The translations under genes were made by a program, and so were the position numbers. A stretch of 64,000 nt of DNA, from contig JANQIO010000236.1 in the NCBI GenBank assembly GCA_028282105.1, positions 14,571 to 78,570 on the forward strand. Direction: 5' to 3'. How positions within the stretch are numbered: position 1 is the first letter of the stretch; the number at the start of each line of letters is the position of its first letter. This DNA comes from Halieaceae bacterium (GTDB lineage Bacteria; Pseudomonadota; Gammaproteobacteria; Pseudomonadales; Halieaceae). The notes below the pieces were generated by a model. It worked only from the letters and a program-made list of their open reading frames with translations. It made no database searches and was not told where the DNA came from. Shown piece by piece: positions 1 through 64,000 of this stretch.

Positions 1-82
1 AGTGTCATTCTCGAACAGGCGAATGGACTGGTGCTCCCCTTTGCTCCGTATCTCAGGATTTAGGGTGTCAGTGTTGTGGGCT

Positions 83-1057
83 TCAGGCTGCATAGCTGTC
101 TATACCGGAGTCGTTCCCGGCCGAACTGGCCGAGGCGGTGGTTTTTTGTTTATCCCAGAGTCGCTTTGAGGCGAACCAGTCCTGCGGGTTCTGGCGAATC
201 CAGGCTTCGAAATGTTGATGCAATTGCCTCGTCAAATCCAGCGCCTGTTCGTTTTCGCTGCCATCGCTGTCCCGAGGCTTGATGGGCTCGTGGAAAATGA
301 CCCTGAAGCGGGCATCCTGCAGGCGTTCGACGTGCACCGGCACCATTTCGCAGCCCTGTTTGAGTGCCAGCTTGGCGGGCATTAGTGTCGAAAGCTTGGG
401 CTTGTCGAACAGCGGTATCGGGCTGCCCTCATCCACCCGGCGGTCCATCACGACACCCATCGAACTGCCTTTGCGCAGGGTTCGCACCATCAGGCGCGCG
501 GCCTTGTCGCGAGGCAAGAGTTCGCAGCCCAGGGCACGCCGGCTGCCCGCCAGCATCGCATCCAGGAAGGGGTTGGTGGGGGGTGAATACAGGCAGGCAT
601 TGGGTATGTCGAGACGCGCCATGGCGGAGCCTATGACCTCCCAGTTGCTAAGGTGTGCGGTGACCATCACGCAGGGCCGCGTCAGGTCGGGCGCGCGCAC
701 AATAACCTCGAGCCGATCTGCCTCGCCCTGAATCGTGGCGAGGTGGGGGTATTCCGCCAATACCCGGCCTGCCGCGCCCCAGGCTTCGACAGTTAGCCGG
801 TCAAGGCTTTCGTCGTCCAGTTCCGGGAAAGCGGTGGCAAAATTCTCTCGGTAAATCGCTGACTTTCGCTTCATACGCGGGCCGATCCAGCGCCCGACCC
901 GGCACCCCAGCCGCGAGGCAAAATCCACTGGCAGCAAGGTAAACAGCTTCACCAGCACCCACACCAGGGCAAAATCCACGCGCCACAGGGCGCGCTGCAG
1001 GCGTGGGTGCCGGCGCGCGACCTTGCGCAGGGGGCTGCCGATGATGAATTCAGCCAT
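83..1057 (-). CDS. LpxL/HtrB-family late acyltransferase-like protein (lipid A biosynthesis acyltransferase fold)
   Basis: 324-aa ORF. N-terminal hydrophobic anchor (VDFALVWVLVKLFTLLP), HX4E-type acyltransferase motif HLSNWE, and overall layout of LpxL/HtrB/LpxM enzymes. The acceptor lipid cannot be determined from sequence. Confidence 0.72.
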   Translation of the reverse strand: MAEFIIGSPLRKVARRHPRLQRALWRVDFALVWVLVKLFTLLPVDFASRLGCRVGRWIGPRMKRKSAIYRENFATAFPELDDESLDRLTVEAWGAAGRVLAEYPHLATIQGEADRLEVIVRAPDLTRPCVMVTAHLSNWEVIGSAMARLDIPNACLYSPPTNPFLDAMLAGSRRALGCELLPRDKAARLMVRTLRKGSSMGVVMDRRVDEGSPIPLFDKPKLSTLMPAKLALKQGCEMVPVHVERLQDARFRVIFHEPIKPRDSDGSENEQALDLTRQLHQHFEAWIRQNPQDWFASKRLWDKQKTTASASSAGNDSGIDSYAA

Positions 1058-1144
1058 TTACTCTAGAAAACTGGAAAAAAATCAAGCGCTTATTATAGCG
1101 AAAGCGCATCGCTAGCGGGCCTGGAATTTCGTGTCCTTTTCACA

Positions 1145-2068
1145 TCACGGCGGCGATTCTTGCAGGCTTGAGAGACCATCGTGCAGGCCGATACGCGGCG
1201 CCCAGCCGATGTGTTCGGTAATGGCGAGGTTGTCGGTCACCCAGTTGTCGAAGCGAAGTTCCCGCAGCTTGGGCGGGCTCAGCATTACCGCACTGCCAGT
1301 CAGCCGTCCGAGGCCGAGGCTGGCGGCGGCCACCGCGTTGAGCACACCGGTGGGGATGGGCCATAGCCGCACCCTGCGGCCGTAGACGGCACCGGCAATG
1401 GTGGCCATCTCCTGCCAGTCATAGCCACCACTTTTGCCATCCCCCAGCTCAAACACCTGGCCGGCGGCGGCCGGGCTGAGCAGGCAGGCCTCGATGGCGC
1501 GCACCAGGTCGTCTACATGCAGCAGGGAGGTGCGCGCCTCCACCTGGCCGGGCACCAGTGCGATTCCGCGCGCCATCCAGTCGAAGATGGCCCGCATCTC
1601 CTCGTCACCGGGGCCGTAGATAGCCGGCGGCCTCAATACAACCCAGTCCAGCGCGCTGGCCTTGGCGCGGTCTTCTCCGGCGCGTTTACTGGCGGCATAC
1701 CAGGACAGCTGCGGTTCCCTGGCCGCCAGCGAAGATATCTGCAGGAAGCGGGCACCGGGCGCAACGCGTGTGGCTGCCTCTACCACTGCCGCCGTACCCA
1801 GGTCATTGGCGGCCATGAATTCCGCTGCACTGTTGCCGCGCACCACACCGGCGAGATGCACGACGGCATCGGCGTCTTGCAGGAGCGCATCGAGTGTGTG
1901 CGGGGATTGCAGAGATCCCGCTACGGTTGCCACGGGTTCCGGGAGTTGGGCGGCCTTCTGCTGGCTGCGTACCAGAGCGCGCAGCTTCCAGCCCTGCGTG
2001 AGCAGGTAGGCGCTGAGACGTTTTCCTATGAAGCCTGTCGCGCCGGTCAGCGCGACCAGTTTGCCCAC
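1145..2068 (-). CDS. NAD(P)-dependent epimerase/dehydratase-family SDR; candidate 3-keto reductase (CerR-like) by context
   Basis: 307 aa with N-terminal Rossmann loop LTGATGFIGKRL. Lies 8 nt downstream of the acyl-AMP ligase gene on the same strand. The reductase role is inferred from neighbours only. Confidence 0.7.
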   Translation of the reverse strand: MGKLVALTGATGFIGKRLSAYLLTQGWKLRALVRSQQKAAQLPEPVATVAGSLQSPHTLDALLQDADAVVHLAGVVRGNSAAEFMAANDLGTAAVVEAATRVAPGARFLQISSLAAREPQLSWYAASKRAGEDRAKASALDWVVLRPPAIYGPGDEEMRAIFDWMARGIALVPGQVEARTSLLHVDDLVRAIEACLLSPAAAGQVFELGDGKSGGYDWQEMATIAGAVYGRRVRLWPIPTGVLNAVAAASLGLGRLTGSAVMLSPPKLRELRFDNWVTDNLAITEHIGWAPRIGLHDGLSSLQESPP

Positions 2069-2076
2069 GGCGCGGC

Positions 2077-3846
2077 TTAGGCGGTGGCTACTCTCAGGCG
2101 CACTTCCTCGGCGACTGCGTTCAGGCGTTCATCGTCATGTGCGGCGATAAAGTCCTGCCGGGCCTTGGAGCGAGACAGCTTGCCTGAGGAGGTGCGTGGC
2201 AGGGAGTGCGGAGCTACCAGTTCGACGTAGCAGTCGAGGCTCAGTTCCATGCGTACCAGAGCGGTCAGGCGACGCACCAGGTTGTTGCGCTTGTTGGGAT
2301 CTGTTTCACGGCACTGAACGACCAGCACGCAGAGCTCATCGCCCTCATGGTCGGGCGCTGAGAAGGCCAGCGCGTCCCCGACCCGCACTTCGGGCTGGGT
2401 CTCGGCGATGTGCTCCAGGTCCTGCGGCCAGATATTGCGACCGTGGATGATGATCAGGTCTTTCTTGCGACCGGTGATGGTGATGATGCCATCAGCCAGG
2501 TAGCCGATGTCGCCGGTGTTGAGCCAGCCATCCTCACAGAGGGCGTGATTGGTCTCCTCCGGCAGGCCGAAGTAGCCGGACATCACGCTGGGGCCGCGCA
2601 GGTAGATAACACCGCTGTGCCAGTCTGCCAGCGCCTTGCCGTCGTCGTCGCGCACCTCCACCTCAAAACCGGGCAAGGGGTAGCCACAGTTGACGAAGTG
2701 GCGGCCACGGCCGCTGTTTTCGGATTCTTCCAGCAGTACCGCTTCGTGGTGGTCTGCCAGGTGATCGCTGTCGATATGGTGGGTGGTGAAGCCGGTGTCG
2801 AGCGGCGAGAAGCTGATACCCAGCGTGCACTCCGCCATGCCGTAACAGGCCAGGAAGGCGCAGCGGTCGAAGCCCGCCGGCTCCAGCATGTCAGCAAAGT
2901 GTTCCAGGGTCTGCGGGCGAATCATCTCGGCACCGATACCGGCCACGCGCCAACTGCTGAGGTCATACTGCTCGATGTCGCCCGGGCGTACCCGGCGGGC
3001 GCAGAGGTCATAGCCGAAGGACGGCGCAAAGGAAATGGTGGCCTGCGTCTTGGTCATCAGGTTCAGCCACTGCCGCGGGCGCATGGCGAACTCACGGGTG
3101 TCCAGGTAGTCGATTGAGACCTGAGCTGACATCGGCACCAGCACAAAGCCCACCAGTCCCATGTCATGGTAGTAGGGCAACCAGGACATCATGCGATCTT
3201 TGCCGCTCATTGCCAGGCCCTGCATGATGGCCTGCAGGTTGGCCATGGCTGTGCGGTGTTCGATCACCACACCGCGCGGGAAGCGCGTGCTGCCCGAGGT
3301 GTACTGGATGTAGGCGATGTCGGTGGGCTTCACCTCCGGCAGCGCCAGGCCGGTATCCGGCAGCGCGTGGAAAGCTTCTGGCTCTTCCACCATGCGGATG
3401 TTGAGATCTTCGCTGGCTTCTTGCAGGAAGGGCAGGTAGCCCTCGGAAGCGACTCCGATGGCCGCGTCGCTGGCTTCCAGCAGCCGCTGCAACTGGGCCA
3501 CGTAGGCGCTGTGGGCCCCAACCTTCACCGAGGCCGGCAGGGCAACGGGGATCAGGCCGGCGTACTGGCAGGCGTAGAAGAAGCGAATAAATTCGGGGTC
3601 GGTCTCGGCGACCAGTGCGACGCGGTCACCTTTGTGCAGGCCGAGGCCCAGCAGCTTGCGGGCCAGTACCTGAGACTGCTGGCGCAGCTCGCGATAGGGG
3701 ATGCTGGCATAGATCTCGCCGCGACCGGTATAGAAATTGGAGCCGGTATCGCCCTGGGATGCGTAGTCCAGTGCCTCGGTCAGCGTGTCGAAATCTGCCG
3801 CGCGAAAGGCCAGGTCGTGGTTCGTCGGCGTAGCGTTAGGTTGCAA
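2077..3846 (-). CDS. Fatty acyl-AMP ligase / acyl-ACP synthetase-type adenylating enzyme
   Basis: 589 aa. Adenylation motifs YIQYTSGSTRFPRGVVIEH, CYGMAECTLG, WLNTGDIGY and SSGKLSRSK. Length and N-terminus are typical of FAAL-type enzymes. Confidence 0.85.
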   Translation of the reverse strand: MQPNATPTNHDLAFRAADFDTLTEALDYASQGDTGSNFYTGRGEIYASIPYRELRQQSQVLARKLLGLGLHKGDRVALVAETDPEFIRFFYACQYAGLIPVALPASVKVGAHSAYVAQLQRLLEASDAAIGVASEGYLPFLQEASEDLNIRMVEEPEAFHALPDTGLALPEVKPTDIAYIQYTSGSTRFPRGVVIEHRTAMANLQAIMQGLAMSGKDRMMSWLPYYHDMGLVGFVLVPMSAQVSIDYLDTREFAMRPRQWLNLMTKTQATISFAPSFGYDLCARRVRPGDIEQYDLSSWRVAGIGAEMIRPQTLEHFADMLEPAGFDRCAFLACYGMAECTLGISFSPLDTGFTTHHIDSDHLADHHEAVLLEESENSGRGRHFVNCGYPLPGFEVEVRDDDGKALADWHSGVIYLRGPSVMSGYFGLPEETNHALCEDGWLNTGDIGYLADGIITITGRKKDLIIIHGRNIWPQDLEHIAETQPEVRVGDALAFSAPDHEGDELCVLVVQCRETDPNKRNNLVRRLTALVRMELSLDCYVELVAPHSLPRTSSGKLSRSKARQDFIAAHDDERLNAVAEEVRLRVATA

Positions 3847-4462
3847 AAATGAATCCCCCTCATTTTTGGCGGATCTCCCGCCGACGCGCTGTCTATGTTT
3901 GAGCCGATGCCTTACAAGATCGACGCGTTACAAAATCAACAAAGCCCCCAACCCGCACTCCGGAACCTCTGCCGGACGAGTTGAAGACCAAATTCCTGCC
4001 CCCACGTGGTCTTATGCGCTGCTGTCGTTGCATCAGCCCGGGTTGTGTCAGCCCAGGTTGCACCGGCCTTCTCTGTTGCCGGTTCACAGTGACTGCTTCA
4101 TGGAAAAGCCGCTGTGTACAACCACTTGCGCCATGCTCTCAGGCCTTTTTTTATTTTCACCCGATACGTGAAAATGGTAGCACCGAAAACACTGTAACTT
4201 ATAGGTAATAATACCAATCGAAGCGGTCGTATTGATCCCTAAATTGAGGGATTGCTGCGGCCAATCGTCTAACTACGGGTGTGTGCGTCATACAGACCAC
4301 CCGAAGCCGGCTGTAAAGTGTCCGTATTCGCTCCGTCACAGGCCGCAACTATATGTTATTTAAGCGCTTTTAACCATAGTTCGAGAGTTTTGGCGGGGCG
4401 GCACGACTCCCTGCCCGGGGTGGGCCGGCGAAACCCGGGGAAAATGGCGGTGCTGGCGACGC

Positions 4463-4978
4463 TCAATCGATCCGCTGGTAGTAGCCGTCGAACCAGACCT
4501 GCCAGTCGCCCTGGGAGTCTTTCTCCTCAAACAGCTGGCGCACCCGTCCGTCTTCCAACGGCGTCCACTGACCGCGGAATTTTGCCGTCTTGAAACTACC
4601 CAGGTAGAAGATCTTGCCGCGCATCACCATGGCGCCCTTTTTCAGTTCCCCGGAGGTGCGAATGATCGATGTGCCGTTGTCTATCCACTGCTGGTGCCAC
4701 TTACCATCCGAGGGGTTGTAGTAGTTGATGCTGGAACCACTGAATCCCTGCCCGGTGTCGTACTGCTCGAACAGCATGCAGCCATTCTCGCGCTTGCTGA
4801 TGGTGTTGCGCCCGTAGAGTGTCTTGCCGGCCTTGTCGGTGACCGCCCAGTTGCCCAGCCAGAAGTCGAATTGGCGGTGTTTTTCACTGCTTTCACAGTC
4901 AAAGGCGGGGGTTTGCTGGCCTGCCGCGGGCATGGCGAGGGACAGCAGGACGGTGAATAACAGGATATCTGGTTTCAT
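4463..4978 (-). CDS. Secreted hypothetical protein
   Basis: ORF track gives 4463..5071. Trimmed to the ATG at 4978, where a signal peptide starts (MKPDILLFTVLLSLAMPAAGQQ). No family recognised. Confidence 0.55.
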   Translation of the reverse strand: MKPDILLFTVLLSLAMPAAGQQTPAFDCESSEKHRQFDFWLGNWAVTDKAGKTLYGRNTISKRENGCMLFEQYDTGQGFSGSSINYYNPSDGKWHQQWIDNGTSIIRTSGELKKGAMVMRGKIFYLGSFKTAKFRGQWTPLEDGRVRQLFEEKDSQGDWQVWFDGYYQRID

Positions 4979-5213
4979 GGTAAGCGGCCCTTCTGTGTTG
5001 TCAGGCTGTGTATGGCAGGGTGCCTCGCTACAGTATAAATCCTCGCTGCCGGCAGCAGTGCAGATATCCATGCGCTATCGACTCACTCGCCAGTCTGGTG
5101 CTATGCCGCAACTCCCTGTTATTTAAGCTCTTTTCGGTCATGTTGTTTGGTCAATGCCTGAATCGGGGCTATACTGCGCGCCCCACGCCCGGCAGAGACC
5201 AAGCAGACACTTC

Positions 5214-6356
5214 ATGAACGGCCCATCCGCGGCACCTATCAGCCTGGAAACGCTGGAGTCCCCGGCGCAGCTCAATGATTTCCTGGCGCTGCCCCACCGG
5301 CTCTATGCCGATGACCCGGCCTGGATTGCGCCCCTGAGCTTTGAGCAACGCCAGCGTTTCTCGCCAAAAAACCACTTTTTCCAGCACGCCCGCTGGCGCG
5401 GCTGGGTGGCCCGCCGCGAGGGGGTCGCCGTCGGCCGCATCACCGCCCAGATCGACGAACTCCACCAGACCCAGCACGGTGACAGGATCGGCTACTTCGG
5501 CATGATTGAGGCCGAGGATGACCCCCAGGTATTCGCGGCGCTGTTCGAGGCGGCCGAGACCTGGCTGCGCCAGGAGGGCATGCGGCAGGTTCGCGGTCCC
5601 CTGAACCTGCACATCAACGAGGAAGTCGGCTTGCTGGTGGATGGCTTTGACAAGCCGCCCTTTGTGCTGATGGGGCATGCGCAACCCTGCTACGGAGAAC
5701 GGATTGAGGGTCAGGGCTATGTCGGTGCCCGCGACTTGCTGGCGTACCACATTCGCCCCGACTTCGATGCGCCCAGGGTGATGACCAAACTGGCCGAGCG
5801 GGTCTCGGACAGGGTGACTGTGCGGGCGCTGGACCGCGCGCGTATCGATGCCGAGGCAGACATGATGCGCGAGATATTTAACGACGCCTGGCAGAACAAC
5901 TGGGGCTTTGTGCCCCTGGATCCCGCGGGCTGGGCTGACACAGTGAAAACGCTGACCAGGATCATGCCGGATGAGTACATCCAGGTCGCCGAGTATGACG
6001 GCGAAGCTGTGGCCTTTATCGTTGCGCTTCCCAACCTCAACGAGGCCGCCAGGGATTTGCGCGGCAGACTGTTGCCGTTCGGCTGGCTCAAGCTGTTGTG
6101 GCGTCTGAAGGTCGGGCATCCTCGCACGGCCAGGGTCCCGTTGATGGGCGTCAAGCAGGCATTCCAGCATTCGCGCCTGGGTCCGACACTGGCCTTCATG
6201 GTCATAGACGCGGTACGCAAGGCGCTACACGCCCGCGGTGTCGAGGACGTCGAGATGGGCTGGATACTTGAGGACAACGACGGGATGCGCAATATTATCG
6301 AAACCATCGGCGGACAGGCGTACAAGCGCTACCGCGTGTACGAAAAACCGCTCTAG
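5214..6356 (+). CDS. GNAT-like acyltransferase of about 380 aa; candidate bacterial ceramide synthase (bCerS-like) by context
   Basis: ORF track gives 5154..6356; the ATG at 5214 (MNGPSAAPISLE) is preferred. Acyl-CoA N-acyltransferase-like blocks FNDAWQNNWGFVPL and VAEYDGEAVAFIVALPN. The bCerS role is inferred from the adjacent spt/ACP/FAAL/SDR genes. Confidence 0.55.
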   Translation: MNGPSAAPISLETLESPAQLNDFLALPHRLYADDPAWIAPLSFEQRQRFSPKNHFFQHARWRGWVARREGVAVGRITAQIDELHQTQHGDRIGYFGMIEAEDDPQVFAALFEAAETWLRQEGMRQVRGPLNLHINEEVGLLVDGFDKPPFVLMGHAQPCYGERIEGQGYVGARDLLAYHIRPDFDAPRVMTKLAERVSDRVTVRALDRARIDAEADMMREIFNDAWQNNWGFVPLDPAGWADTVKTLTRIMPDEYIQVAEYDGEAVAFIVALPNLNEAARDLRGRLLPFGWLKLLWRLKVGHPRTARVPLMGVKQAFQHSRLGPTLAFMVIDAVRKALHARGVEDVEMGWILEDNDGMRNIIETIGGQAYKRYRVYEKPL

Positions 6357-6365
6357 GAACCCCGC

Positions 6366-7184
6366 ATGCAACTGGACCCCGAATCTCACCAGATGACCGC
6401 CATTGTGCTGGCGGGCGATCGCAGCAAGGCCGATTCCCTGGTCAATGAATCACCCGCGGGCTGCAAGGCGCTGATCGATATCGACGGCACGCCGATGGTG
6501 CGCCGTGTGCTGGATTCACTGCTGGCTTCCAAGGTGGTGTCCGCCATCACCATGGCCGGGCCGCAGGCGGACGAACTGGCGACTGACGCTGGTATCACCG
6601 CCCTGGTGGAATCCGGCCAGGTGAGTTGGCGGGCGCCTGAGTCCAGCCCCTCAACCAGCGCCTACCAGACCATGCAGACGGTCGACGCCGACCAGCCTAT
6701 CTTGCTGACCACAGCAGACCACCCGCTACTAACGCCGGAGATTGTCGATGCTTTCGGACGTCAGAGTCTGGCGGATGATGTCGACGTCGCAGTGGGGCTG
6801 GCGCCCCATGCTCTGGTTACCGAGGCCTACCCGGGCATCAAGAAGACCGTGTTGCGATTCGCCGATGGCGAATTCTGTGGCTGCAACCTGTTCGCCTTTC
6901 TCACGCCGGAGGGTCGGCGCGCGGCAAACTTCTGGCGCAAGATCGAACAGGAGCGCAAGAAGCCGCTACTGGTTATCGGCTTGCTGGGCTGGTGGGCGGT
7001 CATCCGCTATCGCCTGGGCCTGCTGCCGCTGGAAGATGCTCTGGCGAAACTTTCCAAGCGCCTGGGTCTGCGCATGCGGGCAGTGATCCTGCCCTATGCC
7101 AATGCGGCCATCGATGTGGACTCCATTGCCGACCTGATGCTGGTAAAAGGCTCCCTGGAAAAAGCTGTAGACAGGGACGCTTAG
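6366..7184 (+). CDS. MobA-like NTP-transferase-fold nucleotidyltransferase
   Basis: 272 aa. Glycine-rich N-terminal loop AIVLAGDRSK and LLTTADHPLL block. Alternative start ATG at 6393. The stop codon TAG (7182-7184) lies inside the first unit of the 14-bp tandem repeat. Confidence 0.6.
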   Translation: MQLDPESHQMTAIVLAGDRSKADSLVNESPAGCKALIDIDGTPMVRRVLDSLLASKVVSAITMAGPQADELATDAGITALVESGQVSWRAPESSPSTSAYQTMQTVDADQPILLTTADHPLLTPEIVDAFGRQSLADDVDVAVGLAPHALVTEAYPGIKKTVLRFADGEFCGCNLFAFLTPEGRRAANFWRKIEQERKKPLLVIGLLGWWAVIRYRLGLLPLEDALAKLSKRLGLRMRAVILPYANAAIDVDSIADLMLVKGSLEKAVDRDA

Positions 7185-7269
7185 TCAGGGACGTTTAGTC
7201 AGGGACGCTTAGTCAGGGACGCTTAGTCAGGGACGCTTAGTCAGGGACGCTTAGTCAGGAACACTTAGC
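7172..7269. repeat. Tandem repeat, 14-bp unit cagggacgcttagt, about 7 copies (last copy degenerate)
   Basis: Read directly. Units begin at 7172, 7186, 7200, 7214, 7228, 7242 and 7256. Four copies are identical, one has a c-to-t change, and the last is caggaacacttagc. The array fills the whole gap between two convergent genes and contains both of their stop codons. Confidence 0.95.
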
Positions 7270-8194
7270 CAGCGACCCCGGAGTCTAACCCCGGCTGGTG
7301 ACGCCTCGGCAGCACCAGCGTTTCGTCACCGGCCGCCTCAAAACCTTGCCGGTCCGCTCGCAGCCGGCGGTACGCCACGTTCAGTTGCCAGCCCTTGTCG
7401 CCTCGCTCCACCCGGTAGCGGTTGTAGGCAGCCATATCAGCTCCATACAGGCCCATGGCCGAGGCGGAGGGCACGGCGACCACCGGGATGTCGCCGTCCC
7501 GTCCGGGCAGCTGGTCCCGCCGTGCCCGATGCCCGTGGCCATGCAGCACCAGTTCAGCGCCGTGGGCAGCCAGCACTGCGGCAACAGCATCAGCGTTGCG
7601 CAAGGCCTTGCGCCATTTCTCCACACCCTGAACCGGTGAGTGGTGGATATAGACCACGCGGAACTTGCCGCGGGTTTCGTCCAGTAGCGCTGCCAGGGCA
7701 TTTAGCTGCGCAGCATCCACCCTGCCACTGGCCATCAGCGGCGGTGTGGGCAGTGCACTGGACAGGCCGATGAAGGCCAGCTCACCGCGCTGGCGCAGGC
7801 TTGGAAAGCCCGCTTCCCGCCCTGGGTCCGGTGCCATATAGTCGCGCCACAGATCGAAGGTGTGGCGCGGCTCATCCCTGACCAGGGCGTCGTGATTGCC
7901 CGGCGTTACGGCGACGCGGTCGGCGGGCCCTAGCTGTTGCAGCCACTGCTGCGCCTGGCGAAACTCCTCCGGCAGACCGGTGTGGGTCAGATCGCCGGTG
8001 ACCAAGAGCTGGTCGAGCTCTGCGCCTGCAATGTCTTCAGCCAGCGCATCCAGCACTTCCCGGCGGTGTTCGAAGCGCCGCTTGCGGCGCCAGGACAGGT
8101 AGCTGAGCAGCCGCTTGCTCAGCAGCTGTGATGCCTTTACGCCCCCCAGGTCTGAGAGGTGTGGGTCGGAAAGCTGCGCAAACTGTTGCGCCAT
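7265..8194 (-). CDS. Calcineurin-like metallophosphoesterase
   Basis: 309 aa. Metal-binding motifs in canonical order: LSDPHL, GDLTHTG, GNHD, IHHSP, GHGH. Confidence 0.8.
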   Translation of the reverse strand: MAQQFAQLSDPHLSDLGGVKASQLLSKRLLSYLSWRRKRRFEHRREVLDALAEDIAGAELDQLLVTGDLTHTGLPEEFRQAQQWLQQLGPADRVAVTPGNHDALVRDEPRHTFDLWRDYMAPDPGREAGFPSLRQRGELAFIGLSSALPTPPLMASGRVDAAQLNALAALLDETRGKFRVVYIHHSPVQGVEKWRKALRNADAVAAVLAAHGAELVLHGHGHRARRDQLPGRDGDIPVVAVPSASAMGLYGADMAAYNRYRVERGDKGWQLNVAYRRLRADRQGFEAAGDETLVLPRRHQPGLDSGVAG

Positions 8195-8217
8195 GCGAAG
8201 GCGTCTCCGGCTGGTGT

Positions 8218-10670
<2,453 letters not shown>

Positions 10671-10714
10671 CTGTCACACCCTGTCGTGTTTGCTGGGGCG
10701 CCTGCCGGTCGCGA

Positions 10715-10957
10715 TCAGGGATTCAGGTCCCTGACTTTCTGGGCCAGTTCACCGATGGTGTTGACGTCGGGGAGGATGTTGAGGGGAATGGAGATGTCGA
10801 AGTGGTCTTCGATCTTCTCGATGAATTCCATCACTTCCAGTGAGCTGAGGCCGATGTCCGCCACGAGGTCGGTGGTCTCGGTCAGCTCAACGTTTTTTTT
10901 GTTGAGTGACGCGAGTGCGCCGTACATGAATTCAAGGTATTCGCGGTAGTCGGCCAT
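10715..10957 (-). CDS. Dedicated acyl carrier protein
   Basis: 80 aa, acidic. Phosphopantetheine attachment context DIGLSSLEVMEF. Sits 44 nt upstream of the spt-like gene. Confidence 0.85.
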   Translation of the reverse strand: MADYREYLEFMYGALASLNKKNVELTETTDLVADIGLSSLEVMEFIEKIEDHFDISIPLNILPDVNTIGELAQKVRDLNP

Positions 10958-11033
10958 CCTGCCTGTGCCCTTGCGCCGCTTCTGGCAAGTCGCTAGATTT
11001 CGAAGCCGGAACTATACCCACGGAACATCCTCA

Positions 11034-12086
11034 ATGCCAGCGATTTGGTTAATAGACGCTTACCGCGCCGGTGAGCGCGGTCAGGTGCGCGCGCTGGCAA
11101 GCGCGGTGTCGGCATCCCTGGGTTGGCCCTGTCATACCATCGAGCTGGACTACCGGGCGGCCGTGATCCTGCCACATATTATCGGCGCAGCCAGCGTCAG
11201 TGGCATTACCACGGAGGCCAGGGCCCGGCTGGCGCCACCCTGGCCAGACCTGGTGATTACCTGTGGGGTGCGCAACGAGCCCGTGTGTCGCTGGATCCGA
11301 GAGCAGTCCGGCGGCCACACCCGCTACCTGCACCTGGGCCGGCCCTGGGGGCCCCTGGACAGCTTTGACCTGGTAGTGACCACGCCCCAGTACCGGGTAC
11401 CCAAGCGCGACAATGTCGTCAATAACGAGCTCACCCTGCACGGTCTCGATAGTGAGCGGCTGGCGCAGGCCGCCGAGCGCTGGGGGCCAGAGTTTGCGGC
11501 ACTGCCCGCGCCCTACCTGACCGTCAATGTGGGTGGTAACAGCGGCCCGTTCACCTTTGGCAAGCGAGCCGCGCGGCGGCTTGCCCGAGAGGCCTCGGAC
11601 CTGGTCCGGCAACAGGGCGGTTCGCTGCTGGTCTCTACCAGTTCACGCACCTGCCCAGAGGCGGCGGCGGAACTCGAACGCCATATCGATGTGCCCTGCC
11701 AGGTGTATCACTGGCGCGAGGGCGACCCTGATAACCCCTACCTGGGCATGCTGGCCCTGGCCAAGCAGATCGTGGTGACCGGCGACAGTATTGCCATGCT
11801 GTCGGAGGCCTGCAGTACCGGCAAGCCGGTGTTTATCTTTGACCTGGGGGGGATGCGGGCGGAGGTTCCGGTAGCCAGGGACTTCCGCCTGGGTGGTGCC
11901 CTGTATGGCCTGTTGATGCGCTTCTTCTGGCGGCGCCTGTCCCGGGACATCACCCTGGTGCATCAACGTCTGGTGGCGGCGCGGCGGGCCAGCTGGCTGG
12001 GGGAAGCCGGCAGCCAGGTGCCGGAAACAGCCACCGACCTGGTGCGCACGGTAGACGCGGTTCGCGCGCTACTTGGTCAGGCCTAG
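11034..12086 (+). CDS. ELM1/GtrOC1-family putative glycosyltransferase, paralog A
   Basis: ORF track starts at a GTG at 10965; the ATG at 11034 (MPAIWLIDAYRAGERGQV) is preferred. Blocks PWPDLVITCGVRNEPVCRWIREQSGGHTRYLHLGRPW, DLVVTTPQY and VTGDSIAMLSEA are shared with the two paralogs. The 3' end overlaps the convergent ABC gene by 18 nt. Confidence 0.72.
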   Translation: MPAIWLIDAYRAGERGQVRALASAVSASLGWPCHTIELDYRAAVILPHIIGAASVSGITTEARARLAPPWPDLVITCGVRNEPVCRWIREQSGGHTRYLHLGRPWGPLDSFDLVVTTPQYRVPKRDNVVNNELTLHGLDSERLAQAAERWGPEFAALPAPYLTVNVGGNSGPFTFGKRAARRLAREASDLVRQQGGSLLVSTSSRTCPEAAAELERHIDVPCQVYHWREGDPDNPYLGMLALAKQIVVTGDSIAMLSEACSTGKPVFIFDLGGMRAEVPVARDFRLGGALYGLLMRFFWRRLSRDITLVHQRLVAARRASWLGEAGSQVPETATDLVRTVDAVRALLGQA

Positions 12087-13823
12087 TTCGGGGTCTACGT
12101 CCAGCAGTCGGGCGCTGCCGTCGATCAACTGGTAGACCCGGTCGGCGGCACTGACCATGGCGCGGTTGTGGGAAATGGCGAGAATCGTGAGCTGCCCCTT
12201 GAGCTGTTCCATGGATTCCCGCACCGCGGCTTCACTGTCCGGGTCCAGGGCGCTGGTCGCCTCGTCGAGAATCAACAGTCGCGGCTGATTGACCAGTGCC
12301 CTGGCGATCACTATCCGCTGGCGCTGCCCCCCGGATAATTTGCCGCCCCGTTCGCCGACCACGGTTTCCAGGCCCTCCGGCAGGCGCTGGATGAAGTCCC
12401 AGGCGCCGGCCGCCCGCAGGGCGCGCTCCGCATCCGCCAGACTCAGCTCCGGGTCACCCAGGGTGACGTTGTGCAGGATGCTGTCATGCAGCAACACGGT
12501 GTCCTGGGGCACGTAGCCGATCATGTCGCGCCAGGCGCGAATATCCAGCGCTTCCAGGGAGCGGCCATCGAGCTGGATCTCGCCGCTGTCTGGCCGCAGC
12601 AAACCGATGGTCAAATCGATAATCGTGGTCTTGCCGGCCCCCGATGGCCCCACCAGGGTGGTCAACGAGCCGGCGGGGACATCCAGGGCCAGGCCCTTGA
12701 ACACACTGTGCTTGTCGTAGGCGAAGCTGACGCTGTCAAAGCGAATGCCCTGGTCGAGACTGGGACGCTCGCCGCCGTGAAGCTGCTCGCGGGCGGAGTT
12801 GGCGGCCTCGATGCTGTCGAGCATGGCCCAGTAGGCGCTCTCACCCTGTACCAGCTTCTGGTACTGCTTCTGCACCTTGCCGAGAAAGCTGAAGGCCCGG
12901 CCAAGGGTAACCACCAGCACCATGACGGTGGTGAGCGCCATGCCATAGCCTTCCAGCGCCACGTAAATGCCCAGACAGATGAACAGGGCGAACATCAGTT
13001 CCTGGGCGGAATCGAGGACCGCGGCGCTCAGCACCTGCACTCGCAGAGCCTTGTTGAGCCGCCGGGTCTCGTGGGCGAGTACGGTATCCGCCAGGTGTTC
13101 CCTGGCCATCGCCTTCAGCGGCTTCACAGACTGCAGGGTGTCGGTCAGGTTGGCGATCAGTGAGGTCATCAGGTTGGTTTGCTTGCGGCCCGCCTTGCGG
13201 GTGATGCGCACCAGGAAATGGGACAGGCCGATGACCACCGCGCCGGCGCCAATGGCCACCAGCGATGCCCGCCAGGAGAGTGCGAAGGCCACGCTGCCAT
13301 AGATAACGGCCTGGATCAGGAAAGTGATGGCGGTGGCGCCGTGCACGAAAGAAGCGGAAGAGCGCTGGGCCTCGGTAGCCAGGGAATTGGTGAGCTTGCC
13401 CACTGGCTGGTGCAGGAAGTACTCCCATTTACTGCGCAGCACAGCGCGTAACATCTTCAAGCGCAGGTCGGTGCCGACCTGGGCGGCGGTATAACCTACC
13501 TGGCGCTGGGCCAGCAGCAGGAAGCAGCTCTTCAGCGCCACGCCGGCCACGATGATCAACAGCATGTTGCCCAGTGTCGGGTGGATGCCCAGCGTGTCCA
13601 GCGCGCCCAGCACGGCGGCCTCAAAGCCGGACTGGGCCTCACCGGCGGCACCCAGGCCCAGCTCAGCGGCGGCCGAACTGGCCTCGCCGCCCACGGCGAT
13701 ATTCAGCAGCGGCAGCAGGGCGGACAGACCGACGCCCTCGGCGATGCCCGACAGCAGCAGCGCCACCAGCATCAGCACGGTGTGCAGCCGGTAGGCGCGG
13801 AAAAAACTCAGCATCAGCTTCAT
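12069..13823 (-). CDS. ABC exporter, fused permease/ATPase (MsbA-type architecture)
   Basis: 584 aa with an N-terminal 6-TM domain. Walker A GPSGAGKTT, signature LSGGQRQR, Walker B LLILDEATSALD. Same strand as lptF-lptG and 88 nt downstream of them. Confidence 0.9.
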   Translation of the reverse strand: MKLMLSFFRAYRLHTVLMLVALLLSGIAEGVGLSALLPLLNIAVGGEASSAAAELGLGAAGEAQSGFEAAVLGALDTLGIHPTLGNMLLIIVAGVALKSCFLLLAQRQVGYTAAQVGTDLRLKMLRAVLRSKWEYFLHQPVGKLTNSLATEAQRSSASFVHGATAITFLIQAVIYGSVAFALSWRASLVAIGAGAVVIGLSHFLVRITRKAGRKQTNLMTSLIANLTDTLQSVKPLKAMAREHLADTVLAHETRRLNKALRVQVLSAAVLDSAQELMFALFICLGIYVALEGYGMALTTVMVLVVTLGRAFSFLGKVQKQYQKLVQGESAYWAMLDSIEAANSAREQLHGGERPSLDQGIRFDSVSFAYDKHSVFKGLALDVPAGSLTTLVGPSGAGKTTIIDLTIGLLRPDSGEIQLDGRSLEALDIRAWRDMIGYVPQDTVLLHDSILHNVTLGDPELSLADAERALRAAGAWDFIQRLPEGLETVVGERGGKLSGGQRQRIVIARALVNQPRLLILDEATSALDPDSEAAVRESMEQLKGQLTILAISHNRAMVSAADRVYQLIDGSARLLDVDPELGLTK

Positions 13824-13911
13824 GGGGGTGACCCGGTGGGGCGTTGGGCGAAGCGCGGCATTATGCCGATAGCGGCAGTGCTTCTCAAACCGCGCGACGC
13901 TGGCGCGGAGT

Positions 13912-14982
13912 TCACCATCGCATCCGCCGCAGCAGCAGCAGGGCCGCGGCCATCACGATCAGCGTGGGGGTGAAGGCAACCACCGGCACGCTGATCGCCA
14001 GCAGCTGGCCCAGCGCGTAAATTATTTGCGCGCCGAGGTAGAACAGGATGCCTACCAGCGCCCCAACCGCCAGGTTGAAACCGAAATTGCTGTTGCGTCG
14101 GGAACCCAGGCTCGCGGCAATCGGCGTGGCCAGCAGCACCATGGCGCCGACGGTCAGCGGCATGGCGAGTTTCTGCCAGAAGGCGCCCAGATAGGTCTGC
14201 CAGGCCTGGCCGTTGGCCTTGCGGAACTGGCTGTAACTGTAGAGCACGGACAGGGTCATGCTGTCGGGTGTCAGAGCCAGGGTGGGCAGCTCGTCCTCTG
14301 CCCACATGCCGCCCACTTCCAGCTCCTGGTAGCCGCGGGTCTGAAACACGCCGTCCACCAGTCGCTTCTCCCGCACCCGTTTCAGCAGCCAACGCCGGCC
14401 CGACACCACCTCCGCACTGCGGGCGTGCAAGGTACGGATCAGCTGTCCCGCCGCGTCGAACTCATACAGGTCGATGCCGCCAGGCACGCCGCCTTCTTCC
14501 AGTCGCGCCAGGTGCACGTAGCGTTGCTGGTGCCGTGCCCAGACGCCGCCATCGGGGATGCGCACGTCGCCGCGATAACGCAGGTGGTGGCGCTGTTGCT
14601 CGGCATACTGGTGCAGGCGAGGGGTGCCGAATTCCTGGCTCGCCCACAGCAAGCCCATCAGTATCAGGGTGGGCAGCGCCACCGCGGTCAGCAGCGAGCC
14701 GCGCGAGACGCCGGCGCAGCTGATCACGGTGAGCTCGTTGTAGCGATCGAGGTTGGCGAGCGCCATGATACTGCCGAGCAAGGCGATGACCGGTGCCAGA
14801 CTCACGAGTTGTTGGGGCAGGGTGAACAGGGTGTAGCGCGCCACCGCCAGCGCGTCGTAGTCAAAGCGGGTGCGCTCGAGCTCGGTGATAAAAGCGATCA
14901 AACCAAATACTGAGCCTACCACCAGCAACACCATCAGCCAGCCTCGCACCAGGTTACCGGCGATATAGCGGTGCAGAATCAT
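13912..14982 (-). CDS. lptG: LptF/LptG-family permease (LptG-like)
   Basis: ORF track extends to 15264; trimmed to the ATG at 14982 (MILHRYIAGNLVRGWLMVLL). The layout of 3 TM, a periplasmic domain and 3 TM resembles E. coli LptG. ATGA overlap with the upstream lptF-like gene. Confidence 0.78.
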   Translation of the reverse strand: MILHRYIAGNLVRGWLMVLLVVGSVFGLIAFITELERTRFDYDALAVARYTLFTLPQQLVSLAPVIALLGSIMALANLDRYNELTVISCAGVSRGSLLTAVALPTLILMGLLWASQEFGTPRLHQYAEQQRHHLRYRGDVRIPDGGVWARHQQRYVHLARLEEGGVPGGIDLYEFDAAGQLIRTLHARSAEVVSGRRWLLKRVREKRLVDGVFQTRGYQELEVGGMWAEDELPTLALTPDSMTLSVLYSYSQFRKANGQAWQTYLGAFWQKLAMPLTVGAMVLLATPIAASLGSRRNSNFGFNLAVGALVGILFYLGAQIIYALGQLLAISVPVVAFTPTLIVMAAALLLLRRMRW

Positions 14983-16106
14983 GTGGCCGCCGCCTGCTTC
15001 TGTCGCCGGCGCCAGCGCGGTGGATTCACCAGCAACACCAGGATAACCAGCACTACCGCGTGGGCAGCCCACAGGCCCGGGAAGCGCGGCACGGTACCCT
15101 GTTCGATGCCGGTGCGCATCACGGCGGTGAGGCTCAACAGGCCGATGTAGATCCCCAGCGCCACAAAGAAACTGCGCAGCCGCGATTCCCTCGGAGCGGT
15201 GCGCCCCAGCGGTACGGCTACCAGGGCCAGCAGCAGCGTGGCAATCGGTGTGGTGATACGCCACTGGTACTCGGCGATATCCTTGGGTTCTGCTGACCGC
15301 GAGAGGGTGAGGGTGGTTTCTGCCTTGCGCCGGTACTGCTCCCTGGCTTCTTCATTGGCCAGGTGGACCTCCATGCGCTTGAACTGCAGTGTGATGTCCT
15401 GGCGCTCGCGCTTGTCGAGCAGGTAGTTGTAGCCGTTGTGAAATTCCGCGGTTAGCGCCTGGCCCGGGTTCAGGGTAGGCAGTGCGGCGGATTCCGCGAT
15501 GATGATTTCCTCGCGCCCCTTACCCGGGTAGTGCTTCTGCATGAAGATGCCCTTGTGCAGGCCGCGATCCAGGTCAAGACCCTGGGCGATGAAGGTATAG
15601 TCGCTGCCCTCCATGTTGACGAACTCACCGGCCGACATCTTCTTCAGGTCAAACTGTGCGGCGGCTTCAGCTTCCAGACGATAGCTCTCGCGATAGGCCC
15701 AGGGTCGGCCGAGCATGGAGACCACGCCAGTGACGATGGCCACCACGACGGCCAGCTTGAACACCGCCTCCAGGATGCGCGTGCGGCTGAGACCCGCAGC
15801 GTAGAGGGCGTTCATTTCTGCATCGCGATACATGCGGCCAATGGCAGCGAGCACCGAGAAGAAAAAGGCGGATGGCAGTAACACCTCCAGGGTCACCAGC
15901 GTGTTGAGCCCCACCAGTTTGAAGGCCGTGAGCATATCCAGCTTTCCCTGGGCGGCCAGCCCCAGTTGCACGGATGCGGAGTAACCAATGAACACCAGAA
16001 TCAGCAGGCCGAGGCCGGAGACAAAGGGGCGCAGGATTTCCAGGCTTATGTAGCGATCGACGATCAAGCGAGCGGTCCCTGTCCGCGAGGGGGTTGTTGC
16101 GCGCAT
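14979..16106 (-). CDS. lptF: LptF/LptG-family permease (LptF-like)
   Basis: ORF track extends to 16580; trimmed to the ATG at 16106 (MRATTPSRTGTARLIVDRYISLEILRPF). The true start could be a few codons further in. The upstream extension runs through a tandem repeat array and is judged non-coding. Confidence 0.72.
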   Translation of the reverse strand: MRATTPSRTGTARLIVDRYISLEILRPFVSGLGLLILVFIGYSASVQLGLAAQGKLDMLTAFKLVGLNTLVTLEVLLPSAFFFSVLAAIGRMYRDAEMNALYAAGLSRTRILEAVFKLAVVVAIVTGVVSMLGRPWAYRESYRLEAEAAAQFDLKKMSAGEFVNMEGSDYTFIAQGLDLDRGLHKGIFMQKHYPGKGREEIIIAESAALPTLNPGQALTAEFHNGYNYLLDKRERQDITLQFKRMEVHLANEEAREQYRRKAETTLTLSRSAEPKDIAEYQWRITTPIATLLLALVAVPLGRTAPRESRLRSFFVALGIYIGLLSLTAVMRTGIEQGTVPRFPGLWAAHAVVLVILVLLVNPPRWRRRQKQAAAT

Positions 16107-16245
16107 TGTAACGCAATGCAGGTTCAGACCGGGCTGACGGCGCCCGGGTTCCCCGCAGCGGGGCGCGCTGCCTCGCTGGCCATTTCGGTGCGCTTGGCGC
16201 ATAATTGCGCGCTTTTCGAGGCGGGGCCCTCCGCACTGCGGCATA

Positions 16246-16390
16246 AAATGCCTCCAGCCATTAAATGGCCTCCAGCCTGTAGAGGGCCTGTGGCCAGTAA
16301 AGGGCCTCCAGCTAATTACAGGGCCTCCAGCCAATACCACTGGTCCGGCGCCAGCCAGCACCACTGGCAGGCTTCCAGCCCAGACCCAGA
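16246..16390. repeat. Degenerate tandem array, about 7 units of 18-25 bp with core GGCCTCCAGCC
   Basis: Read directly: aaatgcctccagccatt / aaatggcctccagcctgtagag / ggcctgtggccagtaaag / ggcctccagctaattacag / ggcctccagccaataccactggtcc / ggcgccagccagcaccactggcag / gcttccagcccagaccc. Lies in the divergent region between lptF (-) and sulfotransferase 1 (+). Confidence 0.85.
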
Positions 16391-16401
16391 GATAGCACCG
16401 G

Positions 16402-17334
16402 ATGATCAAGCTGAGCGACGGCGTCAAGAAGGCGCTGATACTCATTCCTACCGAGCCCCTGCCCGCAAAAACCCGGGTGGCGCTGCGTCGCAAGCACCTG
16501 GCGAACCTGGAGCTGGCCAAAGCCCATGCCGCCCAGTTCCTGATCATCGGCCATCCCAAGAGTGGCAATACCTGGCTCAAGGTGATGATCTCCAGGTTGT
16601 ACCAACTGCGCTACGACCTGCCCGAATCCAAGCTCATCAACACCGACGAGTTCGCCCGCAAGATTCCCGAAATCCCGAGGCTCGCTGCCACCAACGGCGT
16701 CTATAGCTACGAAGGCGAGGTGGGCAAACTGCTCGCAGTCGGCGCCGCAGATAACCCCCTGCGCCACAAGCCGGTACTGTTCCTGGCGCGCAACCCGATC
16801 GACATCGCCGTAAGCTGGTATCACCAGTTCACCAAGCGCCAGTCCCGCGCCAAGCAGGAATTGATCAACCACTCCATCGAACATCCTATCGATCGCCGCA
16901 CGGTGCAGATGTGGGATTTCGTGCGGCATTCCGATATTGGGCTGCCGTTCCTGATCGGCTACCAGAATCAATGGGCTGAAGCGATCGCCGAGCTGCCCCG
17001 GGGCCTGATGGTGCGCTACGAGGATCTGCGCGCCGACCCGGTGCCAACCCTGCACAAGATTGTCGAGCATATGGGCGAGAGTTTCTCCGAAGATGAGGTG
17101 CGCGCCGCGGTGGAGTGGGGCTCCTTTGACAACCTGCAGAAGCTGGAAACCAGCGGCACCTTCAGCCAGGGTGGCATGAAACTGGTGAACAAGAACGACC
17201 CCAGCACCTACAAGGTGCGGCGCGGCAAGGTGGGTGGCTATCGGGACGACTTTGAGCCGGCGCAGGTGGCCGAGTTGGAAGCGCTGGTGCGGGAGACTAT
17301 TTCTCCTCAGCTCGGCTACTGCCGCGAGGACTGA
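16402..17334 (+). CDS. PAPS-dependent sulfotransferase, paralog 1 (divergent)
   Basis: 310 aa. 5'-PSB loop GHPKSGNTW, block LARNPIDIAVSWYH, and C-terminal RRGKVGGYRDDF, all as in Sulfotransfer_1-type enzymes. Confidence 0.85.
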   Translation: MIKLSDGVKKALILIPTEPLPAKTRVALRRKHLANLELAKAHAAQFLIIGHPKSGNTWLKVMISRLYQLRYDLPESKLINTDEFARKIPEIPRLAATNGVYSYEGEVGKLLAVGAADNPLRHKPVLFLARNPIDIAVSWYHQFTKRQSRAKQELINHSIEHPIDRRTVQMWDFVRHSDIGLPFLIGYQNQWAEAIAELPRGLMVRYEDLRADPVPTLHKIVEHMGESFSEDEVRAAVEWGSFDNLQKLETSGTFSQGGMKLVNKNDPSTYKVRRGKVGGYRDDFEPAQVAELEALVRETISPQLGYCRED

Positions 17335-17335
17335 G

Positions 17336-18469
17336 ATGCCGCCGCGCACCTGGGTGATTCTCAGTGACAAGCGGGGCGACAACGGGCAGGTCGATACCAT
17401 TGTCGACGCCCTGGGCTGGCCGGTGGAGCACAAGTATGTGCACATGAAGCCGGAGTGGGTGCTGGGCAAGCCGCGCTACCGGCCATCCCTGGAGCACCTC
17501 GATCTGGCGCAGTCCGATAAGCTCGAAGGACCCTGGCCCGACCTGATTATCACGGTGGGGCGCCGGCCCTCGATGGTCGCGCTGTGGGTGCGCCAACAGT
17601 CCGGCAATCACACCCGCATTGTGCTGGTCGGCAAGCCCTCAGGACACATGCTCGATTTCTCCCTGGTGGTGGCCAGTGCGGAAAACCAGATGCCGCCGCT
17701 GCACAACTTCCAGGCCACAACCCTGCCGCTGATGCGCATCGCGCCGCAGGACGTGGCCAGTGAAGCAGCAGCCTGGCGCGAACGCTTTGCCGAGCTCAGA
17801 CGGCCAATGATTGCCATGCTGATCGGCGGCGAGACCAACCCCTTTATCATGAACCGCAAGGTAGCCCGCGAGCTGGTGGCCACTGCCCGCTGGGTCATCG
17901 ATGAGCTGGGCGGCACACCTTACATCACCACCAGCCGCCGCACTACGCCCAAGGTGCTGGAAGTATTGCGCGCGGAGTTGCCGGAAGAGGCGGTCTACTT
18001 CGAGTGGTCGGCGGATGCTACGGACAACCCCTACCGGGCACTGCTTGGATCCGCCGACGGCTTTATTGTCACTGGCGACAGCGTGTCGATGATGGTGGAG
18101 GTTATCTACCTCCACAAGCCTTTGGCTATCTTTCCTCTGCCCGGGGGCTGGCTGGGTAAGGTCGATCAGCTGCGCCGGTCACTGGCGCACTGGCTGTTCC
18201 GGCCGCAGCTACGCTCGGGTTTTGACAGGCTGCGCCACGCGGTGGCGCGGGGTGTGTACTACATCGACGTCTTCAAGGTGCTGAGTGCTACCCGGGATTT
18301 TCGCGCCTTCCACCGGCTGCTGGTAGACAACGGCTACGCGGTCTGGGCTGGGCAGCCATTCCGAACCGAGGAGGCGCCGCTGCCCGATGACGTGGGTATT
18401 GTGGTGAAGAGGATCGAGGCGCTTTTTTCGGAGCAGCTTGTGGAAGTAAATCCGCAACAGCGGCCTTAA
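17336..18469 (+). CDS. ELM1/GtrOC1-family putative glycosyltransferase, paralog B
   Basis: ORF track starts at 17234; the ATG at 17336 (MPPRTWVILSDKRGDNGQV) lies 1 nt after the sulfotransferase stop codon. Blocks PWPDLIITVGRRPSMVALWVRQQSGNHTRIV and VTGDSVSMMVE. Confidence 0.72.
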   Translation: MPPRTWVILSDKRGDNGQVDTIVDALGWPVEHKYVHMKPEWVLGKPRYRPSLEHLDLAQSDKLEGPWPDLIITVGRRPSMVALWVRQQSGNHTRIVLVGKPSGHMLDFSLVVASAENQMPPLHNFQATTLPLMRIAPQDVASEAAAWRERFAELRRPMIAMLIGGETNPFIMNRKVARELVATARWVIDELGGTPYITTSRRTTPKVLEVLRAELPEEAVYFEWSADATDNPYRALLGSADGFIVTGDSVSMMVEVIYLHKPLAIFPLPGGWLGKVDQLRRSLAHWLFRPQLRSGFDRLRHAVARGVYYIDVFKVLSATRDFRAFHRLLVDNGYAVWAGQPFRTEEAPLPDDVGIVVKRIEALFSEQLVEVNPQQRP

Positions 18470-19092
18470 CGCATACCCAGCACGTTCTTCATGAAGTGAG
18501 TGCCGAAGCGGCTGATGCGCTGGGCGGCGACCGCCAGTGGGCTCTGGTCCAGGTAGTTGAGCTGCACCATGCGGCGCTCACCGACAAAGCGGGTGTGCCC
18601 GTGCCAGGAATGGTCGGTGCGGCGAAAGGCCAGCAGGGTGCCACCCAGCGGTTTGACCTGGGCTGTGTAGTCCTCGATATCCGACCTGGAGCGCAGCATA
18701 CGCAGCTGACCTTCCTCGTGGTCCCACTGCTCGTTGAAGTACACCAGCACAGTGATCACTTTGCTCTTGTGATCGGTGTGGATATTGCCGTCTGTGCGTT
18801 CACAGAATTTACGTACCGTGACCGTGGTGGGCAGGCTGGCGAGATCCATATCGAAGCGCTCGCCCAGCACTTCGGCAAATGCCCGCCCCTGGATTTCCTC
18901 CATCAGCGATGCGAAAGCCGGCCCGTAGCTGAGGTTGTCCAGGGCGTGGTTGGCCGCCGTATCGATGGCGGGATAGTCGGCGTTCACCGTCGCCAGGGTA
19001 TCCGCGGACAGGAAGCCGGGCGCCACCATGAAGTCGAAGGGGTCGCTGTGAAGCTCCGCGCTGCGGAGCGCTTCTAGGTTGATCATTGACAT
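18466..19092 (-). CDS. Small 2OG-Fe(II) oxygenase-superfamily protein, paralog A
   Basis: ORF track extends to 19155; trimmed to the ATG at 19092 (MSMINLEALRSAELHSDPFDF). HxD...H triad candidates in NIHTDHKSKVITVLVYFN and HSWHGHT. Confidence 0.65.
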   Translation of the reverse strand: MSMINLEALRSAELHSDPFDFMVAPGFLSADTLATVNADYPAIDTAANHALDNLSYGPAFASLMEEIQGRAFAEVLGERFDMDLASLPTTVTVRKFCERTDGNIHTDHKSKVITVLVYFNEQWDHEEGQLRMLRSRSDIEDYTAQVKPLGGTLLAFRRTDHSWHGHTRFVGERRMVQLNYLDQSPLAVAAQRISRFGTHFMKNVLGMR

Positions 19093-19173
19093 GCGCGAAT
19101 TGTACGGGCTCGCGCGAAAGCGCAGCAAGCGGGACGCCCGGTAATAGTGCGGCAAATCAAGAATTCCTGTATC

Positions 19174-20130
19174 ATGCGCCGCCTTTTCAAGCCGGAGAAA
19201 TCCCCGCCCATGGGCGACAAGGCCCGCGCCGCCGCGCGCATCCTTATTATGCTGTTGAGCTTCTGGTTGCCCGCCGAGCGTCGCAAGCGCCTGGAGCGCT
19301 GGCTGCGAGGCCGCGAGGAGTTCAAGAAGCTTGAGCGCTGCGACTGGGTGCTGATGAGCTGGGGGAAATCCGGACGTACCTGGCTGCGGGTCATGCTGTC
19401 CCGCGCCTACCAGCTGAGGGGTGGCCTGCCTTCGGATGAACTACTGGACTTCGACAACTTCCGAGACCGGGACGCATCGCTGCCGGCAGTGTTCTTTACC
19501 CACAACAACTACCTGCGCAATTACACAGGCAACTGGGGGTCCAAGGCGCACTTCCAGGGCAAACGCATTGTGCTGCTGGTACGCGACCCCCGCGACGTGG
19601 CGGTGTCCCAGTTCTTCCAGTGGAAGTTCCGGATGCGGCCCAACAAGAAGTTCATCAACGATTATCCTCCGCATGGCGCCGCCATCGACGTCTGGGATTT
19701 TGTGCAGGACGTGGACGCAGGCGTGCCTCGTATCGTCGACTACTTCAATGGCTGGGCGCGGGCGATGCCGGAGCTCGGGGAGGTACTGGTGATACGTTAC
19801 GAGGACATGCGTACGGACCCGTCCAGGGTGCTGCGGCAGATCTTTGATTTCACCGGCACCGAGATTAGCGATGCGCAAATTGGCGAAGCCGTAGAGTTCG
19901 CCGCTTACGAGAATATGAAGAAGATGGAGCAGGAACGCCACTTCAAGGGCTCGGGTGCCAGAGTGAAACCCGGCGACAAGGACAACCCCCAATCCTTCAA
20001 AGTGCGCAAGGCCAAGGTGGGGGGCTACCGCGACTACTTTACTGACGAGCAGTGCCAGCAGCTAGAGGCCATGGTAGCTGAGCTCGACCCGCAGTTTGGT
20101 TATGGCACACAGGTGGAGCCGGCGGCGTGA
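19174..20130 (+). CDS. PAPS-dependent sulfotransferase, paralog 2
   Basis: ORF track starts at a GTG at 19147; the ATG at 19174 is preferred. 5'-PSB loop WGKSGRTW, block LLVRDPRDVAVSQFFQWKF, and C-terminal RKAKVGGYRDYF. Confidence 0.85.
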   Translation: MRRLFKPEKSPPMGDKARAAARILIMLLSFWLPAERRKRLERWLRGREEFKKLERCDWVLMSWGKSGRTWLRVMLSRAYQLRGGLPSDELLDFDNFRDRDASLPAVFFTHNNYLRNYTGNWGSKAHFQGKRIVLLVRDPRDVAVSQFFQWKFRMRPNKKFINDYPPHGAAIDVWDFVQDVDAGVPRIVDYFNGWARAMPELGEVLVIRYEDMRTDPSRVLRQIFDFTGTEISDAQIGEAVEFAAYENMKKMEQERHFKGSGARVKPGDKDNPQSFKVRKAKVGGYRDYFTDEQCQQLEAMVAELDPQFGYGTQVEPAA

Positions 20131-21065
20131 AGCTGGCTATCCAGAACCTGCGGCAGGCCCTGCAAACCGCCAACAAGAAGCTGTCGCGGCGAATCCTGCA
20201 CTGGCGTATGCGCGGCAAATCTGAAGTGGAAATTCTTGAAGCCGAGCGCAAGCTGCGCGGCGTTGAGCAGTATGACAAGCTGCGTCGGGCCGACGTTGTG
20301 GTAGTGAGCTTTGGCAAGAGCGGCCGCACCTGGCTGCGGGTCATGGTGTCGCACCTGTTTCGGGTCATGCACGGGCTACCGGATAACGCCATTCTCGGCT
20401 TTGACAATTTTCACAACCTCAATCGCGCGGTGCCGAAAGTCTTCTTTACCCACGACAATTACATCAAGGACTTCACCGGCGACTTTGATACCAAGCAGCC
20501 TTTTTATGACAAGAAGGTTGTGCTGCTGGCCAGGGACCCTCGGGACGTGGCCGTGTCACAGTTCTTCCAGTGGAAGTTCCGCATCAAGCCCTCAAAGGTG
20601 GCCATCAACAACTATCCCCCCCGCGGCTCGGATATCAGCCTGTTCGACTTCGTCACCGGCGACAACGGCGGCAGCATGCGGGCGGTGTGCGACTACCTGA
20701 ACCTTTGGGCGGCGGAAGCCGGCAAGGTCGAGGATTTTTTCCTGCTGCGCTATGAGGAACTGCGCTCGGAACCGCACAGGAAATTGCGGGAGATGCTCGA
20801 CTTTATGCAGGTGGATGCCAGCGATGACCACGTGGATGCTGCAGTGGAATACTCCTCCTACGAAAACATGAAGAAAATGGAGAGTAAGCAGCAGTTTCGC
20901 CTGGCGGGCGGTCGCATGATGCCGCGGGACAAGGACAACCCCAACAGTTACAAGGTGCGGCGAGCCAAGGTGGGCGGCTACCGGGACTACTTCAACGACG
21001 ACGAAGTCCAGGCGATCGACCGCCTGCTGGCAGAATCACTGCACCCGCTGTTCGAGTACTCCTGA
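20127..21065 (+). CDS. PAPS-dependent sulfotransferase, paralog 3
   Basis: GTG start at 20127 overlaps the paralog 2 stop (GTGA). 5'-PSB loop FGKSGRTW, block LLARDPRDVAVSQFFQWKF, and C-terminal RRAKVGGYRDYF. Confidence 0.85.
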   Translation: MKLAIQNLRQALQTANKKLSRRILHWRMRGKSEVEILEAERKLRGVEQYDKLRRADVVVVSFGKSGRTWLRVMVSHLFRVMHGLPDNAILGFDNFHNLNRAVPKVFFTHDNYIKDFTGDFDTKQPFYDKKVVLLARDPRDVAVSQFFQWKFRIKPSKVAINNYPPRGSDISLFDFVTGDNGGSMRAVCDYLNLWAAEAGKVEDFFLLRYEELRSEPHRKLREMLDFMQVDASDDHVDAAVEYSSYENMKKMESKQQFRLAGGRMMPRDKDNPNSYKVRRAKVGGYRDYFNDDEVQAIDRLLAESLHPLFEYS

Positions 21066-21154
21066 TAAGTCGGTACAAATACCCTTGTTTTGCTGGCCAT
21101 CCCGGGTAGTGTGATGGGCAAGCCGCACACAGAGGCGGTGCCTGGAGTGAACCC

Positions 21155-21376
21155 ATGGGTAGTACGCAAGGTATTCAAGCCGTTTTCCGGCTCGCGGCGA
21201 TGCTGCTGATGCTCGCCTGCCTGCCCGCCTGTACCGCGATGGCAGTAACTGGCGCGGTCGTGGGCGCCGCCACCGCGGTGGCCGTCGAAGTGGTTGAGGT
21301 ACCGTTTGAGGTGGCCAGCGGCGTACACGGCGCGATCACCGACGACGATGAAGACGACGAAGACGAGGACGGCTAG
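21155..21376 (+). CDS. Small hypothetical protein, possible lipoprotein with poly-acidic tail
   Basis: 73 aa. Hydrophobic N-terminus with a Cys-containing LACLPAC, a Gly/Ala/Val-rich middle, and a C-terminal DDDEDDEDEDG. Coding status is uncertain. Confidence 0.4.
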   Translation: MGSTQGIQAVFRLAAMLLMLACLPACTAMAVTGAVVGAATAVAVEVVEVPFEVASGVHGAITDDDEDDEDEDG

Positions 21377-21711
21377 CCTGACGCCATGCAGGCGATGCAG
21401 CGAGTCGTGGTAGGGTCGAATTCGAGACGCGCCGGGTCTATCGCCTCACCGCAATTGAAGCACTCGCCGTAGTCTCCGTTCGCTATACGGCGTAACGCGC
21501 CTTCAATGCCGGCCAGCTGGAGCTGGCGCCGGCGCGCGGTTTCCCGGGCCATGCTCTGGGCCTGCATGGCATCCATTCGAGACAGGCGGCCTACCCGGGC
21601 CTGGTCCAGTTCCACCGTGGAGGCCGCGGATTCGGATTCACCTGCCAGCGCTTCCAGCTCGGTGCGCAATTGCTGGAGGCGTTGCCGGAAATACTCGAGG
21701 TCGATCACCAT
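21373..21711 (-). CDS. TraR/DksA-family C4 zinc-finger protein
   Basis: 112 aa with a coiled-coil N-terminus, then CFNCGEAIDPARLEFDPTTTRCIAC (CxxC-N17-CxxC). Confidence 0.8.
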   Translation of the reverse strand: MVIDLEYFRQRLQQLRTELEALAGESESAASTVELDQARVGRLSRMDAMQAQSMARETARRRQLQLAGIEGALRRIANGDYGECFNCGEAIDPARLEFDPTTTRCIACMASG

Positions 21712-21720
21712 TGAAGCTGC

Positions 21721-22272
21721 CTAAGCCAGCTTGCTGACCCGGTCGCCGCGGCGGATGCGGCCCGATTGAACGACGCGGGCATTGATCCCGCGCAAATGCA
21801 ATGCCTTGCCAGTGTCCGAATTGACAAAGCGCAGTGCGTCGTCACCGAAGCGTTCGCGGAACTTGCGGCAGCCGAGGTGGGGTTGGTCGGTCACCTCCAC
21901 CAGGGCTGTGCCGATGGCGAGCCGGCTGCCGGGTGGCAGGTTGGCTTCGCTGAGGTCCAGATCCACATAAAGCTGGTCTCCGGCCAGTGCCCAGCGTGCT
22001 TCGGTCCCGGCGATCAGTTCGATCGCACGGGCATTCATGATGTTGAGCTGCATGTCGGGGTGGGCGCTGCCGTCCCTGGTCCGCGACGAACCGCGGCTCA
22101 ACCAGTTGTCTCCCACCAGGCCGCGCTCGGTGCACAGCTCCGCCTCTACCAGCTCCTCGCGTTCGTTGCCGGCAGGCCGCCTGACCACCATTTGCAATTC
22201 ACCGCAGTCCGACGGTGCCGCGCGGATATGCGCCAGCCCCGCTTGCAGTTGTTCCGAAGTGCTATGATCCAT
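21721..22272 (-). CDS. MOSC domain-containing protein
   Basis: ORF track extends to 22296; trimmed to the ATG at 22272 (MDHSTSEQLQ). Blocks GLVGDNW and LHLRGINARVVQSGRIRRGD are typical of MOSC beta-barrel proteins. Confidence 0.7.
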   Translation of the reverse strand: MDHSTSEQLQAGLAHIRAAPSDCGELQMVVRRPAGNEREELVEAELCTERGLVGDNWLSRGSSRTRDGSAHPDMQLNIMNARAIELIAGTEARWALAGDQLYVDLDLSEANLPPGSRLAIGTALVEVTDQPHLGCRKFRERFGDDALRFVNSDTGKALHLRGINARVVQSGRIRRGDRVSKLA

Positions 22273-22285
22273 AGTGTCTCTCCCG

Positions 22286-23374
22286 TCAGGCTGCAAAGCG
22301 CTGTAATCCTATAAAGCGAGTGTCAAAGCTCGAGCTGCCGCCGGTGACCCGGTCGACCAGCAATTGCCCGAGCGCCGGCGCCAGTTTGAAACCGTGCCCC
22401 GATAAGCCGGCGGCGAAGGCCACTCGCTCGCTACCGGGTATGTTGTCGACGATGAAGTCCGCATCGGGGGTCATGGTGTAGAAGCAGCTCGCATGTTTCA
22501 GCCGCGTGGGCATAACGCCTGGCAGGTGATCTGCAATGAACGCCTCGATACGCTGATCGTCTGTCGGATCGCGTTCGCGGCTGGCGGTCAGTGGGTCGGT
22601 GACGGCTTCACCGCCGCTGTGCTCGGCCAGCTTCAGGCGGCCATCGCGAGCCGGGAAACCGTAGAATTGGCCGTGGGGCAGTTCGATAAAAAAGCCGTGT
22701 TGGTAGCGCTGATCCTGGCACTGGAACCAGTGCAGATGTTTGCGTGTGACTGTCAGAGGCAGATCCAGTTGAGACAGCAGTTGATGGCTCCAGGCACCAC
22801 CGGCAACTACCAGTCGGTCTGCAGAGTAGTTGCCGCGGTCGGTAATCACCTGGATGCCGGCTTCCCGTTCCCGCCAGTCTTCTATGGTTTCGCCCCAGCG
22901 ATGCTCCGCCCCCTGGTGCAGCGCCGCCGCCAGGTGAGCGCGCACGCAGGCCTCCACCGGCAGCCAACCGGCGTCCGGCTCGAACAGGGCGCAGGCGTCG
23001 CCGGGAATCAGATATTGCGGGAAATCACTGGCTTCCACGCGGTCGACTGTCAGGTCGTGTTCGCGGGCCGAGGCCAGCACGCCGCGAATCGTGTCACCCT
23101 CGGCGGGACCGGCGTAGAGAATGCCGCTGCGATGCAACAGCGATGGGTCCAGCGCATCCCACAGCGCATAGCTGTGGCGCAGCAGCGGCACATAGTCCGG
23201 GTGCTCGAAATACGACAGCCGGATCAGGCGCGATTCGCCGTGCGAGCTGCCGCGGTCGTGGGCAGGCGGGAAACGGTCCAGGCCTAAACAGCGCAGGCCG
23301 CGGCTGGCGGCATGGAAGAGGGCGGCGCTGCCGATGCCGCCGGTGCCCAGTACGATGAGGTCGTAGTGGGCCAT
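22286..23374 (-). CDS. solA: FAD-dependent N-methyl-L-amino-acid (sarcosine/N-methyltryptophan) oxidase-like
   Basis: 362 aa. Dinucleotide fold YDLIVLGTGGIGSAA, SSHGESRLIR, and a flavinylation-site-like ASCFYTMTPDADFIVD, matching my recollection of E. coli SolA. Confidence 0.75.
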   Translation of the reverse strand: MAHYDLIVLGTGGIGSAALFHAASRGLRCLGLDRFPPAHDRGSSHGESRLIRLSYFEHPDYVPLLRHSYALWDALDPSLLHRSGILYAGPAEGDTIRGVLASAREHDLTVDRVEASDFPQYLIPGDACALFEPDAGWLPVEACVRAHLAAALHQGAEHRWGETIEDWREREAGIQVITDRGNYSADRLVVAGGAWSHQLLSQLDLPLTVTRKHLHWFQCQDQRYQHGFFIELPHGQFYGFPARDGRLKLAEHSGGEAVTDPLTASRERDPTDDQRIEAFIADHLPGVMPTRLKHASCFYTMTPDADFIVDNIPGSERVAFAAGLSGHGFKLAPALGQLLVDRVTGGSSSFDTRFIGLQRFAA

Positions 23375-23382
23375 GCCCTGGC

Positions 23383-24285
23383 TCAGGCGGCCCGGACAGC
23401 GTCAACCAGGTCGAAGGCGTCTTCGCGCAGGTGGCCGGCGCTGATCTCGTCCTGGAGTTGTGCCTCGCTGATCTCGCCGGCATCCAGGCACTCTTTCACG
23501 AGGCCGAAGAAAAAGGCTTCCTGGGCCGGGTCGGGATGCTGGGCGTAGGTGCCGGCAAACTTGTAGTCGCCGAACAGGGCGCGCCGGGCGCGGCGCAGCC
23601 AGTGGCGTGGCGGGAACAGTTGGAAGGTATCGGCCGGCCGGTAGTCAATCTTGAGGCCGGTTTTCCAGGGCTGGGTCTTGCGCTTGGTGTTATGCAGTAG
23701 CTTGGTGTCCGCGGTGAGATTGTCGAAGTCGTTCCACTCGTTTTCCAGCACGCCGATGGTTGCCGGGTCCTCCAGCTTCAGGGATACCCAATCCATGTAG
23801 TCGCGGCGTACGTCGGGCTCGAACATCGCTTCGAAGTTCTCCTCGAACTTCCAGTGGCCGAGTTTCTCGCAGTCCAGCAGCATCACGCTGGATGCCCAGG
23901 CACCCTTGCGGCCCTTGCGGCCTGACTTGGGCCGGCACATGATGGCCTTGCCGCCCATATCGCGTTGCAGCAAATCCTGCACATCGGCGAGGGCAAAAAT
24001 ATCCGGGTCCATAACCACCGCGCGCCCCTGGTAGCCCATAAGCTGGGGCGGTGCGAAGCGCAGGGGCGTGAAGGACTGCAGGTCCTCGTTGACCCAGGGG
24101 CGCATTTCGCCGTCCCGGCGGTAGCGCTTGCCTTCGCGCGCCGCCATGCAGGGGAAATCCTTGACCTCGATGAACCTCACATCGAAGGCATCCGGGTTGT
24201 GGGCGTGCTTCTTCAGGGAGAAGCGGCTCACCAGCGCACCGAGCATCTGCTTGTGGTTGGTGTGAATAAATACCGTGGGTTTCAT
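23383..24285 (-). CDS. Uncharacterised GT-A-like (GT8-like topology) putative glycosyltransferase, paralog A
   Basis: 300 aa. Blocks FIHTNHKQ, LQSFTPLRF, GRAVVMDPDIFA (DxD-like D-P-D), ASSVMLLDCEKL, EWNDFD and HPDPAQEAFFFGLVKEC. The block order mirrors GT8 enzymes, but I cannot name a family. Confidence 0.5.
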   Translation of the reverse strand: MKPTVFIHTNHKQMLGALVSRFSLKKHAHNPDAFDVRFIEVKDFPCMAAREGKRYRRDGEMRPWVNEDLQSFTPLRFAPPQLMGYQGRAVVMDPDIFALADVQDLLQRDMGGKAIMCRPKSGRKGRKGAWASSVMLLDCEKLGHWKFEENFEAMFEPDVRRDYMDWVSLKLEDPATIGVLENEWNDFDNLTADTKLLHNTKRKTQPWKTGLKIDYRPADTFQLFPPRHWLRRARRALFGDYKFAGTYAQHPDPAQEAFFFGLVKECLDAGEISEAQLQDEISAGHLREDAFDLVDAVRAA

Positions 24286-24323
24286 GGTTTCCGGCAGTTC
24301 AAAGCTTGGGATAGTCTAGCGCC

Positions 24324-25388
24324 ATGAGCGAACACGAGCCAAATATCTGGTGCTTGCTGGGCAGGAAGGCGGGCGATAATACACAGGTGCGCGCCCTCGC
24401 AGAAGCCCTGGCTGTCAGATTCACGGAAAAACAGATTCTTGCCCGCGCTTACGAACTGCTACCGCAGCTGCTGCTGCGCGTCACGCTCGCCGGTATCGAC
24501 CGCGGTGCCTCCAGCGAGCTGGCGCCGCCCTGGCCAGACCTGGTGATCACCGCGGGCCGCCGCAATGAACCGGTAGCTCGCTGGATTCAGCGTCAGTCTG
24601 GCGGTCACACGCGGCTGGTTCACATCGGCCGACCCTGGGCGCCGCTGGACGCCTGGGACCTGGTGATCACCACGCCTCAGTATTTCCTGCCTGAACAGGC
24701 CAATGTGCTACACAACCAGCTACCGCTGCACCGTCGCCAGGCAGGGGAGGTCCCCGATCAGTGGCGCCAGCGTTTCGAGCCCTTGCCGCGACCGCTGATC
24801 GCAGTGCTGGTGGGGGGCGACAGCGGCAAATTTGTCATGACCGATGACAAGGGCCGGCGGCTCGGGCAGCTGGCGGGCGGGCTGGCGCAGCGGGCCGATG
24901 GCTCTCTGGTGTGCGTTGCCAGTCCCCGCACCCCAATATCGGCGTTTGCGGCACTCAGTGACAGTGCCGGGGCACCGGCCCAGTGCTTTCCCTGGGGAGG
25001 TGAAAATCCCTATCAGTCACTGTTGGCATTGGCGGACGCTTTCGTGGTCACCGGTGAGTCCATGTCCATGCTGGGGGAGGCCGCTGACAGCGGCAAGCCG
25101 TTGTTGATCTACGATATGGCAGACCCGGACCCGCGCTGGTGGCGGCAGGCTCACAACTATCGCTACAAACCCCTGAGCCATCGACTGGCGATGCGATTCG
25201 GTCCGCAGCGAATGCGGCGCGATGTCGGGCGTATTCAGCACGCCCTGGTGCGGGCGGGCCAGGCCAGCTGGCTCGCCGAGGGGTCGACAGTGTCGGGGCA
25301 GAGCGCTGCAGTTGTAGCGCCGTTTGATAGCAGCGCCGAGCTGCTGCGCTCGGCGCAGGCGGTCAGGCGGCTTCTGCCACCGCGCTGA
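24324..25388 (+). CDS. ELM1/GtrOC1-family putative glycosyltransferase, paralog C
   Basis: 354 aa. Blocks PWPDLVITAGRRNEPVARWIQRQSGGHTRLVHIGRPW, DLVITTPQY and VTGESMSMLGEA. The 3' end overlaps the convergent GT-A-like paralog B by 26 nt. Confidence 0.72.
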   Translation: MSEHEPNIWCLLGRKAGDNTQVRALAEALAVRFTEKQILARAYELLPQLLLRVTLAGIDRGASSELAPPWPDLVITAGRRNEPVARWIQRQSGGHTRLVHIGRPWAPLDAWDLVITTPQYFLPEQANVLHNQLPLHRRQAGEVPDQWRQRFEPLPRPLIAVLVGGDSGKFVMTDDKGRRLGQLAGGLAQRADGSLVCVASPRTPISAFAALSDSAGAPAQCFPWGGENPYQSLLALADAFVVTGESMSMLGEAADSGKPLLIYDMADPDPRWWRQAHNYRYKPLSHRLAMRFGPQRMRRDVGRIQHALVRAGQASWLAEGSTVSGQSAAVVAPFDSSAELLRSAQAVRRLLPPR

Positions 25389-26307
25389 GTGGGTGTTGTG
25401 AGGGCGGCGGCAGGTCCGGCGTGCGTGCCAGTACCTCGAAAGCGTCGTGGCGGACGTGGTTTTGCGCCATCTCCTTGCGGATGAACTCCTCGCTGATCTT
25501 GCCCTGCTCGATACACTCCTTGAGCAAGCCGAAGAAGAAGTTCTCCTGGTTCTGGTCCGGGTGCTGCTTGTAGTTGCCCAGGAAAGCGTATTCACCGAAC
25601 AGCTTGCGGCGCGCGCGCATGATCCAGGCCGCTGGCGGGAACAGCCGGAAGCGCTCCGCGGGTCGCCAGTCGGTGGGCAACCCGGTCTTCCAGGGCTGGG
25701 TCTTGCGACGGGTAGTGTGCAGCATCTTGGTGTCGGTGGTGAACTTGTCGAAGTCGTTCCACTCGGCCTCGAAGAAGTCAATGCTGTCGCGGTCTTCTTC
25801 CTTCAGGCACACCCAGGGCTGGTAGTCCTGGGTGAAATCGAACATGGCGCGAAACTTGGCTTCCGCATCCCAGTGCGTCAGCTTGGCGCAGTCGAGGAGC
25901 ATCACGCTGGAGGCCATGCAGCGGTCAACCAAACCTTTGGGCCCGGAGCGCATGCGGCACATGATGGCCTTGCCCTGCATGTCTCGGTTCAGCAATTCCC
26001 AGATGTCGGCAGCGGCAAAGATGTCCGGATCGATCACCACCGCGCGACCTTCAAAGCCCATCAGGCCCGGGGGCATGAAACGGGTGGGGGTGAAGGATTG
26101 CAGGTCGTCATTCAGCCAGGTGCGCTTGACCCCGTCGCGCAGGTACTCCTTGCCTTCAAACTCGGCGAAGAACGGGTAGTCGCGACTGTCCATGATCTGG
26201 ACATCGAACTTGTCATTGTTGGTGGAGTAACGGCGCAGGGCGTGCTCGGCAACAATCGCACCGGTAATCTGCTTGTGATTGGTCTGGATGAATACGCAGG
26301 CTTTCAT
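25363..26307 (-). CDS. Uncharacterised GT-A-like putative glycosyltransferase, paralog B
   Basis: ORF track extends to 26340; trimmed to the ATG at 26307 (MKACVFIQTNHKQ). Same blocks as paralog A (LQSFTPTRF, GRAVVIDPDIFA, EWNDFD, HPDQNQENFFFGLLKEC). Confidence 0.5.
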   Translation of the reverse strand: MKACVFIQTNHKQITGAIVAEHALRRYSTNNDKFDVQIMDSRDYPFFAEFEGKEYLRDGVKRTWLNDDLQSFTPTRFMPPGLMGFEGRAVVIDPDIFAAADIWELLNRDMQGKAIMCRMRSGPKGLVDRCMASSVMLLDCAKLTHWDAEAKFRAMFDFTQDYQPWVCLKEEDRDSIDFFEAEWNDFDKFTTDTKMLHTTRRKTQPWKTGLPTDWRPAERFRLFPPAAWIMRARRKLFGEYAFLGNYKQHPDQNQENFFFGLLKECIEQGKISEEFIRKEMAQNHVRHDAFEVLARTPDLPPPSQHPLSAVAEAA

Positions 26308-26408
26308 AAACGCTTGGCAGGGGTGTTGATAGGCGCGCAACTATAAAGCAAAGCGTCCGGATTTTCTATGCGGGCCGGCGCTCAAGACGGTGAATTTCAG
26401 CGCAGCTA

Positions 26409-27371
26409 TCAGCGCGAGTAGTAGTTGATGCTGCGCCCGGTGAGGGAGGTGTAGAGCACCCCGAAGGCCTTGGCCATGCGGTACAGGTTGTGCATCAGCA
26501 TGCCCTTGGAGAACACTGAAAAGGGCAGCAAAAACAACGACATAAGGATTTTGCTGAGGGAGGTGGCCAACAGTTTAATGGCCCGTATGCCGGTGCCGTG
26601 GGCGCGCGCCATGCTGACCTGCGAGCAGCCATTCTTGAACCCTCGCTTGAGCAGGCCGCGGGCGGTGTAGCGCTCGGGCTCATGGTTGCGGTGAATCACC
26701 GACATATCCGCCGATGCCAGGCTGGCCCCCAACTCGTGGGCGCGAATGAAGAAGTCCTTGTCCTCGCCACCGCTGAAGCGGAAGGTGTGGTTGAACACCG
26801 GGCCGATGGTGGCGATCCGCTCGAGGATGCTGCGGCCCACCAAGGCGTTGCAGGTGGAGGCACAGCCGGGCAGGCCGTAGCGGCCGCCTTTGTTTTCATG
26901 CTTGGCTTTCACCGGTGAGCGGAAGATCCCGGATTCCCTCGCCCATTGGGGCATGAAGGAATCGAGCACCCAGGTACCGAATACCAGGTCGGCGCCGGTC
27001 ACGGCCTGCCGGTCCAGCAGCTGGATGAGCCAGTCGGACTGCGGCTGGTCGTCGTCGTCGATAAAGGCCAGGAAATCGGCGCCCCGCTCCAGGGCCACCT
27101 CGACCCCGCGGTTGCGGGCGTAGGTTATACCGGAGCGCGGCTCGGTCACGTAGTGAATAGAGATCGGCAGGCGCGGCGCCGCGCGCTGGCAGATGGCTTC
27201 GGTTTCGGGATTGGGGTTGTTGTCAACCACGATCAGCTCCACCGAGCTCGGGTTGTAGCCGCTGAGGTCGATATCCTGCAGCGCGACCAGCAGGCGCATC
27301 AGTCCCTGGGAGCGACTGTGGGTGCAGACGCAGATGGCGACCCGCAGGTCGATGATCGTGCTGACTGTCAT
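26409..27371 (-). CDS. Family 2 glycosyltransferase
   Basis: ORF track extends to 27440; trimmed to the ATG at 27371 (MTVSTIIDLRVAICVCTHSR). Blocks VVDNNPNPET, ARNRG and AFIDDDD (DxD) fit the GT2 pattern. Confidence 0.82.
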   Translation of the reverse strand: MTVSTIIDLRVAICVCTHSRSQGLMRLLVALQDIDLSGYNPSSVELIVVDNNPNPETEAICQRAAPRLPISIHYVTEPRSGITYARNRGVEVALERGADFLAFIDDDDQPQSDWLIQLLDRQAVTGADLVFGTWVLDSFMPQWARESGIFRSPVKAKHENKGGRYGLPGCASTCNALVGRSILERIATIGPVFNHTFRFSGGEDKDFFIRAHELGASLASADMSVIHRNHEPERYTARGLLKRGFKNGCSQVSMARAHGTGIRAIKLLATSLSKILMSLFLLPFSVFSKGMLMHNLYRMAKAFGVLYTSLTGRSINYYSR

Positions 27372-27394
27372 GGTGAGACTGTCATTGTGAATTG

Positions 27395-28321
27395 CTACTT
27401 GAAAATACCGCGGCGGTAGAGGCCCCAGAAAAAGCCCCACATGTGAACCAGTGGACGCCGCCGCACGCGCTCGGGAATCTCAATCGGCTCCCCCGAGTGG
27501 CGCTCCAGCTTCCATGCGATATAGTCGAGTCCCCCCTCGAACGTAAACAGTGCCTTGACCAGGCGCAGCACTGATAGTGTCTTTCCCTGTACCACCCGCA
27601 GGCGCCATGCCCACGCTGCCGTCTTCCTGACGCCTGTGGGTATGTCGCTCCTATAGCGTTCATCATACACATGAAATGGGAACACAAGCGAATCGGCGTG
27701 GAATGTTGTGACGGACCGGTAGAAATCGGCTGCGGTGAGCACCAGTTCCCGCGCGCGGCCGCTGCGCTCCGTGCGCAGCTCGGTGCCGTAGCTCAAGCCC
27801 AGCGCGCCCTCCCACAGCTCCGCCAGCGAGCCCTCCGCCGGCAGGGCCGGCAGGGCCCTGTGCAATAGCGTGTAGGCGGCGTCCAGCAGACAGTCTTCGA
27901 CCTGTTGTCGGGTTTGTGGGCTGCGGCTCCAGGCAATCCGGGTGGGCTGCGCAAAGCGACCCCAGATATAAGACTGGAACCAGCCGCGGCTGCAGCCGCG
28001 GCGGAAGTCTGCCAGCGAGATCACCGTCACCTTGCTGCGCAGCACCTGTTTGTCCCAGAGCTGCTCGGCGTAGAACACGTTGGGGGGCAACAGCCGGTTG
28101 GCCAGCGCCAGAACGCCGTGGCCATAGGCCTGCGGGTAATCGTCGCACAGCAGGTAGATATCCAGCAGGCCGTCAAAGATGTCGCCGCTGCGCAGGCAGG
28201 ACCCGTATACCAGCACTGCCGCGATCGAGTCGTTGTGGCGTTGGCGCAGGGCCGAGACCAACTGGCCCAGGGCCGGGTGACTCTCGGTATCCGGGCCGTT
28301 GACGGCGGGATAATCACTCAT
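27395..28321 (-). CDS. Hypothetical protein with Tam41/Mmp37-like (nucleotidyltransferase-fold) pattern
   Basis: 308 aa. The pattern VLVYGSCLRSG..LLDIYLLCDD...PPNVFY...KVTVISLADF....WFQSYIWGRFAQPTRI resembles, from memory, the Tam41 pattern YGSG..DxIFxV...VYFNP..KYGVxS...L...W..xYLxGRxQKP. ATGA overlap with the upstream kinase gene. Needs an HMM check. Confidence 0.4.
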   Translation of the reverse strand: MSDYPAVNGPDTESHPALGQLVSALRQRHNDSIAAVLVYGSCLRSGDIFDGLLDIYLLCDDYPQAYGHGVLALANRLLPPNVFYAEQLWDKQVLRSKVTVISLADFRRGCSRGWFQSYIWGRFAQPTRIAWSRSPQTRQQVEDCLLDAAYTLLHRALPALPAEGSLAELWEGALGLSYGTELRTERSGRARELVLTAADFYRSVTTFHADSLVFPFHVYDERYRSDIPTGVRKTAAWAWRLRVVQGKTLSVLRLVKALFTFEGGLDYIAWKLERHSGEPIEIPERVRRRPLVHMWGFFWGLYRRGIFK

Positions 28322-29283
28322 GGCCGGATAAACGTCAGCGCCTCGGTAGCGCTGATGTCCAGCGGTCCATGCACCGGCAGGATTTCACCGTCCAGGTTCA
28401 CCTCGCCTTCCATCCACAGTTGCACGTTGTCGGCATTGTGACTGAAGTAGCCCTGGGCGGGTACCGCGTTGCGGCTGGGCTTGCCGCGGGCGATGCTGGC
28501 GAAGGTGCGGGCGAAGCGGCTGCAGCCCTGTTCCATCAGGGTCAGGCGCAGGGCGCCGGGTCCGGTTCCCCAGAACGGGCGCATTCCAAAGGCCAGCCGC
28601 CCCAGGGTGCTGACTGCCAGGATCAGCGCCTCGTGGTCGGTCCTGGGCTGCCCGTCAAGGCTAAGGCCAATGCGTTGGTCGCCGGTGAACTCCGGCTGTC
28701 CGCGCACTACGCCCCAGACGGTGCGCAGCGTGCCCAGCGCCAGGCTGAAATCATCTCGCAGGCCGCGGGAGTGGATTTCGCGATGCGCGTACTCGGTGCC
28801 CTGGATAACGGCACCGGCGCCCAGGAACATGCCAAAGTGGCGCTGTTCACCGATATCCAGGCGCAGCAGCCGCCGCTGACGAGGCGGCTCCGATAGACCG
28901 CGCTGGCCCCCACACCAATCGCAGAAGCGATTGACCGCGCGCGCCAGTGAGCCGCGCAGGCCAACGTCCCCGGCGTTCATATTGGCGGTGCCGCCCGGCA
29001 GCAATACCACGGCGGGCGGCGTCGCGAAGAACCCACCCTCCAGCATCTGGCCCAGCAGCGCCGAGTTGGTGCCGTCGCCGCCGTTGATGCCCAGCACTTC
29101 GATCCCCAGCTCTGCCAGGGTGCTGAGCGCTGCCGGTATCTCCTCCGCGCTGTGGGTGACGATATGGTGAATCGATGGCGTCGCATCGATGCGCTGGCGG
29201 AACTGCTCGAACTGGTCGCGGTTGTGGCCACTGGCCGGGTTGCTGACCAGGCCCACCGGCGTGTCTGCCGTAAAGCGGGTCAC
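28318..29283 (-). CDS. Diacylglycerol-kinase-fold lipid kinase (YegS/sphingosine/ceramide-kinase-like)
   Basis: 321 aa. N-terminal VSNPASGHN and the catalytic-domain signature GINGGDGT. GTG start overlaps the upstream stop (GTGA). Confidence 0.78.
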   Translation of the reverse strand: MTRFTADTPVGLVSNPASGHNRDQFEQFRQRIDATPSIHHIVTHSAEEIPAALSTLAELGIEVLGINGGDGTNSALLGQMLEGGFFATPPAVVLLPGGTANMNAGDVGLRGSLARAVNRFCDWCGGQRGLSEPPRQRRLLRLDIGEQRHFGMFLGAGAVIQGTEYAHREIHSRGLRDDFSLALGTLRTVWGVVRGQPEFTGDQRIGLSLDGQPRTDHEALILAVSTLGRLAFGMRPFWGTGPGALRLTLMEQGCSRFARTFASIARGKPSRNAVPAQGYFSHNADNVQLWMEGEVNLDGEILPVHGPLDISATEALTFIRP

Positions 29284-30062
29284 GGTGTGGAATCCCGCAA
29301 CTCCACGGACTTCAGGGTCAGCGCCACGTAGCCCAGTCGGGGCGCCTTGCCCCGCACCTGCAGCGGCAGGCCGGTCTCGCGGTCGAAGGCCAGCAGCAGC
29401 TCGCCGGACAGGCCCAGCAAGCTGAAGTCGGGTTTGTCCGCCGCGGGTTGCAGCAGCTCTGCAGTGACCAGCAGCAGGTCTACCTCGCGGTGCCGGGTGC
29501 CAAAGCCGGCGAGCGCTGGATCCACCTCGACGAGATCTTCACCCGCGGCTTTGGCGCTGACCCGGTACAGGTTGAGGTCGGTATTCACCAGGAAGCTCTG
29601 GCTGGCTGCACCGGGCTGGAGCAGGGCAATCAGCAGCAGGGGATCGGTGACCCGCGGCTCGCCTTCCGGGTAGTCGATCCGGCGCTGGCTGGTGAGCTGC
29701 CATTCGCCGCTGGCATCGGGCTCCAGGCGCTCGCGGCTAATCCCGTTCAAACCGTAGCGCCATTGCTTGCGGCGCCGGTCATTGCCCTCGCTGAAGCGCC
29801 GACGCTCCAACAGGCTGCCATCGGGGCGGGCGCTGAGGCTGATGCGCTCACGGTTATTGGCCACGCTGTTGCTGGCTTCCAGGCACCAGGCTGCTGCGGA
29901 CTCCTGACAGGCATCGAGCTCCAGTTGTGATCGCGCCGTGGCCCAGAAAGCTTTTTCTTCAAACACCAGGGAGCGCCAGGCCGGCAGCGGTGATTCGGTC
30001 GTCGGTTCGGCGCCGGCCAGCAACGGCAGGCCGAGCAGGATAGTCAGCGCCAGCGGTTTCAT
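29280..30062 (-). CDS. Secreted hypothetical protein
   Basis: ORF track extends to 30155; trimmed to the ATG at 30062 (MKPLALTILLGLPLLAGAEP, a signal peptide). ATGA overlap with the upstream O-antigen-ligase-like gene. No family recognised. Confidence 0.55.
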   Translation of the reverse strand: MKPLALTILLGLPLLAGAEPTTESPLPAWRSLVFEEKAFWATARSQLELDACQESAAAWCLEASNSVANNRERISLSARPDGSLLERRRFSEGNDRRRKQWRYGLNGISRERLEPDASGEWQLTSQRRIDYPEGEPRVTDPLLLIALLQPGAASQSFLVNTDLNLYRVSAKAAGEDLVEVDPALAGFGTRHREVDLLLVTAELLQPAADKPDFSLLGLSGELLLAFDRETGLPLQVRGKAPRLGYVALTLKSVELRDSTP

Positions 30063-31228
30063 TCGACGCTCCCAGCCTGGAAAGGCAGCCTGTGCCCATG
30101 CCGGTGCGGATAGGCTGCGGCCACCAGGGCGACCGGCAGCCACAGGTACAGCCACATCTCCTTGGGGTGCACGAACAGGCGATCGAAATCCATGAATATG
30201 CAGGTCATACCGTATAAGAGTAGCGCGAGGTAGAGTCGTTCCCCACGGCTTCTGAGCAGTCCCACGGCCTGCACCAGTGCCGTACCGAGCAGCACCAGCA
30301 GCAGTATCAGCCCTACCAGACCGCCATCCCGCAGGGTGGCCAGGTAGCTATTGTGAGCGTGGTTGAATACCCGGTCGTAGGCGCTGACGTGGGGGTCCGC
30401 CAGGTAGCCGTGGCCCAGCAGCCAGTGGCCCGGCATATCCGCCACCACCTGCTGCCAGATGCCGGGCCGGAAGGAAAAACTCAGCACCCGGCTTGCCCAC
30501 TCGCCCGGGTTGCTGGCCAGCAGCCCCAGGCTGACCACGCCGGCGGCCAGCGCCGGCAGCAGCGCCCGCCAGCCCAGCAGGACCAGCAAACCCATGCACA
30601 CACCTGCCAGGGCGGTGCGGGACTGGGTCAGCAGCACTAGGGCACCCAGCACCAGGGCCAGGCCGGCGTAGGCCCAGCGGCGCGGCCGGTCATCGATGGC
30701 CAGTTGCACGCTCAGTACCAGGAACAGGCCATAGGCAGCACCGGCCTTGTTCTGGTGATGCATGACACCCAGAGGCTCCAGTCGAGCGCTGGGGAAAGGA
30801 TGCTGGGCATACCAGCTGACAATCGAGACCAGGGCTGCAGCGGCTGCCAGCCAGGGCAGCCAGCGGCCATAGCTGTCAATCTGTTCGGCGTTGTTGATCC
30901 ACAGGTAGCCGGTAATCGCCACGAAGGACAGCAAGTTGAGGCTCAGCCACAGCTGCCAGCCGGCGGCGGCGACGCTGAAGTTTGTCGACCAGGCCAGAGT
31001 CAGCATCATCCATCCGGCGTAGGCCAGCACCAGGGCCAGCAACTGATTGCCCCGGTAGAAACGGTAAAGCTCGCGCCACAGCAGCACCACGGCGGGAAAC
31101 ACCAGCAGGTAGTAGAGGCGTCGGTGCCCCGATGCCATGGGCAGGAGAAAATAGCCGGCAATGAACAGGCTGTACAGGTACAGCATGCCGCGCTCGAGCA
31201 GGAATCCTCGAATTTGCCTGATTTCCAT
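30059..31228 (-). CDS. O-antigen ligase/polymerase-family (Wzy_C-type) polytopic membrane protein
   Basis: ORF track extends to 31639, antisense into the next gene; trimmed to the ATG at 31228 (MEIRQIRGF). About 10 TM segments. Blocks LTQSRTALAG and GHGYL....HAHNSYLATLRDGGLVGL are typical of WaaL/Wzy_C. Confidence 0.72.
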   Translation of the reverse strand: MEIRQIRGFLLERGMLYLYSLFIAGYFLLPMASGHRRLYYLLVFPAVVLLWRELYRFYRGNQLLALVLAYAGWMMLTLAWSTNFSVAAAGWQLWLSLNLLSFVAITGYLWINNAEQIDSYGRWLPWLAAAAALVSIVSWYAQHPFPSARLEPLGVMHHQNKAGAAYGLFLVLSVQLAIDDRPRRWAYAGLALVLGALVLLTQSRTALAGVCMGLLVLLGWRALLPALAAGVVSLGLLASNPGEWASRVLSFSFRPGIWQQVVADMPGHWLLGHGYLADPHVSAYDRVFNHAHNSYLATLRDGGLVGLILLLVLLGTALVQAVGLLRSRGERLYLALLLYGMTCIFMDFDRLFVHPKEMWLYLWLPVALVAAAYPHRHGHRLPFQAGSVE

Positions 31229-31345
31229 TGAGATCAATAACTTGGGGCCGGCGAAAGGCGGCAAAAATACCACAGAATCTTGTGCATGGACCACGCATCC
31301 TTTACCCTGCGCGTTTTTTAACCTGCCCGGTTCCGGGGACATTAC

Positions 31346-32290
31346 ATGCACGCTGTTATCAAGCGACTGATTAAGTGGCTGGTCCGCGCGATCAAGAAAT
31401 TCCTGCCCGAAGAACAGGGCCACAAGCTGGAGCGCTGGCGCCGCGGTCGCGAGGAATTCTGGAAATACAGGCAATGTGATTACATCTTTGCCTCCTATGG
31501 CAAAAGCGGCCGCACCTGGGTGCGGGTGATGATCTCCCGCTATTACCAACTGGTCTACAAACTGCCCGACAACATCCTGATGGGCTTCGACAACTACCAG
31601 CGCCTGAACCGCGATATACCGAAGATATTCTTCACTCACGACAACTACCTGCGACAGTTCACCGGCAACATGGACTCGAAACAGGACTTCTACGATAAGA
31701 AGACGGTGCTATTGGTCCGTGACCCACGCGATGTGGCGGTGTCGCAGTTCTTCCAGTGGAAGTTCCGCATGCGGCCCGACAAGAAGTCCATGAACAACTA
31801 CCCGGAGCACGAAGCTGACATCTCCGTCTACGACTTCGTGAAGCACCAGGGGCAGGGCCTCAACCACATCATAGATTTTATGAACGCCTGGGCCACTGAG
31901 CTGGATAAGATCGAGAACCTGCTGATTGTGCGCTACGAAGACCTGCGTGCCGACGCCGCCACCGAGATGGCGCGGGTGGTGGATTTCCTGGGCATGGAGC
32001 CCAATCGCGAATACCTGGAAGACATGGCGGAGTTCGCCTCGGTGGAAAACCTGCGCAAAAAGGAACAGGAAAACTACTTCTGGCGCAGCGGCTCCCGGGT
32101 GCAGGCCAAGGACGTCAACGACCCCAATACCTACAAGGTGCGCAAAGCCAAGGTCGGGGGCTTCCGGGACTACTTTGACGATGATCAAGTGGCAGAACTA
32201 AGCGCCATGGTAGATTCGCGCCTGCTCCCGGTGTTCGGCTATACCAGCGCCGAACAGCAGGGGACGGCGGCACAAGCGAGCGAATCCTGA
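31346..32290 (+). CDS. PAPS-dependent sulfotransferase, paralog 4
   Basis: 314 aa. 5'-PSB loop YGKSGRTW, block LLVRDPRDVAVSQFFQWKF, and C-terminal RKAKVGGFRDYF. Confidence 0.85.
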   Translation: MHAVIKRLIKWLVRAIKKFLPEEQGHKLERWRRGREEFWKYRQCDYIFASYGKSGRTWVRVMISRYYQLVYKLPDNILMGFDNYQRLNRDIPKIFFTHDNYLRQFTGNMDSKQDFYDKKTVLLVRDPRDVAVSQFFQWKFRMRPDKKSMNNYPEHEADISVYDFVKHQGQGLNHIIDFMNAWATELDKIENLLIVRYEDLRADAATEMARVVDFLGMEPNREYLEDMAEFASVENLRKKEQENYFWRSGSRVQAKDVNDPNTYKVRKAKVGGFRDYFDDDQVAELSAMVDSRLLPVFGYTSAEQQGTAAQASES

Positions 32291-32291
32291 C

Positions 32292-33212
32292 ATGGAAAAA
32301 TGCGTCTTTATACACACCAATGAACGGCAGTGGCTGGGTGCGCTGGTGGCGGAGTATTCCTTCAAACGCAACTCACGCAATCCCGACGCGTTTGACGTTC
32401 GTTTCATCCATACCCGCGACCATGCCTTCCTCGCGGAGAAGGAAGGCAAGACCTTCCTGCGCGGCGGCACCACCCGCGAATGGCGCATGGACGACCTGCA
32501 GTCCTTTACACCGCTGCGCTTTCTACCGCCCAAGCTGATGAGTTTCGGCGGCCGCGCCGTGGTCACCGACCCGGATGTGTTCGCTGTGGGCGACATCAAC
32601 GAGCTGCTGGACCGTGATATGCAGGGCAAGGCCGTACTCGGACGCCACCGCTCTGCGAAAGAGGGCAAGGCTTACCAGGTGGCCACCAGCGTCATGCTGA
32701 TGGACTGCGCGAAGCTCTCGCACTGGGATGTGGAAGCCGACTTCGACGCCCTGTTCCGCTACGAGAAAGACTACAAGGAATGGATGGTGTTGGCCTACGA
32801 GGACCCTGAGAACATCGGTTACCTCGAAGACTGCTGGAACGACTTCGACCACCTGGGCGCTGAGACCCGCTTGCTGCACAACACCAAGCGCCGTACCCAG
32901 CCCTGGAAGACGGGCCTGCCGGTGGACTATACGCCGGCGGACAAATTCAAGGACAAGCCCCTGCTGGCTTCTCTCAACCGACTGCGGGCTCGACTGTTTG
33001 GCGAATACGGCCTGCTGGGCCACTACCACCCGCACCCGGATAGTCACCAGGAGGCCTTTTTCTTCGGTCTGCTCAAGGAATGCCTTGAGCACGGCCATGT
33101 TAGCGAAGCCCTGGTGCGAGACGAAATGGCGAAGAACCACGTGCGCCACGACGCCTTCGAGGTGCTGGAGCGCACCCCGCCGCTGACGGAGCAGCCTGCT
33201 CTGGCAGCCTGA
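32292..33212 (+). CDS. Uncharacterised GT-A-like putative glycosyltransferase, paralog C
   Basis: 306 aa. The ATG lies 1 nt after the sulfotransferase 4 stop. Blocks FIHTNERQ, LQSFTPLRF, GRAVVTDPDVFA, CWNDFD and HPDSHQEAFFFGLLKEC. Confidence 0.5.
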   Translation: MEKCVFIHTNERQWLGALVAEYSFKRNSRNPDAFDVRFIHTRDHAFLAEKEGKTFLRGGTTREWRMDDLQSFTPLRFLPPKLMSFGGRAVVTDPDVFAVGDINELLDRDMQGKAVLGRHRSAKEGKAYQVATSVMLMDCAKLSHWDVEADFDALFRYEKDYKEWMVLAYEDPENIGYLEDCWNDFDHLGAETRLLHNTKRRTQPWKTGLPVDYTPADKFKDKPLLASLNRLRARLFGEYGLLGHYHPHPDSHQEAFFFGLLKECLEHGHVSEALVRDEMAKNHVRHDAFEVLERTPPLTEQPALAA

Positions 33213-33244
33213 GCCGCCCGGGCAGTCGACGAGGACTAGCTGTA

Positions 33245-33961
33245 ATGAAATACCTGGATATTGAGAAACTCCGCGCGCTGGGCCGTGAGGAGTTCATGGC
33301 CACCAGGCCCTACCCGTTCTTCAACACCGAGGGCATGCTCACCGAGCAGGGCTTCCAGGATCTGCTGCACAACATGCCGCCGCTGGAGTCCTTCGGCGAG
33401 ATCTTCGGCAAGGAGCGCCGCGCCGGCCAGGCCCCCCATGATCGCTACTCGCTGGAGTACACCCCGGACACCGAGGTGCCCCTGCCCTGGAAAGAGTTTA
33501 TCGGCGAGCTGTGCAGCGATGACTACCGCCGGGAGATTGAGCGCCTGCTGGGCGCGAAGAAGGCGGAATTCCGCTTTCACTGGCACTACACGCCGACGGG
33601 GCGCGACGTCTCACCCCACTGCGATGCCCGCCGCGAGCATGGCTCACACCTGTTCTACTTCAACTCGGAAGAGGACTGGAAACCGGAGTGGGGTGGATCC
33701 ACTCTGGTGTTGGATGATGGTGGGCGCCTCAGCTATGACTCGGCGCCGGCCCTGGAAGAGTTCGATTCGGTGCACGAGATGGATTCCATCGGCAACTACA
33801 GCGCCCTGATGTTGCGCACCGATCACGCCTGGCACGCAGTTCGGCCCATCAACTGCCCGGAAGACCGGCTGCGGCGCATCTTCATCGTGGTCGTCAATCC
33901 CGACAAGCTGTTCTGGAAGGTGCGTGACCGCATCATCGGCAAGCAGATCCAGCGCTTCTGA
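33245..33961 (+). CDS. Small 2OG-Fe(II) oxygenase-superfamily protein, paralog B
   Basis: 238 aa. Blocks VSPHCDARREHGSHLFYFN and DHAWHAV (HxD...H candidates). Same general layout as 18466..19092. Confidence 0.6.
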   Translation: MKYLDIEKLRALGREEFMATRPYPFFNTEGMLTEQGFQDLLHNMPPLESFGEIFGKERRAGQAPHDRYSLEYTPDTEVPLPWKEFIGELCSDDYRREIERLLGAKKAEFRFHWHYTPTGRDVSPHCDARREHGSHLFYFNSEEDWKPEWGGSTLVLDDGGRLSYDSAPALEEFDSVHEMDSIGNYSALMLRTDHAWHAVRPINCPEDRLRRIFIVVVNPDKLFWKVRDRIIGKQIQRF

Positions 33962-33966
33962 GCGGC

Positions 33967-34677
33967 TTGCCTGAACAGCTTGGGCCTGGCTCGGCCCACC
34001 TCTGGCTGTGCTCCCTGGAGGCGGCATCCGCCCTTGACGCCTCGGTGCTGAGCGCCGAGGAGGCTGCGCGTCGCCCCGAGGCCGCCCTGGGCCGTGTCTG
34101 GCAGCGTCACCTGCTCTCGCACTACGCCGCCACATCCCCTGCCGACTGGCAGTTTGAGACTGGCCGCCACGGCAAACCCCGGCTGACGCCCGTGCAGCCG
34201 CTGGAATTCAATCTCAGCCATTCCGGCGACTGGTTGGTGATGGTAGTGGCTGAGGGAGTACCGGTGGGGGTCGACATCCAGCAGTGGGACTCCCAGCGCC
34301 GGCTAGACCGGCTGGCCCGACGGTATTTTTCGGGCCCGGAAGTCGAGCTGTTGTCCAGCCTGGACGGGGATGCGCAGTTGCGGCACTTCTATCGGCTCTG
34401 GACCCTCAAGGAGGCGTGGACCAAGGCCCATGGCGGTGCCCTGCCTACCGCGCTGGGTGAGGTCGGCTATCGGCTGGAGGGGGAGGCTCTTGTCTGCCTG
34501 GCGCCGGGTGCTGGCGAGCACAGCAGCCAGTGGTTGGCCGAACTGGACGGTTACAGCCTGGCGTTTTGCGGCCTGCAGCGGGGCATCGCGCTGCAGTCCA
34601 GGGAATGGTTGTCGCCTGCCCGTTTCAGGCCCTGCGAGTTGGCTGCCGTGGCCGGCGACGGCTTGCGGCAGGGGTGA
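33967..34677 (+). CDS. 4'-phosphopantetheinyl transferase (Sfp/EntD type)
   Basis: 236 aa from a TTG start in the ORF track. Blocks FNLSHSGDW, GVDIQ and WTLKEAWTKAHG are the classical PPTase motifs. Confidence 0.8.
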   Translation: MPEQLGPGSAHLWLCSLEAASALDASVLSAEEAARRPEAALGRVWQRHLLSHYAATSPADWQFETGRHGKPRLTPVQPLEFNLSHSGDWLVMVVAEGVPVGVDIQQWDSQRRLDRLARRYFSGPEVELLSSLDGDAQLRHFYRLWTLKEAWTKAHGGALPTALGEVGYRLEGEALVCLAPGAGEHSSQWLAELDGYSLAFCGLQRGIALQSREWLSPARFRPCELAAVAGDGLRQG

Positions 34678-34730
34678 GCCAGGGTTGGCGTAAGCTCGTG
34701 AATTACTGAGAAAAACTCCCTGGCCTGGGC

Positions 34731-34759
34731 TTGAAATGGATAGGGGCGGACTGTAGAAT
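34731..34759 (+). promoter_or_regulatory. Candidate sigma70 promoter of rplM-rpsI
   Basis: TTGAAA (34731-34736), a 17-bp spacer, then TAGAAT (34754-34759), about 50 nt upstream of the rplM ATG. Followed by the palindrome ggaggcctcc. Pattern match only. Confidence 0.35.
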
Positions 34760-34807
34760 TCGCGCTCTCGAAAATGGAGGCCTCCTGGAGGCTAAGTAGA
34801 AAGCAGA

Positions 34808-35236
34808 ATGAAGACTTACAGCGCAAAAGCAGAAGACGTGCAGCGCGACTGGTTCGTAGTCGATGCCTCGGAAAAGACCCTGGGCCGCCTCGCCAGCGAA
34901 ATCGCGCACCGCCTGCGCGGCAAGCACAAGGCTGAATACACCCCCCACGTTGACACCGGCGACTACATCGTCGTGATCAACGCTGAGAAGATCAAGGTCA
35001 CTGGCGCCAAGGCCACTGACAAAATGTACCACCACCACACCGGTTACCCGGGTGGCCTGAAGAGCATGTCTTTCGAGAAGCTGATCGACAAGGCGCCGGA
35101 GCGTGTGCTCCAGGGCGCCGTCAAGGGCATGTTGCCGCGCAACCCGCTGGGTCGCGCGATGTTCAAGAAACTGAAAGTCTACGCTGGCGCCGAGCACCCC
35201 CATACGGCTCAGCAGCCCCAGCCCCTGAATATCTAA
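34808..35236 (+). CDS. rplM: 50S ribosomal protein L13
   Basis: 142 aa. [20 protein letters not shown]... is the canonical L13 N-terminus. Confidence 0.97.
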
Positions 35237-35245
35237 GGTCTATTT

Positions 35246-35638
35246 ATGTCAGCGACTCAATACTACGGCACCGGCCGCCGCAAGACTTCCACGGCACGGG
35301 TGTTCCTGAAGAGCGGCGGTGGCAGCATCACCGTGAACAGCAAGCCCCTGGACCAGTACTTCGGCCGTGAAGTGGCGCGCATGATCGTGCGCCAGCCACT
35401 GCAGCTCACCGAAACCGAAGACAAGTTCGATATCAATGTGACGGTAGCCGGTGGCGGCAGCTTCGGCCAGGCCGGTGCTATTCGCCACGGCATCACCCGC
35501 GCGCTGATGGAGTACGATGACTCCCTGCGTGGCACCCTGCGTGGCGCCGGGTTCGTGACCCGCGATGCCCGTGCGGTGGAGCGCAAGAAGGTCGGCCTGC
35601 GCAAGGCCCGCAAGCGTCCGCAGTTCTCCAAGCGTTAA
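35246..35638 (+). CDS. rpsI: 30S ribosomal protein S9
   Basis: 130 aa. [19 protein letters not shown] and the C-terminal [12 protein letters not shown]. Confidence 0.97.
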
Positions 35639-35667
35639 ACGCGACGCTGCTACAGCTTGTTACTCCG

Positions 35668-35704
35668 AAAATGCCCGGGCCGTTCGCGGTTCGGGCATTT
35701 TTTC
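35668..35704 (+). terminator. Rho-independent terminator after rpsI
   Basis: A 10-bp stem aaaatgcccg / cgggcatttt flanks a 14-nt loop and is followed by a T-run. Confidence 0.7.
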
Positions 35705-35938
35705 TGTCCGCGTCTTGCACAAGAAATCCCAGAAAATACCGGCACTTAGGTGCTTTTCCTTGTCAGAGCAGGGCAAAGTCATTACCATTTGCAGCGGTTT
35801 AATTTCGTCCCCCCTCACGCCTCCGGGAAATCCAGGCTTCGTCTTGGGAAGGTTGTTGAAAAATGGCCTCCCGCAAGTCCTTGGCAAAACCCCCGCCGTA
35901 TAAGGACATGTGCGTGAATGCAGCTACGGGAGTGCTAC

Positions 35939-36535
35939 ATGAGCAGTGATACTGTGAACACCGGCCGCCGCCGGTTCCTGACCACCGCCACCAGCGCGGT
36001 GGGCGTGGCTGGCGTTGTCGGTATAGCGGTGCCCTTCGTCGGTTCCTGGAATCCCAGCGCCAAGGCCGAAGCGGCCGGTGCGCCGGTCAAGTTCGACATC
36101 AGCAAGATTGAAGAAGGCCAGATGACCGTCGTCGAATGGCGCGGCAAGCCGGTGTACGTTTTGCGCAGGACCGAGGAGCAGGTGGCCAGCCTGGCCCAGC
36201 TCGATGACAGCCTCAAGGACCCACAGTCTGAAATCTCTGATCAACCCGCTTATATCGAGGGCGAAGCGCGCTCCATCAAGCCGGAGATCATGGTGTTTGT
36301 CGGTCTCTGCACACACCTCGGCTGTGCACCGAAGTTCCGTCCCGAGGTGGGCGCTGCCGACCTCGGCGGCGATGAGTGGCTCGGTGGTTTCTTCTGCCCT
36401 TGTCACGGCTCCAAGTTCGACCTCGCAGGTCGTGTCTATTCCGGCGTGCCGGCCTCAACCAACCTGGTGGTTCCGCCGTATTCCTTTGAGGATGACATCA
36501 CGCTGGTGATTGGTGTCGATGAGGAGGCTGCATAA
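35939..36535 (+). CDS. petA: Ubiquinol-cytochrome c reductase Rieske iron-sulfur subunit
   Basis: ORF track starts at 35918. The ATG at 35939 is preferred (gggag lies 7 nt upstream; MSSDTVNTGRRRFL is a Tat signal). Rieske boxes CTHLGC and CPCHGS. Confidence 0.93.
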   Translation: MSSDTVNTGRRRFLTTATSAVGVAGVVGIAVPFVGSWNPSAKAEAAGAPVKFDISKIEEGQMTVVEWRGKPVYVLRRTEEQVASLAQLDDSLKDPQSEISDQPAYIEGEARSIKPEIMVFVGLCTHLGCAPKFRPEVGAADLGGDEWLGGFFCPCHGSKFDLAGRVYSGVPASTNLVVPPYSFEDDITLVIGVDEEAA

Positions 36536-38563
36536 ATGAATAATGCTCTGATTGGGCTGCGCGACTGGATCGACACCCGCCTGCCTATCATGCGTGCGTG
36601 GAATACGCACATGGGCGAGTACTACGCGCCCAAGAACTTCAACTTCTTCTACTACTTCGGCGTGTTCTCGCTGGTGGTGCTGGTCAACCAGCTGCTGACC
36701 GGCATCTGGCTGACCATGAACTACACGCCCAGCGCCGAAGATGCCTTTGCCTCCGTCGAGTACATCATGCGCGACGTGGATTACGGCTGGATTCTGCGCT
36801 ACATGCACTCCACCGGCGCTTCCGCCTTCTTCGTGGTGGTGTATCTGCATATGTTCCGTGCGCTGCTGTACGGGTCCTACAAGAAGCCACGGGAACTCAT
36901 CTGGCTGTTTGGCATGCTGATCTTCGTGGTGCTGATGGCCGAGGCTTTCGTCGGCTACGTACTGCCCTGGGGCCAGATGTCCTACTGGGGTGCCCAGGTG
37001 ATCATCTCCCTGTTCGGGGCCATCCCGGTGGTCGGCGAAGACATCGTGACCTGGATTCGCGGTGATTACCTGATCTCCGGCATTACCCTGAACCGCTTCT
37101 TCGCCCTGCACGTGGTGGCGCTGCCGATCGTGCTGCTGGCCCTGGTGGTACTGCACATACTGGCGCTGCACGAAGTCGGCTCCAACAACCCGGACGGTGT
37201 CGACATCAAGAAGCACAAGGATGAGAACGGTATTCCGCTCGACGGCATCAAGTTCCACCCCTACTACTCGGTGCACGACCTGCAGGCTATCGGCGTGTTC
37301 CTGTTCGTGTTCTGTGCGGTGATGTTCTTCGCCCCGGAAATGGGCGGCTACTTCCTCGAGTACGCGAACTTCGAAGAGGCCAACAACCTCAAGACCCCTG
37401 AGCACATTGCGCCGGTGTGGTACTTCACGCCTTTCTACTCGGTGCTGCGCGCCGTACCTGACAAGTTCTGGGGCTTTGTGGCTTTCGCGGCCTCGGTGGC
37501 TATTCCCTTCCTGCTGCCCTGGCTGGACCGCAGCCCGGTGAAGTCCTGGCGCTACCGCGGCAACATCACCAAGGCGATGCTGCTGCTGTTCACGGTGTCC
37601 TTCCTGATCCTGGGCGTGCTGGGTGTATGGTCGCCGACGCCTGGCCGGACGCTGCTGGCGCAGATCTGCTCCATCATCTACTTCGCCTTCTTCCTGCTGA
37701 TGCCGGTCTGGACCAGCGTCGAGAAGACCAAGCCGGTGCCGGAGCGGGTGACCATGAACGGCGGCATCGGGGTCTGGGGTTCCCTGGGCGTGCTGGTGCT
37801 GATTGCGCTGCTGACGGTGCTGCCGCTGAAAGCGGTGGCGGCCGGTGGCCCCGGCATCGAGCTGGACCACATGGAGCCCAATCTGTCAGACAAGTCCTCA
37901 CTGCAACACGGCGCGGGCCTGTACCAGAGCTACTGCTCCGGCTGCCACTCGCTGCAGTATTCACGTTACGTGCGGGTCGCCAGCGACCTCGACATCCCGG
38001 TGGATATTGCCGAGCAGTATCTGGTGCTGGATCGCAGCCACAAGGTGGGCGACCTGATGGACAACGCTATGCCGGACGCGCTCGGCAAGCAGTGGTTCGG
38101 CGTGGTGCCGCCCGACCTGACACTGATTGCCCGCTCCAAGTCCCCGGACTACCTGTACACCTACCTGCGAACCTTTTACGAGGATGCGTCGCGGCCCCTG
38201 GGTGTCAATAACAAGGCCTTCCCCAACGTCGGTATGCCCCACGCGCTGATTGAGCTGCAGGGTTTGCAATCCTGCGCGGCCGGGCCGGTGCAGGCGGACA
38301 ATGGCGGCGTCAAGCGTGACCCGCTGACCAACCAGGACATCCTGGATGACCCCTGTGGCAACTTCACCCTGGTGCAGGAAGGCGCCATGAACCCCGAGGA
38401 ATTTGACGAAGCCGTCTACGATCTGGTCAACTTCCTTGCTTACGTCGGTGAACCGGCAGCGGTGCAACGCCAGCGCATTGGCGTCTATGTGCTGCTGTTT
38501 ATCGGCATTTTCTTCGTGTTCGCCTGGCTGCTGAACCGCGAATACTGGAAAGACGTCCACTAG
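36536..38563 (+). CDS. petB/petC: Cytochrome b and cytochrome c1 encoded in one uninterrupted 675-codon ORF
   Basis: Residues 1-406 are cytochrome b (C-terminus ...LLMPVWTSVEKTKPVPERVT). Residue 407 (ATG at 37754) starts a c1-type signal peptide MNGGIGVWGSLGVLVLIALL, followed by the heme motif CSGCH. There is no in-frame stop between them. Confidence 0.85.
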   Translation: MNNALIGLRDWIDTRLPIMRAWNTHMGEYYAPKNFNFFYYFGVFSLVVLVNQLLTGIWLTMNYTPSAEDAFASVEYIMRDVDYGWILRYMHSTGASAFFVVVYLHMFRALLYGSYKKPRELIWLFGMLIFVVLMAEAFVGYVLPWGQMSYWGAQVIISLFGAIPVVGEDIVTWIRGDYLISGITLNRFFALHVVALPIVLLALVVLHILALHEVGSNNPDGVDIKKHKDENGIPLDGIKFHPYYSVHDLQAIGVFLFVFCAVMFFAPEMGGYFLEYANFEEANNLKTPEHIAPVWYFTPFYSVLRAVPDKFWGFVAFAASVAIPFLLPWLDRSPVKSWRYRGNITKAMLLLFTVSFLILGVLGVWSPTPGRTLLAQICSIIYFAFFLLMPVWTSVEKTKPVPERVTMNGGIGVWGSLGVLVLIALLTVLPLKAVAAGGPGIELDHMEPNLSDKSSLQHGAGLYQSYCSGCHSLQYSRYVRVASDLDIPVDIAEQYLVLDRSHKVGDLMDNAMPDALGKQWFGVVPPDLTLIARSKSPDYLYTYLRTFYEDASRPLGVNNKAFPNVGMPHALIELQGLQSCAAGPVQADNGGVKRDPLTNQDILDDPCGNFTLVQEGAMNPEEFDEAVYDLVNFLAYVGEPAAVQRQRIGVYVLLFIGIFFVFAWLLNREYWKDVH

Positions 38564-38632
38564 GCGGCGTCACTGGGGTGGCCACCGGGCGCACCCCCTC
38601 ATCACTAAGAAACTGATTCCTGGGGGAGTACC

Positions 38633-39265
38633 ATGGGTGTTGTCGCCAAACGGTCTTCAATGACCTTTTTCTCGGATAGCGAGAGCCACTATAGCCACCG
38701 CGTTCGCATCGTTCTTGCCGAGAAGGGCGTGACCGTCGACGTGGTTGAAGTCGACGCTGGTCATCCCCCGGAGGAGTTAGCGGAGCTCAATCCCTACAAC
38801 TCCCTGCCCACCCTTGTCGACCGCGACCTGGTGCTGTTCGAGTCCAAGGTGATGATGGAATACCTCGACGAGCGCTTCCCGCACCCGCCGCTGTTGCCGG
38901 TGTATCCGGTGGCCCGTGCCGAGAGCCGCCTGTACATACACCGCATCGAGAAAGACTGGTGTTCCCTGGTCGACCAGATCCAGAACACCCGCTCTGATAA
39001 CGTGGTGGAAAAGTGCACCAAGGAACTGCGCGAGGGTCTGCTGGCCGTGGCGCCTATCTTCGGTGAGAAGCCTTTCTTTATGAGCGATGAATTTACCCTG
39101 GTGGACTGCTGCCTGGCGCCGGTACTGTGGCGCCTGCCCACCCTGGGTATCGAGTTCCGCGCGACCAAGCAGAGCAAGCCGCTGTTGGCCTACATGGAGC
39201 GTGTATTTAATCGTGACGCCTTCCAGTCCAGCCTATCCGAGCAGGAGCGGGAGATGCGCCTCTAG
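38633..39265 (+). CDS. sspA: Stringent starvation protein A
   Basis: 210 aa. [59 protein letters not shown] closely matches my recollection of E. coli SspA. Confidence 0.93.
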
Positions 39266-39292
39266 GCGAGGCGCAGGGCGGAATCCACGGCC

Positions 39293-39727
39293 ATGACCAT
39301 GAGTTCCAGCCGACCGTACGTGATGCGGGCGCTGTACGAGTGGATTCTCGACAATGAGTGCACGCCCTATGTACTCGTTAATGCCGAAGAAGCCGGGGTA
39401 GATGTGCCCCGCCAATACGTCAAGGACGGCCAGATCGTTCTCAATATCTCCCCTAACGCTGTTGTCGACCTGGTCATCGACAACGACGCCCTGCGCTTCA
39501 ATGGCCGCTTTGGCGGCGTACCTATCGATGTGTTTGTGCCGATGAGTTCGGTGGTGGGCATTTACGCCCGCGAAAACGGCCAGGGCATGGTATTCGATCG
39601 AGACGACACGCCCTGGCCTGAGCCGCCGGACGGCCCCCCTCGGGGCAATGGTGGCAATGGTGGCAATGGCGGCGGACCCGGTAAAGGCAATGGCGACAAG
39701 CGGCCCAGCCTGAAAGTCGTTAAGTAG
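39293..39727 (+). CDS. sspB: ClpXP adaptor SspB
   Basis: 144 aa. RPYVMRALYEWILDNECTPYVLV, a Gly/Asn-rich linker, and the C-terminal ClpX-binding-like tail PSLKVVK. Confidence 0.9.
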   Translation: MTMSSSRPYVMRALYEWILDNECTPYVLVNAEEAGVDVPRQYVKDGQIVLNISPNAVVDLVIDNDALRFNGRFGGVPIDVFVPMSSVVGIYARENGQGMVFDRDDTPWPEPPDGPPRGNGGNGGNGGGPGKGNGDKRPSLKVVK

Positions 39728-39758
39728 TTCCCGCGGGCGGCCCGAGTGGTGCGCCGGG

Positions 39759-40325
39759 TCAGTCGATCCACTCGAAAATCTGCACCACCTTTTCCACCCC
39801 GCCGGTGGAGCGCGCTACTTCGACGATGCGCTCGGCTTCCGCCTGGGATACCAGGCCCATCAGGTAAACCACGCCGTCCTCAGTCACCACGGTCACGCGA
39901 TTGCCCTGGATTTCCTCAGAGGCCAGCAGGGAGGATTTCACCTTGGTGGTGAGCCAGGTATCACTGGAGCGGGTGAGGGCAGACGTGTTGCCGGATACCA
40001 CTAACTCATTGTAGATGCGGCGCACGCCGCGAATATCGCGAATCCCGTCCGAGGTCTTCGCTTTCATCGACTCGTCGGGTACCTGCCCGGTAATCAGTAC
40101 GTAGCCGTTGAAGCTGGTCACGCTGATATTGGCTTCCTTGAACTGCTCGCCCAGTTCCTTGATATGCCGTTGACTCTTGGTCTCTATCGACTCGTCCTCG
40201 ACCCGTGCACCCTTGGTGCGTTTCCCGGGATCCTCCTCGACCGGGCCGATCGCCGCGAAGAAACTGCCGCAGCCGCTAAGGGCCAGGCTGAAGAGCAGTG
40301 CCAGGGAAGCTAAGGAGTACTTCAT
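39759..40325 (-). CDS. dolP: BON-domain outer-membrane lipoprotein DolP/YraP
   Basis: ORF track extends to 40487; trimmed to the ATG at 40325 (MKYSLASLALLFSLALSGC, with lipobox). Two BON-like repeats. Conserved position after diaA. Confidence 0.82.
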   Translation of the reverse strand: MKYSLASLALLFSLALSGCGSFFAAIGPVEEDPGKRTKGARVEDESIETKSQRHIKELGEQFKEANISVTSFNGYVLITGQVPDESMKAKTSDGIRDIRGVRRIYNELVVSGNTSALTRSSDTWLTTKVKSSLLASEEIQGNRVTVVTEDGVVYLMGLVSQAEAERIVEVARSTGGVEKVVQIFEWID

Positions 40326-40927
40326 TCGCTGTCTGTACCAAAATAGTTGCCGAACAGGGATTGGTCTATCAGTTTGCAGAGACAGTGAACAATCATTGTC
40401 TGCATTTCTATGATCCGCGGACCGCGGGAAGAGTTCACATGAATTTCGATGTCTTCCGGCAGCATCAGGCTGGACACGTCGGTGCAATCGCCGCCGCTTA
40501 ACAGCACCACCAGCATCTCGCGCTCATGGGCGGCGCGAATGGCCTGTATCAGGCTGCCATTGTTGTCGCTGGCTGCCACCGCCAGCAGTACATCACCGGC
40601 CTGACCGATGGCTCGCACCTGGCGGGAGTAGACGTCGTTGTTGCTGGCGGCGCTTAACGCTGTCAGGGTGGCGCCGTCGCCGCTCAGGCTGAGGGCGGGC
40701 AGCGCCGGCCGTTCCTGCTCGTAGCGGTGCACCAGGCCAATACTGAACAGCTGCGCCACGGCGGCGCCGGCGCCGTTGCCGCAGCAGAGGATTTTGTGCT
40801 CGCCCAGCAGCGCCTGGTTGATCACCTCAACGGCGCGCTCCAGCGGGTCGACCAGTTCGTCGACAGAGATCGATACCAGTTCGAGAACCTGCTGGAAGTC
40901 CTCTGCGATCACCTCGTATGTGCTCAT
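40322..40927 (-). CDS. diaA: SIS-domain protein DiaA/GmhA-like
   Basis: 201 aa. Blocks KILCCGNGAGAAVAQ and LLAVAASDNNGS are SIS motifs. ATGA overlap with dolP. Confidence 0.8.
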   Translation of the reverse strand: MSTYEVIAEDFQQVLELVSISVDELVDPLERAVEVINQALLGEHKILCCGNGAGAAVAQLFSIGLVHRYEQERPALPALSLSGDGATLTALSAASNNDVYSRQVRAIGQAGDVLLAVAASDNNGSLIQAIRAAHEREMLVVLLSGGDCTDVSSLMLPEDIEIHVNSSRGPRIIEMQTMIVHCLCKLIDQSLFGNYFGTDSE

Positions 40928-40933
40928 GCTTTG

Positions 40934-41290
40934 CTAACTGCCAATGGCATTTTTGATCCATTGTATCTCATGTTCCCCGGCGCGCTGCCCGGCGTCGATT
41001 GCGACCACGTCGATGCGGCAGGGTGTCTGATCCGACAGGCGGTGTGTTTGCAGGTAATGCTGCGCGGCGGCCAGCAGTTTCCGCTGCTTGGCAGGCGTGA
41101 CGGAGGCGGCTGCGCAGGCATAACCCCGTGGGCTTCGATAGCGCACTTCCACAAACACCAGGGTGTTGCCGTCGCGGCACACCAGGTCGATTTCACCCAG
41201 CTTGCACCGGTAGTTGCGCGCGATCAGTGTCAAACCGGCCCGGCGCAGCAGGCGGGCGGCCCGGTCCTCAAAGCGTTTGCCTGTTAGCAT
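40934..41290 (-). CDS. yraN: YraN-family (UPF0102) endonuclease-like protein
   Basis: 118 aa. ARNYRCKLGEIDLVCRDGNTLVFVEVRYR. Confidence 0.85.
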   Translation of the reverse strand: MLTGKRFEDRAARLLRRAGLTLIARNYRCKLGEIDLVCRDGNTLVFVEVRYRSPRGYACAAASVTPAKQRKLLAAAQHYLQTHRLSDQTPCRIDVVAIDAGQRAGEHEIQWIKNAIGS

Positions 41291-41325
41291 GCGACCTCCC
41301 TGTCACATGGTGTGGTAGCCGTCGC

Positions 41326-43206
41326 TTACCGCGCCTGTGGAATGCCTCCCTCGAACTGCGCAGACACCAGTTCCCGGTGTACGCGGCCGTTGGCATCCAT
41401 GTTGAGCAAGCCGCTGTTGCCGCGCACACGCGCCGCAGGCGAGCTGCGCAGCTGGCCCAGACGCCAGTTCAGCATGAATGCATCCGCGCCCAGTGCGTGC
41501 AGGCTCGCCCATAGCTCTTCGCTGCCGGCGGCGGCCAGCGCCTGTTGCATGTTGCCCTCGCTTGCCAGCAGCCAGGGAATCTCCAGCAGGCGGATGCCGT
41601 TCAGATCACGGTCTCTCTGCGGGTCGACCCGGCCGCTGAAGATGGCAGAGTTTGAATACACCGGCAGGTCGCCGGCGTAGTGGAAGGCAATGAGGGGCTT
41701 GATGGAGCGGGCGTCCTGGGGTGATTGGCTGAGCAGGAAGACCACGTCCACGTCCTGGCGCCGGCGCGGTGTAAACTCGGTGGGTTCTCCCAGCAGCCGG
41801 CGCAACCGTGTCGCGCGGCCCTCGCTCGCGCTGAGGTTCAAGGCCTCCTTCAAACTGCTGGAATAGTCGGCCTGGCCGCTGAACGTGGCAATCGCCCGCA
41901 GTTCGCCCTCGCGGGCGGTCCAGGCCTGCCCGAGGGTGTCGCTCATGCGGTCGCCCCAGTCGCCGGCGGGGCGAATCAGCAGCGCCGTACGGGCGCCGCT
42001 GTCGTAGCCCAGCCGCGCCAGCTGGCGAGCCTCGTCGGTGGCGGCCAGGTCCAGTTGCACTGGAACTGCCAGCGTCTGGGGCTCGCCCGTCTCCGCGTCT
42101 ACCGGCGGTTCTGCAAAGCTGTCGGCATGGGGGTGCCAGGCCAGGGTCATCACTGGAATCTGCGCTTCCTCGCCAGGCAGCCAACCCAGCAGCTCTTCCG
42201 GCGTCAGCGGGCCTATCACCAGCTCCGCCCCGGCTCGCACAGCCACCTGGTAAGCCGTGCTGAAATCCGGTTGCGCAGCGGTGTCCATCACCATCAGTTC
42301 CTGTTCCGGCCAGCCGCGCTGGCGCGCCTCGAACTGGGCCGCCAGGTAGCCCTGCAGCAGGGCGCGGGCGCGCTCGCTGGCGCCGCCGCCCAGGGGCAGT
42401 AGCAGGGCAACCCGCTGCGGGGGGGTGCCGTCTGACAGTGCCTGCAGGCCGCCGGGTAGCTGCTCGGCAGCGCGGTGCTCTGCGTAGCGCTCACGCCACA
42501 ACGCCAGCTGCGCCAGCTGCACGTCGGGGCTTTCCATGACGTCTGCTGCCAACAGCGCCAGTTCCAGCCAGCCGCGCCAGTGCTGGCTGACCGGCTGCTG
42601 CAGCTCCGCCTCCAGGGTCGTCAGCGCGCTGCGCTGCAGGTTATGCCAGATGAACTCTACCAGGGCGGTATTCCGCGCCGGGTTTTCGCTGCTGAGCAGC
42701 AGACGGTCCGCCAGCCGCGCGGCTGCCAGCGAGCCTTCTTCGGTCAGCACCAGGCGCAGCTGCCAACGATCCAGGGGCTCGCGCAACTCGGGGTCTACCG
42801 TGCCCAGTAAGGGAATGGCCTGGCGCAGGCCGGCCAGCGCGCTAGCAGTATCGCCCTGCAGGTAAAGCAGTTCTGTATCCATCGCCAGCACGCGCACCCG
42901 CTCGTTGGTGGTCAGCTTGCTGTCGTCCAGGTCCCTCAGTATGCTGGCCGCGGGAAGCAGCTGGCGCCTCGCCAATAGCTGTTCAGCTTCCTGCAAACGG
43001 GCCGTGAATGCCGTTTCCTCGCCGCTGTCCGGCGGCAGTGTGACGATCTCGTCCGCCGGGCGTTCAGCCGTGGCCTGTTGGGCGGGCTCGGAGGCGCAGC
43101 CTGACAGCAGTGCGGCGACAGCGAGCACTGCAGCCAATGCCAGTGTAGCCAGTGGTAGGGTAGTGGCCGCAGGGGGCGGTGCGGGCTGTCTGGAGCTCGG
43201 TTCCAT
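41326..43206 (-). CDS. lpoA: Penicillin-binding protein activator LpoA
   Basis: 626 aa. Lipobox LLSGC, a TPR-like N-terminal half and a periplasmic-binding-protein-like C-terminal half. Conserved position divergent from rsmI. Confidence 0.8.
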   Translation of the reverse strand: MEPSSRQPAPPPAATTLPLATLALAAVLAVAALLSGCASEPAQQATAERPADEIVTLPPDSGEETAFTARLQEAEQLLARRQLLPAASILRDLDDSKLTTNERVRVLAMDTELLYLQGDTASALAGLRQAIPLLGTVDPELREPLDRWQLRLVLTEEGSLAAARLADRLLLSSENPARNTALVEFIWHNLQRSALTTLEAELQQPVSQHWRGWLELALLAADVMESPDVQLAQLALWRERYAEHRAAEQLPGGLQALSDGTPPQRVALLLPLGGGASERARALLQGYLAAQFEARQRGWPEQELMVMDTAAQPDFSTAYQVAVRAGAELVIGPLTPEELLGWLPGEEAQIPVMTLAWHPHADSFAEPPVDAETGEPQTLAVPVQLDLAATDEARQLARLGYDSGARTALLIRPAGDWGDRMSDTLGQAWTAREGELRAIATFSGQADYSSSLKEALNLSASEGRATRLRRLLGEPTEFTPRRRQDVDVVFLLSQSPQDARSIKPLIAFHYAGDLPVYSNSAIFSGRVDPQRDRDLNGIRLLEIPWLLASEGNMQQALAAAGSEELWASLHALGADAFMLNWRLGQLRSSPAARVRGNSGLLNMDANGRVHRELVSAQFEGGIPQAR

Positions 43207-43314
43207 GAATTCTGTGTTTGCGGGTTTCGTCTAGGATGGCTTCCAGCGCTGGCCGAGACAACTGTCTTTAACGGCAATTAATAACAACGGTAGTTTTTTC
43301 AGCACGGAGACGGG

Positions 43315-44142
43315 ATGGACAGTGGACTTTACGTGGTCGCCACGCCCATCGGCAACCTGGGGGATATGGTGCCCCGGGCGGTGGAGGTGCTGCAGGCGGC
43401 GGACCTGGTGGCGGCCGAGGACACCCGCCACAGCGCGCCCCTGCTCAAGCACTTCGGCATCGACACGCCGATGCTGGCCTATCACGATCATAGCGATCAA
43501 CGCGCCCTGTCGCGGATTGAGCAGTGTATCGAGTCCGGAGGCAGTGTGGCCCTGATCTCCGATGCAGGCACGCCGCTGATTTCCGACCCGGGTTATCGGC
43601 TGGTGCGGCACGCTCACGAACAGGGCTGGGCGGTGGTGCCGGTGCCGGGCGCCAGCGCCGCCATCGCAGCACTGTCAGTGGCCGGCTTGCCGACTGACCG
43701 CTTCCTGTTCGAGGGCTTTTTGCCAGCCAGGGCCGCCGGGCGCCAGGCGCGGCTGGAAGAACTGGCAACGGAAACGGCCACCCTGGTGTTCTATGAGGCA
43801 CCGCACCGGGTGCTGGACACACTGGGCGATATGCGCGACCTGCTCGGCGAACAGCGGGTAGCAGTGCTGGCCCGGGAGTTGACCAAGACCTTTGAAACCC
43901 TGCTACGAGCACCGTTGGCCGAACTGGTGGCGCGGGTCGAAGCGGATAGCAACCAGTCCAGGGGTGAGATTGTGCTGCTGGTGGAGGGGGCCGAGACGCG
44001 CTCGGGTGATATCACCCCGGAGATCGCGCGCATGCTGGAACTGCTGTCTGAGACCTTGCCGCCGCGCCAGGCCGCCGGGCTGGTGGCGGACGCCTTTGGC
44101 CTGCGCAAGAAGCTGCTGTACGAGCACCTGATTTCCCGCTAA
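43315..44142 (+). CDS. rsmI: 16S rRNA (cytidine1402-2'-O)-methyltransferase
   Basis: 275 aa. LYVVATPIGNLGDM, AAEDTRHS, SDAGTPLISDPG. Confidence 0.92.
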   Translation: MDSGLYVVATPIGNLGDMVPRAVEVLQAADLVAAEDTRHSAPLLKHFGIDTPMLAYHDHSDQRALSRIEQCIESGGSVALISDAGTPLISDPGYRLVRHAHEQGWAVVPVPGASAAIAALSVAGLPTDRFLFEGFLPARAAGRQARLEELATETATLVFYEAPHRVLDTLGDMRDLLGEQRVAVLARELTKTFETLLRAPLAELVARVEADSNQSRGEIVLLVEGAETRSGDITPEIARMLELLSETLPPRQAAGLVADAFGLRKKLLYEHLISR

Positions 44143-44153
44143 CCTTGCGCGCG

Positions 44154-44495
44154 GAGTTGGTCAGGCGATCGCTGTGCGCAAGCATGGAGGAAAGTCCGGG
44201 CTCCACAGGGCAGGGTGCCAGGTAACACCTGGGGGGCGTGAGCCCACGGAAAGTGCAACAGAAAGGAAACCGCCACAGCGACCCCGGTTGCTGTGGTAAG
44301 GGTGAAAAGGTGCGGTAAGAGCGCACCGCGCGGCTGGCAACAGGCGTGGCGATGGTAAACCCCACTCGGAGCAAGACCAAATAGGAATCCATAGCTGCGG
44401 CCCGCAGTGGATTCGGGTAGGTCGCTACAGGCAGGCGGCGACGCCTGTCGCAGATGAATGATCGTCCACGACAGAACCCGGCTTACGACGAACTC
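44154..44495 (+). ncRNA. rnpB: RNase P RNA (bacterial type A)
   Basis: Contains the universally conserved ggaggaaagtccgggctccacagggcagggtgccaggtaac, gtaagggtgaaaaggtgcggtaagagcgcaccg and acagaacccggcttac. P1 pairs gagttggtc with gacgaactc. Followed by a T-run. Ends are approximate to within 5 nt. Confidence 0.93.
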
Positions 44496-44510
44496 TTTTT
44501 TATAAGACCG

Positions 44511-44609
44511 CTGTAGTCCTTCGCCTCTAAGCTGAGGTGGAGGCGCTACTTCGCTGTTTTCCTTCTTTTTCTGTAGTCCTTCGCCTCTAAGTTGGGGCGG
44601 GGGCGCTAC
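44511..44609. repeat. Two direct copies of a 39-bp hairpin-capable element, 60-bp period
   Basis: 44511-44549 is ctgtagtccttcgcctctaagctgaggtggaggcgctac. 44571-44609 is ctgtagtccttcgcctctaagttggggcgggggcgctac. The first 21 nt are identical, and gtag/ctac plus cgcctc/gaggcg can pair. Confidence 0.85.
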
Positions 44610-44705
44610 GCCGCCTATCTACTTGAGTTTGCATATACCAACTCTTCGCAACGCGAGGGGTGCTGCGTAGGGCGGGCGCGAGCAGTGTACCCACCCTCCA
44701 CGGGC

Positions 44706-45007
44706 ACGCTACAAGCATGACATCCCTGTCTCGCTCGGGAACGCGGATCGCCGCCCGGGCCATCCATGGCCGTTCACGGTCCGTGGAGTCGGTCTAGTCA
44801 GCTCACACCCTCTGTCAGTCAGAACTTCAAACGAGCGGCGATCGAAGCTCGGATAGGTGTGCCGCTTAGATAGAGCGCGCGTGGTGCCTGGGGGCTTTCC
44901 GGGACTAGCCGTCCGCGACCGTATGCGGCCAGGGACGGCCGCATCCGAGCGAGACAGGGATGTCATGCTTGTAGCGTGTCCCGGAAAGCCCCCAGGCGCC
45001 GCGCGTG
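44706..45007. repeat. Nested inverted repeats (two diverged inverted copies of a 75-95 bp element plus a second short inverted repeat); REP/MITE-like
   Basis: Perfect 33-bp inverted repeat: acgctacaagcatgacatccctgtctcgctcgg at 44706-44738, with its reverse complement at 44945-44977. Weaker similarity continues inward to ctagtc. A second inverted repeat is ggtgcctgggggctttccgggac (44883-44905) against gtcccggaaagcccccaggcgcc (44977-44999), with 1 mismatch. Confidence 0.9.
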
Positions 45008-45048
45008 CGTGTTCGAAGCGATCCCGCAGTTGGCCGCGGGGGAAAGCA

Positions 45049-45312
45049 TCAGTCTTGCTTGAGGGGGTGGTCCGCGGGGAGTTGGCGGGAGATCCACAGG
45101 GCGAGTTTGTGCTTCATCTCGGGGACTTTTTCCTGGCCTTTGGCCAGCGGCTGGATGAGCTTGTCGTGAACCAGCAGCCGGTACAGGTAGGTGACTTTGT
45201 CGTGGGCGGAATCGGTGGCTTCGAAGGCGCCGACGCCGCGCTTGCGGGCATAGAGTTCGCCGATGCGCAGCGCCTCGCTGACCAGTTCTGCCTCGTGTTT
45301 CAGCTTCGCCAT
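45049..45312 (-). CDS. Hypothetical small protein
   Basis: ORF track extends to 45420; trimmed to the ATG at 45312 (MAKLKHEAELVSEALRIGELY). 87 aa, no family recognised, coding status uncertain. Confidence 0.4.
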   Translation of the reverse strand: MAKLKHEAELVSEALRIGELYARKRGVGAFEATDSAHDKVTYLYRLLVHDKLIQPLAKGQEKVPEMKHKLALWISRQLPADHPLKQD

Positions 45313-45594
45313 AGTGCTCCAGTACTCGGGTTTTCGCCTTCCTCCAAGATAGACCAGTGTTGCAGCAGGGGGGTGGTTTTCCCTGCCACCGCGATTTTTA
45401 GATGTTTTTGTAATAACCACGATGTCTTTTAAGAAGAAATTAGTTTTCTACTTAAAGTAAAGTGTCAGAAGTGCGACTTATGAGGCTGTTTTGGTGACTT
45501 TTTTGGTCCCAGAAAGTGCCTCACAATCTCGCCTGAATTCCCATTTTTTTGACGTAATTCACTGAAATCCCAAGGTTTTTTGGCTGGGCCTGTA

Positions 45595-45624
45595 TTGACA
45601 GTGTCGCGCGGGCGTACCTATAGT
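45595..45624 (+). promoter_or_regulatory. Candidate dcw-cluster promoter (Pmra-like)
   Basis: Consensus TTGACA (45595-45600), an 18-bp spacer, then TATAGT (45619-45624), about 85 nt upstream of mraZ. Confidence 0.6.
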
Positions 45625-45632
45625 GTCGAAAA

Positions 45633-45667
45633 GTGGGAATAAGTGGGTATTTTTGGTTTTCGGTGGT
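45633..45667 (+). promoter_or_regulatory. Candidate MraZ operator: four (G/T)TGG(G/T) boxes at exact 10-bp spacing
   Basis: GTGGG at 45633, GTGGG at 45643, TTGGT at 45653 and GTGGT at 45663, immediately downstream of the -10 element. E. coli MraZ is known to bind direct TGGGN repeats with 10-bp periodicity in this position. Confidence 0.55.
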
Positions 45668-45709
45668 TATCAGGGGTAACCGGACACCATTCAGTGGGGA
45701 TCAGTGGCG

Positions 45710-46165
45710 ATGTTTCGCGGGGTGCAACATATCAACATGGACGCCAAGGGCAGACTGGCTATGCCAGCCCGCCAGCGCGAGCCGTTGATGGCCCAGTGCG
45801 AGGGGCAGCTCGTTGCCACCATCGACACCCAGTCCCAATGCCTGTTCATCTACCCCTTGCCCGTCTGGGAGCAGATCGAGCAGGAGATCCAGGATCTCCC
45901 GGCCCTGAATCCTGCGGTCAAGCGCTTCCAGCGCCTCGTTATCGGCTACGCCACGGACCTCGAACTCGACGGCAACGGCCGTATTCTGCTGCCGGCGCCG
46001 CTGCGCGACTACGCGCAGCTCGAGAAGAAGTTGGTCCTGGTCGGCCAGGGCAAGAAGCTGGAACTGTGGTCCGAAGAGCTGTGGCTGGCGGAGCGCGAAC
46101 AGGCACTGTCCGAATCCGGCCCGGACGCGGCACTTCCCGAAGAACTGATGTCGCTGACGCTGTAG
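45710..46165 (+). CDS. mraZ: Transcriptional regulator MraZ
   Basis: ORF track starts at a GTG at 45704; the ATG at 45710 gives the canonical MFRGVQHINMDAKGRLAMP. A second repeat contains GNGRILLP. Confidence 0.93.
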   Translation: MFRGVQHINMDAKGRLAMPARQREPLMAQCEGQLVATIDTQSQCLFIYPLPVWEQIEQEIQDLPALNPAVKRFQRLVIGYATDLELDGNGRILLPAPLRDYAQLEKKLVLVGQGKKLELWSEELWLAEREQALSESGPDAALPEELMSLTL

Positions 46166-46174
46166 GGGGTCGGC

Positions 46175-47104
46175 ATGCATCAAACAGTGTTGTTGCGAGA
46201 GGCGGTTGAAGCCCTCGTGACGGTGCGCGATGGCTACTACGTCGACGGTACCTTCGGACGCGGTGGTCACAGTCGCGCCATTCTTGCAGCGCTCAGCGCG
46301 GAGGGGAGTCTCTTGGGCGTCGACAAGGATCCACAGGCGATTGCGGTCGCCAGCGAGTTAAAGGAGGGTGACAGCCGGTTCGATTTTGAGCACGGCTCGT
46401 TCGCCCAGCTTCCCCGTCAACTGCGCCGAAAGGGGATCGGCGCAGTTGACGGTATTTTATTGGATCTCGGTGTTTCCAGCCCGCAGTTGGATGAGGCCGA
46501 GAGGGGATTTTCGTTCAGTCAGGATGGGCCCTTGGATATGCGCATGGATACCACCCAGGGACAGACCGCCGCCGCATGGCTGGCCTCTGCCTCGCACGGT
46601 GATATTGCCAGCGTGTTGCGCGAGTACGGCGAGGAGCGCCACGCCGGTCGCATCGCCAGCGCCATCCTGCGCGCCCTTGAATCGGGCCCGATAGAGACTA
46701 CCGGGCAACTGGCAAAGATCGTTTCCGAGGCCAATCCCAGTTGGGAAAAGCACAAGCATCCGGCGACTCGCGCCTTCCAGGGTATTCGCATCTGGATCAA
46801 TCGCGAACTCGAGGACCTGGATGCCCTGCTGGCGTCGGCGGTGGATTTACTCAGGCCCGGCGGGCGCCTGGTCATCATCAGCTTCCACTCGCTGGAAGAT
46901 CGCATGGTCAAGCGCTTCATCCGTCGCATGAGCCGCGGCGAACAGCCGCCCAGGGGTGTCCCGGTCCGTGACAATCAGGTGCGCCGGCAACTCGCCGCTG
47001 TCGGTCGCGCCATCAAACCCTCTGCCGAAGAAGTGAAGGGCAATCCGCGGGCCCGCAGCGCCGTCATGCGCATTGCCGAGCGCCTGCCCGAGGTGGCGGC
47101 ATGA
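46175..47104 (+). CDS. rsmH: 16S rRNA (cytosine1402-N4)-methyltransferase
   Basis: 309 aa. SAM motif [24 protein letters not shown]. Confidence 0.95.
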
Positions 47105-47430
47105 AGCCTGCCGTCGGCAGGCCAGCGCGGGGCTGGGTTGTGGTCAACCTGGGGCTGCTGGTGGCCGTGGTGGCGACGGCGGTTTCTATTGTCAGTGCTT
47201 CCCATCACTGCCGGCAGGCCTATGCCAGCTTGCAATCTCTACAGTCCTCACAATGGGATATGCAGGAGCAGTGGGGCAAGCTGCTGCTGGAGCAGAGCAC
47301 CTGGGCGGCCCACCATCGCGTCGAGCAGCTGGCCCGCAAGGAGCTGGACATGCGCCTGCCGCGGGCCTCCGAACTGCAGGTGGTAGTGCCCGGCGTCGGC
47401 CCCGACGCAGTAGCGGGAGCGACGCCATGA
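47101..47430 (+). CDS. ftsL: Cell division protein FtsL
   Basis: 109 aa with a single TM ([21 protein letters not shown]) followed by a coiled coil. Conserved position. ATGA overlaps on both sides. Confidence 0.88.
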
Positions 47431-49157
47431 GTGGGGCAGCGATCAGCCCGGTTTCGCCCTGGCGCAGCCACCTGATGGCCACATTTATCACCCTATTATT
47501 CGGTTTGCTGGTGTGGCGCGTACTGAGCCTGCAGGTGCTGGACAGCGACCGGGGCTACGCCTTCCTGCAGGACCAGGGCGAGGCGCGTTATGTGCGCAGC
47601 GCCGAGATCCCTGCCTACCGCGGCATCGTGTCCGATCGTCGCGGCGAGCCGCTGGCCGTCAGCACCCCGGTCATCAGCCTGTGGGCCAATCCGCAACAGC
47701 TGGCGGAGTCGGGACGGGTCGCCGAGCTGGAGTCTGCGCTGGGCCTTGAGGACGGCGCTTTGACGCAGCGCCTGGACAACTATGCCAAGCGAGAATTCAT
47801 GTACCTACAACGCCATATGACACCTCCGGAAGCGCGCGCCGTATTGCGTCGCAAGATTCCCGGTGTGGGTGGCCGCCGCGAGTACCAGCGCTACTATCCG
47901 GCAGGGGAGGTAGCCGCCCACGTTGTCGGCATGACCGACGTCGATGACCGTGGCATCGAGGGTATGGAGCTGGCCTTCGAGGACTGGCTCAAGGGCGCGT
48001 CGGGTCGCAAGCAGGTGATCAAGGATCTGCACGGGGAAGTGGTCCGGGATATCGGTGAGCTGCGTGCCGCACGCCCCGGGCGCGACCTCACCCTCAGCAT
48101 CGACCTGCGAATCCAATACCTGGCGCACCGCGAGCTGCAGCGAGCGGTCGCCAGCACCGGCGCCAAAGCCGGTACGGTGGTCACCCTCGACAGTCGCACC
48201 GGCGAAGTGCTGGCGCTGGTCAACTACCCGACTTACAACCCCAACGGTCGCGGCAGCCTGAAGCCTGGCAGCACGCGCAACCGGGCGCTGACCGATTTGT
48301 TTGAGCCGGGCTCTACCATGAAGCCGCTGACCCTGGTGGCAGCGTTGGAGAGCGGCCTGTATGCCCCGGATACGCTTATCGATACCTCGCCGGGTCGCAT
48401 ACAGGTGGGCAGCAAGGTGCTGCTGGACCCTGTCAACTACGGTGAGCTGAGCGTGGCCCGTATCGTCGCCAAGTCCAGCCAGGTGGGTATTGTAAAAATC
48501 GCCCTCCAGCTGAACGAGCAGGCGGTCTGGCAGGCATTCTCCCGTTTCGGGCTGGGCGAGAATCCCGGTACCGGCTTCCCCGGGGAAAGCGCGGGGGTGC
48601 TGCCGTTCCGCGACCGCTGGCGCGATATCGAGCGCGCCACCCTGGCCTACGGCTATGGCCTGGCGGTGACCCCGCTGCAGCTCGCACGCGCCTATGCCGT
48701 GCTGGCCAATGACGGCAAACTGGTGGCGCCCAGTCTGCTGCGGCTGGAGAAGGCCGCCGCGCTGGATGCCCGCCAGGTGGTCGAACCCGGCATCGCCCGC
48801 CAGGTGCTCGAGGTGCTGCACGGTGTGACCAGTGAAGAAGGGACTGCCCGCAGCGCCCGGGTCGAGGGCTATGGCGTGGCCGGTAAAACGGGCACGGCGC
48901 ACAAGGTTAGCAACGGCGGCTACGCGGACGATCGGTACCTGGCCTTCTTTGCCGGTATCGCTCCGGTGCGTGACCCCCGGCTGGTCACCGTGGTGTTGAT
49001 CGATGAGCCCTCCGGCGACCGTTACTACGGCGGCGAAGTGGCAGCGCCCGTGTTTTCAAGGATTACCGAGGGTGCGCTGCGCCTGCTTAACGTCGTGCCG
49101 GACCAGCCTTCCAGTGCTGTGGCGTCGGGTCGCTCAACAGTGGGGGGTGACGCGTGA
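47427..49157 (+). CDS. ftsI: Peptidoglycan D,D-transpeptidase FtsI (PBP3)
   Basis: ORF track starts at 47073; trimmed to the ATG at 47427, which overlaps the ftsL stop. Motifs GSTMKP (SxxK) and KTGTA. Confidence 0.93.
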   Translation: MSGAAISPVSPWRSHLMATFITLLFGLLVWRVLSLQVLDSDRGYAFLQDQGEARYVRSAEIPAYRGIVSDRRGEPLAVSTPVISLWANPQQLAESGRVAELESALGLEDGALTQRLDNYAKREFMYLQRHMTPPEARAVLRRKIPGVGGRREYQRYYPAGEVAAHVVGMTDVDDRGIEGMELAFEDWLKGASGRKQVIKDLHGEVVRDIGELRAARPGRDLTLSIDLRIQYLAHRELQRAVASTGAKAGTVVTLDSRTGEVLALVNYPTYNPNGRGSLKPGSTRNRALTDLFEPGSTMKPLTLVAALESGLYAPDTLIDTSPGRIQVGSKVLLDPVNYGELSVARIVAKSSQVGIVKIALQLNEQAVWQAFSRFGLGENPGTGFPGESAGVLPFRDRWRDIERATLAYGYGLAVTPLQLARAYAVLANDGKLVAPSLLRLEKAAALDARQVVEPGIARQVLEVLHGVTSEEGTARSARVEGYGVAGKTGTAHKVSNGGYADDRYLAFFAGIAPVRDPRLVTVVLIDEPSGDRYYGGEVAAPVFSRITEGALRLLNVVPDQPSSAVASGRSTVGGDA

Positions 49158-50638
49158 TGGCCCTGCCGCGCAGCCCGGGGCATGCGGTGCCCCTGTTTCG
49201 CCTGCTGCTGGGCATCGCCGAGTCGGTGGCCTTGCCCGTCTACGGGGTAGAAATTGACAGTCGCCGAGTGCAGCCGGGCGATCTGTTCCTGGCCATGCCC
49301 GGCGAACAGCACGATGGCCGCAATTACATAGCGGCCGCGGCCGCCGCCGGCGCCTGCGCTGTGGTCGCTGAAGCCGGCGTCAGCGCCGAACAGCGCGCAA
49401 GCGCCGGTCAGCTGCCGCTGGTAGAGGTGGCAGACCTGGCTAGCCAGGCCGGCATCATCGCTTCGCGCTTTTTCGGTCGGCCCAGCGAGCAGATGCTGAC
49501 CATCGGTGTCACCGGCACCAATGGCAAGACCACGACCTCGCGAGTGCTGGCGCAATTGCTGCGAGCACATGCCGGTAGCTGCGGTGTGATCGGCACCCTC
49601 GGCGCCACGCTGGGTAACGAGGCAGTGGATGCCGCAAACACCACGCCCGATGCGCTCAGCCTGCAGCGCCAGCTGGCCGATTGGCAGGCGGATGCGGTAC
49701 CCGCAGCCGTGCTGGAGGTGTCTTCTCACAGCCTGGTGCAGGGCCGCGTCAGCGGCATGTATTTCGACGCCGCTATCTTCACGAACCTGACCCACGAGCA
49801 CCTCGACTATCACGGCGATATGGAGAGCTATGCCGCCGCCAAGGCCCGGCTGTTTGCGGCCCCGGGGCTGCGCTACGCCATTGTTAATCGCGATGACCCC
49901 TACGCCGACACGATGCTGGCAGTGCTGGCGCCGGAGGTGCAGGTGATCGACTACGCGCTACAGGCTGAGGCCCTGGTGACCGTCAGCGACATTGCCTACC
50001 ACCACGGCGGCCTGGAGGCGAGCTTGCGCAGCCCCTGGGGCGAAGGGCTGGTGCACAGTCCCATGGCCGGGGACTTCAACCTGTCGAACCTGCTGGCCGC
50101 CATCAGTGCCGCCTGCTGCACGGGTATGCCGCTACAGCAGGCGCTGGAGTCTGTGCCAAGGCTCGTCGGCGTAGATGGTCGCATGGAATATGTGGACAAC
50201 CAGCGCGAGCTGCAACTGGTGGTGGACTATGCCCATACTCCGGATGCGCTGGCCCAGGCCCTGCGCGCCCTGCGCGCGCATACCGATGGCGAATTGCACT
50301 GCGTGTTCGGCTGTGGCGGCAACCGCGACCGCGACAAGCGCCCGCTGATGGGAGGCGTGGCGGACGCACTGGCGGACCGGGTCATCGTGACCAGCGACAA
50401 CCCGCGGCATGAAGACCCCCGGGCGATTATCGAAGATATTCTCGCCGGTATAGAAGGCCGCCACGAGGTGGAACCGGACCGCGCGCGAGCGATCGCGCTG
50501 GCCGTTGCAACTGCGGCGCCGGGAGACTGCGTGCTGGTGGCGGGTAAAGGTCACGAAAGTTACCAACAGCTGGGTGACGAACGGCTGGACTTCAGCGATG
50601 TCGCCGAACTCAGGCGCGCCCTGGGAGGCCTGTCGTGA
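49157..50638 (+). CDS. murE: UDP-N-acetylmuramoyl-L-alanyl-D-glutamate--2,6-diaminopimelate ligase
   Basis: GVTGTNGKTT P-loop, and a DNPR block that indicates meso-DAP specificity. Start is the ATG at 49157 (a GTG at 49154 is also possible). Confidence 0.93.
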   Translation: MALPRSPGHAVPLFRLLLGIAESVALPVYGVEIDSRRVQPGDLFLAMPGEQHDGRNYIAAAAAAGACAVVAEAGVSAEQRASAGQLPLVEVADLASQAGIIASRFFGRPSEQMLTIGVTGTNGKTTTSRVLAQLLRAHAGSCGVIGTLGATLGNEAVDAANTTPDALSLQRQLADWQADAVPAAVLEVSSHSLVQGRVSGMYFDAAIFTNLTHEHLDYHGDMESYAAAKARLFAAPGLRYAIVNRDDPYADTMLAVLAPEVQVIDYALQAEALVTVSDIAYHHGGLEASLRSPWGEGLVHSPMAGDFNLSNLLAAISAACCTGMPLQQALESVPRLVGVDGRMEYVDNQRELQLVVDYAHTPDALAQALRALRAHTDGELHCVFGCGGNRDRDKRPLMGGVADALADRVIVTSDNPRHEDPRAIIEDILAGIEGRHEVEPDRARAIALAVATAAPGDCVLVAGKGHESYQQLGDERLDFSDVAELRRALGGLS

Positions 50639-51993
50639 TGCGCCCGCTGTCACTGACCGAACTCGCTGCGCCGCTCGCGGCCAAGCTGCACGGGCCTGAC
50701 GCGACGGTGGCTTCGGTATCCACAGACAGTCGTTCGGTGGCGCCGGGCCAGCTTTTCGTGGCACTGCGCGGCGAGCGCTTCGATGGCCACGATTTCCTGC
50801 AGGCGGTGGCTGACGCTGGCGCCGCTGCAGCGCTGGTCGCCGAGATCTGCGACCTGGACCTGCCGCAGCTGGAGGTCGCCGATACCGAATTGGCGCTCGG
50901 TCAGCTCGGCGCTCTCAATCGCGACCAGTTCAGCGGCCCGCTGCTGGGTATCACCGGCAGTAGCGGCAAGACCTCGGTCAAGAACATGCTTGCCGCTATC
51001 CTGCAGACGGCGGGTCCGACGCTGGCCACCGAGGGCAACCTCAATAATGAAATCGGTGTACCGCTGACCCTGCTGCGGCTGGCGCCGGAGCATCGCTATG
51101 CGGTGATCGAGATGGGGGCGGGCAAGCCCGGCGATATCGCCTACCTGGCCTCACTGGCGCGGCCGCGCGTTTCACTGCTGCTCAATGTCATGCCGGCACA
51201 CCTGGAGCGCATGGGATCGCTACGGGGCATTGCCGAGACAAAGGGGGCTATCGTCTGTGGCGCTGAGGTGGCGGTGTTCCCCCATGACAGCGAATACACC
51301 AGTTACTGGCGCGAACTGGCGGGAGGCGCCCGGCGTCTGGAATTCGGCTTCGACGAGGCAGCACCGGTCCACGTCACCGGCCTCGAACTTCGTGAGCAGG
51401 GTTCGAGATTCTGCCTGCAGATCGACGCCGAAGCGATCCCTGTTGAGCTGCCGCTGCCCGGTCGCCACAGCGTCGCCAACGCCATGGCTGCGGGTGCGGC
51501 GGCATGGGCCGCGGGCGCCAGTGCAGAGCAAATAGCAGCCGGTCTGGCCACAGTGTCAGCCACCGGCGGACGCCTGCTGCGGCGCGCTGGTCGGGATGGC
51601 CTGTCAGTTATCGATGACAGTTACAACGCCAATCCCGGCTCGGTACAGGCCGCCATCGATGTGCTGGCGGGTATGTCGGGCCGTCGGGTACTGGCTCTGG
51701 GCACCATGGCGGAACTGGGTGACGCGGCGGATGCGATGCACCGGGAAGTGGGCGAGTACGCACATGCTGCGGGGTTGGACGGGCTGTGGACGGCTGGCCC
51801 GCACACCGAACATGCGGCCGCGGGCTTCGGCGCCGGCGCCGAGCATTTTGTAGATCGTGAAGCGCTGCTGGCAGCGCTGCCGCAGCTGGCCCAGGCGGGT
51901 GACGTGGTGTTGGTCAAGGGCTCGCGCAGTGCTGGCATGGAGCAGGTGGTAGCCGCGCTGTTGCCGGCGGCCGCCAACGGGGAGGGCGAGTAG
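50638..51993 (+). CDS. murF: UDP-N-acetylmuramoyl-tripeptide--D-alanyl-D-alanine ligase
   Basis: GITGSSGKTS P-loop; conserved position. Start is the ATG at 50638 (a GTG at 50635 is also possible). Confidence 0.92.
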   Translation: MRPLSLTELAAPLAAKLHGPDATVASVSTDSRSVAPGQLFVALRGERFDGHDFLQAVADAGAAAALVAEICDLDLPQLEVADTELALGQLGALNRDQFSGPLLGITGSSGKTSVKNMLAAILQTAGPTLATEGNLNNEIGVPLTLLRLAPEHRYAVIEMGAGKPGDIAYLASLARPRVSLLLNVMPAHLERMGSLRGIAETKGAIVCGAEVAVFPHDSEYTSYWRELAGGARRLEFGFDEAAPVHVTGLELREQGSRFCLQIDAEAIPVELPLPGRHSVANAMAAGAAAWAAGASAEQIAAGLATVSATGGRLLRRAGRDGLSVIDDSYNANPGSVQAAIDVLAGMSGRRVLALGTMAELGDAADAMHREVGEYAHAAGLDGLWTAGPHTEHAAAGFGAGAEHFVDREALLAALPQLAQAGDVVLVKGSRSAGMEQVVAALLPAAANGEGE

Positions 51994-53076
51994 ATGTTGC
52001 TATACCTGGCTGACTACCTGGCAACACTGGACTCGGGCTTTGCCGTGTTCCAGTACCTGACCTTCCGCGGCATCCTCGGAGTGGCGACGGCGCTGGCGAT
52101 TTCGCTGCTAGTGGGCCCCTTCATGATCCGACGCCTCAACTATCATCAGATCGGCCAGGCGGTGCGGGAGGACGGCCCCGAGACCCACCTCAGCAAGAGT
52201 GGCACCCCCACCATGGGCGGCGCGCTGATCCTGGTGGCCATTTTCGTCAGCACCCTGCTGTGGAGCGACCTGGCCAACCCCTATGTGTGGCTGGTGCTGT
52301 TTGTGACTTTGGTGTTCGGTGCCGTGGGCTGGGTGGACGACTGGCGCAAGGTAATGCGCCAGGACCCCACCGGCCTGCCTGCCCGCTGGAAGTACTTCTG
52401 GCAGTCGGTGGCGGGCCTCGGCTTCGCCCTCTACCTCTACGTCTACATCGATACACCGGTGGCGACCCAGCTGTTCGTGCCTTTCTTCAAGGATTTTGCC
52501 TGGGAAATGGGCCCGCTGTTTGTGGTGCTGACGTATTTCGTGGTGGTCGGCGCCAGCAACGCGGTGAACCTGACCGACGGCCTCGATGGGCTGGCTATCC
52601 TGCCCACCGTGCTGGTGGGCTCCGCCTTGGGCATTATCGCCTACGTCACCGGTCACGTGGAGTTTGCCGACTACCTGCATATTCCCTACGTGGCAGGCAC
52701 TGGTGAACTGGTGGTGTTCTGCGGCGCCATGGCGGGGGCCGGCGTGGGATTCCTGTGGTTCAACACCTATCCGGCCATGGTGTTCATGGGCGATGTGGGT
52801 GCGCTGGCCCTGGGGGCGGCGCTGGGAGCGGTGGCCGTGATTACCCGCCACGAGATCGTGTTCTTCATCATGGGCGGCATCTTCGTGCTGGAAACCGTAT
52901 CGGTGATCCTCCAGGTCGCCAGCTTCAAGCTGACCGGCAAGCGCATTTTCCGCATGGCGCCGATCCACCACCACTTCGAGTTGAAGGGCTGGCCCGAACC
53001 GCGGGTGATTGTGCGCTTCTGGATCATTACGGTGATGCTGGTGCTGTTCGGCCTGGCAACCCTGAAGCTGCGCTAG
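51994..53076 (+). CDS. mraY: Phospho-N-acetylmuramoyl-pentapeptide transferase
   Basis: 360 aa. [10 protein letters not shown]-terminus, [13 protein letters not shown], polytopic membrane protein. Confidence 0.96.
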
Positions 53077-53080
53077 GGAG

Positions 53081-54448
53081 ATGGGAGTCGCTGTGGCTGA
53101 CACACTGATTGCGAGCTCTGAAACACCCCTGGTGGTGGGACTGGGCAGCACCGGTATGTCCTGCGTGCGCTACTTCACTCGCCGCGGTCTTCCCTTTGCG
53201 GTGGCGGATTCTCGCGAAGCGCCGCCGGGGCTGGATGCCTTGCTGGCCGAGTACCCAGGGCTGCCGGTGCAGCTTGGCAGCCTGGATGCCGAGCGATTGA
53301 AGGCGGCTGGCCGCCTGGTCGTCAGCCCGGGCCTGAGCCTGGCGGAGCCGGCGATTGCCGAGGCGCTGGCCGCCGGGGTGCCGGTGTGCGGCGACATCGA
53401 TCTGTTCTGTGAACAGGCAGCGGCACCGGTGGTGGGTATCACCGGTTCCAACGGCAAGTCCACGGTGACGGCCCTGGTCGGCGAGATGGCTGCGGCCGCA
53501 GGCCGACGGGTGGCTGTGGGCGGCAACCTCGGCACGCCAGCCCTGGACCTGCTGGATGAGGACGTCGAACTCTACGTGCTGGAACTGTCCAGCTTCCAGC
53601 TTGAGCGCGCCGGCAAGCTGGGCCTGGCGCTGGCCACGGTGCTGAATATGTCGCCGGACCATCTCGACCGCCATCACAGTATGCAGGCCTATCACGCCGC
53701 CAAGCACCGTATTTTCCTGAACTGCGGCGCGGTGGTGTTCAACCGCCAGGACCCCCTGTCGCGACCGCTGCAGGCCGATTCAACGGCGAGCTGGAGTTTT
53801 GGCCTGGACACGCCGGACCGGCATGGATATGGCTTGCGGGAACACCAGGGCGAGCAGTGGATTTTCCGCGAGTTCCAGCCCTTCATGGCGGCAGCCGAGC
53901 TGCGGCTGGTGGGGCGCCACAACCTGGCCAACGCGCTGGCTGCTCTGGCCCTGGGTGAGCTCCTGGACCTGCCGGCGGAGACCACGCGCCAGGCGCTAAG
54001 GGAATTCCCGGGCCTGCCCCATCGCAGCCAGCTGGTGGGAGAGGCCCGCGGCCTGCGTTTCGTCAACGACTCCAAGGCCACCAATCCGGGGGCAACCATT
54101 GCCGCCCTGCGCGGTTTCGACGCTGGCCTGGTGGTGATACTGGGCGGCCAGGGCAAGGGAGCAGATTTTGCAGAGCTGGCGGTGGAGGCGGCGCGCCGGT
54201 GTCGCGCAGTCATTCTTATGGGAGAGGACGCGGCCCTGCTGGATGCGGCCCTGCCGGCGCAGCTGCCGCGCCAGCAGGTGACGGATATGGATGCCGCCGT
54301 GGACGCGGCGGTGGCCCAGGCCGAAGCGGGCGATATCGTGCTGCTGTCGCCGGCCTGTGCCAGCTTCGATATGTTTAGCGGCTTTGCCCAACGCGGCGAG
54401 GCCTTTTGCCACAGTGTGGCTCGCTACCTGGACGGGGCTGCGTCATGA
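53081..54448 (+). CDS. murD: UDP-N-acetylmuramoylalanine--D-glutamate ligase
   Basis: 455 aa. GITGSNGKST P-loop; conserved position. Confidence 0.93.
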   Translation: MGVAVADTLIASSETPLVVGLGSTGMSCVRYFTRRGLPFAVADSREAPPGLDALLAEYPGLPVQLGSLDAERLKAAGRLVVSPGLSLAEPAIAEALAAGVPVCGDIDLFCEQAAAPVVGITGSNGKSTVTALVGEMAAAAGRRVAVGGNLGTPALDLLDEDVELYVLELSSFQLERAGKLGLALATVLNMSPDHLDRHHSMQAYHAAKHRIFLNCGAVVFNRQDPLSRPLQADSTASWSFGLDTPDRHGYGLREHQGEQWIFREFQPFMAAAELRLVGRHNLANALAALALGELLDLPAETTRQALREFPGLPHRSQLVGEARGLRFVNDSKATNPGATIAALRGFDAGLVVILGGQGKGADFAELAVEAARRCRAVILMGEDAALLDAALPAQLPRQQVTDMDAAVDAAVAQAEAGDIVLLSPACASFDMFSGFAQRGEAFCHSVARYLDGAAS

Positions 54449-55632
54449 GTATCGCCGGCGCCGCCGCTCTGCGTCTGCCCGCTGAGTCCAGCGCTTACGG
54501 GCTGGACCTCAAGCTGTTGTTGCCAACGATCGCGCTGCTGTTGATAGGCTACGTGGCGATTACGTCGGCCTCGGTGGAGTATGCGGCGGCCTATTACGGC
54601 GACCCCATGCACCATGCCCACCGTCACCTGATCTACCTGGGCCTGGCTGCAGTTGCCGCAGCCATCGTGCTGGTGATTCCGATCCGCTTCTGGGCAATGA
54701 CCGGCTGGGCCTGGCTGTTTCTGGGCCTGGCGCTGCTGGCGCTGGTGCTGATTCCCGGTATCGGTGTGAAGGTGAACGGCAGTCGCCGCTGGCTCGACTT
54801 CGGGCCCCTGACCCTACAGGCCTCGGAGTTCGCCAAGCTGTTTCTGGTGATCTACCTGGCAGGCTACCTGCAGCGCCGAGAGGAACAGGTGCGCAGTCAG
54901 TGGCAGGGTTTTATCAAGCCCATGGCGGTGGTGTTTGCCGTCACCCTGCTGTTGATGGCGGAGCCGGACTTTGGCGCCACGGTGGTCACCGTCGGCGCCG
55001 CTTTCGGTATGCTGTTCCTGGCAGGTGTAAAACTCGCGCACTTCCTGTTGGTGGTGCTGGGCAGTGTGCTGGCCCTGACCTTGCTGGTGATCAGCGAACC
55101 CTATCGCCTCAAGCGTCTCACCGCGTACACCGACCCCTGGGCCGACCAGTTCAACTCCGGCTACCAGCTCACCCAGTCACTGATCGCCTTTGGGCGCGGT
55201 GAGTGGTTTGGCGTGGGTCTTGGTAACAGCGTGCAAAAGCTGTTCTACCTGCCGGAGGCGCACACCGACTTCGTGTTCTCCATCTGGGCCGAGGAAACCG
55301 GCCTGGTCGGCGCCCTGCTGGTCATTGGCCTGTTCCTGGGACTGGTGTACCGGATGTTCCGGATCGCACGACAGCGGGTGGAGGCAGGAGACTGTTTTGG
55401 GGCGCAGCTCTGTTACGGGGTGGCGCTGATCATCGCCAGCCAGGCGTTTATCAATATCGGTGTCAGCACCGGCCTGCTGCCCACCAAGGGTCTTACTCTG
55501 CCGCTGGTCAGCTACGGCGGCAGCAGCCTGATTGCAGTGTGCGCCATGATTGCACTGGTGTTGCGGGTGGAGCGTGAAGCCGCACAGGCATCGGCTCAGA
55601 AACCCGCGCGGGGAGGGCGCCGCCGTGGGTGA
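54445..55632 (+). CDS. ftsW: SEDS-family peptidoglycan glycosyltransferase FtsW
   Basis: ORF track starts at 54406; trimmed to the ATG at 54445, which overlaps the murD stop. 10-TM SEDS layout with PEAHTDF and LVSYGGSS blocks. Confidence 0.92.
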   Translation: MSIAGAAALRLPAESSAYGLDLKLLLPTIALLLIGYVAITSASVEYAAAYYGDPMHHAHRHLIYLGLAAVAAAIVLVIPIRFWAMTGWAWLFLGLALLALVLIPGIGVKVNGSRRWLDFGPLTLQASEFAKLFLVIYLAGYLQRREEQVRSQWQGFIKPMAVVFAVTLLLMAEPDFGATVVTVGAAFGMLFLAGVKLAHFLLVVLGSVLALTLLVISEPYRLKRLTAYTDPWADQFNSGYQLTQSLIAFGRGEWFGVGLGNSVQKLFYLPEAHTDFVFSIWAEETGLVGALLVIGLFLGLVYRMFRIARQRVEAGDCFGAQLCYGVALIIASQAFINIGVSTGLLPTKGLTLPLVSYGGSSLIAVCAMIALVLRVEREAAQASAQKPARGGRRRG

Positions 55633-56707
55633 TAGGCGTATAGCTATTTTCGCCGGTGGTACCGGCGGCCATGTTTACCCGGCGCTGGCGGTGGCTACCG
55701 AACTGGCTGAACGCGGCTACGCCATCGACTGGTTCGGCACCGAGCGGGGCCTGGAGTCGCGGGTGGTTCCCGAGGCCGGCTTCCCGCTGCACCTGATTCG
55801 CGTCAGCGGCATTCGCGGCAAGGGCCTGCTGGCGCGGCTGCGCGGCTTGTTCAGTATCGGCCTGGCGCTGCTGCAATCCCTGGGCCTGCTCGGCCGCCTG
55901 CGCCCGGTCTGCGCCCTCGGTATGGGCGGCTATGTGTCCGGTCCGGCGGGGCTTGCTGCCTGGCTGCTGCGAGTGCCGCTGGTCATACACGAACAGAATT
56001 CGGTGGCGGGTACCACCAACCGCCTGCTGCGCCGCTTCGCCCGGGTCGTGTGCACCGCCTATCCGCAGGCCTTTGGCGCCAGCGTGGCCGCGCGCGAGCT
56101 CGGCAACCCGGTGCGGACGCAACTGCTGGCGGACGGCGCTGCCCCCTATGAATACGATGGCGGTCGGCCGCTGCGACTGCTGGTGGTGGGCGGCAGTCTG
56201 GGCGCCAGGGCGATCAACGAAGTACTGCCGGCAGCGCTGGCGGCACTGCCGCCCGCCTGCGAACTGGCGCTGCGGCACCAGACCGGCCCCAGCCACGCGG
56301 ACAGCGTCGCGGCCCTGTACGGCGGGCAAACCGGCGAGGTGGAGATTCTTCCGTACATCGAAGACATGGCCGCTGCCTACCGTTGGGCAGACCTGGTGCT
56401 GTGCCGCGCCGGAGCGCTGACGGTGTCGGAACTGACGATTATCGGTCGCCCGGCGATCCTGGTCCCGCTGCCCAACGCGATCGACGACCACCAGGCCCAC
56501 AACGCCGCCTGGCTCGCTGCGGCCGGTGGCGCCGTTACCTTGCCCCAGGCGGACATGACGCCGGAGATCGTGGCCGCACTGGTAGCCGAGCTGGCCGCGG
56601 CGCCTGCGCGGCTCGCCGGCATGGCCCGCGCCGCCATTGCGGCCGGCAGCCCGGCCGCTACCCGCGATGTCGCCGATGTTTGCGAGGAGGTGCGCCGTGG
56701 CCGCTGA
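55625..56707 (+). CDS. murG: Undecaprenyldiphospho-muramoylpentapeptide beta-N-acetylglucosaminyltransferase
   Basis: ORF track starts at 55550, inside ftsW. The GTG at 55625 gives [24 protein letters not shown], the canonical MurG N-terminus. Confidence 0.9.
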
Positions 56708-58127
56708 TACGCACTTCCAGGTGCCGGAGATGCGCCGCATTGAAGGCATTCACATGATTGGTATCGGCGGCGCCGGCATGAGTGGTATTGCCGAGGTGCT
56801 GCGCAACCTGGGCTATGCGGTAAGCGGTTCGGATATGCGCGCCAGCGCGGTCACGGAACGCCTGGCCGAACTGGGCATCCCGGTGGCGATCGGACACGCC
56901 AGTTCCCAGGTGGAAGGTGCCGATGTCGTGGTGATTTCCAGCGCGGTGGCCGAGGACAACCCGGAACTGCTCGCTGCCCGCGCGGCGCGAATCCCGGTAG
57001 TCCCTCGCGCCGAGATGCTCGCCGAGCTGATGCGCTACCGGCACGGCATCGCCGTGGCAGGCACCCACGGCAAGACCACCACCACCAGCCTGATTGCCTC
57101 AATTTTCGCGGAGGCCGGTCTCGACCCGACCTTTGTTATCGGCGGCTTGGTGAACAGCGCCGGCACCAATGCCCAGCTCGGCGCCAGCCGCTTCCTGATC
57201 GCCGAAGCCGACGAGAGCGATGCCTCCTTCCTGCATTTGCAGCCCATGGTGTCGGTGGTGACAAACATCGAAGCCGACCACATGGAAACCTATGGCGGCG
57301 ATTTCGCGCAGCTGCGGGATACCTTCATCGGTTTCCTGCACAACCTGCCGTTTTACGGCGTTGCGGTACTGTGCGTGGATGACCCCGTGATTGCCGGGCT
57401 GTTGGATGAGGTGGGGCGCACAACCCTGACCTACGGCTTCAACGACAGCGCCGACTACCGGATAGTTGAGGTCGAGAAGCGCGCCCTGGCGACGCGCTTC
57501 AAGGTGCGGCGTCCCGACGGCAGCATCCTGCCGCTGGAGCTGAATATGCCGGGCCTGCACAACGTGCTGAATGCCACCGCGGCGGTAGCGGTAGCCTGTG
57601 ACGAAGGCCTGGAGGACGCTGCCATTGTTGCCGGGCTCAAGCACTTCCAGGGTGTGGGGCGGCGTTTCCAGATTATCGGCGAGCTGGTGCTGCCGGCTGG
57701 CAGCGCTACACTTGTGGACGACTACGGGCATCACCCCACCGAGCTGGCCGCCACTATCGAAGCGGCACGCCAGGCCTGGCCCGGACAGCGCCTGGTGATG
57801 ATATTCCAGCCGCATCGCTACACCCGCACCCGCGATCTTTACGACGACTTCGTCAAGGTGCTATCGGGCGCCGACATGTTGCTGCTGCTGGATGTGTATC
57901 CCGCCGGGGAGTCAGCGCTGACCGGAGCTGAATCCCGTTCCCTGGCGGGGTCGATTCGGCAGCGCGGCCAGCTTGACCCGATCTACGTGGACGACCGGGA
58001 TGCCGTGCCGGCAGTACTGGAAGGCCTGCTGGAACCTGGGGACGTGGTCCTCACCCAGGGTGCGGGTAACGTGGTGCAGGTGGCCGAGAGCCTGCGCAGC
58101 CATGATTTCAGCGGAGGAGCGGCATGA
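56697..58127 (+). CDS. murC: UDP-N-acetylmuramate--L-alanine ligase
   Basis: ORF track starts at 56637, inside murG. The GTG at 56697 is preceded by gaggagg. [26 protein letters not shown] and the [11 protein letters not shown]-loop. Confidence 0.9.
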
Positions 58128-59038
58128 ACCTGGCGCAGTTGGTGGACTTGCCGGTGGCGGTGCTGCTGGGCGGCACCTCACCGGAGCGGGAGGTGTCTTT
58201 GCAGAGCGGCGCTGCGGTGGCCGCGGCCCTGGATGCCCTGGGCGCCCGGGTAACGCGCCTCGACACCGCCGAGCCCGACTGGTGGCAGCCCCTGCTGGGC
58301 AACGAGTTGGTGTTTGTGGTGCTGCACGGCGCCGGCGGTGAAGACGGCACCGTACAGGGCATGCTCGAAACGCTCGGCCTGCCGTACACCGGCTCTGGCG
58401 TACTCGCGTCTGCTCTGGCCATGGACAAGCCGCGCTGTAAGCAGCTGTGGCGTGGCCTGGGCCTGCCCACCCAGGCCTTTGTCGTTCTGCAGTCGGACAG
58501 TGACTGGGCGGCGGTGATGGATGAGTTGGGGGCTGCCTTTGTAAAACCCGCCAGCGGCGGCTCCAGCATCGGTACTCGCGGGGTGGAAACCGCCGCCGAG
58601 CTGGAGGCGGCCTGGCGGGAGTGTCAGCAGTACGGCCCGCTCATCGCCGAGCGCCTGGTACGCGGCCCGGAGTACACCGTGGCGGTATTGGGTGATGAGG
58701 TGTTGCCGGCGATACGCGTGGAGACCGACAACGCCTTCTACGACTACGAGGCCAAGTACCAGTCAGACAGCACCCGCTACCTCTGCCCCTGCGGACTTAC
58801 GGCCGACGAGGAGGCGGAGTTGGCCGCGTTGGCGCGGGCGGCTTTTGATTCACTGGACTGCAGCGTCTGGGGGCGCGTGGACTTTATGCGCGATAGTGAT
58901 GGCCGTTTCTATCTGCTGGAAGTCAACACGGTGCCGGGCATGACCAGCCACAGCCTGGTGCCGATGGCGGCGGCGGCCCGTGGCCTGGATTTCGAGCAAC
59001 TGGTGGGCCGTATTGCCTGCCTGAGCCTGGAGGCGTAA
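58124..59038 (+). CDS. ddl: D-alanine--D-alanine ligase
   Basis: 304 aa. [18 protein letters not shown]-grasp blocks, [10 protein letters not shown]. Confidence 0.94.
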
Positions 59039-59793
59039 TGGCGACTGGCGCGACTCGCAAGTCAAAGCCACGGCGGCGGCCGCAGCGCGGCGTGACGCTG
59101 CTGCGGCCGCTGCTGTCCGCCAGCCTGGGACTGGCCCTGCTGGGCCTGGTCGGGCTGGCCGGCTGGCAGCTGCTGCGCATGCCGGTGAATCGGGTGGTGG
59201 TGACCGGGGACATCCAGCAGGTATCCCGGGATGAGTTGATGGCGGTAATCAGCGATTCCATCAGCGGCGGCTTTCTGTGGCTGGACCTGCAGGTGATTCG
59301 CGAGCCGCTGGAGGCCTTGCCCTGGGTGCATCGCGCCATTGTGCGGCGCCAGTGGCCGGACGCGATAGAGGTGCGTGTTGTCGAGCAGCGACCGATCGCG
59401 CGCTGGGGAGACGATGCCTATCTCAACCACGCCGGCGAAGTGTTTCGGCCGGAGCTGGCGGTCGATGCCGCAGGACTGCCCGCGCTACGGGGCCCGCTGG
59501 GCAGCCAGGGAGAGATCATCAACCACTACCAGCGGGTTCAGGAGCACCTGCAGCCGCTGGGCCTGAGGGTGGCCGGCATGCGCATGACGGCCAGGGGCGG
59601 TCTCACGGCGCTGCTGGTGGGTGGCGGTGAGCTGGTGTTCGACCGCGATGAGTTGGCCGTGCAACTGGGGCGGTTGGAAACCATTTACCAGGCGCGGCTG
59701 GCACATCGCCGCGACGAATTGGCGCGGGTAGACCTGCGCTACAGCCAGGGCGCAGCGGTGGCCTGGCGCACAGATAAAAAACAAGAGACCTAG
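59038..59793 (+). CDS. ftsQ: Cell division protein FtsQ
   Basis: 251 aa. Basic N-terminus, a single TM, and a POTRA-like block (VVVTGDIQQVSRDEL). Conserved position. Confidence 0.88.
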   Translation: MATGATRKSKPRRRPQRGVTLLRPLLSASLGLALLGLVGLAGWQLLRMPVNRVVVTGDIQQVSRDELMAVISDSISGGFLWLDLQVIREPLEALPWVHRAIVRRQWPDAIEVRVVEQRPIARWGDDAYLNHAGEVFRPELAVDAAGLPALRGPLGSQGEIINHYQRVQEHLQPLGLRVAGMRMTARGGLTALLVGGGELVFDRDELAVQLGRLETIYQARLAHRRDELARVDLRYSQGAAVAWRTDKKQET

Positions 59794-59812
59794 GACCGAG
59801 GGAGACGGGCTC

Positions 59813-61051
59813 ATGGGGAGCGCACAGGACCGGAAGATGATTGTGGGGCTGGATATCGGCACCTCCAAGGTCGTGGCGATCGTCGGCGAGATCGCCGGCG
59901 ACGGCACCATCGAGGTGGTGGGCATCGGCTCGCACCCGAGCAAGGGACTCAAGAAGGGCGTGGTGGTCAATATCGAGTCCACGGTGCAGTCCATCCAGCG
60001 CGCAGTGGAGGAAGCCGAGCTGATGGCCGGTTGCCAGATTCACTCGGTATACGTGGGCATCGCCGGCAGCCATATCCGCAGCCTCAACAGCCATGGCATC
60101 GTCGCCATTCGTGATCGCGAGGTTTATGCCCTGGACGTGGAACGTGTTATTGACGCCGCCCAGGCGGTGGCAATTCCCGCCGACCAGCGGGTGCTGCACA
60201 TCCTGCCCCAGGAGTACGTGATCGATAACCAGGAGGGCATCAAGGAGCCACTGGGCATGTCCGGTGTGCGCCTGGAAGCCAAGGTGCACCTGGTGACCTG
60301 CGCCACCAATGCCTCCCAGAACATCGAGAAGTGCATCCGCCGCTGCGGCCTGGACGTCGAGGACATCATTCTGGAGCAACTGGCCTCCAGCTACGCCGTG
60401 CTGACCGAGGACGAGAAGGAACTGGGTGTTTGCCTGGTGGATATCGGCGGCGGCACTACCGATATCGCCATCTTTACCGAGGGCTCGATTCGCCACACCG
60501 GGGTGATCCCGATTGCCGGTGACCAGGTGACTAACGATATTGCCATGGCACTGCGTACGCCGACCCAGCACGCCGAGGAAATCAAGATCAAGTATGCCTG
60601 CGCGCTGACCCAGCTGGCCGGTGCCGATGAAACCATCAAGGTGCCCAGTGTGGGTGATCGCGCGCCGCGGGACCTGTCCCGCCAGGCCCTGGCCGAAGTG
60701 GTCGAGCCGCGCTATGACGAGCTGTTCACGCTGGTGCAGGCGGAGCTGCGCCGCTCAGGCTTCGAAGACCTGGTGCCGGCCGGCATCGTACTCACCGGCG
60801 GCACCTCGAAGATGGAAGGGGTCGTCGAGCTGGCCGAGGAGATTTTCCATATGCCGGTGCGGGTGGGATTCCCACAGACGGTGACCGGGCTCACGGACAT
60901 TGTCCGCAACCCGATTTATTCCACCGGGGTTGGCCTGCTGCAATACGGGGCGGCGCGCCAGGATGACACAGTACCGCGGCCGGCGGCCCGGGGGCCGGCT
61001 CCGCCCAGCCCGCTGGAGCGCCTGAAGAGCTGGTTCAAGAACAACTTTTAG
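59813..61051 (+). CDS. ftsA: Cell division protein FtsA
   Basis: 412 aa. VGLDIGTSKVVAIVGE, DIGGGTTDIA, and a C-terminal amphipathic helix LERLKSWFKNNF. Confidence 0.95.
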   Translation: MGSAQDRKMIVGLDIGTSKVVAIVGEIAGDGTIEVVGIGSHPSKGLKKGVVVNIESTVQSIQRAVEEAELMAGCQIHSVYVGIAGSHIRSLNSHGIVAIRDREVYALDVERVIDAAQAVAIPADQRVLHILPQEYVIDNQEGIKEPLGMSGVRLEAKVHLVTCATNASQNIEKCIRRCGLDVEDIILEQLASSYAVLTEDEKELGVCLVDIGGGTTDIAIFTEGSIRHTGVIPIAGDQVTNDIAMALRTPTQHAEEIKIKYACALTQLAGADETIKVPSVGDRAPRDLSRQALAEVVEPRYDELFTLVQAELRRSGFEDLVPAGIVLTGGTSKMEGVVELAEEIFHMPVRVGFPQTVTGLTDIVRNPIYSTGVGLLQYGAARQDDTVPRPAARGPAPPSPLERLKSWFKNNF

Positions 61052-61136
61052 CCACCTGTGACGACCATGCACAGGCGTCTAGTTGTAAATCGGCGGTGCT
61101 CGCACCGCCAGACTTTAAGAAGGGGAGAAACTGGAA

Positions 61137-62294
61137 ATGTTTGAACTGATAGATAACGTACCAGAGAGTGCCGTCATCAAGGTGATCGGTGTGGGCGGTG
61201 GCGGTGGTAACGCCGTCAAGCACATGATCGACAACCAGGTTGACGGCGTTGATTTCATCTGTGCCAACACCGACGCCCAGGCGCTGAACGATGTGGCCGC
61301 CCGCACCGTGCTGCAACTGGGTGGCGATATCACCAAGGGCCTGGGCGCCGGCGCCAACCCGGATATCGGCCGAGCTGCCGCCATGGAAGACCGCGACCGG
61401 ATCGCCGATTCGCTGCGCGGCGCTGATATGGTGTTCATCACCGCCGGTATGGGGGGTGGCACCGGTACCGGTGCGGCGCCGGTAGTCGCCGAGGTGGCGC
61501 GTGAGATGGGGATTCTCACAGTCGCCGTGGTGACCCGGCCGTTCATCTTTGAGGGCAAGAAGCGCACCGTCATTGCCAACGAAGGCATGAAAGAACTTCA
61601 GCAGCATGTGGATTCGCTGATCACCATTCCCAACGAGAAGCTGCTGGAGGTACTCGGCAAGAGCACCTCGCTGCTGGAAGCCTTCAAGGAAGCCAACGAT
61701 GTGCTGCTGGGCGCGGTGCAGGGCATAGCCGACCTGATCATCCGTCCCGGTATGATCAACGTCGACTTTGCCGATGTGCGCACAGTGATGTCGGAGATGG
61801 GCATGGCCATGATGGGCACTGGCGGCGCCCGCGGTGAGAACCGCGCCCGCGAGGCGGCCGAGGCGGCGATTCGCAGCCCGCTGCTCGAGGATATCAACCT
61901 GGAGGGTGCCCGCGGCATCCTGGTGAACATCACCGCGGGCCTCGATTTGTCCCTGGGCGAGTTCTCGGAAGTGGGTGATGCCGTAGAGGAGTTTGCCTCT
62001 GACAACGCGACAGTTGTGGTGGGCACAGTCATCGACCCGGATATGGCCGACGATCTCAAGGTCACGGTGGTGGCCACCGGCCTGGGGTCGGAAGCGGTAC
62101 GCGCCGCGCCCCTGCAGGTGGTGGAGAGTGCGCCGAAGCCGGCGGATCCGGCGGAAGCGCCGGTACGGCGTCGCGCCGCCACAGAGGAGAAGGCAGCCTC
62201 TGCCGAGGCGTCCAAGGAAGCGGGACTGGCGGCTGCCGTCGGGCAGGAAGACTACTTCGATATCCCTGCTTTCCTGCGCCGCCAGGCTGACTGA
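61137..62294 (+). CDS. ftsZ: Cell division GTPase FtsZ
   Basis: 385 aa. [10 protein letters not shown], the tubulin signature [13 protein letters not shown], and the C-terminal peptide [14 protein letters not shown]. Confidence 0.98.
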
Positions 62295-62417
62295 GACGGG
62301 TCGACTCAGTCCGCGCGAGGGCTGCGCTGAACGGTCTGCTACGGACCGGGCCAGCGCGACCCTGCGGCGGCGGGTCGGCCCCGGCTGACCCCTTGCCCTG
62401 GTAGGCTCCGCTGCCGC

Positions 62418-62447
62418 ACGGCCGGGTTGCTGCTGCAACCCGGCCGT
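62418..62447 (+). terminator. Perfect 13-bp stem / 4-nt loop hairpin downstream of ftsZ
   Basis: acggccgggttgc tgct gcaacccggccgt. It is followed by cacatttcc, a weak T-tract, so terminator function is only plausible. Confidence 0.4.
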
Positions 62448-62657
62448 CACATTTCCCAAGTTCCAAACTGTCAAGAGCGGGCCGGATTGCCGCTAAAAAA
62501 CGCTAGTCACTCCTTGTTTGTGTGAATAAGGTCCCAAAACGCCCAAATTTCGAGGGTTTTCAGTAGCTTTCAGAGGTCACAGCGCGGTATTTAACACGTA
62601 GTATTTCACAAACACTTATGCCAATATTCACGACTTCTGGGGATCTAGACCAATAAA

Positions 62658-63584
62658 ATGAAGATCATTGTCGTCGACAAGAGGCTGGGCGCCTCCCGAG
62701 CGATCACGCTTGGGAAGTGGTCTCGCACGGTGCTGTCACTGTGCGCGATCGGCCTGCCGCTGGGCATGGTGGGCCTCGGCTACCATCTGGCCCAGGCCGT
62801 CGGCGTACCGGAATCCCTGGCACCGCTGCAGGATGAGGTCGAAGCCCAGAATGAGGCGATTGCCGACCTGCGCGCCGATGCCGAGCGCCGCCTGCAATCG
62901 ATTTCCCTGACTGTCGCCGAAATGGAAGCGCGCCTGGTGCGCCTGGATGCCATGGGCACGCGCCTCACTGGCCTGGCAGGCCTGGATGATGGCGAGTTTG
63001 ATTTCAGCCAGACCCCGGCCCTGGGCGGTCCCCTGAGTACCGGGGAAGGCGCCGAGGGCTATGCTGCCATGCCATCGACCCTGGCCTCGGAAATGGGCGA
63101 CCTCGAGGCGCGCATCGCCGACCGCGAGCAGCAGCTCGATTTCCTGCAGGCGGTGCTGTCCAACCGCCAGCTTCAGAAAGACGTTTTCCTGTCCGGCCGC
63201 CCGATCAAGAAGGGCTGGCTGTCATCGCCCTACGGGCAGCGCAAGGACCCCTTCAACGGGCAGACCATGTGGCACCAGGGTGTCGATTTTGCCGGCAAGC
63301 TCGGTTCTGACATCGTGGCGGTAGCCGGTGGCGTGGTGACCTGGTCCGGTGATCGCTACGGCTACGGCGAAATGGTGGAAATCAACCACGGTGGCGGCTA
63401 CTCCACCCGCTACGCCCACAACAAGGAAAACCTGGTCAAGGTGGGCGATATCGTCAGCAAGGGCCAGGTGATCGCGCATATGGGCTCCAGCGGCCGTTCC
63501 ACCGGCCCCCATGTGCACTACGAGGTCTACAAGAACGGTCGCCCCGTCGACCCCGCAACATACGTGCGCCGCACCCGGCGCTGA
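62658..63584 (+). CDS. M23-family metallopeptidase (murein DD-endopeptidase-like)
   Basis: 308 aa. N-terminal TM, a coiled coil, then LytM-domain motifs HQGVDFAG, YGEMVEINHGGGYSTRYAH and GPHVHYEV. Confidence 0.88.
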   Translation: MKIIVVDKRLGASRAITLGKWSRTVLSLCAIGLPLGMVGLGYHLAQAVGVPESLAPLQDEVEAQNEAIADLRADAERRLQSISLTVAEMEARLVRLDAMGTRLTGLAGLDDGEFDFSQTPALGGPLSTGEGAEGYAAMPSTLASEMGDLEARIADREQQLDFLQAVLSNRQLQKDVFLSGRPIKKGWLSSPYGQRKDPFNGQTMWHQGVDFAGKLGSDIVAVAGGVVTWSGDRYGYGEMVEINHGGGYSTRYAHNKENLVKVGDIVSKGQVIAHMGSSGRSTGPHVHYEVYKNGRPVDPATYVRRTRR

Positions 63585-63674
63585 CCCCGAAATCGCGCTA
63601 AAATCCCGGCCGGGCGGATGGACATTCGCCTCGGCGTCCCCATATACACCCCCAAATCGCATTAGACGGGTCCC

Positions 63675-64000
63675 ATGATTTCCAAGTTTCTGAAACTGAT
63701 ATTCGGCAGCAGCAATGATCGCGAGCTGAAACGCATGCGCAAAGTGGTCAGAAAGATCAACGAGCTGGCCGAATCCACCGCCGCCCTCAGCGATGAAGCG
63801 CTGCGGGCGAAAACCGACGAGTTTCGCCAGCGCCTGACCGATGGCGAACAACTCGACAAGCTGCTGCCGGAAGCCTTTGCCGTGGTGCGCGAGGCCGGTG
63901 AGCGCACCCTGGGTATGCGCCACTTCGATGTACAGCTGATCGGCGGCATCACCCTGCACGAGGGCAAGATTGCCGAAATGCGCACCGGTGAGGGCAAGAC
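63675..64000 (+). CDS. secA: Preprotein translocase ATPase SecA, 5' partial (runs off the window)
   Basis: The ATG at 63675 is read directly. Translation is [25 protein letters not shown]...[29 protein letters not shown], the canonical SecA N-terminus. It is absent from the ORF track because there is no stop codon in the window. Confidence 0.95.

Follow-up and report, generated by a model that had tools for sequence, protein, structure and literature searches.

A conserved gene island beside the sphingolipid genes of Halieaceae probably builds and exports a sulfated ceramide head group

The ceramide-(di)phosphoglycerate cluster of Caulobacter (CC_1152–CC_1168) has been characterised (PMC11324152, PMC12275187). 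In the Halieaceae, surveys of polar lipids record nothing besides PG, PE and unidentified (amino)phospholipids, and the literature holds no report of a sulfated or glycosylated sphingolipid from any member of the family. Here we describe a Halieaceae locus, within a 64,000-nucleotide stretch of contig JANQIO010000236.1 (the window), in which sphingolipid genes adjoin an island of glycosyltransferase, sulfotransferase and export genes (positions 10958–34677, Table 1). The outermost flanking genes (83–7184) map onto Caulobacter CC_1165, CC_1164, CC_1154 and CC_1153/1152, and the order of the adjoining acpR-spt-murA-metallophosphoesterase operon is kept in related loci L090–L092 and L139.

Table 1 Features of the island and its flanking lipid core, in window positions
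Feature	Position	Strand	Match or remark
aasR-cerR-LpxL-like acyltransferase (-), secreted 202-aa protein, cerS-nucleotidyltransferase (+)	83..7184	mixed	AMP-binding/FAAL (791 bits), Epimerase, Lip_A_acyltrans, weak GNAT, NTP_transf_3
acpR-spt-murA-metallophosphoesterase operon	7265..10957	-	Lipid core adjoining island, outside 10958–34677; PP-binding (acpR, Pfam); Spt 594 bits (cut-off 500), MurA 573 (393) (NCBIfam); Metallophos (Pfam)
ELM1a, ELM1/GtrOC1-type GT-B glycosyltransferase	11034..12086	+	PF06258, E 1.8e-60
ABC exporter, ABCB-type half transporter, candidate flippase	12069..13823	-	ABC_membrane + ABC_tran
LptG-type permease	13912..14982	-	TIGR04408, 264 bits (cut-off 240)
LptF-type permease	14979..16064	-	TIGR04407, 272 bits (cut-off 230)
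ST1, PAPS-type sulfotransferase	16402..17334	+	PF00685, 80.6 bits
ELM1b, ELM1-type GT-B glycosyltransferase	17336..18469	+	PF06258, E 1.1e-49
2OGa, 2OG-Fe(II) oxygenase (P4H-like)	18466..19155	-	PF13640, 36.5 bits, above cut-off 27
ST2, sulfotransferase	19147..20130	+	PF00685, 84.2 bits
ST3, sulfotransferase	20127..21065	+	PF00685, 88.6 bits
DksA/TraR zinc-finger, MOSC and FAD oxidoreductase (DAO) genes	21373..23374	-	Pfam matches
UNKa, GT8-like GT-A glycosyltransferase	23383..24285	-	58% identity to UNKb (self-BLAST)
ELM1c, ELM1-type GT-B glycosyltransferase	24324..25388	+	PF06258, E 1.2e-52
UNKb, GT8-like GT-A glycosyltransferase	25363..26307 (or to 26340)	-	Foldseek of AF2 model
GT2 glycosyltransferase, accessory	26409..27371 (or to 27440)	-	PF00535, E 1.6e-19
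Tam41-like nucleotidyltransferase (CpgC-like)	27395..28321	-	Pfam Tam41_Mmp37, E 0.016
DAGK-fold lipid kinase (CpgB-like ceramide kinase)	28318..29283	-	PF00781, E 8.9e-12
h291, secreted EipB/DUF1849-like (LolA-superfamily-like) beta-barrel protein	29283..30062	-	
Wzy_C/WaaL-like polytopic membrane protein (O-antigen-ligase family)	30059..31228 (or to 31639)	-	PF04932
ST4, sulfotransferase	31346..32290	+	PF00685, 82.8 bits
UNKc, GT8-like GT-A glycosyltransferase	32292..33212	+	55–58% identity to UNKa/UNKb
2OGb, 2OG-Fe(II) oxygenase	33245..33961	+	PF13640, 23.5 bits, below cut-off 27
Sfp/AcpT-type PPTase	33967..34677	+	PF01648 + PF22624

Genes were called on a GC3-guided map of open reading frames and annotated by Pfam and NCBIfam scans, with paralogs detected by self-BLAST of the window. 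The locus was compared with 49 Halieaceae loci (each ≥20 kb) and with 38 metagenome loci (each ≥6 kb) from a sulfotransferase-centred scan. The inventory in the initial annotation was borne out item by item, both in its counts (four sulfotransferases, three ELM1-type proteins, three unnamed GT-A-like paralogs, one GT2, two 2OG oxygenases) and in its single-copy members (WaaL-like protein, DAGK-fold kinase, Tam41-like protein, ABC exporter, LptF/LptG and PPTase). Missing from it was h291, a conserved gene (47 of 49 Halieaceae loci) whose product has a signal peptide and whose 260-aa call is supported by P0271 at 100% identity; its AF2 model (pLDDT 91) matched 6ntr (TM 0.55–0.60), then RseB, MucB, LolA, VioE and EPDR1, in Foldseek. 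The island's genes recur in the same order in all 49 Halieaceae loci, hence it is more than a chance assembly. The DksA, MOSC and FAD oxidoreductase genes (about 2–2.3 kb) occur in only 2–4 of the 49 related loci and are a lineage-specific insert outside the system. The G+C content is uniform over the region, the window holds no tRNA genes, and rplM adjoins the cluster in every related locus that reaches it, which fits the earlier view of the island as ancestral rather than mobile.

ELM1a, which diverges from the ACP-spt genes, probably starts at M24 of its longest reading frame (10965–12086), and the start of ELM1b (longest frame 17234–18469; median best identity 76% over the 49 loci) was refined to M35. 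An ELM1 gene also adjoins the ACP gene in L001, L002, L081 and L089, while ELM1c adjoins UNKb in all related loci examined. UNKa, UNKb and UNKc (55–58% mutual identity) had no Pfam match, and their earlier description as an unnamed GT-A-like family could be refined: the AF2 model of UNKb (pLDDT 93) matched GlyE, a GT8 protein (3tzt), LgtC, XXYLT1, LARGE1 and glycogenin in Foldseek, pointing to a GT8-like fold. UNKb is the most conserved island gene, with 5576 homologs (72–89% identity) in several gammaproteobacterial orders, among which D104, D106, H208 and W217 are invariant or almost so. Motifs include DPDIF and HNTKRKTQPW in UNKa, DPDVF in UNKc, and DDD in the GT2, which is found in 22 of 49 Halieaceae loci.

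The four sulfotransferases match PF00685 at about 81–89 bits (cut-off 22) and share 31–51% identity; the closest PDB relatives of ST3 are cytosolic SULT2A1-type enzymes. Motif inspection found catalytic motifs intact across the island enzymes (ST2: GKSGRTW, THNN, RDPRDVAVS; a complete set in ST4), except that ST1 has PKSGNTW and RNPIDIAVS and lacks the TH[DN]N histidine of ST2–ST4. Both oxygenases carry an HxD...H motif (H126-x-D128 in 2OGa, with HSWHGH downstream; H125-x-D127 in 2OGb) and share RTDHxWH. Signal peptides and transmembrane segments are absent from the sulfotransferases, glycosyltransferases and oxygenases, the GT2 excepted, and PAPS-synthesis genes are absent from the window. 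Sulfotransferase homologs are present in 48 of the 49 Halieaceae loci, where sulfotransferase and 2OG copies number four and two (33 loci), three and one (seven), two and none (three) or none of either (one). UNKc-ST4-2OGb is gained or lost as a single unit in related loci, and L002 has a complete cluster yet neither enzyme type. The sulfotransferases and oxygenases vary together as accessory modules.

The kinase (GGDGT at residue 68) and Tam41-like genes are present, and adjoin a GT8-like gene, in all 49 Halieaceae loci. Their CpgB-like and CpgC-like assignments are family-level matches combined with gene adjacency; a profile of Tam41-like orthologs matched S. pombe Tam41 (6ig2) best in the PDB, weakly (E 0.0086). 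The WaaL-like protein has at least five hydrophobic segments and a weak PF04932 match (E 0.0023), and its positional counterparts in L001, L002 and L088 have an unmarked one. LptF and LptG both exceed the equivalog cut-offs of NCBIfam models for housekeeping LPS export. The ABC exporter, whose gene comes after LptF-LptG in related loci, had been called MsbA-type; this identity was rejected, the protein failing the MsbA equivalog test (250 versus 602 bits) and ABCB1 and PglK outscoring MsbA in the PDB. The PPTase, with only sub-threshold matches to the AcpT and HetI models, is the final gene before rplM in related loci reaching it and closes the ST4-GT8-2OG-PPT operon in 39 of 49 Halieaceae loci, so the argument for a single unit from a PPTase opposite the ACP gene holds.

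Halieaceae probably inherit a sphingolipid supercluster vertically, and we consider it probable that the island forms the half of it that builds and exports the head group. There is a strong case, from homology to characterised enzymes, that AasR, AcpR, Spt, bCerS and CerR of the flanking genes would make dihydroceramide, with AcpR activated by the island PPTase. Family membership and synteny suggest that the CpgB-like kinase would then form ceramide-1-phosphate, to which the CpgC/Tam41-like enzyme, the single nucleotidyltransferase and the metallophosphoesterase would attach a first phospho-linked unit. From here we infer that the three ELM1-type, two or three GT8-like and one GT2 enzymes would lengthen an oligosaccharide on the cytoplasmic face, and that up to four soluble PAPS-type sulfotransferases, with the two 2OG oxygenases as accessory modules, would add sulfate esters. 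The ABC exporter would flip the lipid over the inner membrane, in the periplasm more glycan may be joined on by the WaaL-like protein and the lipid may be bound by the EipB-like barrel (h291), and the LptF/LptG pair would pass it to the Lpt bridge and the outer membrane. The product would probably be an LPS-like, sulfate-charged ceramide glycolipid of the outer membrane.

The initial annotation had set beside this an LPS/LOS core locus making a heavily sulfated core. On such a reading, the outer core of ordinary lipid A-Kdo LPS would be assembled by the ELM1, GT8-like and GT2 enzymes and sulfated by the sulfotransferases, O-antigen would be attached by the WaaL-like protein, an MsbA-like exporter and LptFG would export the LPS, and the sphingolipid genes would be close by merely as a general envelope-lipid neighbourhood. 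ELM1-type, GT8-like and WaaL-like proteins are indeed most familiar from the making of LPS/LOS cores: in the LOS outer-core loci of Acinetobacter, the ELM1 family carries the annotation GtrOC1/14/19/22, and LgtC shares the GT8 fold. The Wzy_C match, the LptF and LptG scores and the LpxL-family acyltransferase at 83–1057 also fit, and cluster-bearing species have 3-OH C10–C12 fatty acids of the kind characteristic of lipid A and thus probably produce LPS. The gene arrangement, however, argues for the sphingolipid. Successive genes overlap from the WaaL-like gene through h291 and the kinase to the Tam41-like gene (by 4 nt at the first and last junctions), with the GT2 and UNKb continuing on the same strand, and the ST4-UNKc-2OGb-PPTase gaps are 1, 32 and 5 nt; glyco- and sulfo-genes thus overlap or share operons with genes for a ceramide kinase-like, a CpgC-like and an ACP-specific PPTase protein. 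Similarly tight junctions join ST1 to ELM1b (1-nt gap), ST2 to ST3 and lptG to the lptF stop (4-nt overlaps).

In all 49 Halieaceae loci, genes for glycosyl- and sulfotransferases are interspersed among the sphingolipid genes, frequently overlapping by 4 nt, and they overlap or abut the CpgB-like and CpgC-like genes. The interleaving persists in shuffled order in Thiogranum (L001), Porticoccaceae (L087), Chromatiales (L088) and SG8_31 (L089), where ELM1, GT8-like, sulfotransferase, 2OG and Wzy_C genes are intermixed with AasR, CerR, CerS, NTP, MPE, DAGK, Spt and ACP genes, and in Porticoccaceae a fused LptF-LptG lies inside the cluster. The supercluster, conserved in marine Halieaceae, exists in rearranged form in these Gammaproteobacteria as well, and linkage to spt, ACP, cerS, cerR and aasR outlasts differing gene orders in five lineages. 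In the sulfotransferase-centred scan, 17 of 38 loci held sphingolipid-specific genes and 11 more held other cluster genes; in nine loci without any cluster gene the sulfotransferases were at most 49% identical to the window copies. Kdo transferase, heptosyltransferase and KdsB-type families and lpx core genes were absent from the window (lpxC included) and from five annotated related clusters. The exporter is no MsbA equivalog, and LptF reaches just 135 bits against its best PDB match, P. aeruginosa LptF, a score lower than a housekeeping ortholog from the Pseudomonadales (sensu GTDB) should give. Given the interleaving and the lack of Kdo and heptose genes, the sphingolipid reading is to be preferred, with good support from both operon structure and the comparison of genomes, and we regard the LPS core locus as unlikely.

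We also doubt that the product is a sulfated ceramide or phosphoceramide on an unchanged lipid anchor, in which the 2OG oxygenases would hydroxylate the sphingoid base or N-acyl chain, the sulfotransferases would esterify those hydroxyls, and the glycosyltransferases would add only a short glycan or use another acceptor. The joint variation of sulfotransferase and 2OG copies, including their joint absence from L002, would suit such chemistry, as would the nearest solved sulfotransferase relatives, cytosolic hydroxysteroid/bile-salt SULTs whose targets are lipid hydroxyls; in Black Sea lipidomes, sulfate-1-deoxyceramides have been found that carry their sulfate on the chains (PMC11334938). Against this, a GT8-like gene directly follows ST4 and an ELM1 gene ST1, the joint movement of UNKc-ST4-2OGb better fits one sugar and its modification, and one ceramide offers few hydroxyls for as many as four sulfotransferases. 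A sulfated exopolysaccharide or capsule unrelated to either membrane lipid, which the glycosyltransferases, Wzy-like polymerase, sulfotransferases and ABC exporter might in theory produce, is highly improbable, as an initiating phosphoglycosyl transferase, Wza/Wzc, KpsD/E and Wzx are absent from the window and related clusters, LptF/LptG and the lipid kinase are an integral part of the locus and show translational coupling, and the spt linkage is consistent.

The sphingolipid head-group reading sets the island beside the Caulobacter cluster, with which it has in common a DAGK kinase, a Tam41-like protein, a metallophosphoesterase, a nucleotidyltransferase and an LptF/LptG pair, in both cases adjoining spt, ACP, cerS, cerR and aasR. 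The kinase, Tam41-like and LptFG proteins match CpgB, CpgC and LptF2/G2, a correspondence that the initial annotation had missed, and the adjacency of the first two mirrors that of cpgB and cpgC in Caulobacter and Azotobacter. Unlike Caulobacter, the island lacks CpgA, and addition of a second phosphoglycerate is therefore not predicted. The earlier claim that this set of genes has no characterised counterpart therefore fails for the genes common to CC_1152–CC_1168 and stands for the remaining layer of ELM1, GT8-like, sulfotransferase, 2OG, WaaL-like and ABC-exporter genes, the searched literature containing no paper on the island's gene combination. With this layer added to a Caulobacter-like core, the proposed LPS-like, sulfate-charged ceramide glycolipid would represent a lipid class so far undescribed in bacteria.

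The region between the ACP gene and rplM very probably functions as part of the sphingolipid pathway. Using a GC3-guided ORF map followed by Pfam and NCBIfam scans of the window genes, we recovered every gene that the initial annotation had listed in this island. These include four sulfotransferases (ST1–ST4), three ELM1-type proteins (ELM1a–c), three unnamed paralogs (UNKa–c), two 2OG-Fe(II) oxygenases (2OGa and 2OGb), a DAGK-fold kinase, a Tam41-like protein, LptF and LptG, an ABC exporter and an Sfp/AcpT-type PPTase.

Coordinates and supporting matches of features in and around the island
Feature	Position	Strand	Match or setting
LpxL-family (lipid A secondary) acyltransferase	83–1057	-	after aasR-cerR
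CerR candidate	1145–2068		generic Epimerase/SDR; after aasR as in Caulobacter and Azotobacter
AasR	2077–3846		FAAL subfamily model, 791 bits vs cut-off 600 (AMP-binding family)
202-aa ORF	4463–5071	-	between aasR and cerS; signal-peptide-like internal start M32; weak DUF1579 match
bCerS candidate	5154–6356		weak GNAT match, E 1e-4; adjoins nucleotidyltransferase as in Caulobacter and Azotobacter
Nucleotidyltransferase	6366–7184		single NTP_transf_3 protein
Phosphoesterase	7265–8194		single Metallophos protein
MurA, full-length	8218–9468	-	TIGR01072, 573 vs 393 bits; starts at spt stop codon
Spt	9468–10670		NF047599, 593.6 bits vs cut-off 500, proteobacterial-type serine palmitoyltransferase
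ACP	10715–10957		80-aa PP-binding protein, 44 nt upstream of spt
ST1	16402–17334	+	sulfotransferase
DksA/TraR, MOSC and FAD oxidoreductase genes	21373–23374	-	downstream of UNKa, same strand; gaps 8, -11 and 9 nt
Tam41-like	27395–28321		4-nt overlap with kinase gene
Kinase	28318–29283		DAGK_cat E 8.9e-12, GGDGT motif
h291	29283–30062	-	secreted, 260 aa, no Pfam family; upstream of kinase, cpgA's place in Azotobacter
PPTase	33967–34677		Sfp/AcpT-type
rplM	34808
Fused cytochrome b / cytochrome c1, 675 aa	36536–38563	+	after Rieske subunit
RNase P class A RNA, bacterial	44153–44500	+	321 bits; between rsmI and mraZ
ftsZ	61137–62294
M23 peptidase	within 62295–64000		follows ftsZ

Strong homology to characterised enzymes is confined to the predicted ceramide module, and we infer the steps after ceramide from protein family, localisation, operon coupling and co-conservation. 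The window has one nucleotidyltransferase, a second not being found in it. An assignment of 8218–9657 as AroA/EPSP synthase was rejected in favour of MurA on bit score. MurA lies between spt and the CC_1158-like phosphoesterase, an order repeated in other loci (L090–L092, L139), and is either a captured housekeeping murA in the acp-spt operon or else an enolpyruvyl transferase with a role in head-group chemistry; in Caulobacter the head group consists of phosphoglycerate, and cofitness with PEP synthase is seen in its mutants. Two LpxL-family copies surround a fatty-acid hydroxylase inside the sphingolipid operon of a Porticoccaceae genome (L087, 4596–7176) and of a Chromatiales MAG (L088, 15465–18115), which suggests ceramide O-acylation, an acyloxyacyl feature resembling lipid A.

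Beyond ceramide, the kinase adjoins the Tam41-like gene, as in Caulobacter, and is a candidate CpgB-like ceramide kinase. The Tam41-like protein of the initial annotation is present, with its signal on 27395–28321 and not on 29280–30155; the Pfam match (Tam41_Mmp37, E 0.016) is weak but consistent, and a 14-ortholog profile returned S. pombe Tam41 (6ig2) as its top PDB match (E 0.0086). The stretch 29280–30155 was rejected as a Tam41-like or CpgA-like candidate, giving no Pfam or NCBIfam match and, even with a profile, no PDB sequence match; it has a signal peptide, and its fold is an EipB-like barrel. CpgA (CDP-alcohol phosphatidyltransferase, PF01066) had no match among the 36 genes scanned in 83–38563, therefore CPG2 itself is not the expected product. 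The AF2 model of h291, a soluble secreted protein (pLDDT 91), best matched Brucella EipB/DUF1849, an envelope-integrity protein (10.1101/551135), followed by the lipid-binding LolA-like folds RseB, MucB, LolA and EPDR1. Judging by this modelled fold, h291 may be a periplasmic sphingolipid-binding protein.

A large share of the island consists of putative glycosyltransferases. All three ELM1-type proteins match PF06258 (E 1e-50 to 1e-60), and ELM1a has no sequence relative in PDB. The three unnamed paralogs are 55–58% identical, conserve DPD[IV]F and HxTxRxTQPW motifs, and have no Pfam match, including to Glyco_transf_8, even at E 10. Their original label, GT-A-like, was right and could be sharpened to GT8-like by AF2/Foldseek: the model (pLDDT 93) found only GT8-type GT-A folds as its best matches (GlyE, 3tzt, LgtC, XXYLT1, LARGE1 and glycogenin; probability 1.0, TM 0.4–0.57). 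UNKb (25363–26340) has 5576 database homologs, of which the best 120 are 72–89% identical; its best matches lie in Halieaceae, Chromatocurvus, Porticoccaceae, Chromatiales, Thiohalobacter and Thiogranum. Distant GT8-like relatives (31–43% identity) are located in ordinary glycan loci, and only the conserved GT8-like subfamily is diagnostic of the sphingolipid cluster. A GT2 and a Wzy_C-like membrane protein (WaaL-like) are also present in the island. Neither signal peptides nor TM segments were detected in the sulfotransferases, oxygenases, ELM1 or GT8-like proteins, which are expected to work on the cytoplasmic side ahead of flipping.

The four sulfotransferases (31–51% mutual identity) score 81–89 bits against PF00685 (cut-off 22), and the PAPS-binding motifs [GP]KSGxTW (5'-PSB) and RxPxDxAVS (3'-PB) are invariant among them. 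Their nearest solved relatives are cytosolic SULTs, and the two 2OG oxygenases are P4H-like. The catalytic histidine motif TH[DN]N is kept in ST2–ST4 and missing from the corresponding alignment position of ST1, which may use an alternative base, or bind instead of transfer. Despite lacking this histidine, ST1 is conserved more strongly than the other sulfotransferases, at a median identity of 83%. Across 51 loci of at least 20 kb, comprising the Halieaceae loci and three from other lineages, sulfotransferase and oxygenase copies co-vary, with four and two copies respectively in 33 loci, three and one in seven, two and none in three, and neither in one. UNKc, ST4 and 2OGb were jointly lost in several loci (e.g. 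L046, L048, L058, L061 and L067), and one locus (L002) retains a complete PPTase-to-ACP cluster without sulfotransferases or oxygenases, a natural “unsulfated” comparator. Sulfation thus varies as a decoration, whereas the core that it decorates is conserved and consists of three ELM1, two GT8-like, WaaL-like, h291, kinase, Tam41-like, LptFG and ABC exporter genes. The sulfate could instead sit on hydroxylated ceramide chains and not on sugars, in keeping with the SULT2A-like relatives, the sulfotransferase–oxygenase co-variation and the sulfate-1-deoxyceramides of the Black Sea, a placement we consider improbable. The reading we prefer is sulfation of a ceramide-anchored glycolipid.

The link between this decoration and the sphingolipid genes is visible in gene spacing. 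WaaL-like, h291, kinase and Tam41-like genes overlap successively by 4 nt, followed by GT2 and UNKb on the same strand; ST2/ST3 and LptF/LptG also overlap by 4 nt, with the ABC exporter next to the latter pair, and the ST1 stop is 1 nt from the ELM1b start. ACP, Spt, MurA and the phosphoesterase form a further co-directional block. From these overlaps and short gaps we propose putative operons. The successive gaps between ST4, UNKc, 2OGb and the PPTase, whose place at the far end of the island had been taken to argue that the whole 34.6 kb behaves as one unit, are 1, 32 and 5 nt. The enzyme needed to activate the sphingolipid ACP therefore probably shares a transcript with genes for a sulfotransferase, a GT8-like protein and an oxygenase.

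Comparative genomics points in the same direction. When the window proteins were searched by tblastn against 49 Halieaceae loci, each at least 20 kb long, the conserved order ran PPT-2OGb-UNKc-ST4-(WaaL-like)-h291-kinase-Tam41-like-(GT2)-UNKb-ELM1c-UNKa and continued ST3-ST2-2OGa-ELM1b-ST1-LptF-LptG-ABC-ELM1a-ACP-Spt. The kinase and Tam41-like genes were found in all 49 loci and sulfotransferase homologs in 48. We also compared four lineages outside Halieaceae, namely Thiogranum longum (L001), the Porticoccaceae genome, the Chromatiales MAG and Gammaproteobacteria SG8_31 (L089). All four carry GT8-like, ELM1, sulfotransferase, 2OG and Wzy_C genes, interleaved in varied orders with AasR, CerR, CerS, nucleotidyltransferase, phosphoesterase, kinase, Spt and ACP, and their clusters also hold two LpxL-family acyltransferases and a fatty-acid hydroxylase. 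Linkage that outlasts such shuffling of gene order is strong evidence for a shared pathway. Furthermore, a sulfotransferase-centred metagenome scan (38 loci of at least 6 kb) found sphingolipid-specific genes in 17 loci and other cluster genes in 11 more; the nine loci without any cluster gene had sulfotransferases at most 49% identical to a window copy. Named isolates bearing the cluster are Chromatocurvus halotolerans DSM 23344, Pseudohaliea rubra DSM 19751, Halioglobus japonicus, Mangrovimicrobium sediminis and Thiogranum longum.

The island had been described as apparently ancestral and not recently acquired, and our data fit this: G+C is uniform along it, it contains no tRNA genes, and no mobility family occurs among the window genes scanned with Pfam. 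An Rfam search returned no riboswitch or other Rfam element in the island. The DksA/TraR zinc-finger, MOSC-domain and FAD oxidoreductase genes are a lineage-specific insert, present in only 2–4 of the 49 related loci, all of them closest relatives. The nearest loci in species-representative genomes belong to Halieaceae MAGs and are 96–98% identical. The right flank (rplM-rpsI-petA-petB/C1-sspA-sspB-SIS-YraN-LpoA-RsmI, RNase P RNA, then mraZ to ftsZ) is a Pseudomonas-like gammaproteobacterial backbone.

The same inventory could be taken for an LPS/LOS core locus. It contains a WaaL-type Wzy_C-like protein and outer-core-type glycosyltransferases (ELM1 as GtrOC1, the GT8-like fold as LgtC), and both LptF (TIGR04407, 272 vs cut-off 230) and LptG (TIGR04408, 264 vs 240) pass NCBIfam equivalog cut-offs. 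Against this, no Pfam family for Kdo transferases, heptosyltransferases or Kdo/heptose precursor synthesis was found in the window or in five annotated related clusters. The exporter, previously called MsbA-type, does not keep that name, as it falls far below the MsbA equivalog cut-offs (TIGR02203, 249.7 vs 602; NF008381, 197 vs 867) and scores higher in PDB with ABCB1 (331 bits) and PglK (188) than with MsbA (165). We regard an LPS/LOS core function as unlikely, and a sulfated exopolysaccharide locus as highly implausible. LptF and LptG may form a dedicated pair; this is hinted at because LptF aligns with P. aeruginosa LptF at 135 bits only and because the two are fused in the Porticoccaceae cluster, which would make them paralogs like Caulobacter LptF2/G2. 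The fusion was called as one 712-aa protein (L087, 18181–20319).

Favouring a sphingolipid does not imply loss of LPS. In many Gammaproteobacteria lpxC lies downstream of ftsZ. It was not found in the window, not even 3' of ftsZ, by Pfam or by tblastn with an E. coli LpxC query; ftsZ is followed by the M23 peptidase. The type strains of Chromatocurvus halotolerans and Pseudohaliea rubra contain 10:0–12:1 3-OH fatty acids and unidentified phospholipids (PMC3679898). Since 3-OH C10–C12 fatty acids occur in these cluster-bearing strains, we rejected the notion that the bacteria lack lipid A. Genes elsewhere in the genome probably make it, and LPS and the sphingolipid would then occur side by side, as they do in Caulobacter.

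We consider the following full model reasonably probable. Ceramide would be phosphorylated and a first phospho-linked unit added, after which ELM1, GT8-like and GT2 enzymes would build an oligosaccharide. The glycolipid would be hydroxylated and sulfated, flipped by the ABC exporter, perhaps extended by the WaaL-like ligase, and delivered to the outer membrane by LptFG. A broader and more tentative proposal, possible rather than probable when taken as a whole, is that many marine and sediment Gammaproteobacteria make a “sphingo-LOS”, an additional LPS-like glycolipid of the outer membrane that has ceramide phosphate as its base in place of lipid A. ELM1-type and GT8-like transferases would assemble its oligosaccharide core, sulfate esters in place of phosphates would supply its negative charge, sparing phosphorus in sulfate-rich seawater, and it could be capped by the WaaL-like ligase. 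It would be served by its own ABC flippase, a dedicated LptFG and an EipB-like periplasmic lipid-binding protein.

The connection between bacterial sphingolipids and outer-membrane function is a recent one, and the anionic CPG2 of Caulobacter lets cells survive lipid A loss. From this locus it seems that Halieaceae (OM60/NOR5), a clade abundant on coasts, and several sulfur-cycling and sediment Gammaproteobacteria have extended this Caulobacter-type idea considerably, with LOS-type glycosylation and eukaryote-like sulfation apparently grafted onto a ceramide anchor that has its own Lpt entry point. If true, this would define a new class of envelope glycolipid without described bacterial precedent, assign functions to a highly conserved “hypothetical” GT8-like family and to bacterial ELM1 proteins, and offer a genetic basis for the sulfated sphingolipids of marine lipidomes. 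It would also matter for interactions with phages, grazers and antimicrobial peptides, and for the marine phosphorus economy.

Our analysis is largely in agreement with the Caulobacter cluster CC_1152–CC_1168, which makes ceramide with Spt, AcpR, AasR, CerR and bCerS (PMC11324152, PMC9393093, PMC12275187). Its ceramide (di)phosphoglycerate head group involves the DAGK-fold ceramide kinase CpgB, the Tam41-like CpgC and the CDP-alcohol transferase CpgA, together with two nucleotidyltransferases (CC_1153 and CpgD/CC_1152), the calcineurin-type phosphoesterase CC_1158, a second LptC/F/G set and a Wzx-like flippase (PMC11324152, PMC12275187); CpgA, a PF01066 protein with TM helices, is needed for the second phosphoglycerate (PMC11324152). 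Both clusters hold Spt, its ACP and AasR, with candidates for bCerS and CerR in matching positions in the window, as well as a kinase beside a Tam41-like gene, a calcineurin-type phosphoesterase, a nucleotidyltransferase beside the (candidate) cerS and an LptF/LptG pair, perhaps dedicated here as well, and the window product is likewise proposed to be an anionic outer-membrane sphingolipid. The window differs in lacking CpgA, whose position is taken by the secreted EipB-like barrel, one of the two nucleotidyltransferases, LptC2 and the Wzx-like flippase, and in having an ABCB-type exporter instead. It also has about 12 extra genes (three ELM1, three GT8-like, a GT2, four sulfotransferases, two 2OG oxygenases, WaaL-like and PPTase) without counterparts in the clusters of Caulobacter, Azotobacter or P. 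luteola, the latter two being compact and free of the added glycosyl- and sulfotransferase genes. The initial annotation knew of no characterised system with this combination; given the Caulobacter counterparts, the kinase, Tam41-like and lptF-lptG genes belong to a characterised kind of system, and the claim stands for the glycosyl- and sulfo-elaboration, which has not been described.

The LOS outer-core (OC) loci of Acinetobacter baumannii, and LPS core waa loci in general (PMC4172580), share ELM1-family GT-B enzymes (GtrOC1/14/19/22), paralog-rich GT8 and GT2 arrays, a WaaL-type ligase and Lpt export. They differ in acting on Kdo-lipid A, in being unlinked to spt, ACP, ceramide kinase or PPTase, and in having no SULT-type sulfotransferases. 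PAPS-dependent sulfation of envelope glycolipids is known from the sulfated LPS of Sinorhizobium meliloti (LpsS) and from mycobacterial sulfolipid-1 (Stf0), where the anchors are lipid A and acylated trehalose, a single sulfotransferase acts in each, and neither is known to be linked to sphingolipid genes. The sphingomonad/Zymomonas glycosphingolipids GSL-1 to GSL-4 are likewise ceramide-anchored outer-membrane glycolipids in an LPS role, described without a phospho-linkage step, sulfation, ELM1/GT8-like enzymes or a WaaL-like protein. To our knowledge, the known bacterial ceramide glycosyltransferases are GT4 enzymes acting directly on ceramide. The ceramide glucuronosyltransferase of these GSLs is cited in PMC11324152 (S1 Text, ref. 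4), and S. wittichii and Z. mobilis have their sphingolipid genes dispersed around the genome (PMC11324152). Sulfate-ester-bearing bacterial sphingolipids of marine origin, the sulfate-1-deoxyceramides of Black Sea metalipidomes, have 1-deoxy bases, chain sulfate and no glycan, and were attributed to anaerobic Desulfobacterota or Bacteroidota (PMC11334938); no genes were assigned to them. A literature search across 8 million full texts returned no paper that connects bacterial sphingolipid clusters with sulfotransferases, with ELM1-type or GT8-like transferases, or with O-antigen ligases. What is known is the base system, and not its elaboration by glycosyl- and sulfotransferases.

Follow-up and report, generated by a model that had tools for sequence, protein, structure and literature searches.

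Four predicted sulfotransferases within a conserved Halieaceae locus of probable ceramide-based lipid synthesis and export

What might four sulfotransferases encoded in a single bacterial locus act upon? A first-pass annotation, made from sequence alone, reported four such open reading frames in a 64,000-nucleotide stretch of a Halieaceae bacterium genome (the window hereafter; contig JANQIO010000236.1, positions 14,571 to 78,570), and all were present at the positions given:

16402..17334, + strand: ST1, divergent Sulfotransfer_1 paralogue, Asn at the catalytic-His site (AATNGVY); Pfam E 1.6e-22
19147..20130, + strand: ST2, Sulfotransfer_1, catalytic His in FFTHNNY; Pfam E 1.3e-23
20127..21065, + strand: ST3, Sulfotransfer_1, catalytic His in FFTHDNY; Pfam E 5.7e-25
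31346..32290, + strand: ST4, Sulfotransfer_1, catalytic His, amphipathic basic N-terminal helix; Pfam E 3.3e-23

The accompanying view of characterised bacterial sulfotransferases as single genes was too strong: the Synechocystis xss cluster, a precedent in which sulfotransferase and glycosyltransferase gene counts match product stoichiometry, encodes two sulfotransferases and eight glycosyltransferases (PMC8205485).

Sulfotransferase paralogues and their history

All four proteins scored well above the Pfam gathering cut-off for Sulfotransfer_1 (PF00685; 80.6–88.6 bits vs 22 bits, E 1.6e-22 to 5.7e-25), and the translated frames carried the motifs quoted in the first-pass annotation, namely PSB loops (HPKSGNTW, WGKSGRTW, FGKSGRTW and YGKSGRTW), an R(N/D)P(I/R)D(I/V)AVS block and a C-terminal R(G/A)KVGG(Y/F)RD(D/Y)F. 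The PSB lysine, 3'-PB Arg...Ser and C-terminal RK(G/A)K..G aligned with those of mouse SULT7A1 and AtSOT16. In PDB sequence searches, matches to sulfotransferases reached E 3.5e-12 (ST1 against AtSOT16), and the alignment of ST3 with SULT7A1 spanned the PSB loop, His, 3'PB and RKG motifs. PAPS-binding motifs were invariant within groups of 31–82 aligned orthologues (44 for ST3), with no variation across the 31 for ST2. We predict that ST1-4 are PAPS-dependent sulfotransferases of the cytosolic-SULT fold. Among solved structures, the closest were small-molecule SULTs together with StaL and Teg12, sulfotransferases of glycopeptide antibiotics, and the best structural relatives were lipid, steroid and small-molecule SULTs, not carbohydrate sulfotransferases. 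An earlier description as 'eukaryote-like' was apt as to cytosolic-SULT type, but the label mostly reflects the choice of proteins with solved structures; the subfamily numbers 1002 representatives at E <= 1e-30 among the 50%-identity cluster representatives searched. ST4 had 4463 homologues, the best 120 of which were 77–100% identical and mostly from Halieaceae.

ST1-4 fall into four orthologous groups, with 80–90% identity within a group across species and 31–48% between groups; on this sequence comparison, the duplications are old. Alignments bore out the earlier view that ST2, ST3 and ST4 are closer to one another than to ST1. The reported overlap of the ST2 stop with the GTG start of ST3 as GTGA was confirmed at 20127-20130, and an identical 4-nt overlap occurs in a Halioglobus genome. 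ST2 itself probably starts at ATG 19210 (Met22) rather than GTG 19147, because the Halioglobus orthologue has 303 aa and the longer frame overlaps a divergent oxygenase gene. The 23-nt block reported to be shared by ST2, ST3 and ST4 occurred exactly three times (19609, 20559 and 31745; matched in 0/100 shuffles). It is at best a weak sign of gene conversion, because it codes for the invariant peptide QFFQWKFR in preferred GC-ending codons (chance of three-way identity given that peptide, about 0.007) and because only 8 of the 82 related loci contain an exact copy.

The segment before the PSB loop had been described as a basic extension of 40–60 aa. Its basic character held in all four proteins (net charge +6 to +8), but its length is roughly normal for the fold: the PSB lysine is residue 53 in three of the proteins (ST1, ST4 and, once its start is corrected, ST2) and residue 64 in ST3, against residue 48 in human SULT1A1. 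Residues 5–22 of ST4 are computed to form a strongly amphipathic helix (helical moment 0.83).

Overlooked in the first-pass annotation was the missing catalytic histidine of ST1. Asn is fixed at that column in 10 aligned ST1 orthologues and kept in remoter cluster representatives at 47–54% identity; in an alignment of 107 sequences, made up of the four window proteins and 103 full-length representatives, 84 have His there. The AF2 model of ST1 (pLDDT 81) gave best Foldseek matches to PAP-bound SOT18 and SULT1A1 (TM 0.55–0.63 over about 280–300 columns), and further matches included LGS1 and retinol dehydratase, in which sulfation serves leaving-group activation. With Asn at this site, ST1 might be unconventional: a non-catalytic PAPS-binding partner, an enzyme whose base is the conserved SYEGE Glu, or one that sulfates for leaving-group activation. 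We regard this as a tentative and rather doubtful reading: the PAPS-binding motifs of ST1 are fully intact, its orthologues are under strong purifying selection (84–93% identity across species), Glu serves as base in heparan sulfate NST and 3-OST, which also belong to PF00685, and the active-site position of the Asn is read from alignment only. It touches ST1 alone and fits any acceptor hypothesis.

Neighbouring genes and their conservation

ST1-4 lie within a conserved Halieaceae locus of roughly 35 kb, with gene content that points to ceramide-based lipid synthesis and export. Genes of putative lipid metabolism were:

83-1057: LpxL-like acyltransferase
1145..2068, - strand: NAD-dependent SDR, CerR-like ceramide reductase candidate (Pfam Epimerase / NAD_binding_10)
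2077..3846, - strand: fatty acyl-AMP ligase (FAAL), acyl-ACP synthetase candidate (NF006624, 791 bits)
5154..6356, + strand: 400-aa weak GNAT-like protein, bacterial ceramide synthase candidate (Pfam Acetyltransf_1 E 1e-4)
9468..10670, - strand: serine palmitoyltransferase, Spt (NCBIfam NF047599 equivalog, 593.6 bits vs cut-off 500)
10715..10957, - strand: dedicated acyl carrier protein adjoining Spt (80-aa frame, GLSSLE serine motif)
27395..28321, - strand: conserved gene, faint Tam41/Mmp37 (phosphatidate cytidylyltransferase) likeness (Pfam E 0.016, under threshold)
28318..29283, - strand: DAGK_cat lipid kinase, candidate ceramide kinase, CpgB-like (Pfam E 8.9e-12)
33967..34677, + strand: 4'-phosphopantetheinyl transferase (Pfam ACPS E 3.4e-16)

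Spt matched the bacterial SPT structure 2x8u at E 8e-120 in the PDB sequence search, an orthologue of the adjacent acyl carrier protein is annotated PF00550 PP-binding, and the phosphopantetheinyl transferase would activate that carrier. The gene at 27395..28321 adjoined the DAGK_cat gene in every locus compared. The domain matches behind the candidate ceramide synthase, CerR and ceramide kinase are weak or generic. The architecture matches that of Caulobacter, where genes for ceramide and for headgroups share a locus with LptF2/G2 and a putative flippase (PMC11324152; bioRxiv 10.64898/2026.04.12.717747) and CpgB is a DAGK_cat-type ceramide kinase (PMC9393093). Between Spt and ST1 sit the export genes:

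12069..13823, - strand: ABC exporter (type IV, half-transporter), candidate flippase, not MsbA
13912..14970, - strand: LptG-family permease (TIGR04408, 260 bits vs cut-off 240)
14979..16100, - strand: LptF-family permease, divergent from ST1 (TIGR04407, 273 bits vs cut-off 230)

Assignment of the ABC exporter as MsbA was rejected, as it scored 250 bits against TIGR02203 (cut-off 602) and, in the PDB, matched PglK (187.7 bits) better than E. coli MsbA (165.2 bits). The permeases are comparable to LptF2/G2 of sphingolipid loci (bioRxiv 10.64898/2026.04.12.717747). Seven glycosyltransferases (three GT8-like, three ELM1-type of the GT-B fold and one GT2) and two 2OG oxygenases complete the set, together with an accessory membrane protein:

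10965..12086, + strand: ELM1a, putative GT-B glycosyltransferase (PF06258 E 1.8e-60)
17336..18469, + strand: ELM1b, putative GT-B-clan glycosyltransferase (PF06258 E 1.1e-49)
18466..19155, - strand: 2OGa, 2OG-Fe(II) oxygenase, divergent from ST2-ST3 (Pfam 2OG-FeII_Oxy_3 E 9.8e-09)
23383..24285, - strand: GTXa, GT8-like paralogue of GTXc (55% identity; conserved synteny)
24324..25388, + strand: ELM1c, putative GT-B glycosyltransferase (PF06258 E 1.2e-52)
25363..26307, - strand: GTXb, GT8-like paralogue of GTXc (57% identity)
26409..27440, - strand: GT2 glycosyltransferase, accessory (Pfam E 1.6e-19)
30059..31240, - strand: Wzy_C (O-antigen ligase/polymerase-like) membrane protein, accessory (E 1.9e-09, 37.9 bits vs 31.7)
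32292..33212, + strand: GTXc, GT8-like GT-A glycosyltransferase by model, DPD motif
33245..33961, + strand: 2OGb, 2OG-Fe(II) oxygenase-like, third of the ST4-GTXc-2OGb trio (Pfam E 1.1e-4, under gathering score)

ELM1-family genes (PF06258) are predicted glycosyltransferases of the GT-B clan in Acinetobacter outer-core loci (PMC4172580). A profile search placed GTXc in no Pfam family, and its AF2 model is of low confidence (pLDDT 66), with XXYLT1, GlyE and LgtC as best Foldseek matches (E 2e-5 to 1e-4, TM only about 0.35). Each sulfotransferase gene is packed tightly against a partner: the ATG of ELM1b lies 1 nt past the ST1 stop, an adjacency also found in a Halioglobus locus (L081), GTXc starts 1 nt past the ST4 stop, and 2OGa stays beside ST2 in many loci.

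Among 79 loci fetched by ST2-4 query, almost all from Halieaceae, the order ST2-ST3-GTXa-ELM1c-GTXb-unknown-DAGK-unknown-ST4-GTXc-2OGb was kept wherever the contig reached, and GTXb was 81–98% identical across Halieaceae loci. In Halioglobus, the genes from GNAT through DAGK are contiguous, with ST1, ST2 and ST3 inside. The ST4-GTXc-2OGb trio was kept in nearly all 82 loci, including those outside Halieaceae; in one non-Halieaceae gammaproteobacterium (L075, 66% identity) it lies between FAAL/CerR-like and GNAT/DAGK genes, and in two further loci (L076, L077) the DAGK gene comes directly after it. The GT2 and Wzy_C genes come and go together; the family can do without them, but not without the sulfotransferases.

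Candidate acceptors

We propose, at roughly even confidence, that ST1-4 use PAPS to sulfate the headgroup of a ceramide-anchored glycolipid in the cytoplasm, ahead of Lpt-type export. The first-pass annotation favoured a membrane acceptor; a membrane lipid is plausible, but the LPS or generic-envelope framing fared less well, having missed the sphingolipid synthesis and export context. We infer the acceptor, cytoplasmic topology, export route and physiological role as follows. Spt with its own acyl carrier protein, the acyl-AMP ligase, the ceramide-synthase-like N-acyltransferase and the CerR-like reductase would make ceramide. On the cytoplasmic side of the inner membrane, the DAGK_cat kinase and seven glycosyltransferases would then assemble a headgroup, with hydroxyl groups added by the two 2OG oxygenases. 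With PAPS as donor and the conserved His as base, ST2, ST3 and ST4 would each sulfate a separate headgroup hydroxyl, and ST1 may act likewise through some other base; basic, amphipathic N-terminal helices would keep the enzymes at the membrane. The polyanionic product would then be flipped by the ABC exporter and extracted by LptF/LptG toward the outer membrane. Counting against this glycosphingolipid reading are the lack of the catalytic His in ST1, the absence of any PAPS-synthesis gene from the window ORFs that were scanned, the weak or generic domain matches of the three ceramide-gene candidates and the low confidence of the GTXc model.

In the main rival, which we consider unlikely, the sulfotransferases would modify LPS, on its lipid A or core oligosaccharide, or some other glycan of the envelope, in the manner of Sinorhizobium LpsS. 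The sphingolipid genes would then be mere chromosomal neighbours within a region for outer-membrane biogenesis at large, and the glycosyltransferases would build a core or O-unit. Several features that favour it also count against the glycosphingolipid reading. LptF and LptG pass the NCBIfam LPS-export equivalog cut-offs and could be the housekeeping LPS-export pair; GT8-like, ELM1-type, Wzy_C (ligase-like) and LpxL-like genes are also typical of LPS-core loci, the GT8-like fold resembling LgtC-type core enzymes and the ELM1 family being known from Acinetobacter LOS outer-core loci; and in Mangrovimicrobium the ST4 trio stands without any sphingolipid gene within 10 kb. However, the window ORFs that were scanned included no heptosyltransferase, Kdo transferase or other gene diagnostic of core synthesis, the scores of the ABC exporter rule out MsbA, and LptF scored only 137 bits against P. 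aeruginosa LptF, which seems low for a fairly close gammaproteobacterial orthologue. Moreover, the Wzy_C and GT2 genes are the dispensable ones, and in L075-L077 the genes next to the trio are of sphingolipid type rather than lpx or waa.

Alternatively, sulfate could be placed directly on the ceramide or sphingoid base, at hydroxyls introduced by the 2OG oxygenases or at C1 as a ceramide-1-phosphate analogue, leaving the glycosyltransferases to a separate branch. The pairing of oxygenases with sulfotransferases (2OGa divergent from ST2-ST3, 2OGb after ST4-GTXc) and the likeness to SULTs of lipids and steroids rather than carbohydrates would suit this, but four sulfotransferases are more than the plausible hydroxyls of ceramide, the genes for ST1 and ST4 each lie 1 nt from a glycosyltransferase gene and the Pfam match of 2OGb is under threshold, making this route distinctly improbable. 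Small soluble or secondary metabolites unrelated to the envelope are very improbable acceptors, despite the nearest solved structures being small-molecule SULTs, StaL and Teg12, as PKS, NRPS and other core genes of secondary metabolism are absent from the locus and its conserved neighbours across about 80 genomes are all lipid, glycan or export genes.

The searchable bacterial literature yielded no report of a sulfated glycosphingolipid of the predicted kind, and no paper linking Halieaceae to sphingolipids or sulfated lipids. If the glycosphingolipid reading is true, it predicts such a lipid in Halieaceae, an abundant marine bacterial family. Sulfate is abundant in seawater, and these bacteria would carry an anionic lipid of the outer membrane charged by sulfate rather than phosphate.

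Sulfotransferase family, motifs and the ST1 clade

The four sulfotransferase paralogues (ST1–ST4) described in the first-pass annotation were recovered as open reading frames with coding-type GC3 (0.79–0.81):

16402-17334, + strand, ST1, 310 aa, Sulfotransfer_1
19147-20130, + strand, ST2, 327 aa, Sulfotransfer_1
20127-21065, + strand, ST3, 312 aa, Sulfotransfer_1
31346-32290, + strand, ST4, 314 aa, Sulfotransfer_1

In the profile scan proposed there, all four fell far above the Pfam threshold for Sulfotransfer_1 (PF00685; 80.6, 84.2, 88.6 and 82.8 bits against a gathering cut-off of 22; E = 1.6e-22 to 5.7e-25), each with a weaker match to Sulfotransfer_3; no NCBIfam model matched any of them at E ≤ 0.01. 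The motifs quoted from the sequence were all found in the four translations. The 5'-phosphosulfate-binding (PSB) loop, PKSGNTW in ST1 and GKSGRTW in ST2–ST4, fell on PKSGT(H/T)W in the SULT7A1 and AtSOT16 alignments; the 3'-phosphate-binding (3'-PB) segment R(N/D)P(I/R)D(I/V)AVS aligned with the Arg...Ser segment RNPKDxxVS of SULTs, and the C-terminal R(R/K)(G/A)KVGGYRD(D/Y)F, kept across orthologues, with the RKGxxGDW-type motif. Between ST3 and mouse SULT7A1, the PSB loop, the catalytic His, RxPxDxxVS and the RKG-type motif all coincided, with 'ffthdny' of ST3 set against 'ipthlny' at the His. Across 160 sulfotransferase sequences (3 ST1 from extra loci, 31 ST2, 44 ST3 and 82 ST4) the PSB lysine, the Arg...Ser pair and RK(G/A)K..G were essentially invariant, and the catalytic His (His108 of SULT1E1), within FF(T/S)H(D/N)NY, was present in 157 of 157 ST2–ST4 sequences.

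Searches of PDB sequences returned cytosolic SULTs, plant SOTs and the antibiotic sulfotransferases StaL/Teg (best E = 3.5e-12). Comparison in three dimensions covered the ST1 model alone among the four (AlphaFold; pLDDT 81, pTM 0.81), for which Foldseek found 84 PDB chains at E ≤ 1e-3; all 50 matches listed were PAP/PAPS-type sulfotransferase-family proteins, including retinol dehydratase and LGS1 (TM 0.46–0.64). The predicted ST1 structure thus superposes on PAP/PAPS-type sulfotransferases. We regard ST1–ST4 as predicted PAPS-dependent sulfotransferases of the cytosolic SULT type, and as new members of a known family. They share the fold and all PAPS-binding motifs with SULT1A1, SULT2A1, SULT7A1 and AtSOT16/18, as well as the catalytic His in ST2–ST4, at 17–22% identity to cytosolic SULTs and plant SOTs; unlike these, they have basic amphipathic N-termini and lie in a bacterial lipid/glycan operon, and ST1 has Asn for His. 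Their description as 'eukaryote-like' mainly mirrors which members have solved structures, because this is a large subfamily: of 1.84 billion 50%-identity cluster representatives, 1002 match at E ≤ 1e-30 and 4233 at E ≤ 1e-10.

By alignment placement, ST1 and all its orthologues have Asn in the column of the catalytic His (AATNG(V/Y)Y against FFTHDNY of ST2–ST4), as do the distant ST1-clade representatives P0370 and P0371, distant members of the clade being 47–54% identical. Among the 107 sequences aligned, which comprised the four window proteins and 103 full-length representatives of the family, 84 kept the His. These observations raise the alternative that ST1 is a non-canonical or non-catalytic member of the family, which would fit any acceptor hypothesis and which we consider rather unlikely; since ST1 is nevertheless 84–93% identical across >120 sequence clusters, we take it to be functional in some way.

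The true start of ST2 is most likely ATG 19210, because the Halioglobus orthologue is 303 aa long. The PSB lysine is residue 53 in ST1, ST4 and start-corrected ST2, and residue 64 in ST3. As this is close to its position in human SULT1A1 (residue 48), the 'basic N-terminal extension' noted earlier is basic (net charge +6 to +8, and strongly amphipathic in ST4) but of roughly normal length for the fold. Reading of the four sequences gave no evident signal peptide. Identity across species is 80–90% within each sulfotransferase group, against 44–48% among ST2, ST3 and ST4 and 31–36% between ST1 and the others; duplication therefore happened long before the host family radiated. The 23-nt block shared by ST2–ST4 occurred exactly three times in the window and in 0 of 100 shuffles. 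Its codons are the preferred ones for an invariant peptide, QFFQWKFR; with that peptide fixed, all three copies would be identical with a probability of about 0.007. We rejected gene conversion as its source because the longest nucleotide runs shared among ST2–ST4 are short (23–26 nt) and the 23-mer is not conserved in relatives (found in 8 of 82 related loci). We read the block as mostly codon bias on an invariant peptide, and as poor evidence for recent exchange between copies.

Composition and conservation of the locus

A map built from a GC3 ORF screen and Pfam/NCBIfam family scans placed the sulfotransferases among genes for lipid and glycan synthesis and export.

Genes of the window locus and its flank, in map order; ELM1a–c are PF06258 putative glycosyltransferases, GTXa–c are GT8-like paralogues, and 2OGa and 2OGb are 2OG-Fe(II) oxygenases

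First gene, LpxL-like acyltransferase
Next, CerR-like SDR (SDR/Epimerase domain, generic match)
Next, fatty acyl-AMP ligase (FAAL; NF006624, 791 bits)
Next, secreted protein without assigned function
Next, 400-aa weak GNAT-like protein, bCerS candidate (GNAT, E 1e-4)
6366-7184, MobA-like nucleotidyltransferase, CpgD-like fold
Next, metallophosphoesterase, convergent with the nucleotidyltransferase gene
8218-9657, - strand, MurA equivalog (TIGR01072, 573 bits)
Next, serine palmitoyltransferase (Spt; NF047599, 593.6 bits, cut-off 500; PDB SPT, E 8e-120)
10715-10957, ACP, 80 aa, beside spt; orthologue annotated PP-binding
Next, ELM1a (PF06258)
Next, ABC exporter, non-MsbA (MsbA model, 250 bits, cut-off 602)
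Next, LptG and LptF, passing LPS-export equivalog cut-offs
Consecutive after LptF, ST1, ELM1b, 2OGa, ST2, ST3
21373-23374, inserted DksA-like/MOSC/DAO block, between ST3 and GTXa
23383-24285, GTXa; consecutive with the next three
Next, ELM1c
25363-26307, GTXb
26409-27440, GT2
27395-28321, - strand, faintly Tam41-like gene, 308 aa (sub-threshold Tam41/Mmp37 match, E 0.016)
Beside it, DAGK_cat kinase, CpgB-like candidate
Next, secreted gene without assigned function
30059-31240, Wzy_C membrane protein, O-antigen-ligase-like
Consecutive, ST4, GTXc (32292-33212), 2OGb
33967-34677, PPTase, after 2OGb
After PPTase, rplM-rpsI and petABC, housekeeping
44153-44500, RNase P RNA class A (Rfam, 321 bits)
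45704-62294, mraZ and the dcw cell-division cluster through ftsZ

Rfam and the leftover ORFs gave only housekeeping features in the rest of the window, namely the RNase P RNA and the dcw cluster; with this ordinary chromosomal neighbourhood, the lipid locus belongs to the core chromosome rather than to an island.

The three GTX paralogues belong to no Pfam family, and NCBIfam has no model for them or for the ELM1 proteins. A GTX structural model of moderate quality (pLDDT 66) matched the GT8-type GT-A enzymes XXYLT1, GlyE and LgtC in the PDB (E = 2e-5 to 1e-4, TM only ~0.35); this apparent GT8-like fold is consistent with the invariant DPD motif, which is accompanied by a conserved C-terminal HPD...FFFGL segment. 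PDB sequences searched with a profile of all three paralogues gave no match, and it was the fold search alone that placed the family. GTX homologues number 5618 at E ≤ 1e-3, the source annotations among the matches listed all being 'hypothetical protein', and on the modelled fold we take GTX to be a predicted, unclassified glycosyltransferase-like family. PF06258 (ELM1) is placed in the GT-B clan, and its members have been treated as glycosyltransferases in Acinetobacter outer-core loci (PMC4172580).

Several features of the map deserve separate mention. The protein at 27395-28321 always lies beside the DAGK_cat kinase and has a nucleotidyltransferase-like GS...D.D motif. Tam41/Mmp37 is a CDP-diacylglycerol synthase, and the window protein could activate ceramide phosphate as a CDP-lipid; the PDB sequence search returned nothing relevant to this Tam41-like reading. 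The MurA gene is directly downstream of spt in the same orientation, an adjacency kept in Halioglobus, with stop and start sharing one base. Either it is the housekeeping murA, transcribed together with spt, or its enolpyruvyl transferase activity serves the headgroup; we rejected it as a CpgA homologue, since CpgA is PgsA-like (PMC9393093) and this gene scores as a MurA equivalog. A 14-nt tandem repeat, TAGTCAGGGACGCT (7168-7276; 7.8 copies, 91% matches), runs from the last bases of the nucleotidyltransferase gene to the 3' end of the metallophosphoesterase gene convergent with it. Between the divergent LptF and ST1 genes (16250-16349) lie about five 18-nt direct repeats (GCCTCCAGC plus 9 nt), which were considered as a conserved regulatory element or operator and rejected, as they are absent from the same place in the Halioglobus genome (L081) and are thus strain-specific.

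Relatives were scanned with one genome per GTDB species, giving 457 relatives of ST2–ST4, of which the best 79 loci were kept. Among these, nearly every Halieaceae contig long enough had the order ST2-ST3-GTXa-ELM1c-GTXb-(GT2)-unknown-DAGK, continuing from DAGK as unknown-(Wzy_C)-ST4-GTXc-2OGb-PPTase. ST4 homologues at 77–100% identity with a source name are labelled Halioglobus, Haliea, Mangrovimicrobium or Halieaceae MAGs, which places the window in Halieaceae, the OM60/NOR5 clade of Gammaproteobacteria. A complete Halioglobus genome carries, contiguously, GNAT, nucleotidyltransferase, metallophosphoesterase, MurA-like, Spt, ACP, ELM1, ABC, LptG and LptF genes, then ST1, ELM1, GT61, 2OG, ST2, ST3, GTX, ELM1, GTX, unknown and DAGK. 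Spacing is tight and conserved: 1 nt separates the ST1 stop from the ELM1b ATG and the ST4 stop from the GTXc ATG, and the GTGA stop/start overlap of ST2 and ST3, which had been read from the sequence, was seen at 20127-20130 and is conserved at 4 nt.

Within loci L001–L074, GT2 and Wzy_C were present or absent together, and the sulfotransferase and GTX genes were constant; some relatives have a GT61 gene after ELM1b instead. The GT2/Wzy_C/GT61 variation suggests strain-level variation of the headgroup. The block at 21373-23374 (DksA/TraR-type zinc finger, MOSC and FAD oxidoreductase) occurs in the closest relatives only and is absent here from most Halieaceae loci. One locus of identical gene order and ~80% protein identity (L020, JBLFXU010000064.1) is labelled a Bacteroidia MAG but carries the Halieaceae locus; the public record probably contains a binning error here.

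Beyond Halieaceae, a gammaproteobacterial locus (L075; ST4 at 66% identity) has the trio ST4-GTXc-2OGb between FAAL/CerR-like and GNAT/DAGK genes, with nucleotidyltransferase and metallophosphoesterase genes close by, and in L076 and L077 DAGK lies directly 3' of the trio. Mangrovimicrobium, Haliea sp. E17 and strain WMMBA7 are counter-examples, in which ±10 kb around the trio hold no other gene of the locus. It therefore behaves as a cohesive and portable unit of three genes, which overlap or abut in L075 and in Mangrovimicrobium sediminis (L082). The flanks where it stands alone (L082, L055 and L008) are unrelated genes, namely cytochrome bd, a sigma-54 activator, an ABC importer and a PLD-like gene.

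Acceptor, topology and known systems

To our knowledge, PAPS and nucleotide sugars are confined to the cytoplasm. Because of this, and because no signal peptide was seen in ST1–ST4, we infer that a ceramide-linked acceptor receives its headgroup and its sulfate at the cytoplasmic face of the inner membrane; the ABC exporter would then flip the product and LptFG would extract it. We give this scheme of cytoplasmic-face sulfation, flipping and extraction about an even chance. The data establish the enzyme family, the conserved motifs, and what the locus contains and how it is kept among relatives; the acceptor, the topology, the route of export and the role in the cell's physiology are inferred.

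In the reference bacterial sphingolipid locus, the CPG2 locus of Caulobacter (CC_1152-CC_1168), the ceramide genes are spt, acpR, aasR, cerR and cerS (PMC9393093; PMC11324152; bioRxiv 10.64898/2026.04.12.717747), and the headgroup genes encode the ceramide kinase CpgB, the PgsA-like CpgA, CpgC, which has no recognisable domains, and the cytidylyltransferase CpgD (PMC9393093). Second copies of the Lpt genes (LptF2/LptG2/LptC2) and a putative flippase are also present (PMC11324152; bioRxiv 10.64898/2026.04.12.717747), and lptF2/lptG2 occur in many alpha- and gammaproteobacterial sphingolipid loci (Uchendu et al., bioRxiv 10.64898/2026.04.12.717747). The window shares with Caulobacter Spt together with an ACP and an acyl-ACP synthetase dedicated to it, candidate CerR-like and acyltransferase genes (the window matches being generic), the DAGK_cat kinase and MobA-like nucleotidyltransferase, LptF/LptG genes and an ABC exporter within the lipid locus, and, as a prediction for the window, an anionic outer-membrane sphingolipid product. 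In place of the CPG headgroup genes it has seven predicted glycosyltransferases, two 2OG oxygenases and four sulfotransferases, and its predicted source of charge is sulfate esters, in contrast to phosphoglycerate in Caulobacter. Sulfotransferase counterparts are absent from the Caulobacter papers, where the stem 'sulf' appears 0–1 times (PMC11324152; bioRxiv 10.64898/2026.04.12.717747). By Pfam, the CDP-alcohol phosphatidyltransferase domain of the PgsA-like CpgA was in no scanned window ORF, and this is therefore not a CPG2 locus.

In eukaryotic sulfatide synthesis, PAPS-dependent sulfation of a glycosylceramide headgroup by GAL3ST1, a galactose-3-O-sulfotransferase-family enzyme of the Golgi lumen, yields an anionic glycosphingolipid, conceptually the chemistry predicted here. 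The window enzymes differ in being cytosolic-SULT-like PF00685 proteins with no evident signal peptide, so that the likeness is functional, not homologous. Rhizobial LpsS and NodH and mycobacterial Stf perform bacterial PAPS-dependent sulfation of envelope glycolipids or lipo-oligosaccharides, their acceptors being LPS, Nod factor or trehalose glycolipids, not sphingolipids; compared by description, they share the bacterial PAPS-type sulfation that is predicted for ST1–ST4. In the Synechocystis xss cluster for synechan, two sulfotransferases are clustered with many glycosyltransferases, in counts that mirror the sugar:sulfate ratio of the product (PMC8205485). The window likewise has several sulfotransferases among many glycosyltransferases, but with Spt, ACP, LptFG and four sulfotransferases rather than two, in contrast to the Wzx/Wzy polysaccharide polymerisation/export of xss; no Wzx or PCP gene was seen among scanned window ORFs. 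The four distinct, ancient orthologous groups of sulfotransferases would imply four different sulfated positions. Synechan is a precedent for gene counts that match product stoichiometry.

Sulfation of LPS or another envelope glycan is the main alternative. LptF and LptG score above the LPS equivalog cut-offs, and the locus also has an LpxL-like acyltransferase, Wzy_C and glycosyltransferases of GT8 and ELM1 type, which would suit it too. Yet the window LptF reaches only 137 bits to P. aeruginosa LptF, which hints at paralogy (a possible LptF2/G2-like copy), and the neighbours in L075–L077 are of sphingolipid type. Among PDB sequences, PglK (187.7 bits) outscored E. coli MsbA (165.2 bits) as a match for the ABC exporter, and no waa-type gene, Kdo transferase or heptosyltransferase (GT9/GT30), and no MsbA, was among scanned window ORFs, with a place elsewhere in the genome possible for them. 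We consider an LPS or other envelope-glycan acceptor unlikely. Direct sulfation of hydroxylated ceramide is improbable, and a soluble-metabolite role highly improbable.

Implications for Halieaceae and bacterial sphingolipids

Returning to the ceramide-linked acceptor, we propose tentatively, with somewhat less than even confidence, that a glycolipid anchored by ceramide and bearing several sulfates is made by Halieaceae (OM60/NOR5 clade) and certain other marine gammaproteobacteria. A module of GT8-like, ELM1-type and 2OG enzymes with four sulfotransferases would build it, and sphingolipid-specific ABC/LptFG export would deliver it as a phosphate-free anionic lipid of the outer leaflet. How bacteria make sphingolipids and export them by an Lpt-like route has become known only in recent years, essentially from Caulobacter, where phosphoglycerate is the anionic headgroup. 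The searchable literature yielded nothing relevant linking Halieaceae with sphingolipids, or bacterial sphingolipids with sulfotransferases. As far as that literature goes, this is an undescribed variant of a bacterial sphingolipid/Lpt-type locus, whose headgroup module of glycosyltransferases and four sulfotransferases is conserved across an abundant marine clade.

If the sulfated-glycosphingolipid reading is right, a role would be assigned to GTX and to bacterial ELM1/PF06258 proteins, families with little or no functional annotation, and the His-to-Asn ST1 clade would be a mechanistically distinct sulfotransferase subtype. Were LPS the acceptor instead, sulfated LPS would be predicted in a major marine clade. 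The reading predicts a specific new lipid class and can be tested directly in cultured isolates, among them Halioglobus japonicus, Haliea sp. E17 and Mangrovimicrobium sediminis. Members of the host family abound in coastal seawater (PMC10100682). A sulfated product would extend bacterial sphingolipid chemistry to sulfated glycosphingolipids, giving bacteria an equivalent of sulfatides, and CPG2 of Caulobacter a sulfate-based analogue, and would offer a concrete case of sulfate replacing phosphate in outer-membrane charge.

Follow-up and report, generated by a model that had tools for sequence, protein, structure and literature searches.

How bacteria convert ceramide-1-phosphate (C1P) into complex anionic sphingolipids has been a standing question since 2022. 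In Caulobacter, anionic sphingolipids can partly stand in for LPS, and they set polymyxin sensitivity; the closest described system is the CpgB-CpgC pair of that bacterium (CCNA_01218-01219 / CC_1160-CC_1161), in which a kinase of the DAGK/LCB5 fold is followed directly by a Tam41/Mmp37-type protein of about 300 amino acids. CpgB phosphorylates ceramide in vitro, and also phosphorylates diacylglycerol (DAG) at a comparable rate (PMC10331486). Deletion of cpgC leaves C1P in place and abolishes ceramide phosphoglycerate (CPG), and Zik et al. suggested the addition of glycerate to C1P as the role of CpgC (PMC9393093). CC_1161 carries the domain IPR015222 (Tam41/Mmp37), and its gammaproteobacterial orthologs adjoin those of CC_1160 (PMC11324152 and its supplement); in 2024 the Tam41 domain in CpgC was noted and an NDP-activated ceramide was proposed (PMC11324152). 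The cpgA gene is dispensable for CPG formation, and cpgD and CC_1153 mutants still make CPG. In a wording from May 2026, CpgC works "via an unidentified mechanism". Tam41 itself, together with its Firmicutes homolog, makes CDP-diacylglycerol (CDP-DAG), and a single acidic residue is a feature of the Tam41 active site (PMC11646218).

The coupled kinase and Tam41-like genes

The DNA analyzed here is a stretch of 64 kb, which we call the window. It belongs to a gammaproteobacterium of the Halieaceae, the OM60/NOR5 group, whereas Caulobacter is an alphaproteobacterium. An earlier note on this DNA had described two translationally coupled reading frames, and both hold on the minus strand: a CpgB-like lipid kinase gene, probably acting on ceramide, at 28318..29283 (321 aa, GTG start, DAGK/LCB5 fold), and a CpgC-like gene for a putative nucleotidyltransferase of Tam41 fold at 27395..28321 (308 aa, ATG start). 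The stop codon of the former overlaps the ATG of the latter by 4 nt (CC-ATGA-GT). The two belong to a run of four minus-strand genes joined by 4-nt ATGA/GTGA overlaps. The run opens with a gene for a Wzy_C / O-antigen-ligase-like polytopic membrane protein (30059..31228), which reaches 35.4 bits against Pfam Wzy_C (cut-off 31.7) once trimmed to its likely start and is joined by ATGA to the gene that follows. That gene encodes a secreted protein (29280..30062; 260 aa from its ATG) with a signal-peptide-like N-terminus and no Pfam or NCBIfam match, and it is coupled to the kinase gene by GTGA. A GT2 glycosyltransferase gene (26409..27371, minus strand; Pfam Glycos_transf_2, 70.9 bits) follows the Tam41-like gene at a distance of 23 nt. 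In a scan of a genome collection, we considered the best 80 related loci, which came from other species-level genomes and were all Halieaceae-type. The kinase and Tam41-like genes were adjacent in 77 of these 80, indicating that their adjacency is not due to chance; the secreted-protein gene lay directly upstream of the kinase gene in 75, a Wzy_C-like gene was present in 65, and a GT2 gene in 35. Isolate-type carriers were Halioglobus japonicus, Pseudohaliea rubra DSM 19751 and Halieaceae bacterium WMMBA7.

The kinase is a two-domain lipid kinase of the DAGK/sphingosine-kinase fold, as the earlier note had called it. It scored 45.1 bits against Pfam DAGK_cat (cut-off 23.6) over residues 10-120, and its NGGDGT motif (residues 67-72, with GGDGT at 68-72) did not vary across 30 homologs. 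A Foldseek search with its AF2 model (pLDDT 83.5) recovered the two-domain DgkB/SphK fold, the best match being sphingosine kinase 1 (SphK1). SphK1, DgkB and YegS led the matches with E of about 1e-15 and TM 0.6-0.72; over the matches to SphK1, YegS and a DAG kinase of B. anthracis the ranges were E 1e-15 to 1e-11 and TM 0.56-0.72. Among NCBIfam models only those for YegS/BmrU matched, weakly and far under their cut-offs. The kinase thus has DAGK_cat, GGDGT and the two-domain fold in common with the soluble DAGK-family kinases DgkB, YegS, SphK1 and CERK, but we assign it to the separate bacterial clade that was described for CpgB (PMC10331486). [quoted passage not shown] Since CC_1160 and its orthologs have 25–30% identity in the published tables (PMC11324152 supplement), we counted this degree of similarity as CpgB-type. 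The Caulobacter enzyme of this fold, CpgB, is a ceramide kinase in vitro (PMC10331486), and homology to the family that includes it suggests that the substrate of the Halieaceae kinase is probably ceramide.

The earlier note had considered its comparison of the second protein with Tam41 to be its weakest call, and had suggested an HMM scan and a structure-prediction fold search. In the scan, Tam41_Mmp37 was the sole Pfam match of the 308-aa protein, yet its score of 15 bits (E 0.016) did not reach the gathering score of 24 bits. The model was also matched by 28 of 30 close relatives and by 18 of 61 diverse ones at E <= 0.01, and one relative with 48% identity to the 308-aa protein (P0125) passed the cut-off with 34.3 bits. 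Because relatives pass the cut-off that the window protein misses, the protein is a divergent branch of the Tam41/Mmp37 superfamily, and by its own score stands outside the curated family. NCBIfam had no model for it. The family comprises 2039 relatives after clustering at 90%, or 1179 representatives at 50%, and its C-terminal 70 residues are strongly conserved among members. Searched as a single sequence against PDB sequences, the 308-aa protein gave a chance-level match to BotH alone (E 0.14), and a profile of close homologs (A1) reached Tam41 no better than at E 0.16. A more diverse profile of 61 members (A2) was needed to recover Tam41 of S. pombe (6ig2/6ig4), which it matched over its positions 88-235 with 33.7 bits (E 1.9e-7), while the Firmicutes Tam41, 7ecd, was not reached by the A2 sequence search of the PDB. 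In the A2 alignment to the solved Tam41, the YGS motif, the single Asp, GRFxxP and LSYxxxxR line up. Among the 61 diverse members Y39, G40 and D54 were invariant and S41 nearly so, and these residues aligned to the YGS...D of SpTam41 only within a weak N-terminal HMM segment.

The predicted structure of the 308-aa protein (AF2, pLDDT 86.6) agreed with the profile result. Its five best Foldseek matches were all Tam41 structures, with or without CTP (E 1.9e-8 to 4.2e-8, TM 0.47-0.62), and the best of them was 7ecd (E 1.9e-8, TM 0.55/0.62). The Tam41 call was therefore right at the superfamily level, and the fold search returned the Tam41 nucleotidyltransferase (NTase) fold. The next fold class was ANT(4') (E 1e-4, TM ~0.3). 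A generic NTase resemblance was ruled out, as no other NTase fold came within about four orders of magnitude of the Tam41 structures in E, and their TM was about two-fold higher. The modeled arrangement of an NTase domain with a helical/winged-helix domain is common to the 308-aa protein and to Tam41 (6ig2/6ig4, 7ecd), and both appear to be soluble, peripheral-type proteins of about 300 aa. The two differ in that their identity is only about 15%, the context here is that of sphingolipids rather than cardiolipin/phospholipid, and the likely substrate would be C1P instead of the phosphatidic acid (PA) used by Tam41.

A sphingolipid locus around the pair

The pair is located inside a sphingolipid locus of about 35 kb, in which the ceramide-synthesis genes (spt, ACP and the bCerS-like and CerR-like candidates) are encoded with the kinase, along with an acyl-AMP ligase and LptF/G paralogs. 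Serine palmitoyltransferase (Spt; 9468..10670, minus strand) scored 593.6 bits against the NCBIfam equivalog model NF047599 (cut-off 500) and had 54% identity to Roseomonas Spt. Close to it is a dedicated acyl carrier protein (10733..10957, minus strand; Pfam PP-binding), with matches to the ACP of the Pseudomonas locus and to that of the Roseomonas locus. The candidate ceramide synthase is a bCerS-like (GNAT-type) protein on the plus strand (5154..6356) with a weak Acetyltransf_1 match and 47% identity (E 7e-99) to a 385-aa hypothetical protein of the Roseomonas sphingolipid locus; we infer this role from its position and the literature (PMC9393093). The candidate ceramide reductase is a CerR-like NAD-dependent epimerase/SDR (1145..2068, minus strand; Pfam Epimerase) with 41% identity to an SDR/epimerase in both reference loci (Roseomonas and Pseudomonas). 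A fatty acyl-AMP ligase (FAAL; ACP synthetase-like) is encoded at 2077..3846 on the minus strand (NCBIfam NF006624, 791 bits, cut-off 600; 45–49% identity to the reference loci). The window also holds a counterpart of CC_1153, which is a MobA-like NTP transferase (PMC11324152 supplement); the Halieaceae protein (6366..7184, plus strand; Pfam NTP_transf_3, 51.3 bits) had 43% identity to a Pseudomonas nucleotidyltransferase. A metallophosphoesterase (7265..8194, minus strand; Pfam Metallophos), the counterpart of CC_1158, had 47% identity to a Roseomonas metallophosphoesterase.

Two minus-strand paralogs of the LptF/LptG permease family occupy 13912..16580 (13912..15264 and 14979..16580; Pfam LptF_LptG, 187-191 bits), with 31–33% identity to LptF/LptG of the Pseudomonas locus. 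In these reading frames as listed, the true starts are probably internal. LptF2/G2 have been implicated in the export of Caulobacter sphingolipids (bioRxiv 10.64898/2026.04.12.717747). An MsbA-like ABC exporter (12069..13823, minus strand) matched ABC_membrane and ABC_tran, with MsbA-type NCBIfam matches under the cut-off. Besides GT2, the locus encodes four sulfotransferases, three ELM1-like and three GT-A-like paralogs, and 2OG oxygenases. A role as an LPS-core kinase or in LPS-core modification, which the Wzy_C-like, GT2 and ELM1-like neighbors might have indicated, was dropped once the locus proved to contain Spt, ACP and further ceramide genes.

The link to Caulobacter is an indirect one, made through homologs in Roseomonas, Pseudomonas and Qipengyuania, all of which have annotated plasmid records with the kinase gene followed by the Tam41-like gene, and through published BLAST tables. 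In Roseomonas the order is CDP-alcohol transferase, DAG kinase, a hypothetical protein homologous to the Tam41-like protein, GT39, spt and ACP. This is the Caulobacter order cpgA-cpgB-cpgC-spt-acp plus one gene, which places the Tam41-like homolog in the position of cpgC. Identity of the 308-aa protein to the cpgC-position gene products of the Roseomonas and Pseudomonas loci was 34–41%; with the Roseomonas mucosa hypothetical protein encoded between DAG kinase and spt it was 34% (E 1e-33). Besides the pair, the window shares with Caulobacter the genes for Spt, ACP, a candidate ceramide synthase and a candidate reductase, an acyl-AMP ligase, LptF/G paralogs, a MobA-like NTase (CC_1153) and a metallophosphoesterase (CC_1158). 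We consider it very probable that the two genes form a module of the CpgB/CpgC type with ceramide as its substrate.

In a difference from the Caulobacter locus, neither cpgA (CDP-alcohol phosphatidyltransferase) nor cpgD (CTP:phosphoglycerate cytidylyltransferase) was found in the window. A tblastn search of the 64-kb window with the CDP-alcohol transferases and the phosphocholine-cytidylyltransferase-family proteins of the reference loci gave no match. The CDP-alcohol motif was absent from the window and from the 8 kb or less around the pair in the 80 related loci, while positive controls were found; cpgA and cpgD could be elsewhere in the genome. What the Halieaceae locus has in addition to the Caulobacter set are the coupled Wzy_C-like and secreted proteins, the sulfotransferases, the ELM1-like, GT-A-like and GT2 enzymes, and the 2OG oxygenases. 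A locus in Halieaceae without cpgA and cpgD, and with four sulfotransferases and many glycosyltransferases, is new here; a literature search for sphingolipids and Halieaceae found nothing.

Possible routes from ceramide to an anionic sphingolipid

The best explanation overall, and one that we hold to be rather likely, is that these Halieaceae counterparts of cpgB and cpgC encode the enzymes that begin head-group synthesis, as its first two steps, in a pathway to anionic sphingolipids. Ceramide supplied by Spt, the ACP and the bCerS-like and CerR-like enzymes would be phosphorylated by the kinase to C1P. The Tam41-fold enzyme would then use an NTP, likeliest CTP, and the lipid phosphate to form pyrophosphate and CDP-ceramide, much as Tam41 does with PA, and the activated ceramide-phosphate would be passed to a hydroxyl acceptor, which in Caulobacter is glycerate. 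The product could be built on by the glycosyltransferases and sulfotransferases of the locus, with the MsbA-like and LptF/G-like proteins serving for its export. The location of the pair among sphingolipid genes favors ceramide over DAG as its substrate. For the intermediate itself, CDP-ceramide (or NDP-ceramide) as the product of the second enzyme, we see an about even chance. The earlier note had regarded CDP-ceramide as undescribed in bacteria, and our literature search for CDP-ceramide found nothing; the idea of NDP-ceramide is not new, as it had already been proposed for CpgC in 2024 (PMC11324152).

A different, possible though not likely, reading of the second step is that the Tam41-like protein turns C1P directly into a head-group product without NDP-ceramide, either by adding glycerate or another acceptor, or by using a CDP-activated small molecule in the manner of LicD and fukutin, which are phosphotransferases of the NTase fold. 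The proposal of Zik et al. for CpgC (PMC9393093) is of the first kind, and the lack of a CDP-alcohol transferase in the window and around the pair in the 80 loci fits both, as does a Qipengyuania plasmid that carries the pair almost alone, suggesting a self-sufficient two-gene module. The MobA-like NTase of the locus could supply the activated small molecule, and is fused to a Tam41-like domain in another protein (P0201); however, CPG formation in Caulobacter continues in the CC_1153 mutant, as it does in the cpgD mutant. The nearest structures are also specifically Tam41 lipid cytidylyltransferases and not LicD-like proteins, the Tam41 signature residues appear to be retained, and esterification of a phosphomonoester with glycerate requires activation (PMC11324152).

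Two further alternatives concern the lipid that enters the route, and we judge both to be improbable. The kinase may act on another substrate of the locus, such as a free long-chain base, as the dihydrosphingosine kinase of Porphyromonas does, or a glycolipid intermediate, with the nucleotidyltransferase activating the resulting phosphate. Its best structural match, SphK1, its identity of just 27–30% to cpg-type locus kinases, and the wealth of glycosyltransferases and sulfotransferases that Caulobacter lacks are consistent with this; yet recognized CC_1160 orthologs are equally divergent (25–30%), and the CpgC-like gene strictly adjoins the kinase gene as in Caulobacter, where ceramide is the substrate. 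Slightly more improbable still is a CdsA-independent glycerolipid route from DAG through PA to CDP-DAG, like that of the mitochondrial and Firmicutes Tam41. Tam41 and its Firmicutes homolog make CDP-DAG (PMC11646218), their structures 7ecd and 6ig2 are top fold matches, and CpgB accepts DAG in vitro (PMC10331486). However, the pair lies among sphingolipid genes and is conserved together with them, and the family forms a divergent branch of its own, most of which scores under the Tam41 Pfam cut-off. In Caulobacter, moreover, PA levels are unaltered by cpgB deletion, and deletion of cpgC specifically removes CPG.

Returning to the route through CDP-ceramide, it is conceivable, but in our estimate unlikely, that the pair provides the entry to a new class of outer-membrane lipid, a sulfated, LPS-like sphingoglycolipid in Halieaceae. 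A ceramide-phosphate anchor would then be extended by the ELM1-like, GT-A-like and GT2 enzymes and decorated by the four sulfotransferases, with the Wzy_C-like protein possibly joining polymer and the MsbA-like and LptF/G-like proteins exporting the product. Phosphotransfer would proceed without a CDP-alcohol phosphotransferase, through the Tam41-like enzyme or an unrecognized partner.

Domain fusions and the reach of the module

The analysis sharpens a testable hypothesis, namely Tam41-type cytidylyl transfer onto C1P, on the basis of fold and profile results across the family and of naturally occurring domain fusions. If it is true, CDP-ceramide would be the sphingolipid analog of CDP-DAG and, as an activated lipid intermediate, new. 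The module is here extended to the Halieaceae, an abundant marine clade, whose locus points to products that are both glycosylated and sulfated.

The fusions found in other lineages, and the family-wide structural support for the Tam41-like protein, are new here. In P0202 the Tam41-like domain and the kinase form one protein, and its gene comes after a CDP-OH_P_transf gene. The domain is joined to a CC_1153-like MobA NTase in P0201, and to a CpgA-like CDP-alcohol phosphatidyltransferase in P0262, which represents a cluster of 21 members.

A lipid kinase gene coupled to a Tam41-like gene

Two genes described in the earlier note, for a lipid kinase and a Tam41-like protein, were both found on the minus strand of the window. 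The kinase ORF (29283..28318) begins with GTG and encodes 321 amino acids, with NGGDGT at residues 67–72, while the Tam41-like ORF (28321..27395) begins with ATG and encodes 308 amino acids, its start codon sharing ATGA with the kinase stop codon (4-nt overlap). On the same strand, the ATGA closing the gene for a Wzy_C-like membrane protein (31228..30059) also opens the gene for a secreted 260-aa protein (30062..29280), whose stop codon in turn overlaps the kinase start as GTGA. Since 4-nt overlaps occur at every junction, the Wzy_C-like, secreted-protein, kinase and Tam41-like genes are chained; a GT2 glycosyltransferase gene starts 23 nt past the Tam41-like gene, the last of the overlapping run.

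The lipid-kinase call was borne out by a Pfam DAGK_cat match of 45.1 bits (cut-off 23.6), by the NGGDGT motif, and by the fold; YegS/BmrU-type lipid kinase models in NCBIfam were matched weakly, far under their cut-offs. An AlphaFold2 model (30 homologues as input, pLDDT 83.5) resembled human sphingosine kinase 1, Bacillus DgkB-type diacylglycerol kinases and YegS (E ~1e-15, TM up to 0.72) across the entire two-domain fold.

Judged from profiles and a predicted fold, the Tam41 assignment proposed for the second protein holds at the superfamily level, but the window protein itself falls short of the Pfam threshold: its single match, Tam41_Mmp37, scored 15 bits (E 0.016) against a cut-off of 24 bits. 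Its relatives number 2039 in a database clustered at 90%, where Halieaceae/Halioglobus metagenome bins are their main source, and clustering at 50% gives 1179 representatives. The Pfam model was matched by 28 of 30 close relatives (E ≤ 1) and 18 of 61 diverse ones (E ≤ 0.01), and one relative 48% identical to the window protein reached 34.3 bits, above the cut-off. By these scores, the protein is part of a divergent branch lying mostly under the curated threshold. A profile of the 61-member diverse family matched the solved Schizosaccharomyces pombe Tam41 (E 1.9e-7); the significant central segment of that alignment holds GRFxxP, LSYxxxxR and K97, and the YGS loop and single Asp are aligned solely within a weak N-terminal stretch that by itself lacks significance. 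The five best PDB matches of the AlphaFold2 model (pLDDT 86.6, pTM 0.85) were all Tam41, including a Firmicutes structure with CTP-Mg (7ecd; E 1.9e-8, TM 0.55/0.62) and S. pombe 6ig2/6ig4; aminoglycoside nucleotidyltransferases came second among the fold classes (E ~1e-4, TM ~0.3).

A sphingolipid locus and its plasmid-borne relatives

The pair sits inside a locus of about 35 kb (83..34677) whose serine palmitoyltransferase (Spt) exceeds the NCBIfam equivalog cut-off (593.6 versus 500 bits). The locus also encodes a small ACP, a fatty acyl-AMP ligase, an NAD-dependent epimerase/SDR, a GNAT-like 400-aa protein, a MobA-like NTP transferase, a metallophosphoesterase, an MsbA-like ABC exporter and two LptF/LptG paralogues. 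In the best 80 related loci, all of Halieaceae type and drawn from species-level genomes other than this one, the secreted-protein, kinase and Tam41-like genes were adjacent in 75–77, and most other locus genes recurred too. Our literature search found no link between sphingolipids and Halieaceae.

A tblastn search of annotated plasmids with the Tam41-like protein detected homologues, 33–41% identical, on plasmids from Roseomonas mucosa (a megaplasmid), Qipengyuania citrea and Pseudomonas (the IncP plasmid pPNP1). The Roseomonas order is metallophosphoesterase / CDP-alcohol phosphatidyltransferase, diacylglycerol kinase family protein, hypothetical protein (the Tam41-like homologue) / GT39 / PLP aminotransferase, ACP, a layout equal to the Caulobacter sphingolipid region cpgA-cpgB-cpgC-spt-acp. 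Around these genes lie others for LptF/G permeases, an NTP transferase, ELM1/GtrOC1, an SDR, an acyl-AMP ligase and a phosphocholine-cytidylyltransferase-family protein, and pPNP1 carries the same gene set. The pPNP1 locus of Pseudomonas sp. JS425 (L085; NZ_CP073662.1 62877-83662), with full sphingolipid synthesis, head-group and LptF/G genes, adjoins an IS5 transposase and a class 1 integron integrase; this plasmid setting suggests that the whole pathway is horizontally movable.

The window shares Spt, ACP, SDR, acyl-AMP ligase and LptF/G with the Roseomonas and pPNP1 reference loci, as well as a bCerS-like protein (47% identity), a CC_1153-like MobA NTase (43%) and the metallophosphoesterase (47%), and has three copies each of their ELM1 and 316-aa hypothetical proteins. 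The CDP-alcohol phosphatidyltransferases and CpgD-like cytidylyltransferases of the reference loci had no match in the window, and the motif DGxxAR(x8)Gx3Dx3D, detected in positive controls, was absent from the window and the 80 Halieaceae loci. Judged by these gene contents, the Halieaceae module seems to consist of cpgB and cpgC counterparts with no second-phosphoglycerate machinery, joined by many additional glycosyl- and sulfotransferases. The gene for the secreted 260-aa protein, of no detected family, shares translational coupling with the Wzy_C-like gene on one side and the kinase on the other, and 75 of the 80 Halieaceae loci keep it; the Roseomonas and Pseudomonas loci lack a counterpart and have a DUF2141 protein near the pair instead.

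Domain fusions and the predicted route

Three kinds of fusion of the Tam41-like domain occur among distant representatives, each with its own partner: a CpgB-like DAGK-fold kinase (P0202, 662 aa), a CpgA-like CDP-alcohol phosphatidyltransferase (P0262, 757 aa) and a CC_1153-like MobA NTase (P0201, 594 aa). Each partner domain matches its counterpart in the Pseudomonas locus at 35–45% identity. The gene for P0271, a near-identical cluster member of P0202, directly follows a CDP-OH_P_transf gene, and the P0262 cluster comprises 21 proteins, one of them labelled Lysobacterales, from contigs as long as 103 kb. Through these fusions the Tam41-like enzyme is functionally linked to its would-be substrate supplier, the kinase, and to the transferase class that consumes CDP-activated phosphoalcohols. 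The CDP-OH fusion (P0274, L081/L082 10001-12274) has an NTP_transferase gene and a fatty-acid hydroxylase as its neighbours; no kinase gene was seen near it.

The two folds, translational coupling, conserved adjacency, sphingolipid context and fusions lead us to regard the pair as very probably a CpgB/CpgC-type module. Biochemical work has proven CpgB to be a ceramide kinase, with diacylglycerol as a further substrate in vitro (PMC10331486), and deletion of cpgC in Caulobacter leaves ceramide-1-phosphate and abolishes ceramide phosphoglycerate (PMC9393093). CpgA, a PgsA-like CDP-alcohol transferase, is required for the second phosphoglycerate only, and CDP-glycerate is made by CpgD (PMC12275187). 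Olea-Ozuna et al. (PMC11324152 and supplement) reported InterPro IPR015222 (Tam41/Mmp37) in CC_1161 (CpgC) and its homologues in alpha- to delta-proteobacteria, listed gammaproteobacterial orthologues (30–32% identity) adjoining those of CC_1160, and suggested that CpgC might form NDP-activated ceramide. Elsewhere, Tam41 is established to convert CTP and phosphatidate to CDP-DAG.

By analogy, the window kinase would form ceramide-1-phosphate, which the Tam41-like enzyme would convert with CTP to CDP-ceramide, and a further transferase would pass ceramide-phosphate to an acceptor. We rate the CDP-ceramide step at even chances. The main rival, a Tam41-like protein that carries out head-group transfer some other way, seems possible but doubtful; a May 2026 preprint still calls the CpgC mechanism unidentified. 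A glycerolipid route to CDP-DAG would fit the canonical Tam41 reaction and the in vitro activity of CpgB on diacylglycerol, and is very improbable for genes placed in a sphingolipid locus. Hardly less improbable is a kinase acting on another substrate.

As to CDP-ceramide, the earlier note had considered it undescribed in bacteria; the term was indeed absent from the literature searched, but with NDP-activated ceramide already suggested for CpgC, the inference in that note is an independent rediscovery of a published hypothesis. The pair is a newly added gammaproteobacterial (Halieaceae) representative of the known CpgB/CpgC kind and would not surprise a specialist, while the mechanistic question is real and directly testable. 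The present analysis adds a stronger Tam41 assignment, the three fusions and the composition of the marine locus, itself a fresh lead.

Predicted products of the Halieaceae locus

The composition of the locus predicts glycosylated, sulfated ceramide-phosphate lipids that are so far undescribed. Four Sulfotransfer_1 genes (16402-17334, 19147-20130, 20127-21065 and 31346-32290, all on the plus strand, 80–89 bits each) suggest sulfated sphingolipid or glycolipid products; the gene at 31346 is kept near the pair in 70 of the 80 related loci. Three plus-strand genes (10965-12086, 17234-18469 and 24324-25388) encode Mito_fiss_Elm1 proteins (ELM1/GtrOC1-like putative glycosyltransferases), a family common to the Roseomonas and Pseudomonas sphingolipid loci. 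Three paralogues of about 300 aa (23383-24285 and 25363-26340, minus strand; 32292-33212, plus strand) had no match in Pfam or NCBIfam searches. They are ~80–90% conserved across Halieaceae loci, 43–49% identical to a hypothetical protein of the Roseomonas locus, and share homology with the N-terminal region of a 780-aa ELM1 fusion encoded on pPNP1; their DPD motif makes them candidate GT-A-type glycosyltransferases. Two 2OG-Fe(II) oxygenase-family genes and one 4'-phosphopantetheinyl transferase gene (18466-19155, minus strand; 33245-33961 and 33967-34677, plus strand) are candidates for lipid hydroxylation and activation of the dedicated ACP.

Genes for an LpxL-like lipid A acyltransferase and MurA (UDP-GlcNAc enolpyruvyl transferase, 587 bits), at 83-1057 and 8218-9657 on the minus strand, are interleaved with the sphingolipid genes and could be either pathway members or housekeeping neighbours. 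Downstream of the gene for a Rieske protein, a single 675-aa ORF (36536-38563, plus strand) contains both the N- and C-terminal domains of cytochrome b together with a cytochrome c1 domain, and it resembles a bc1 gene of the petB-petC fusion type.
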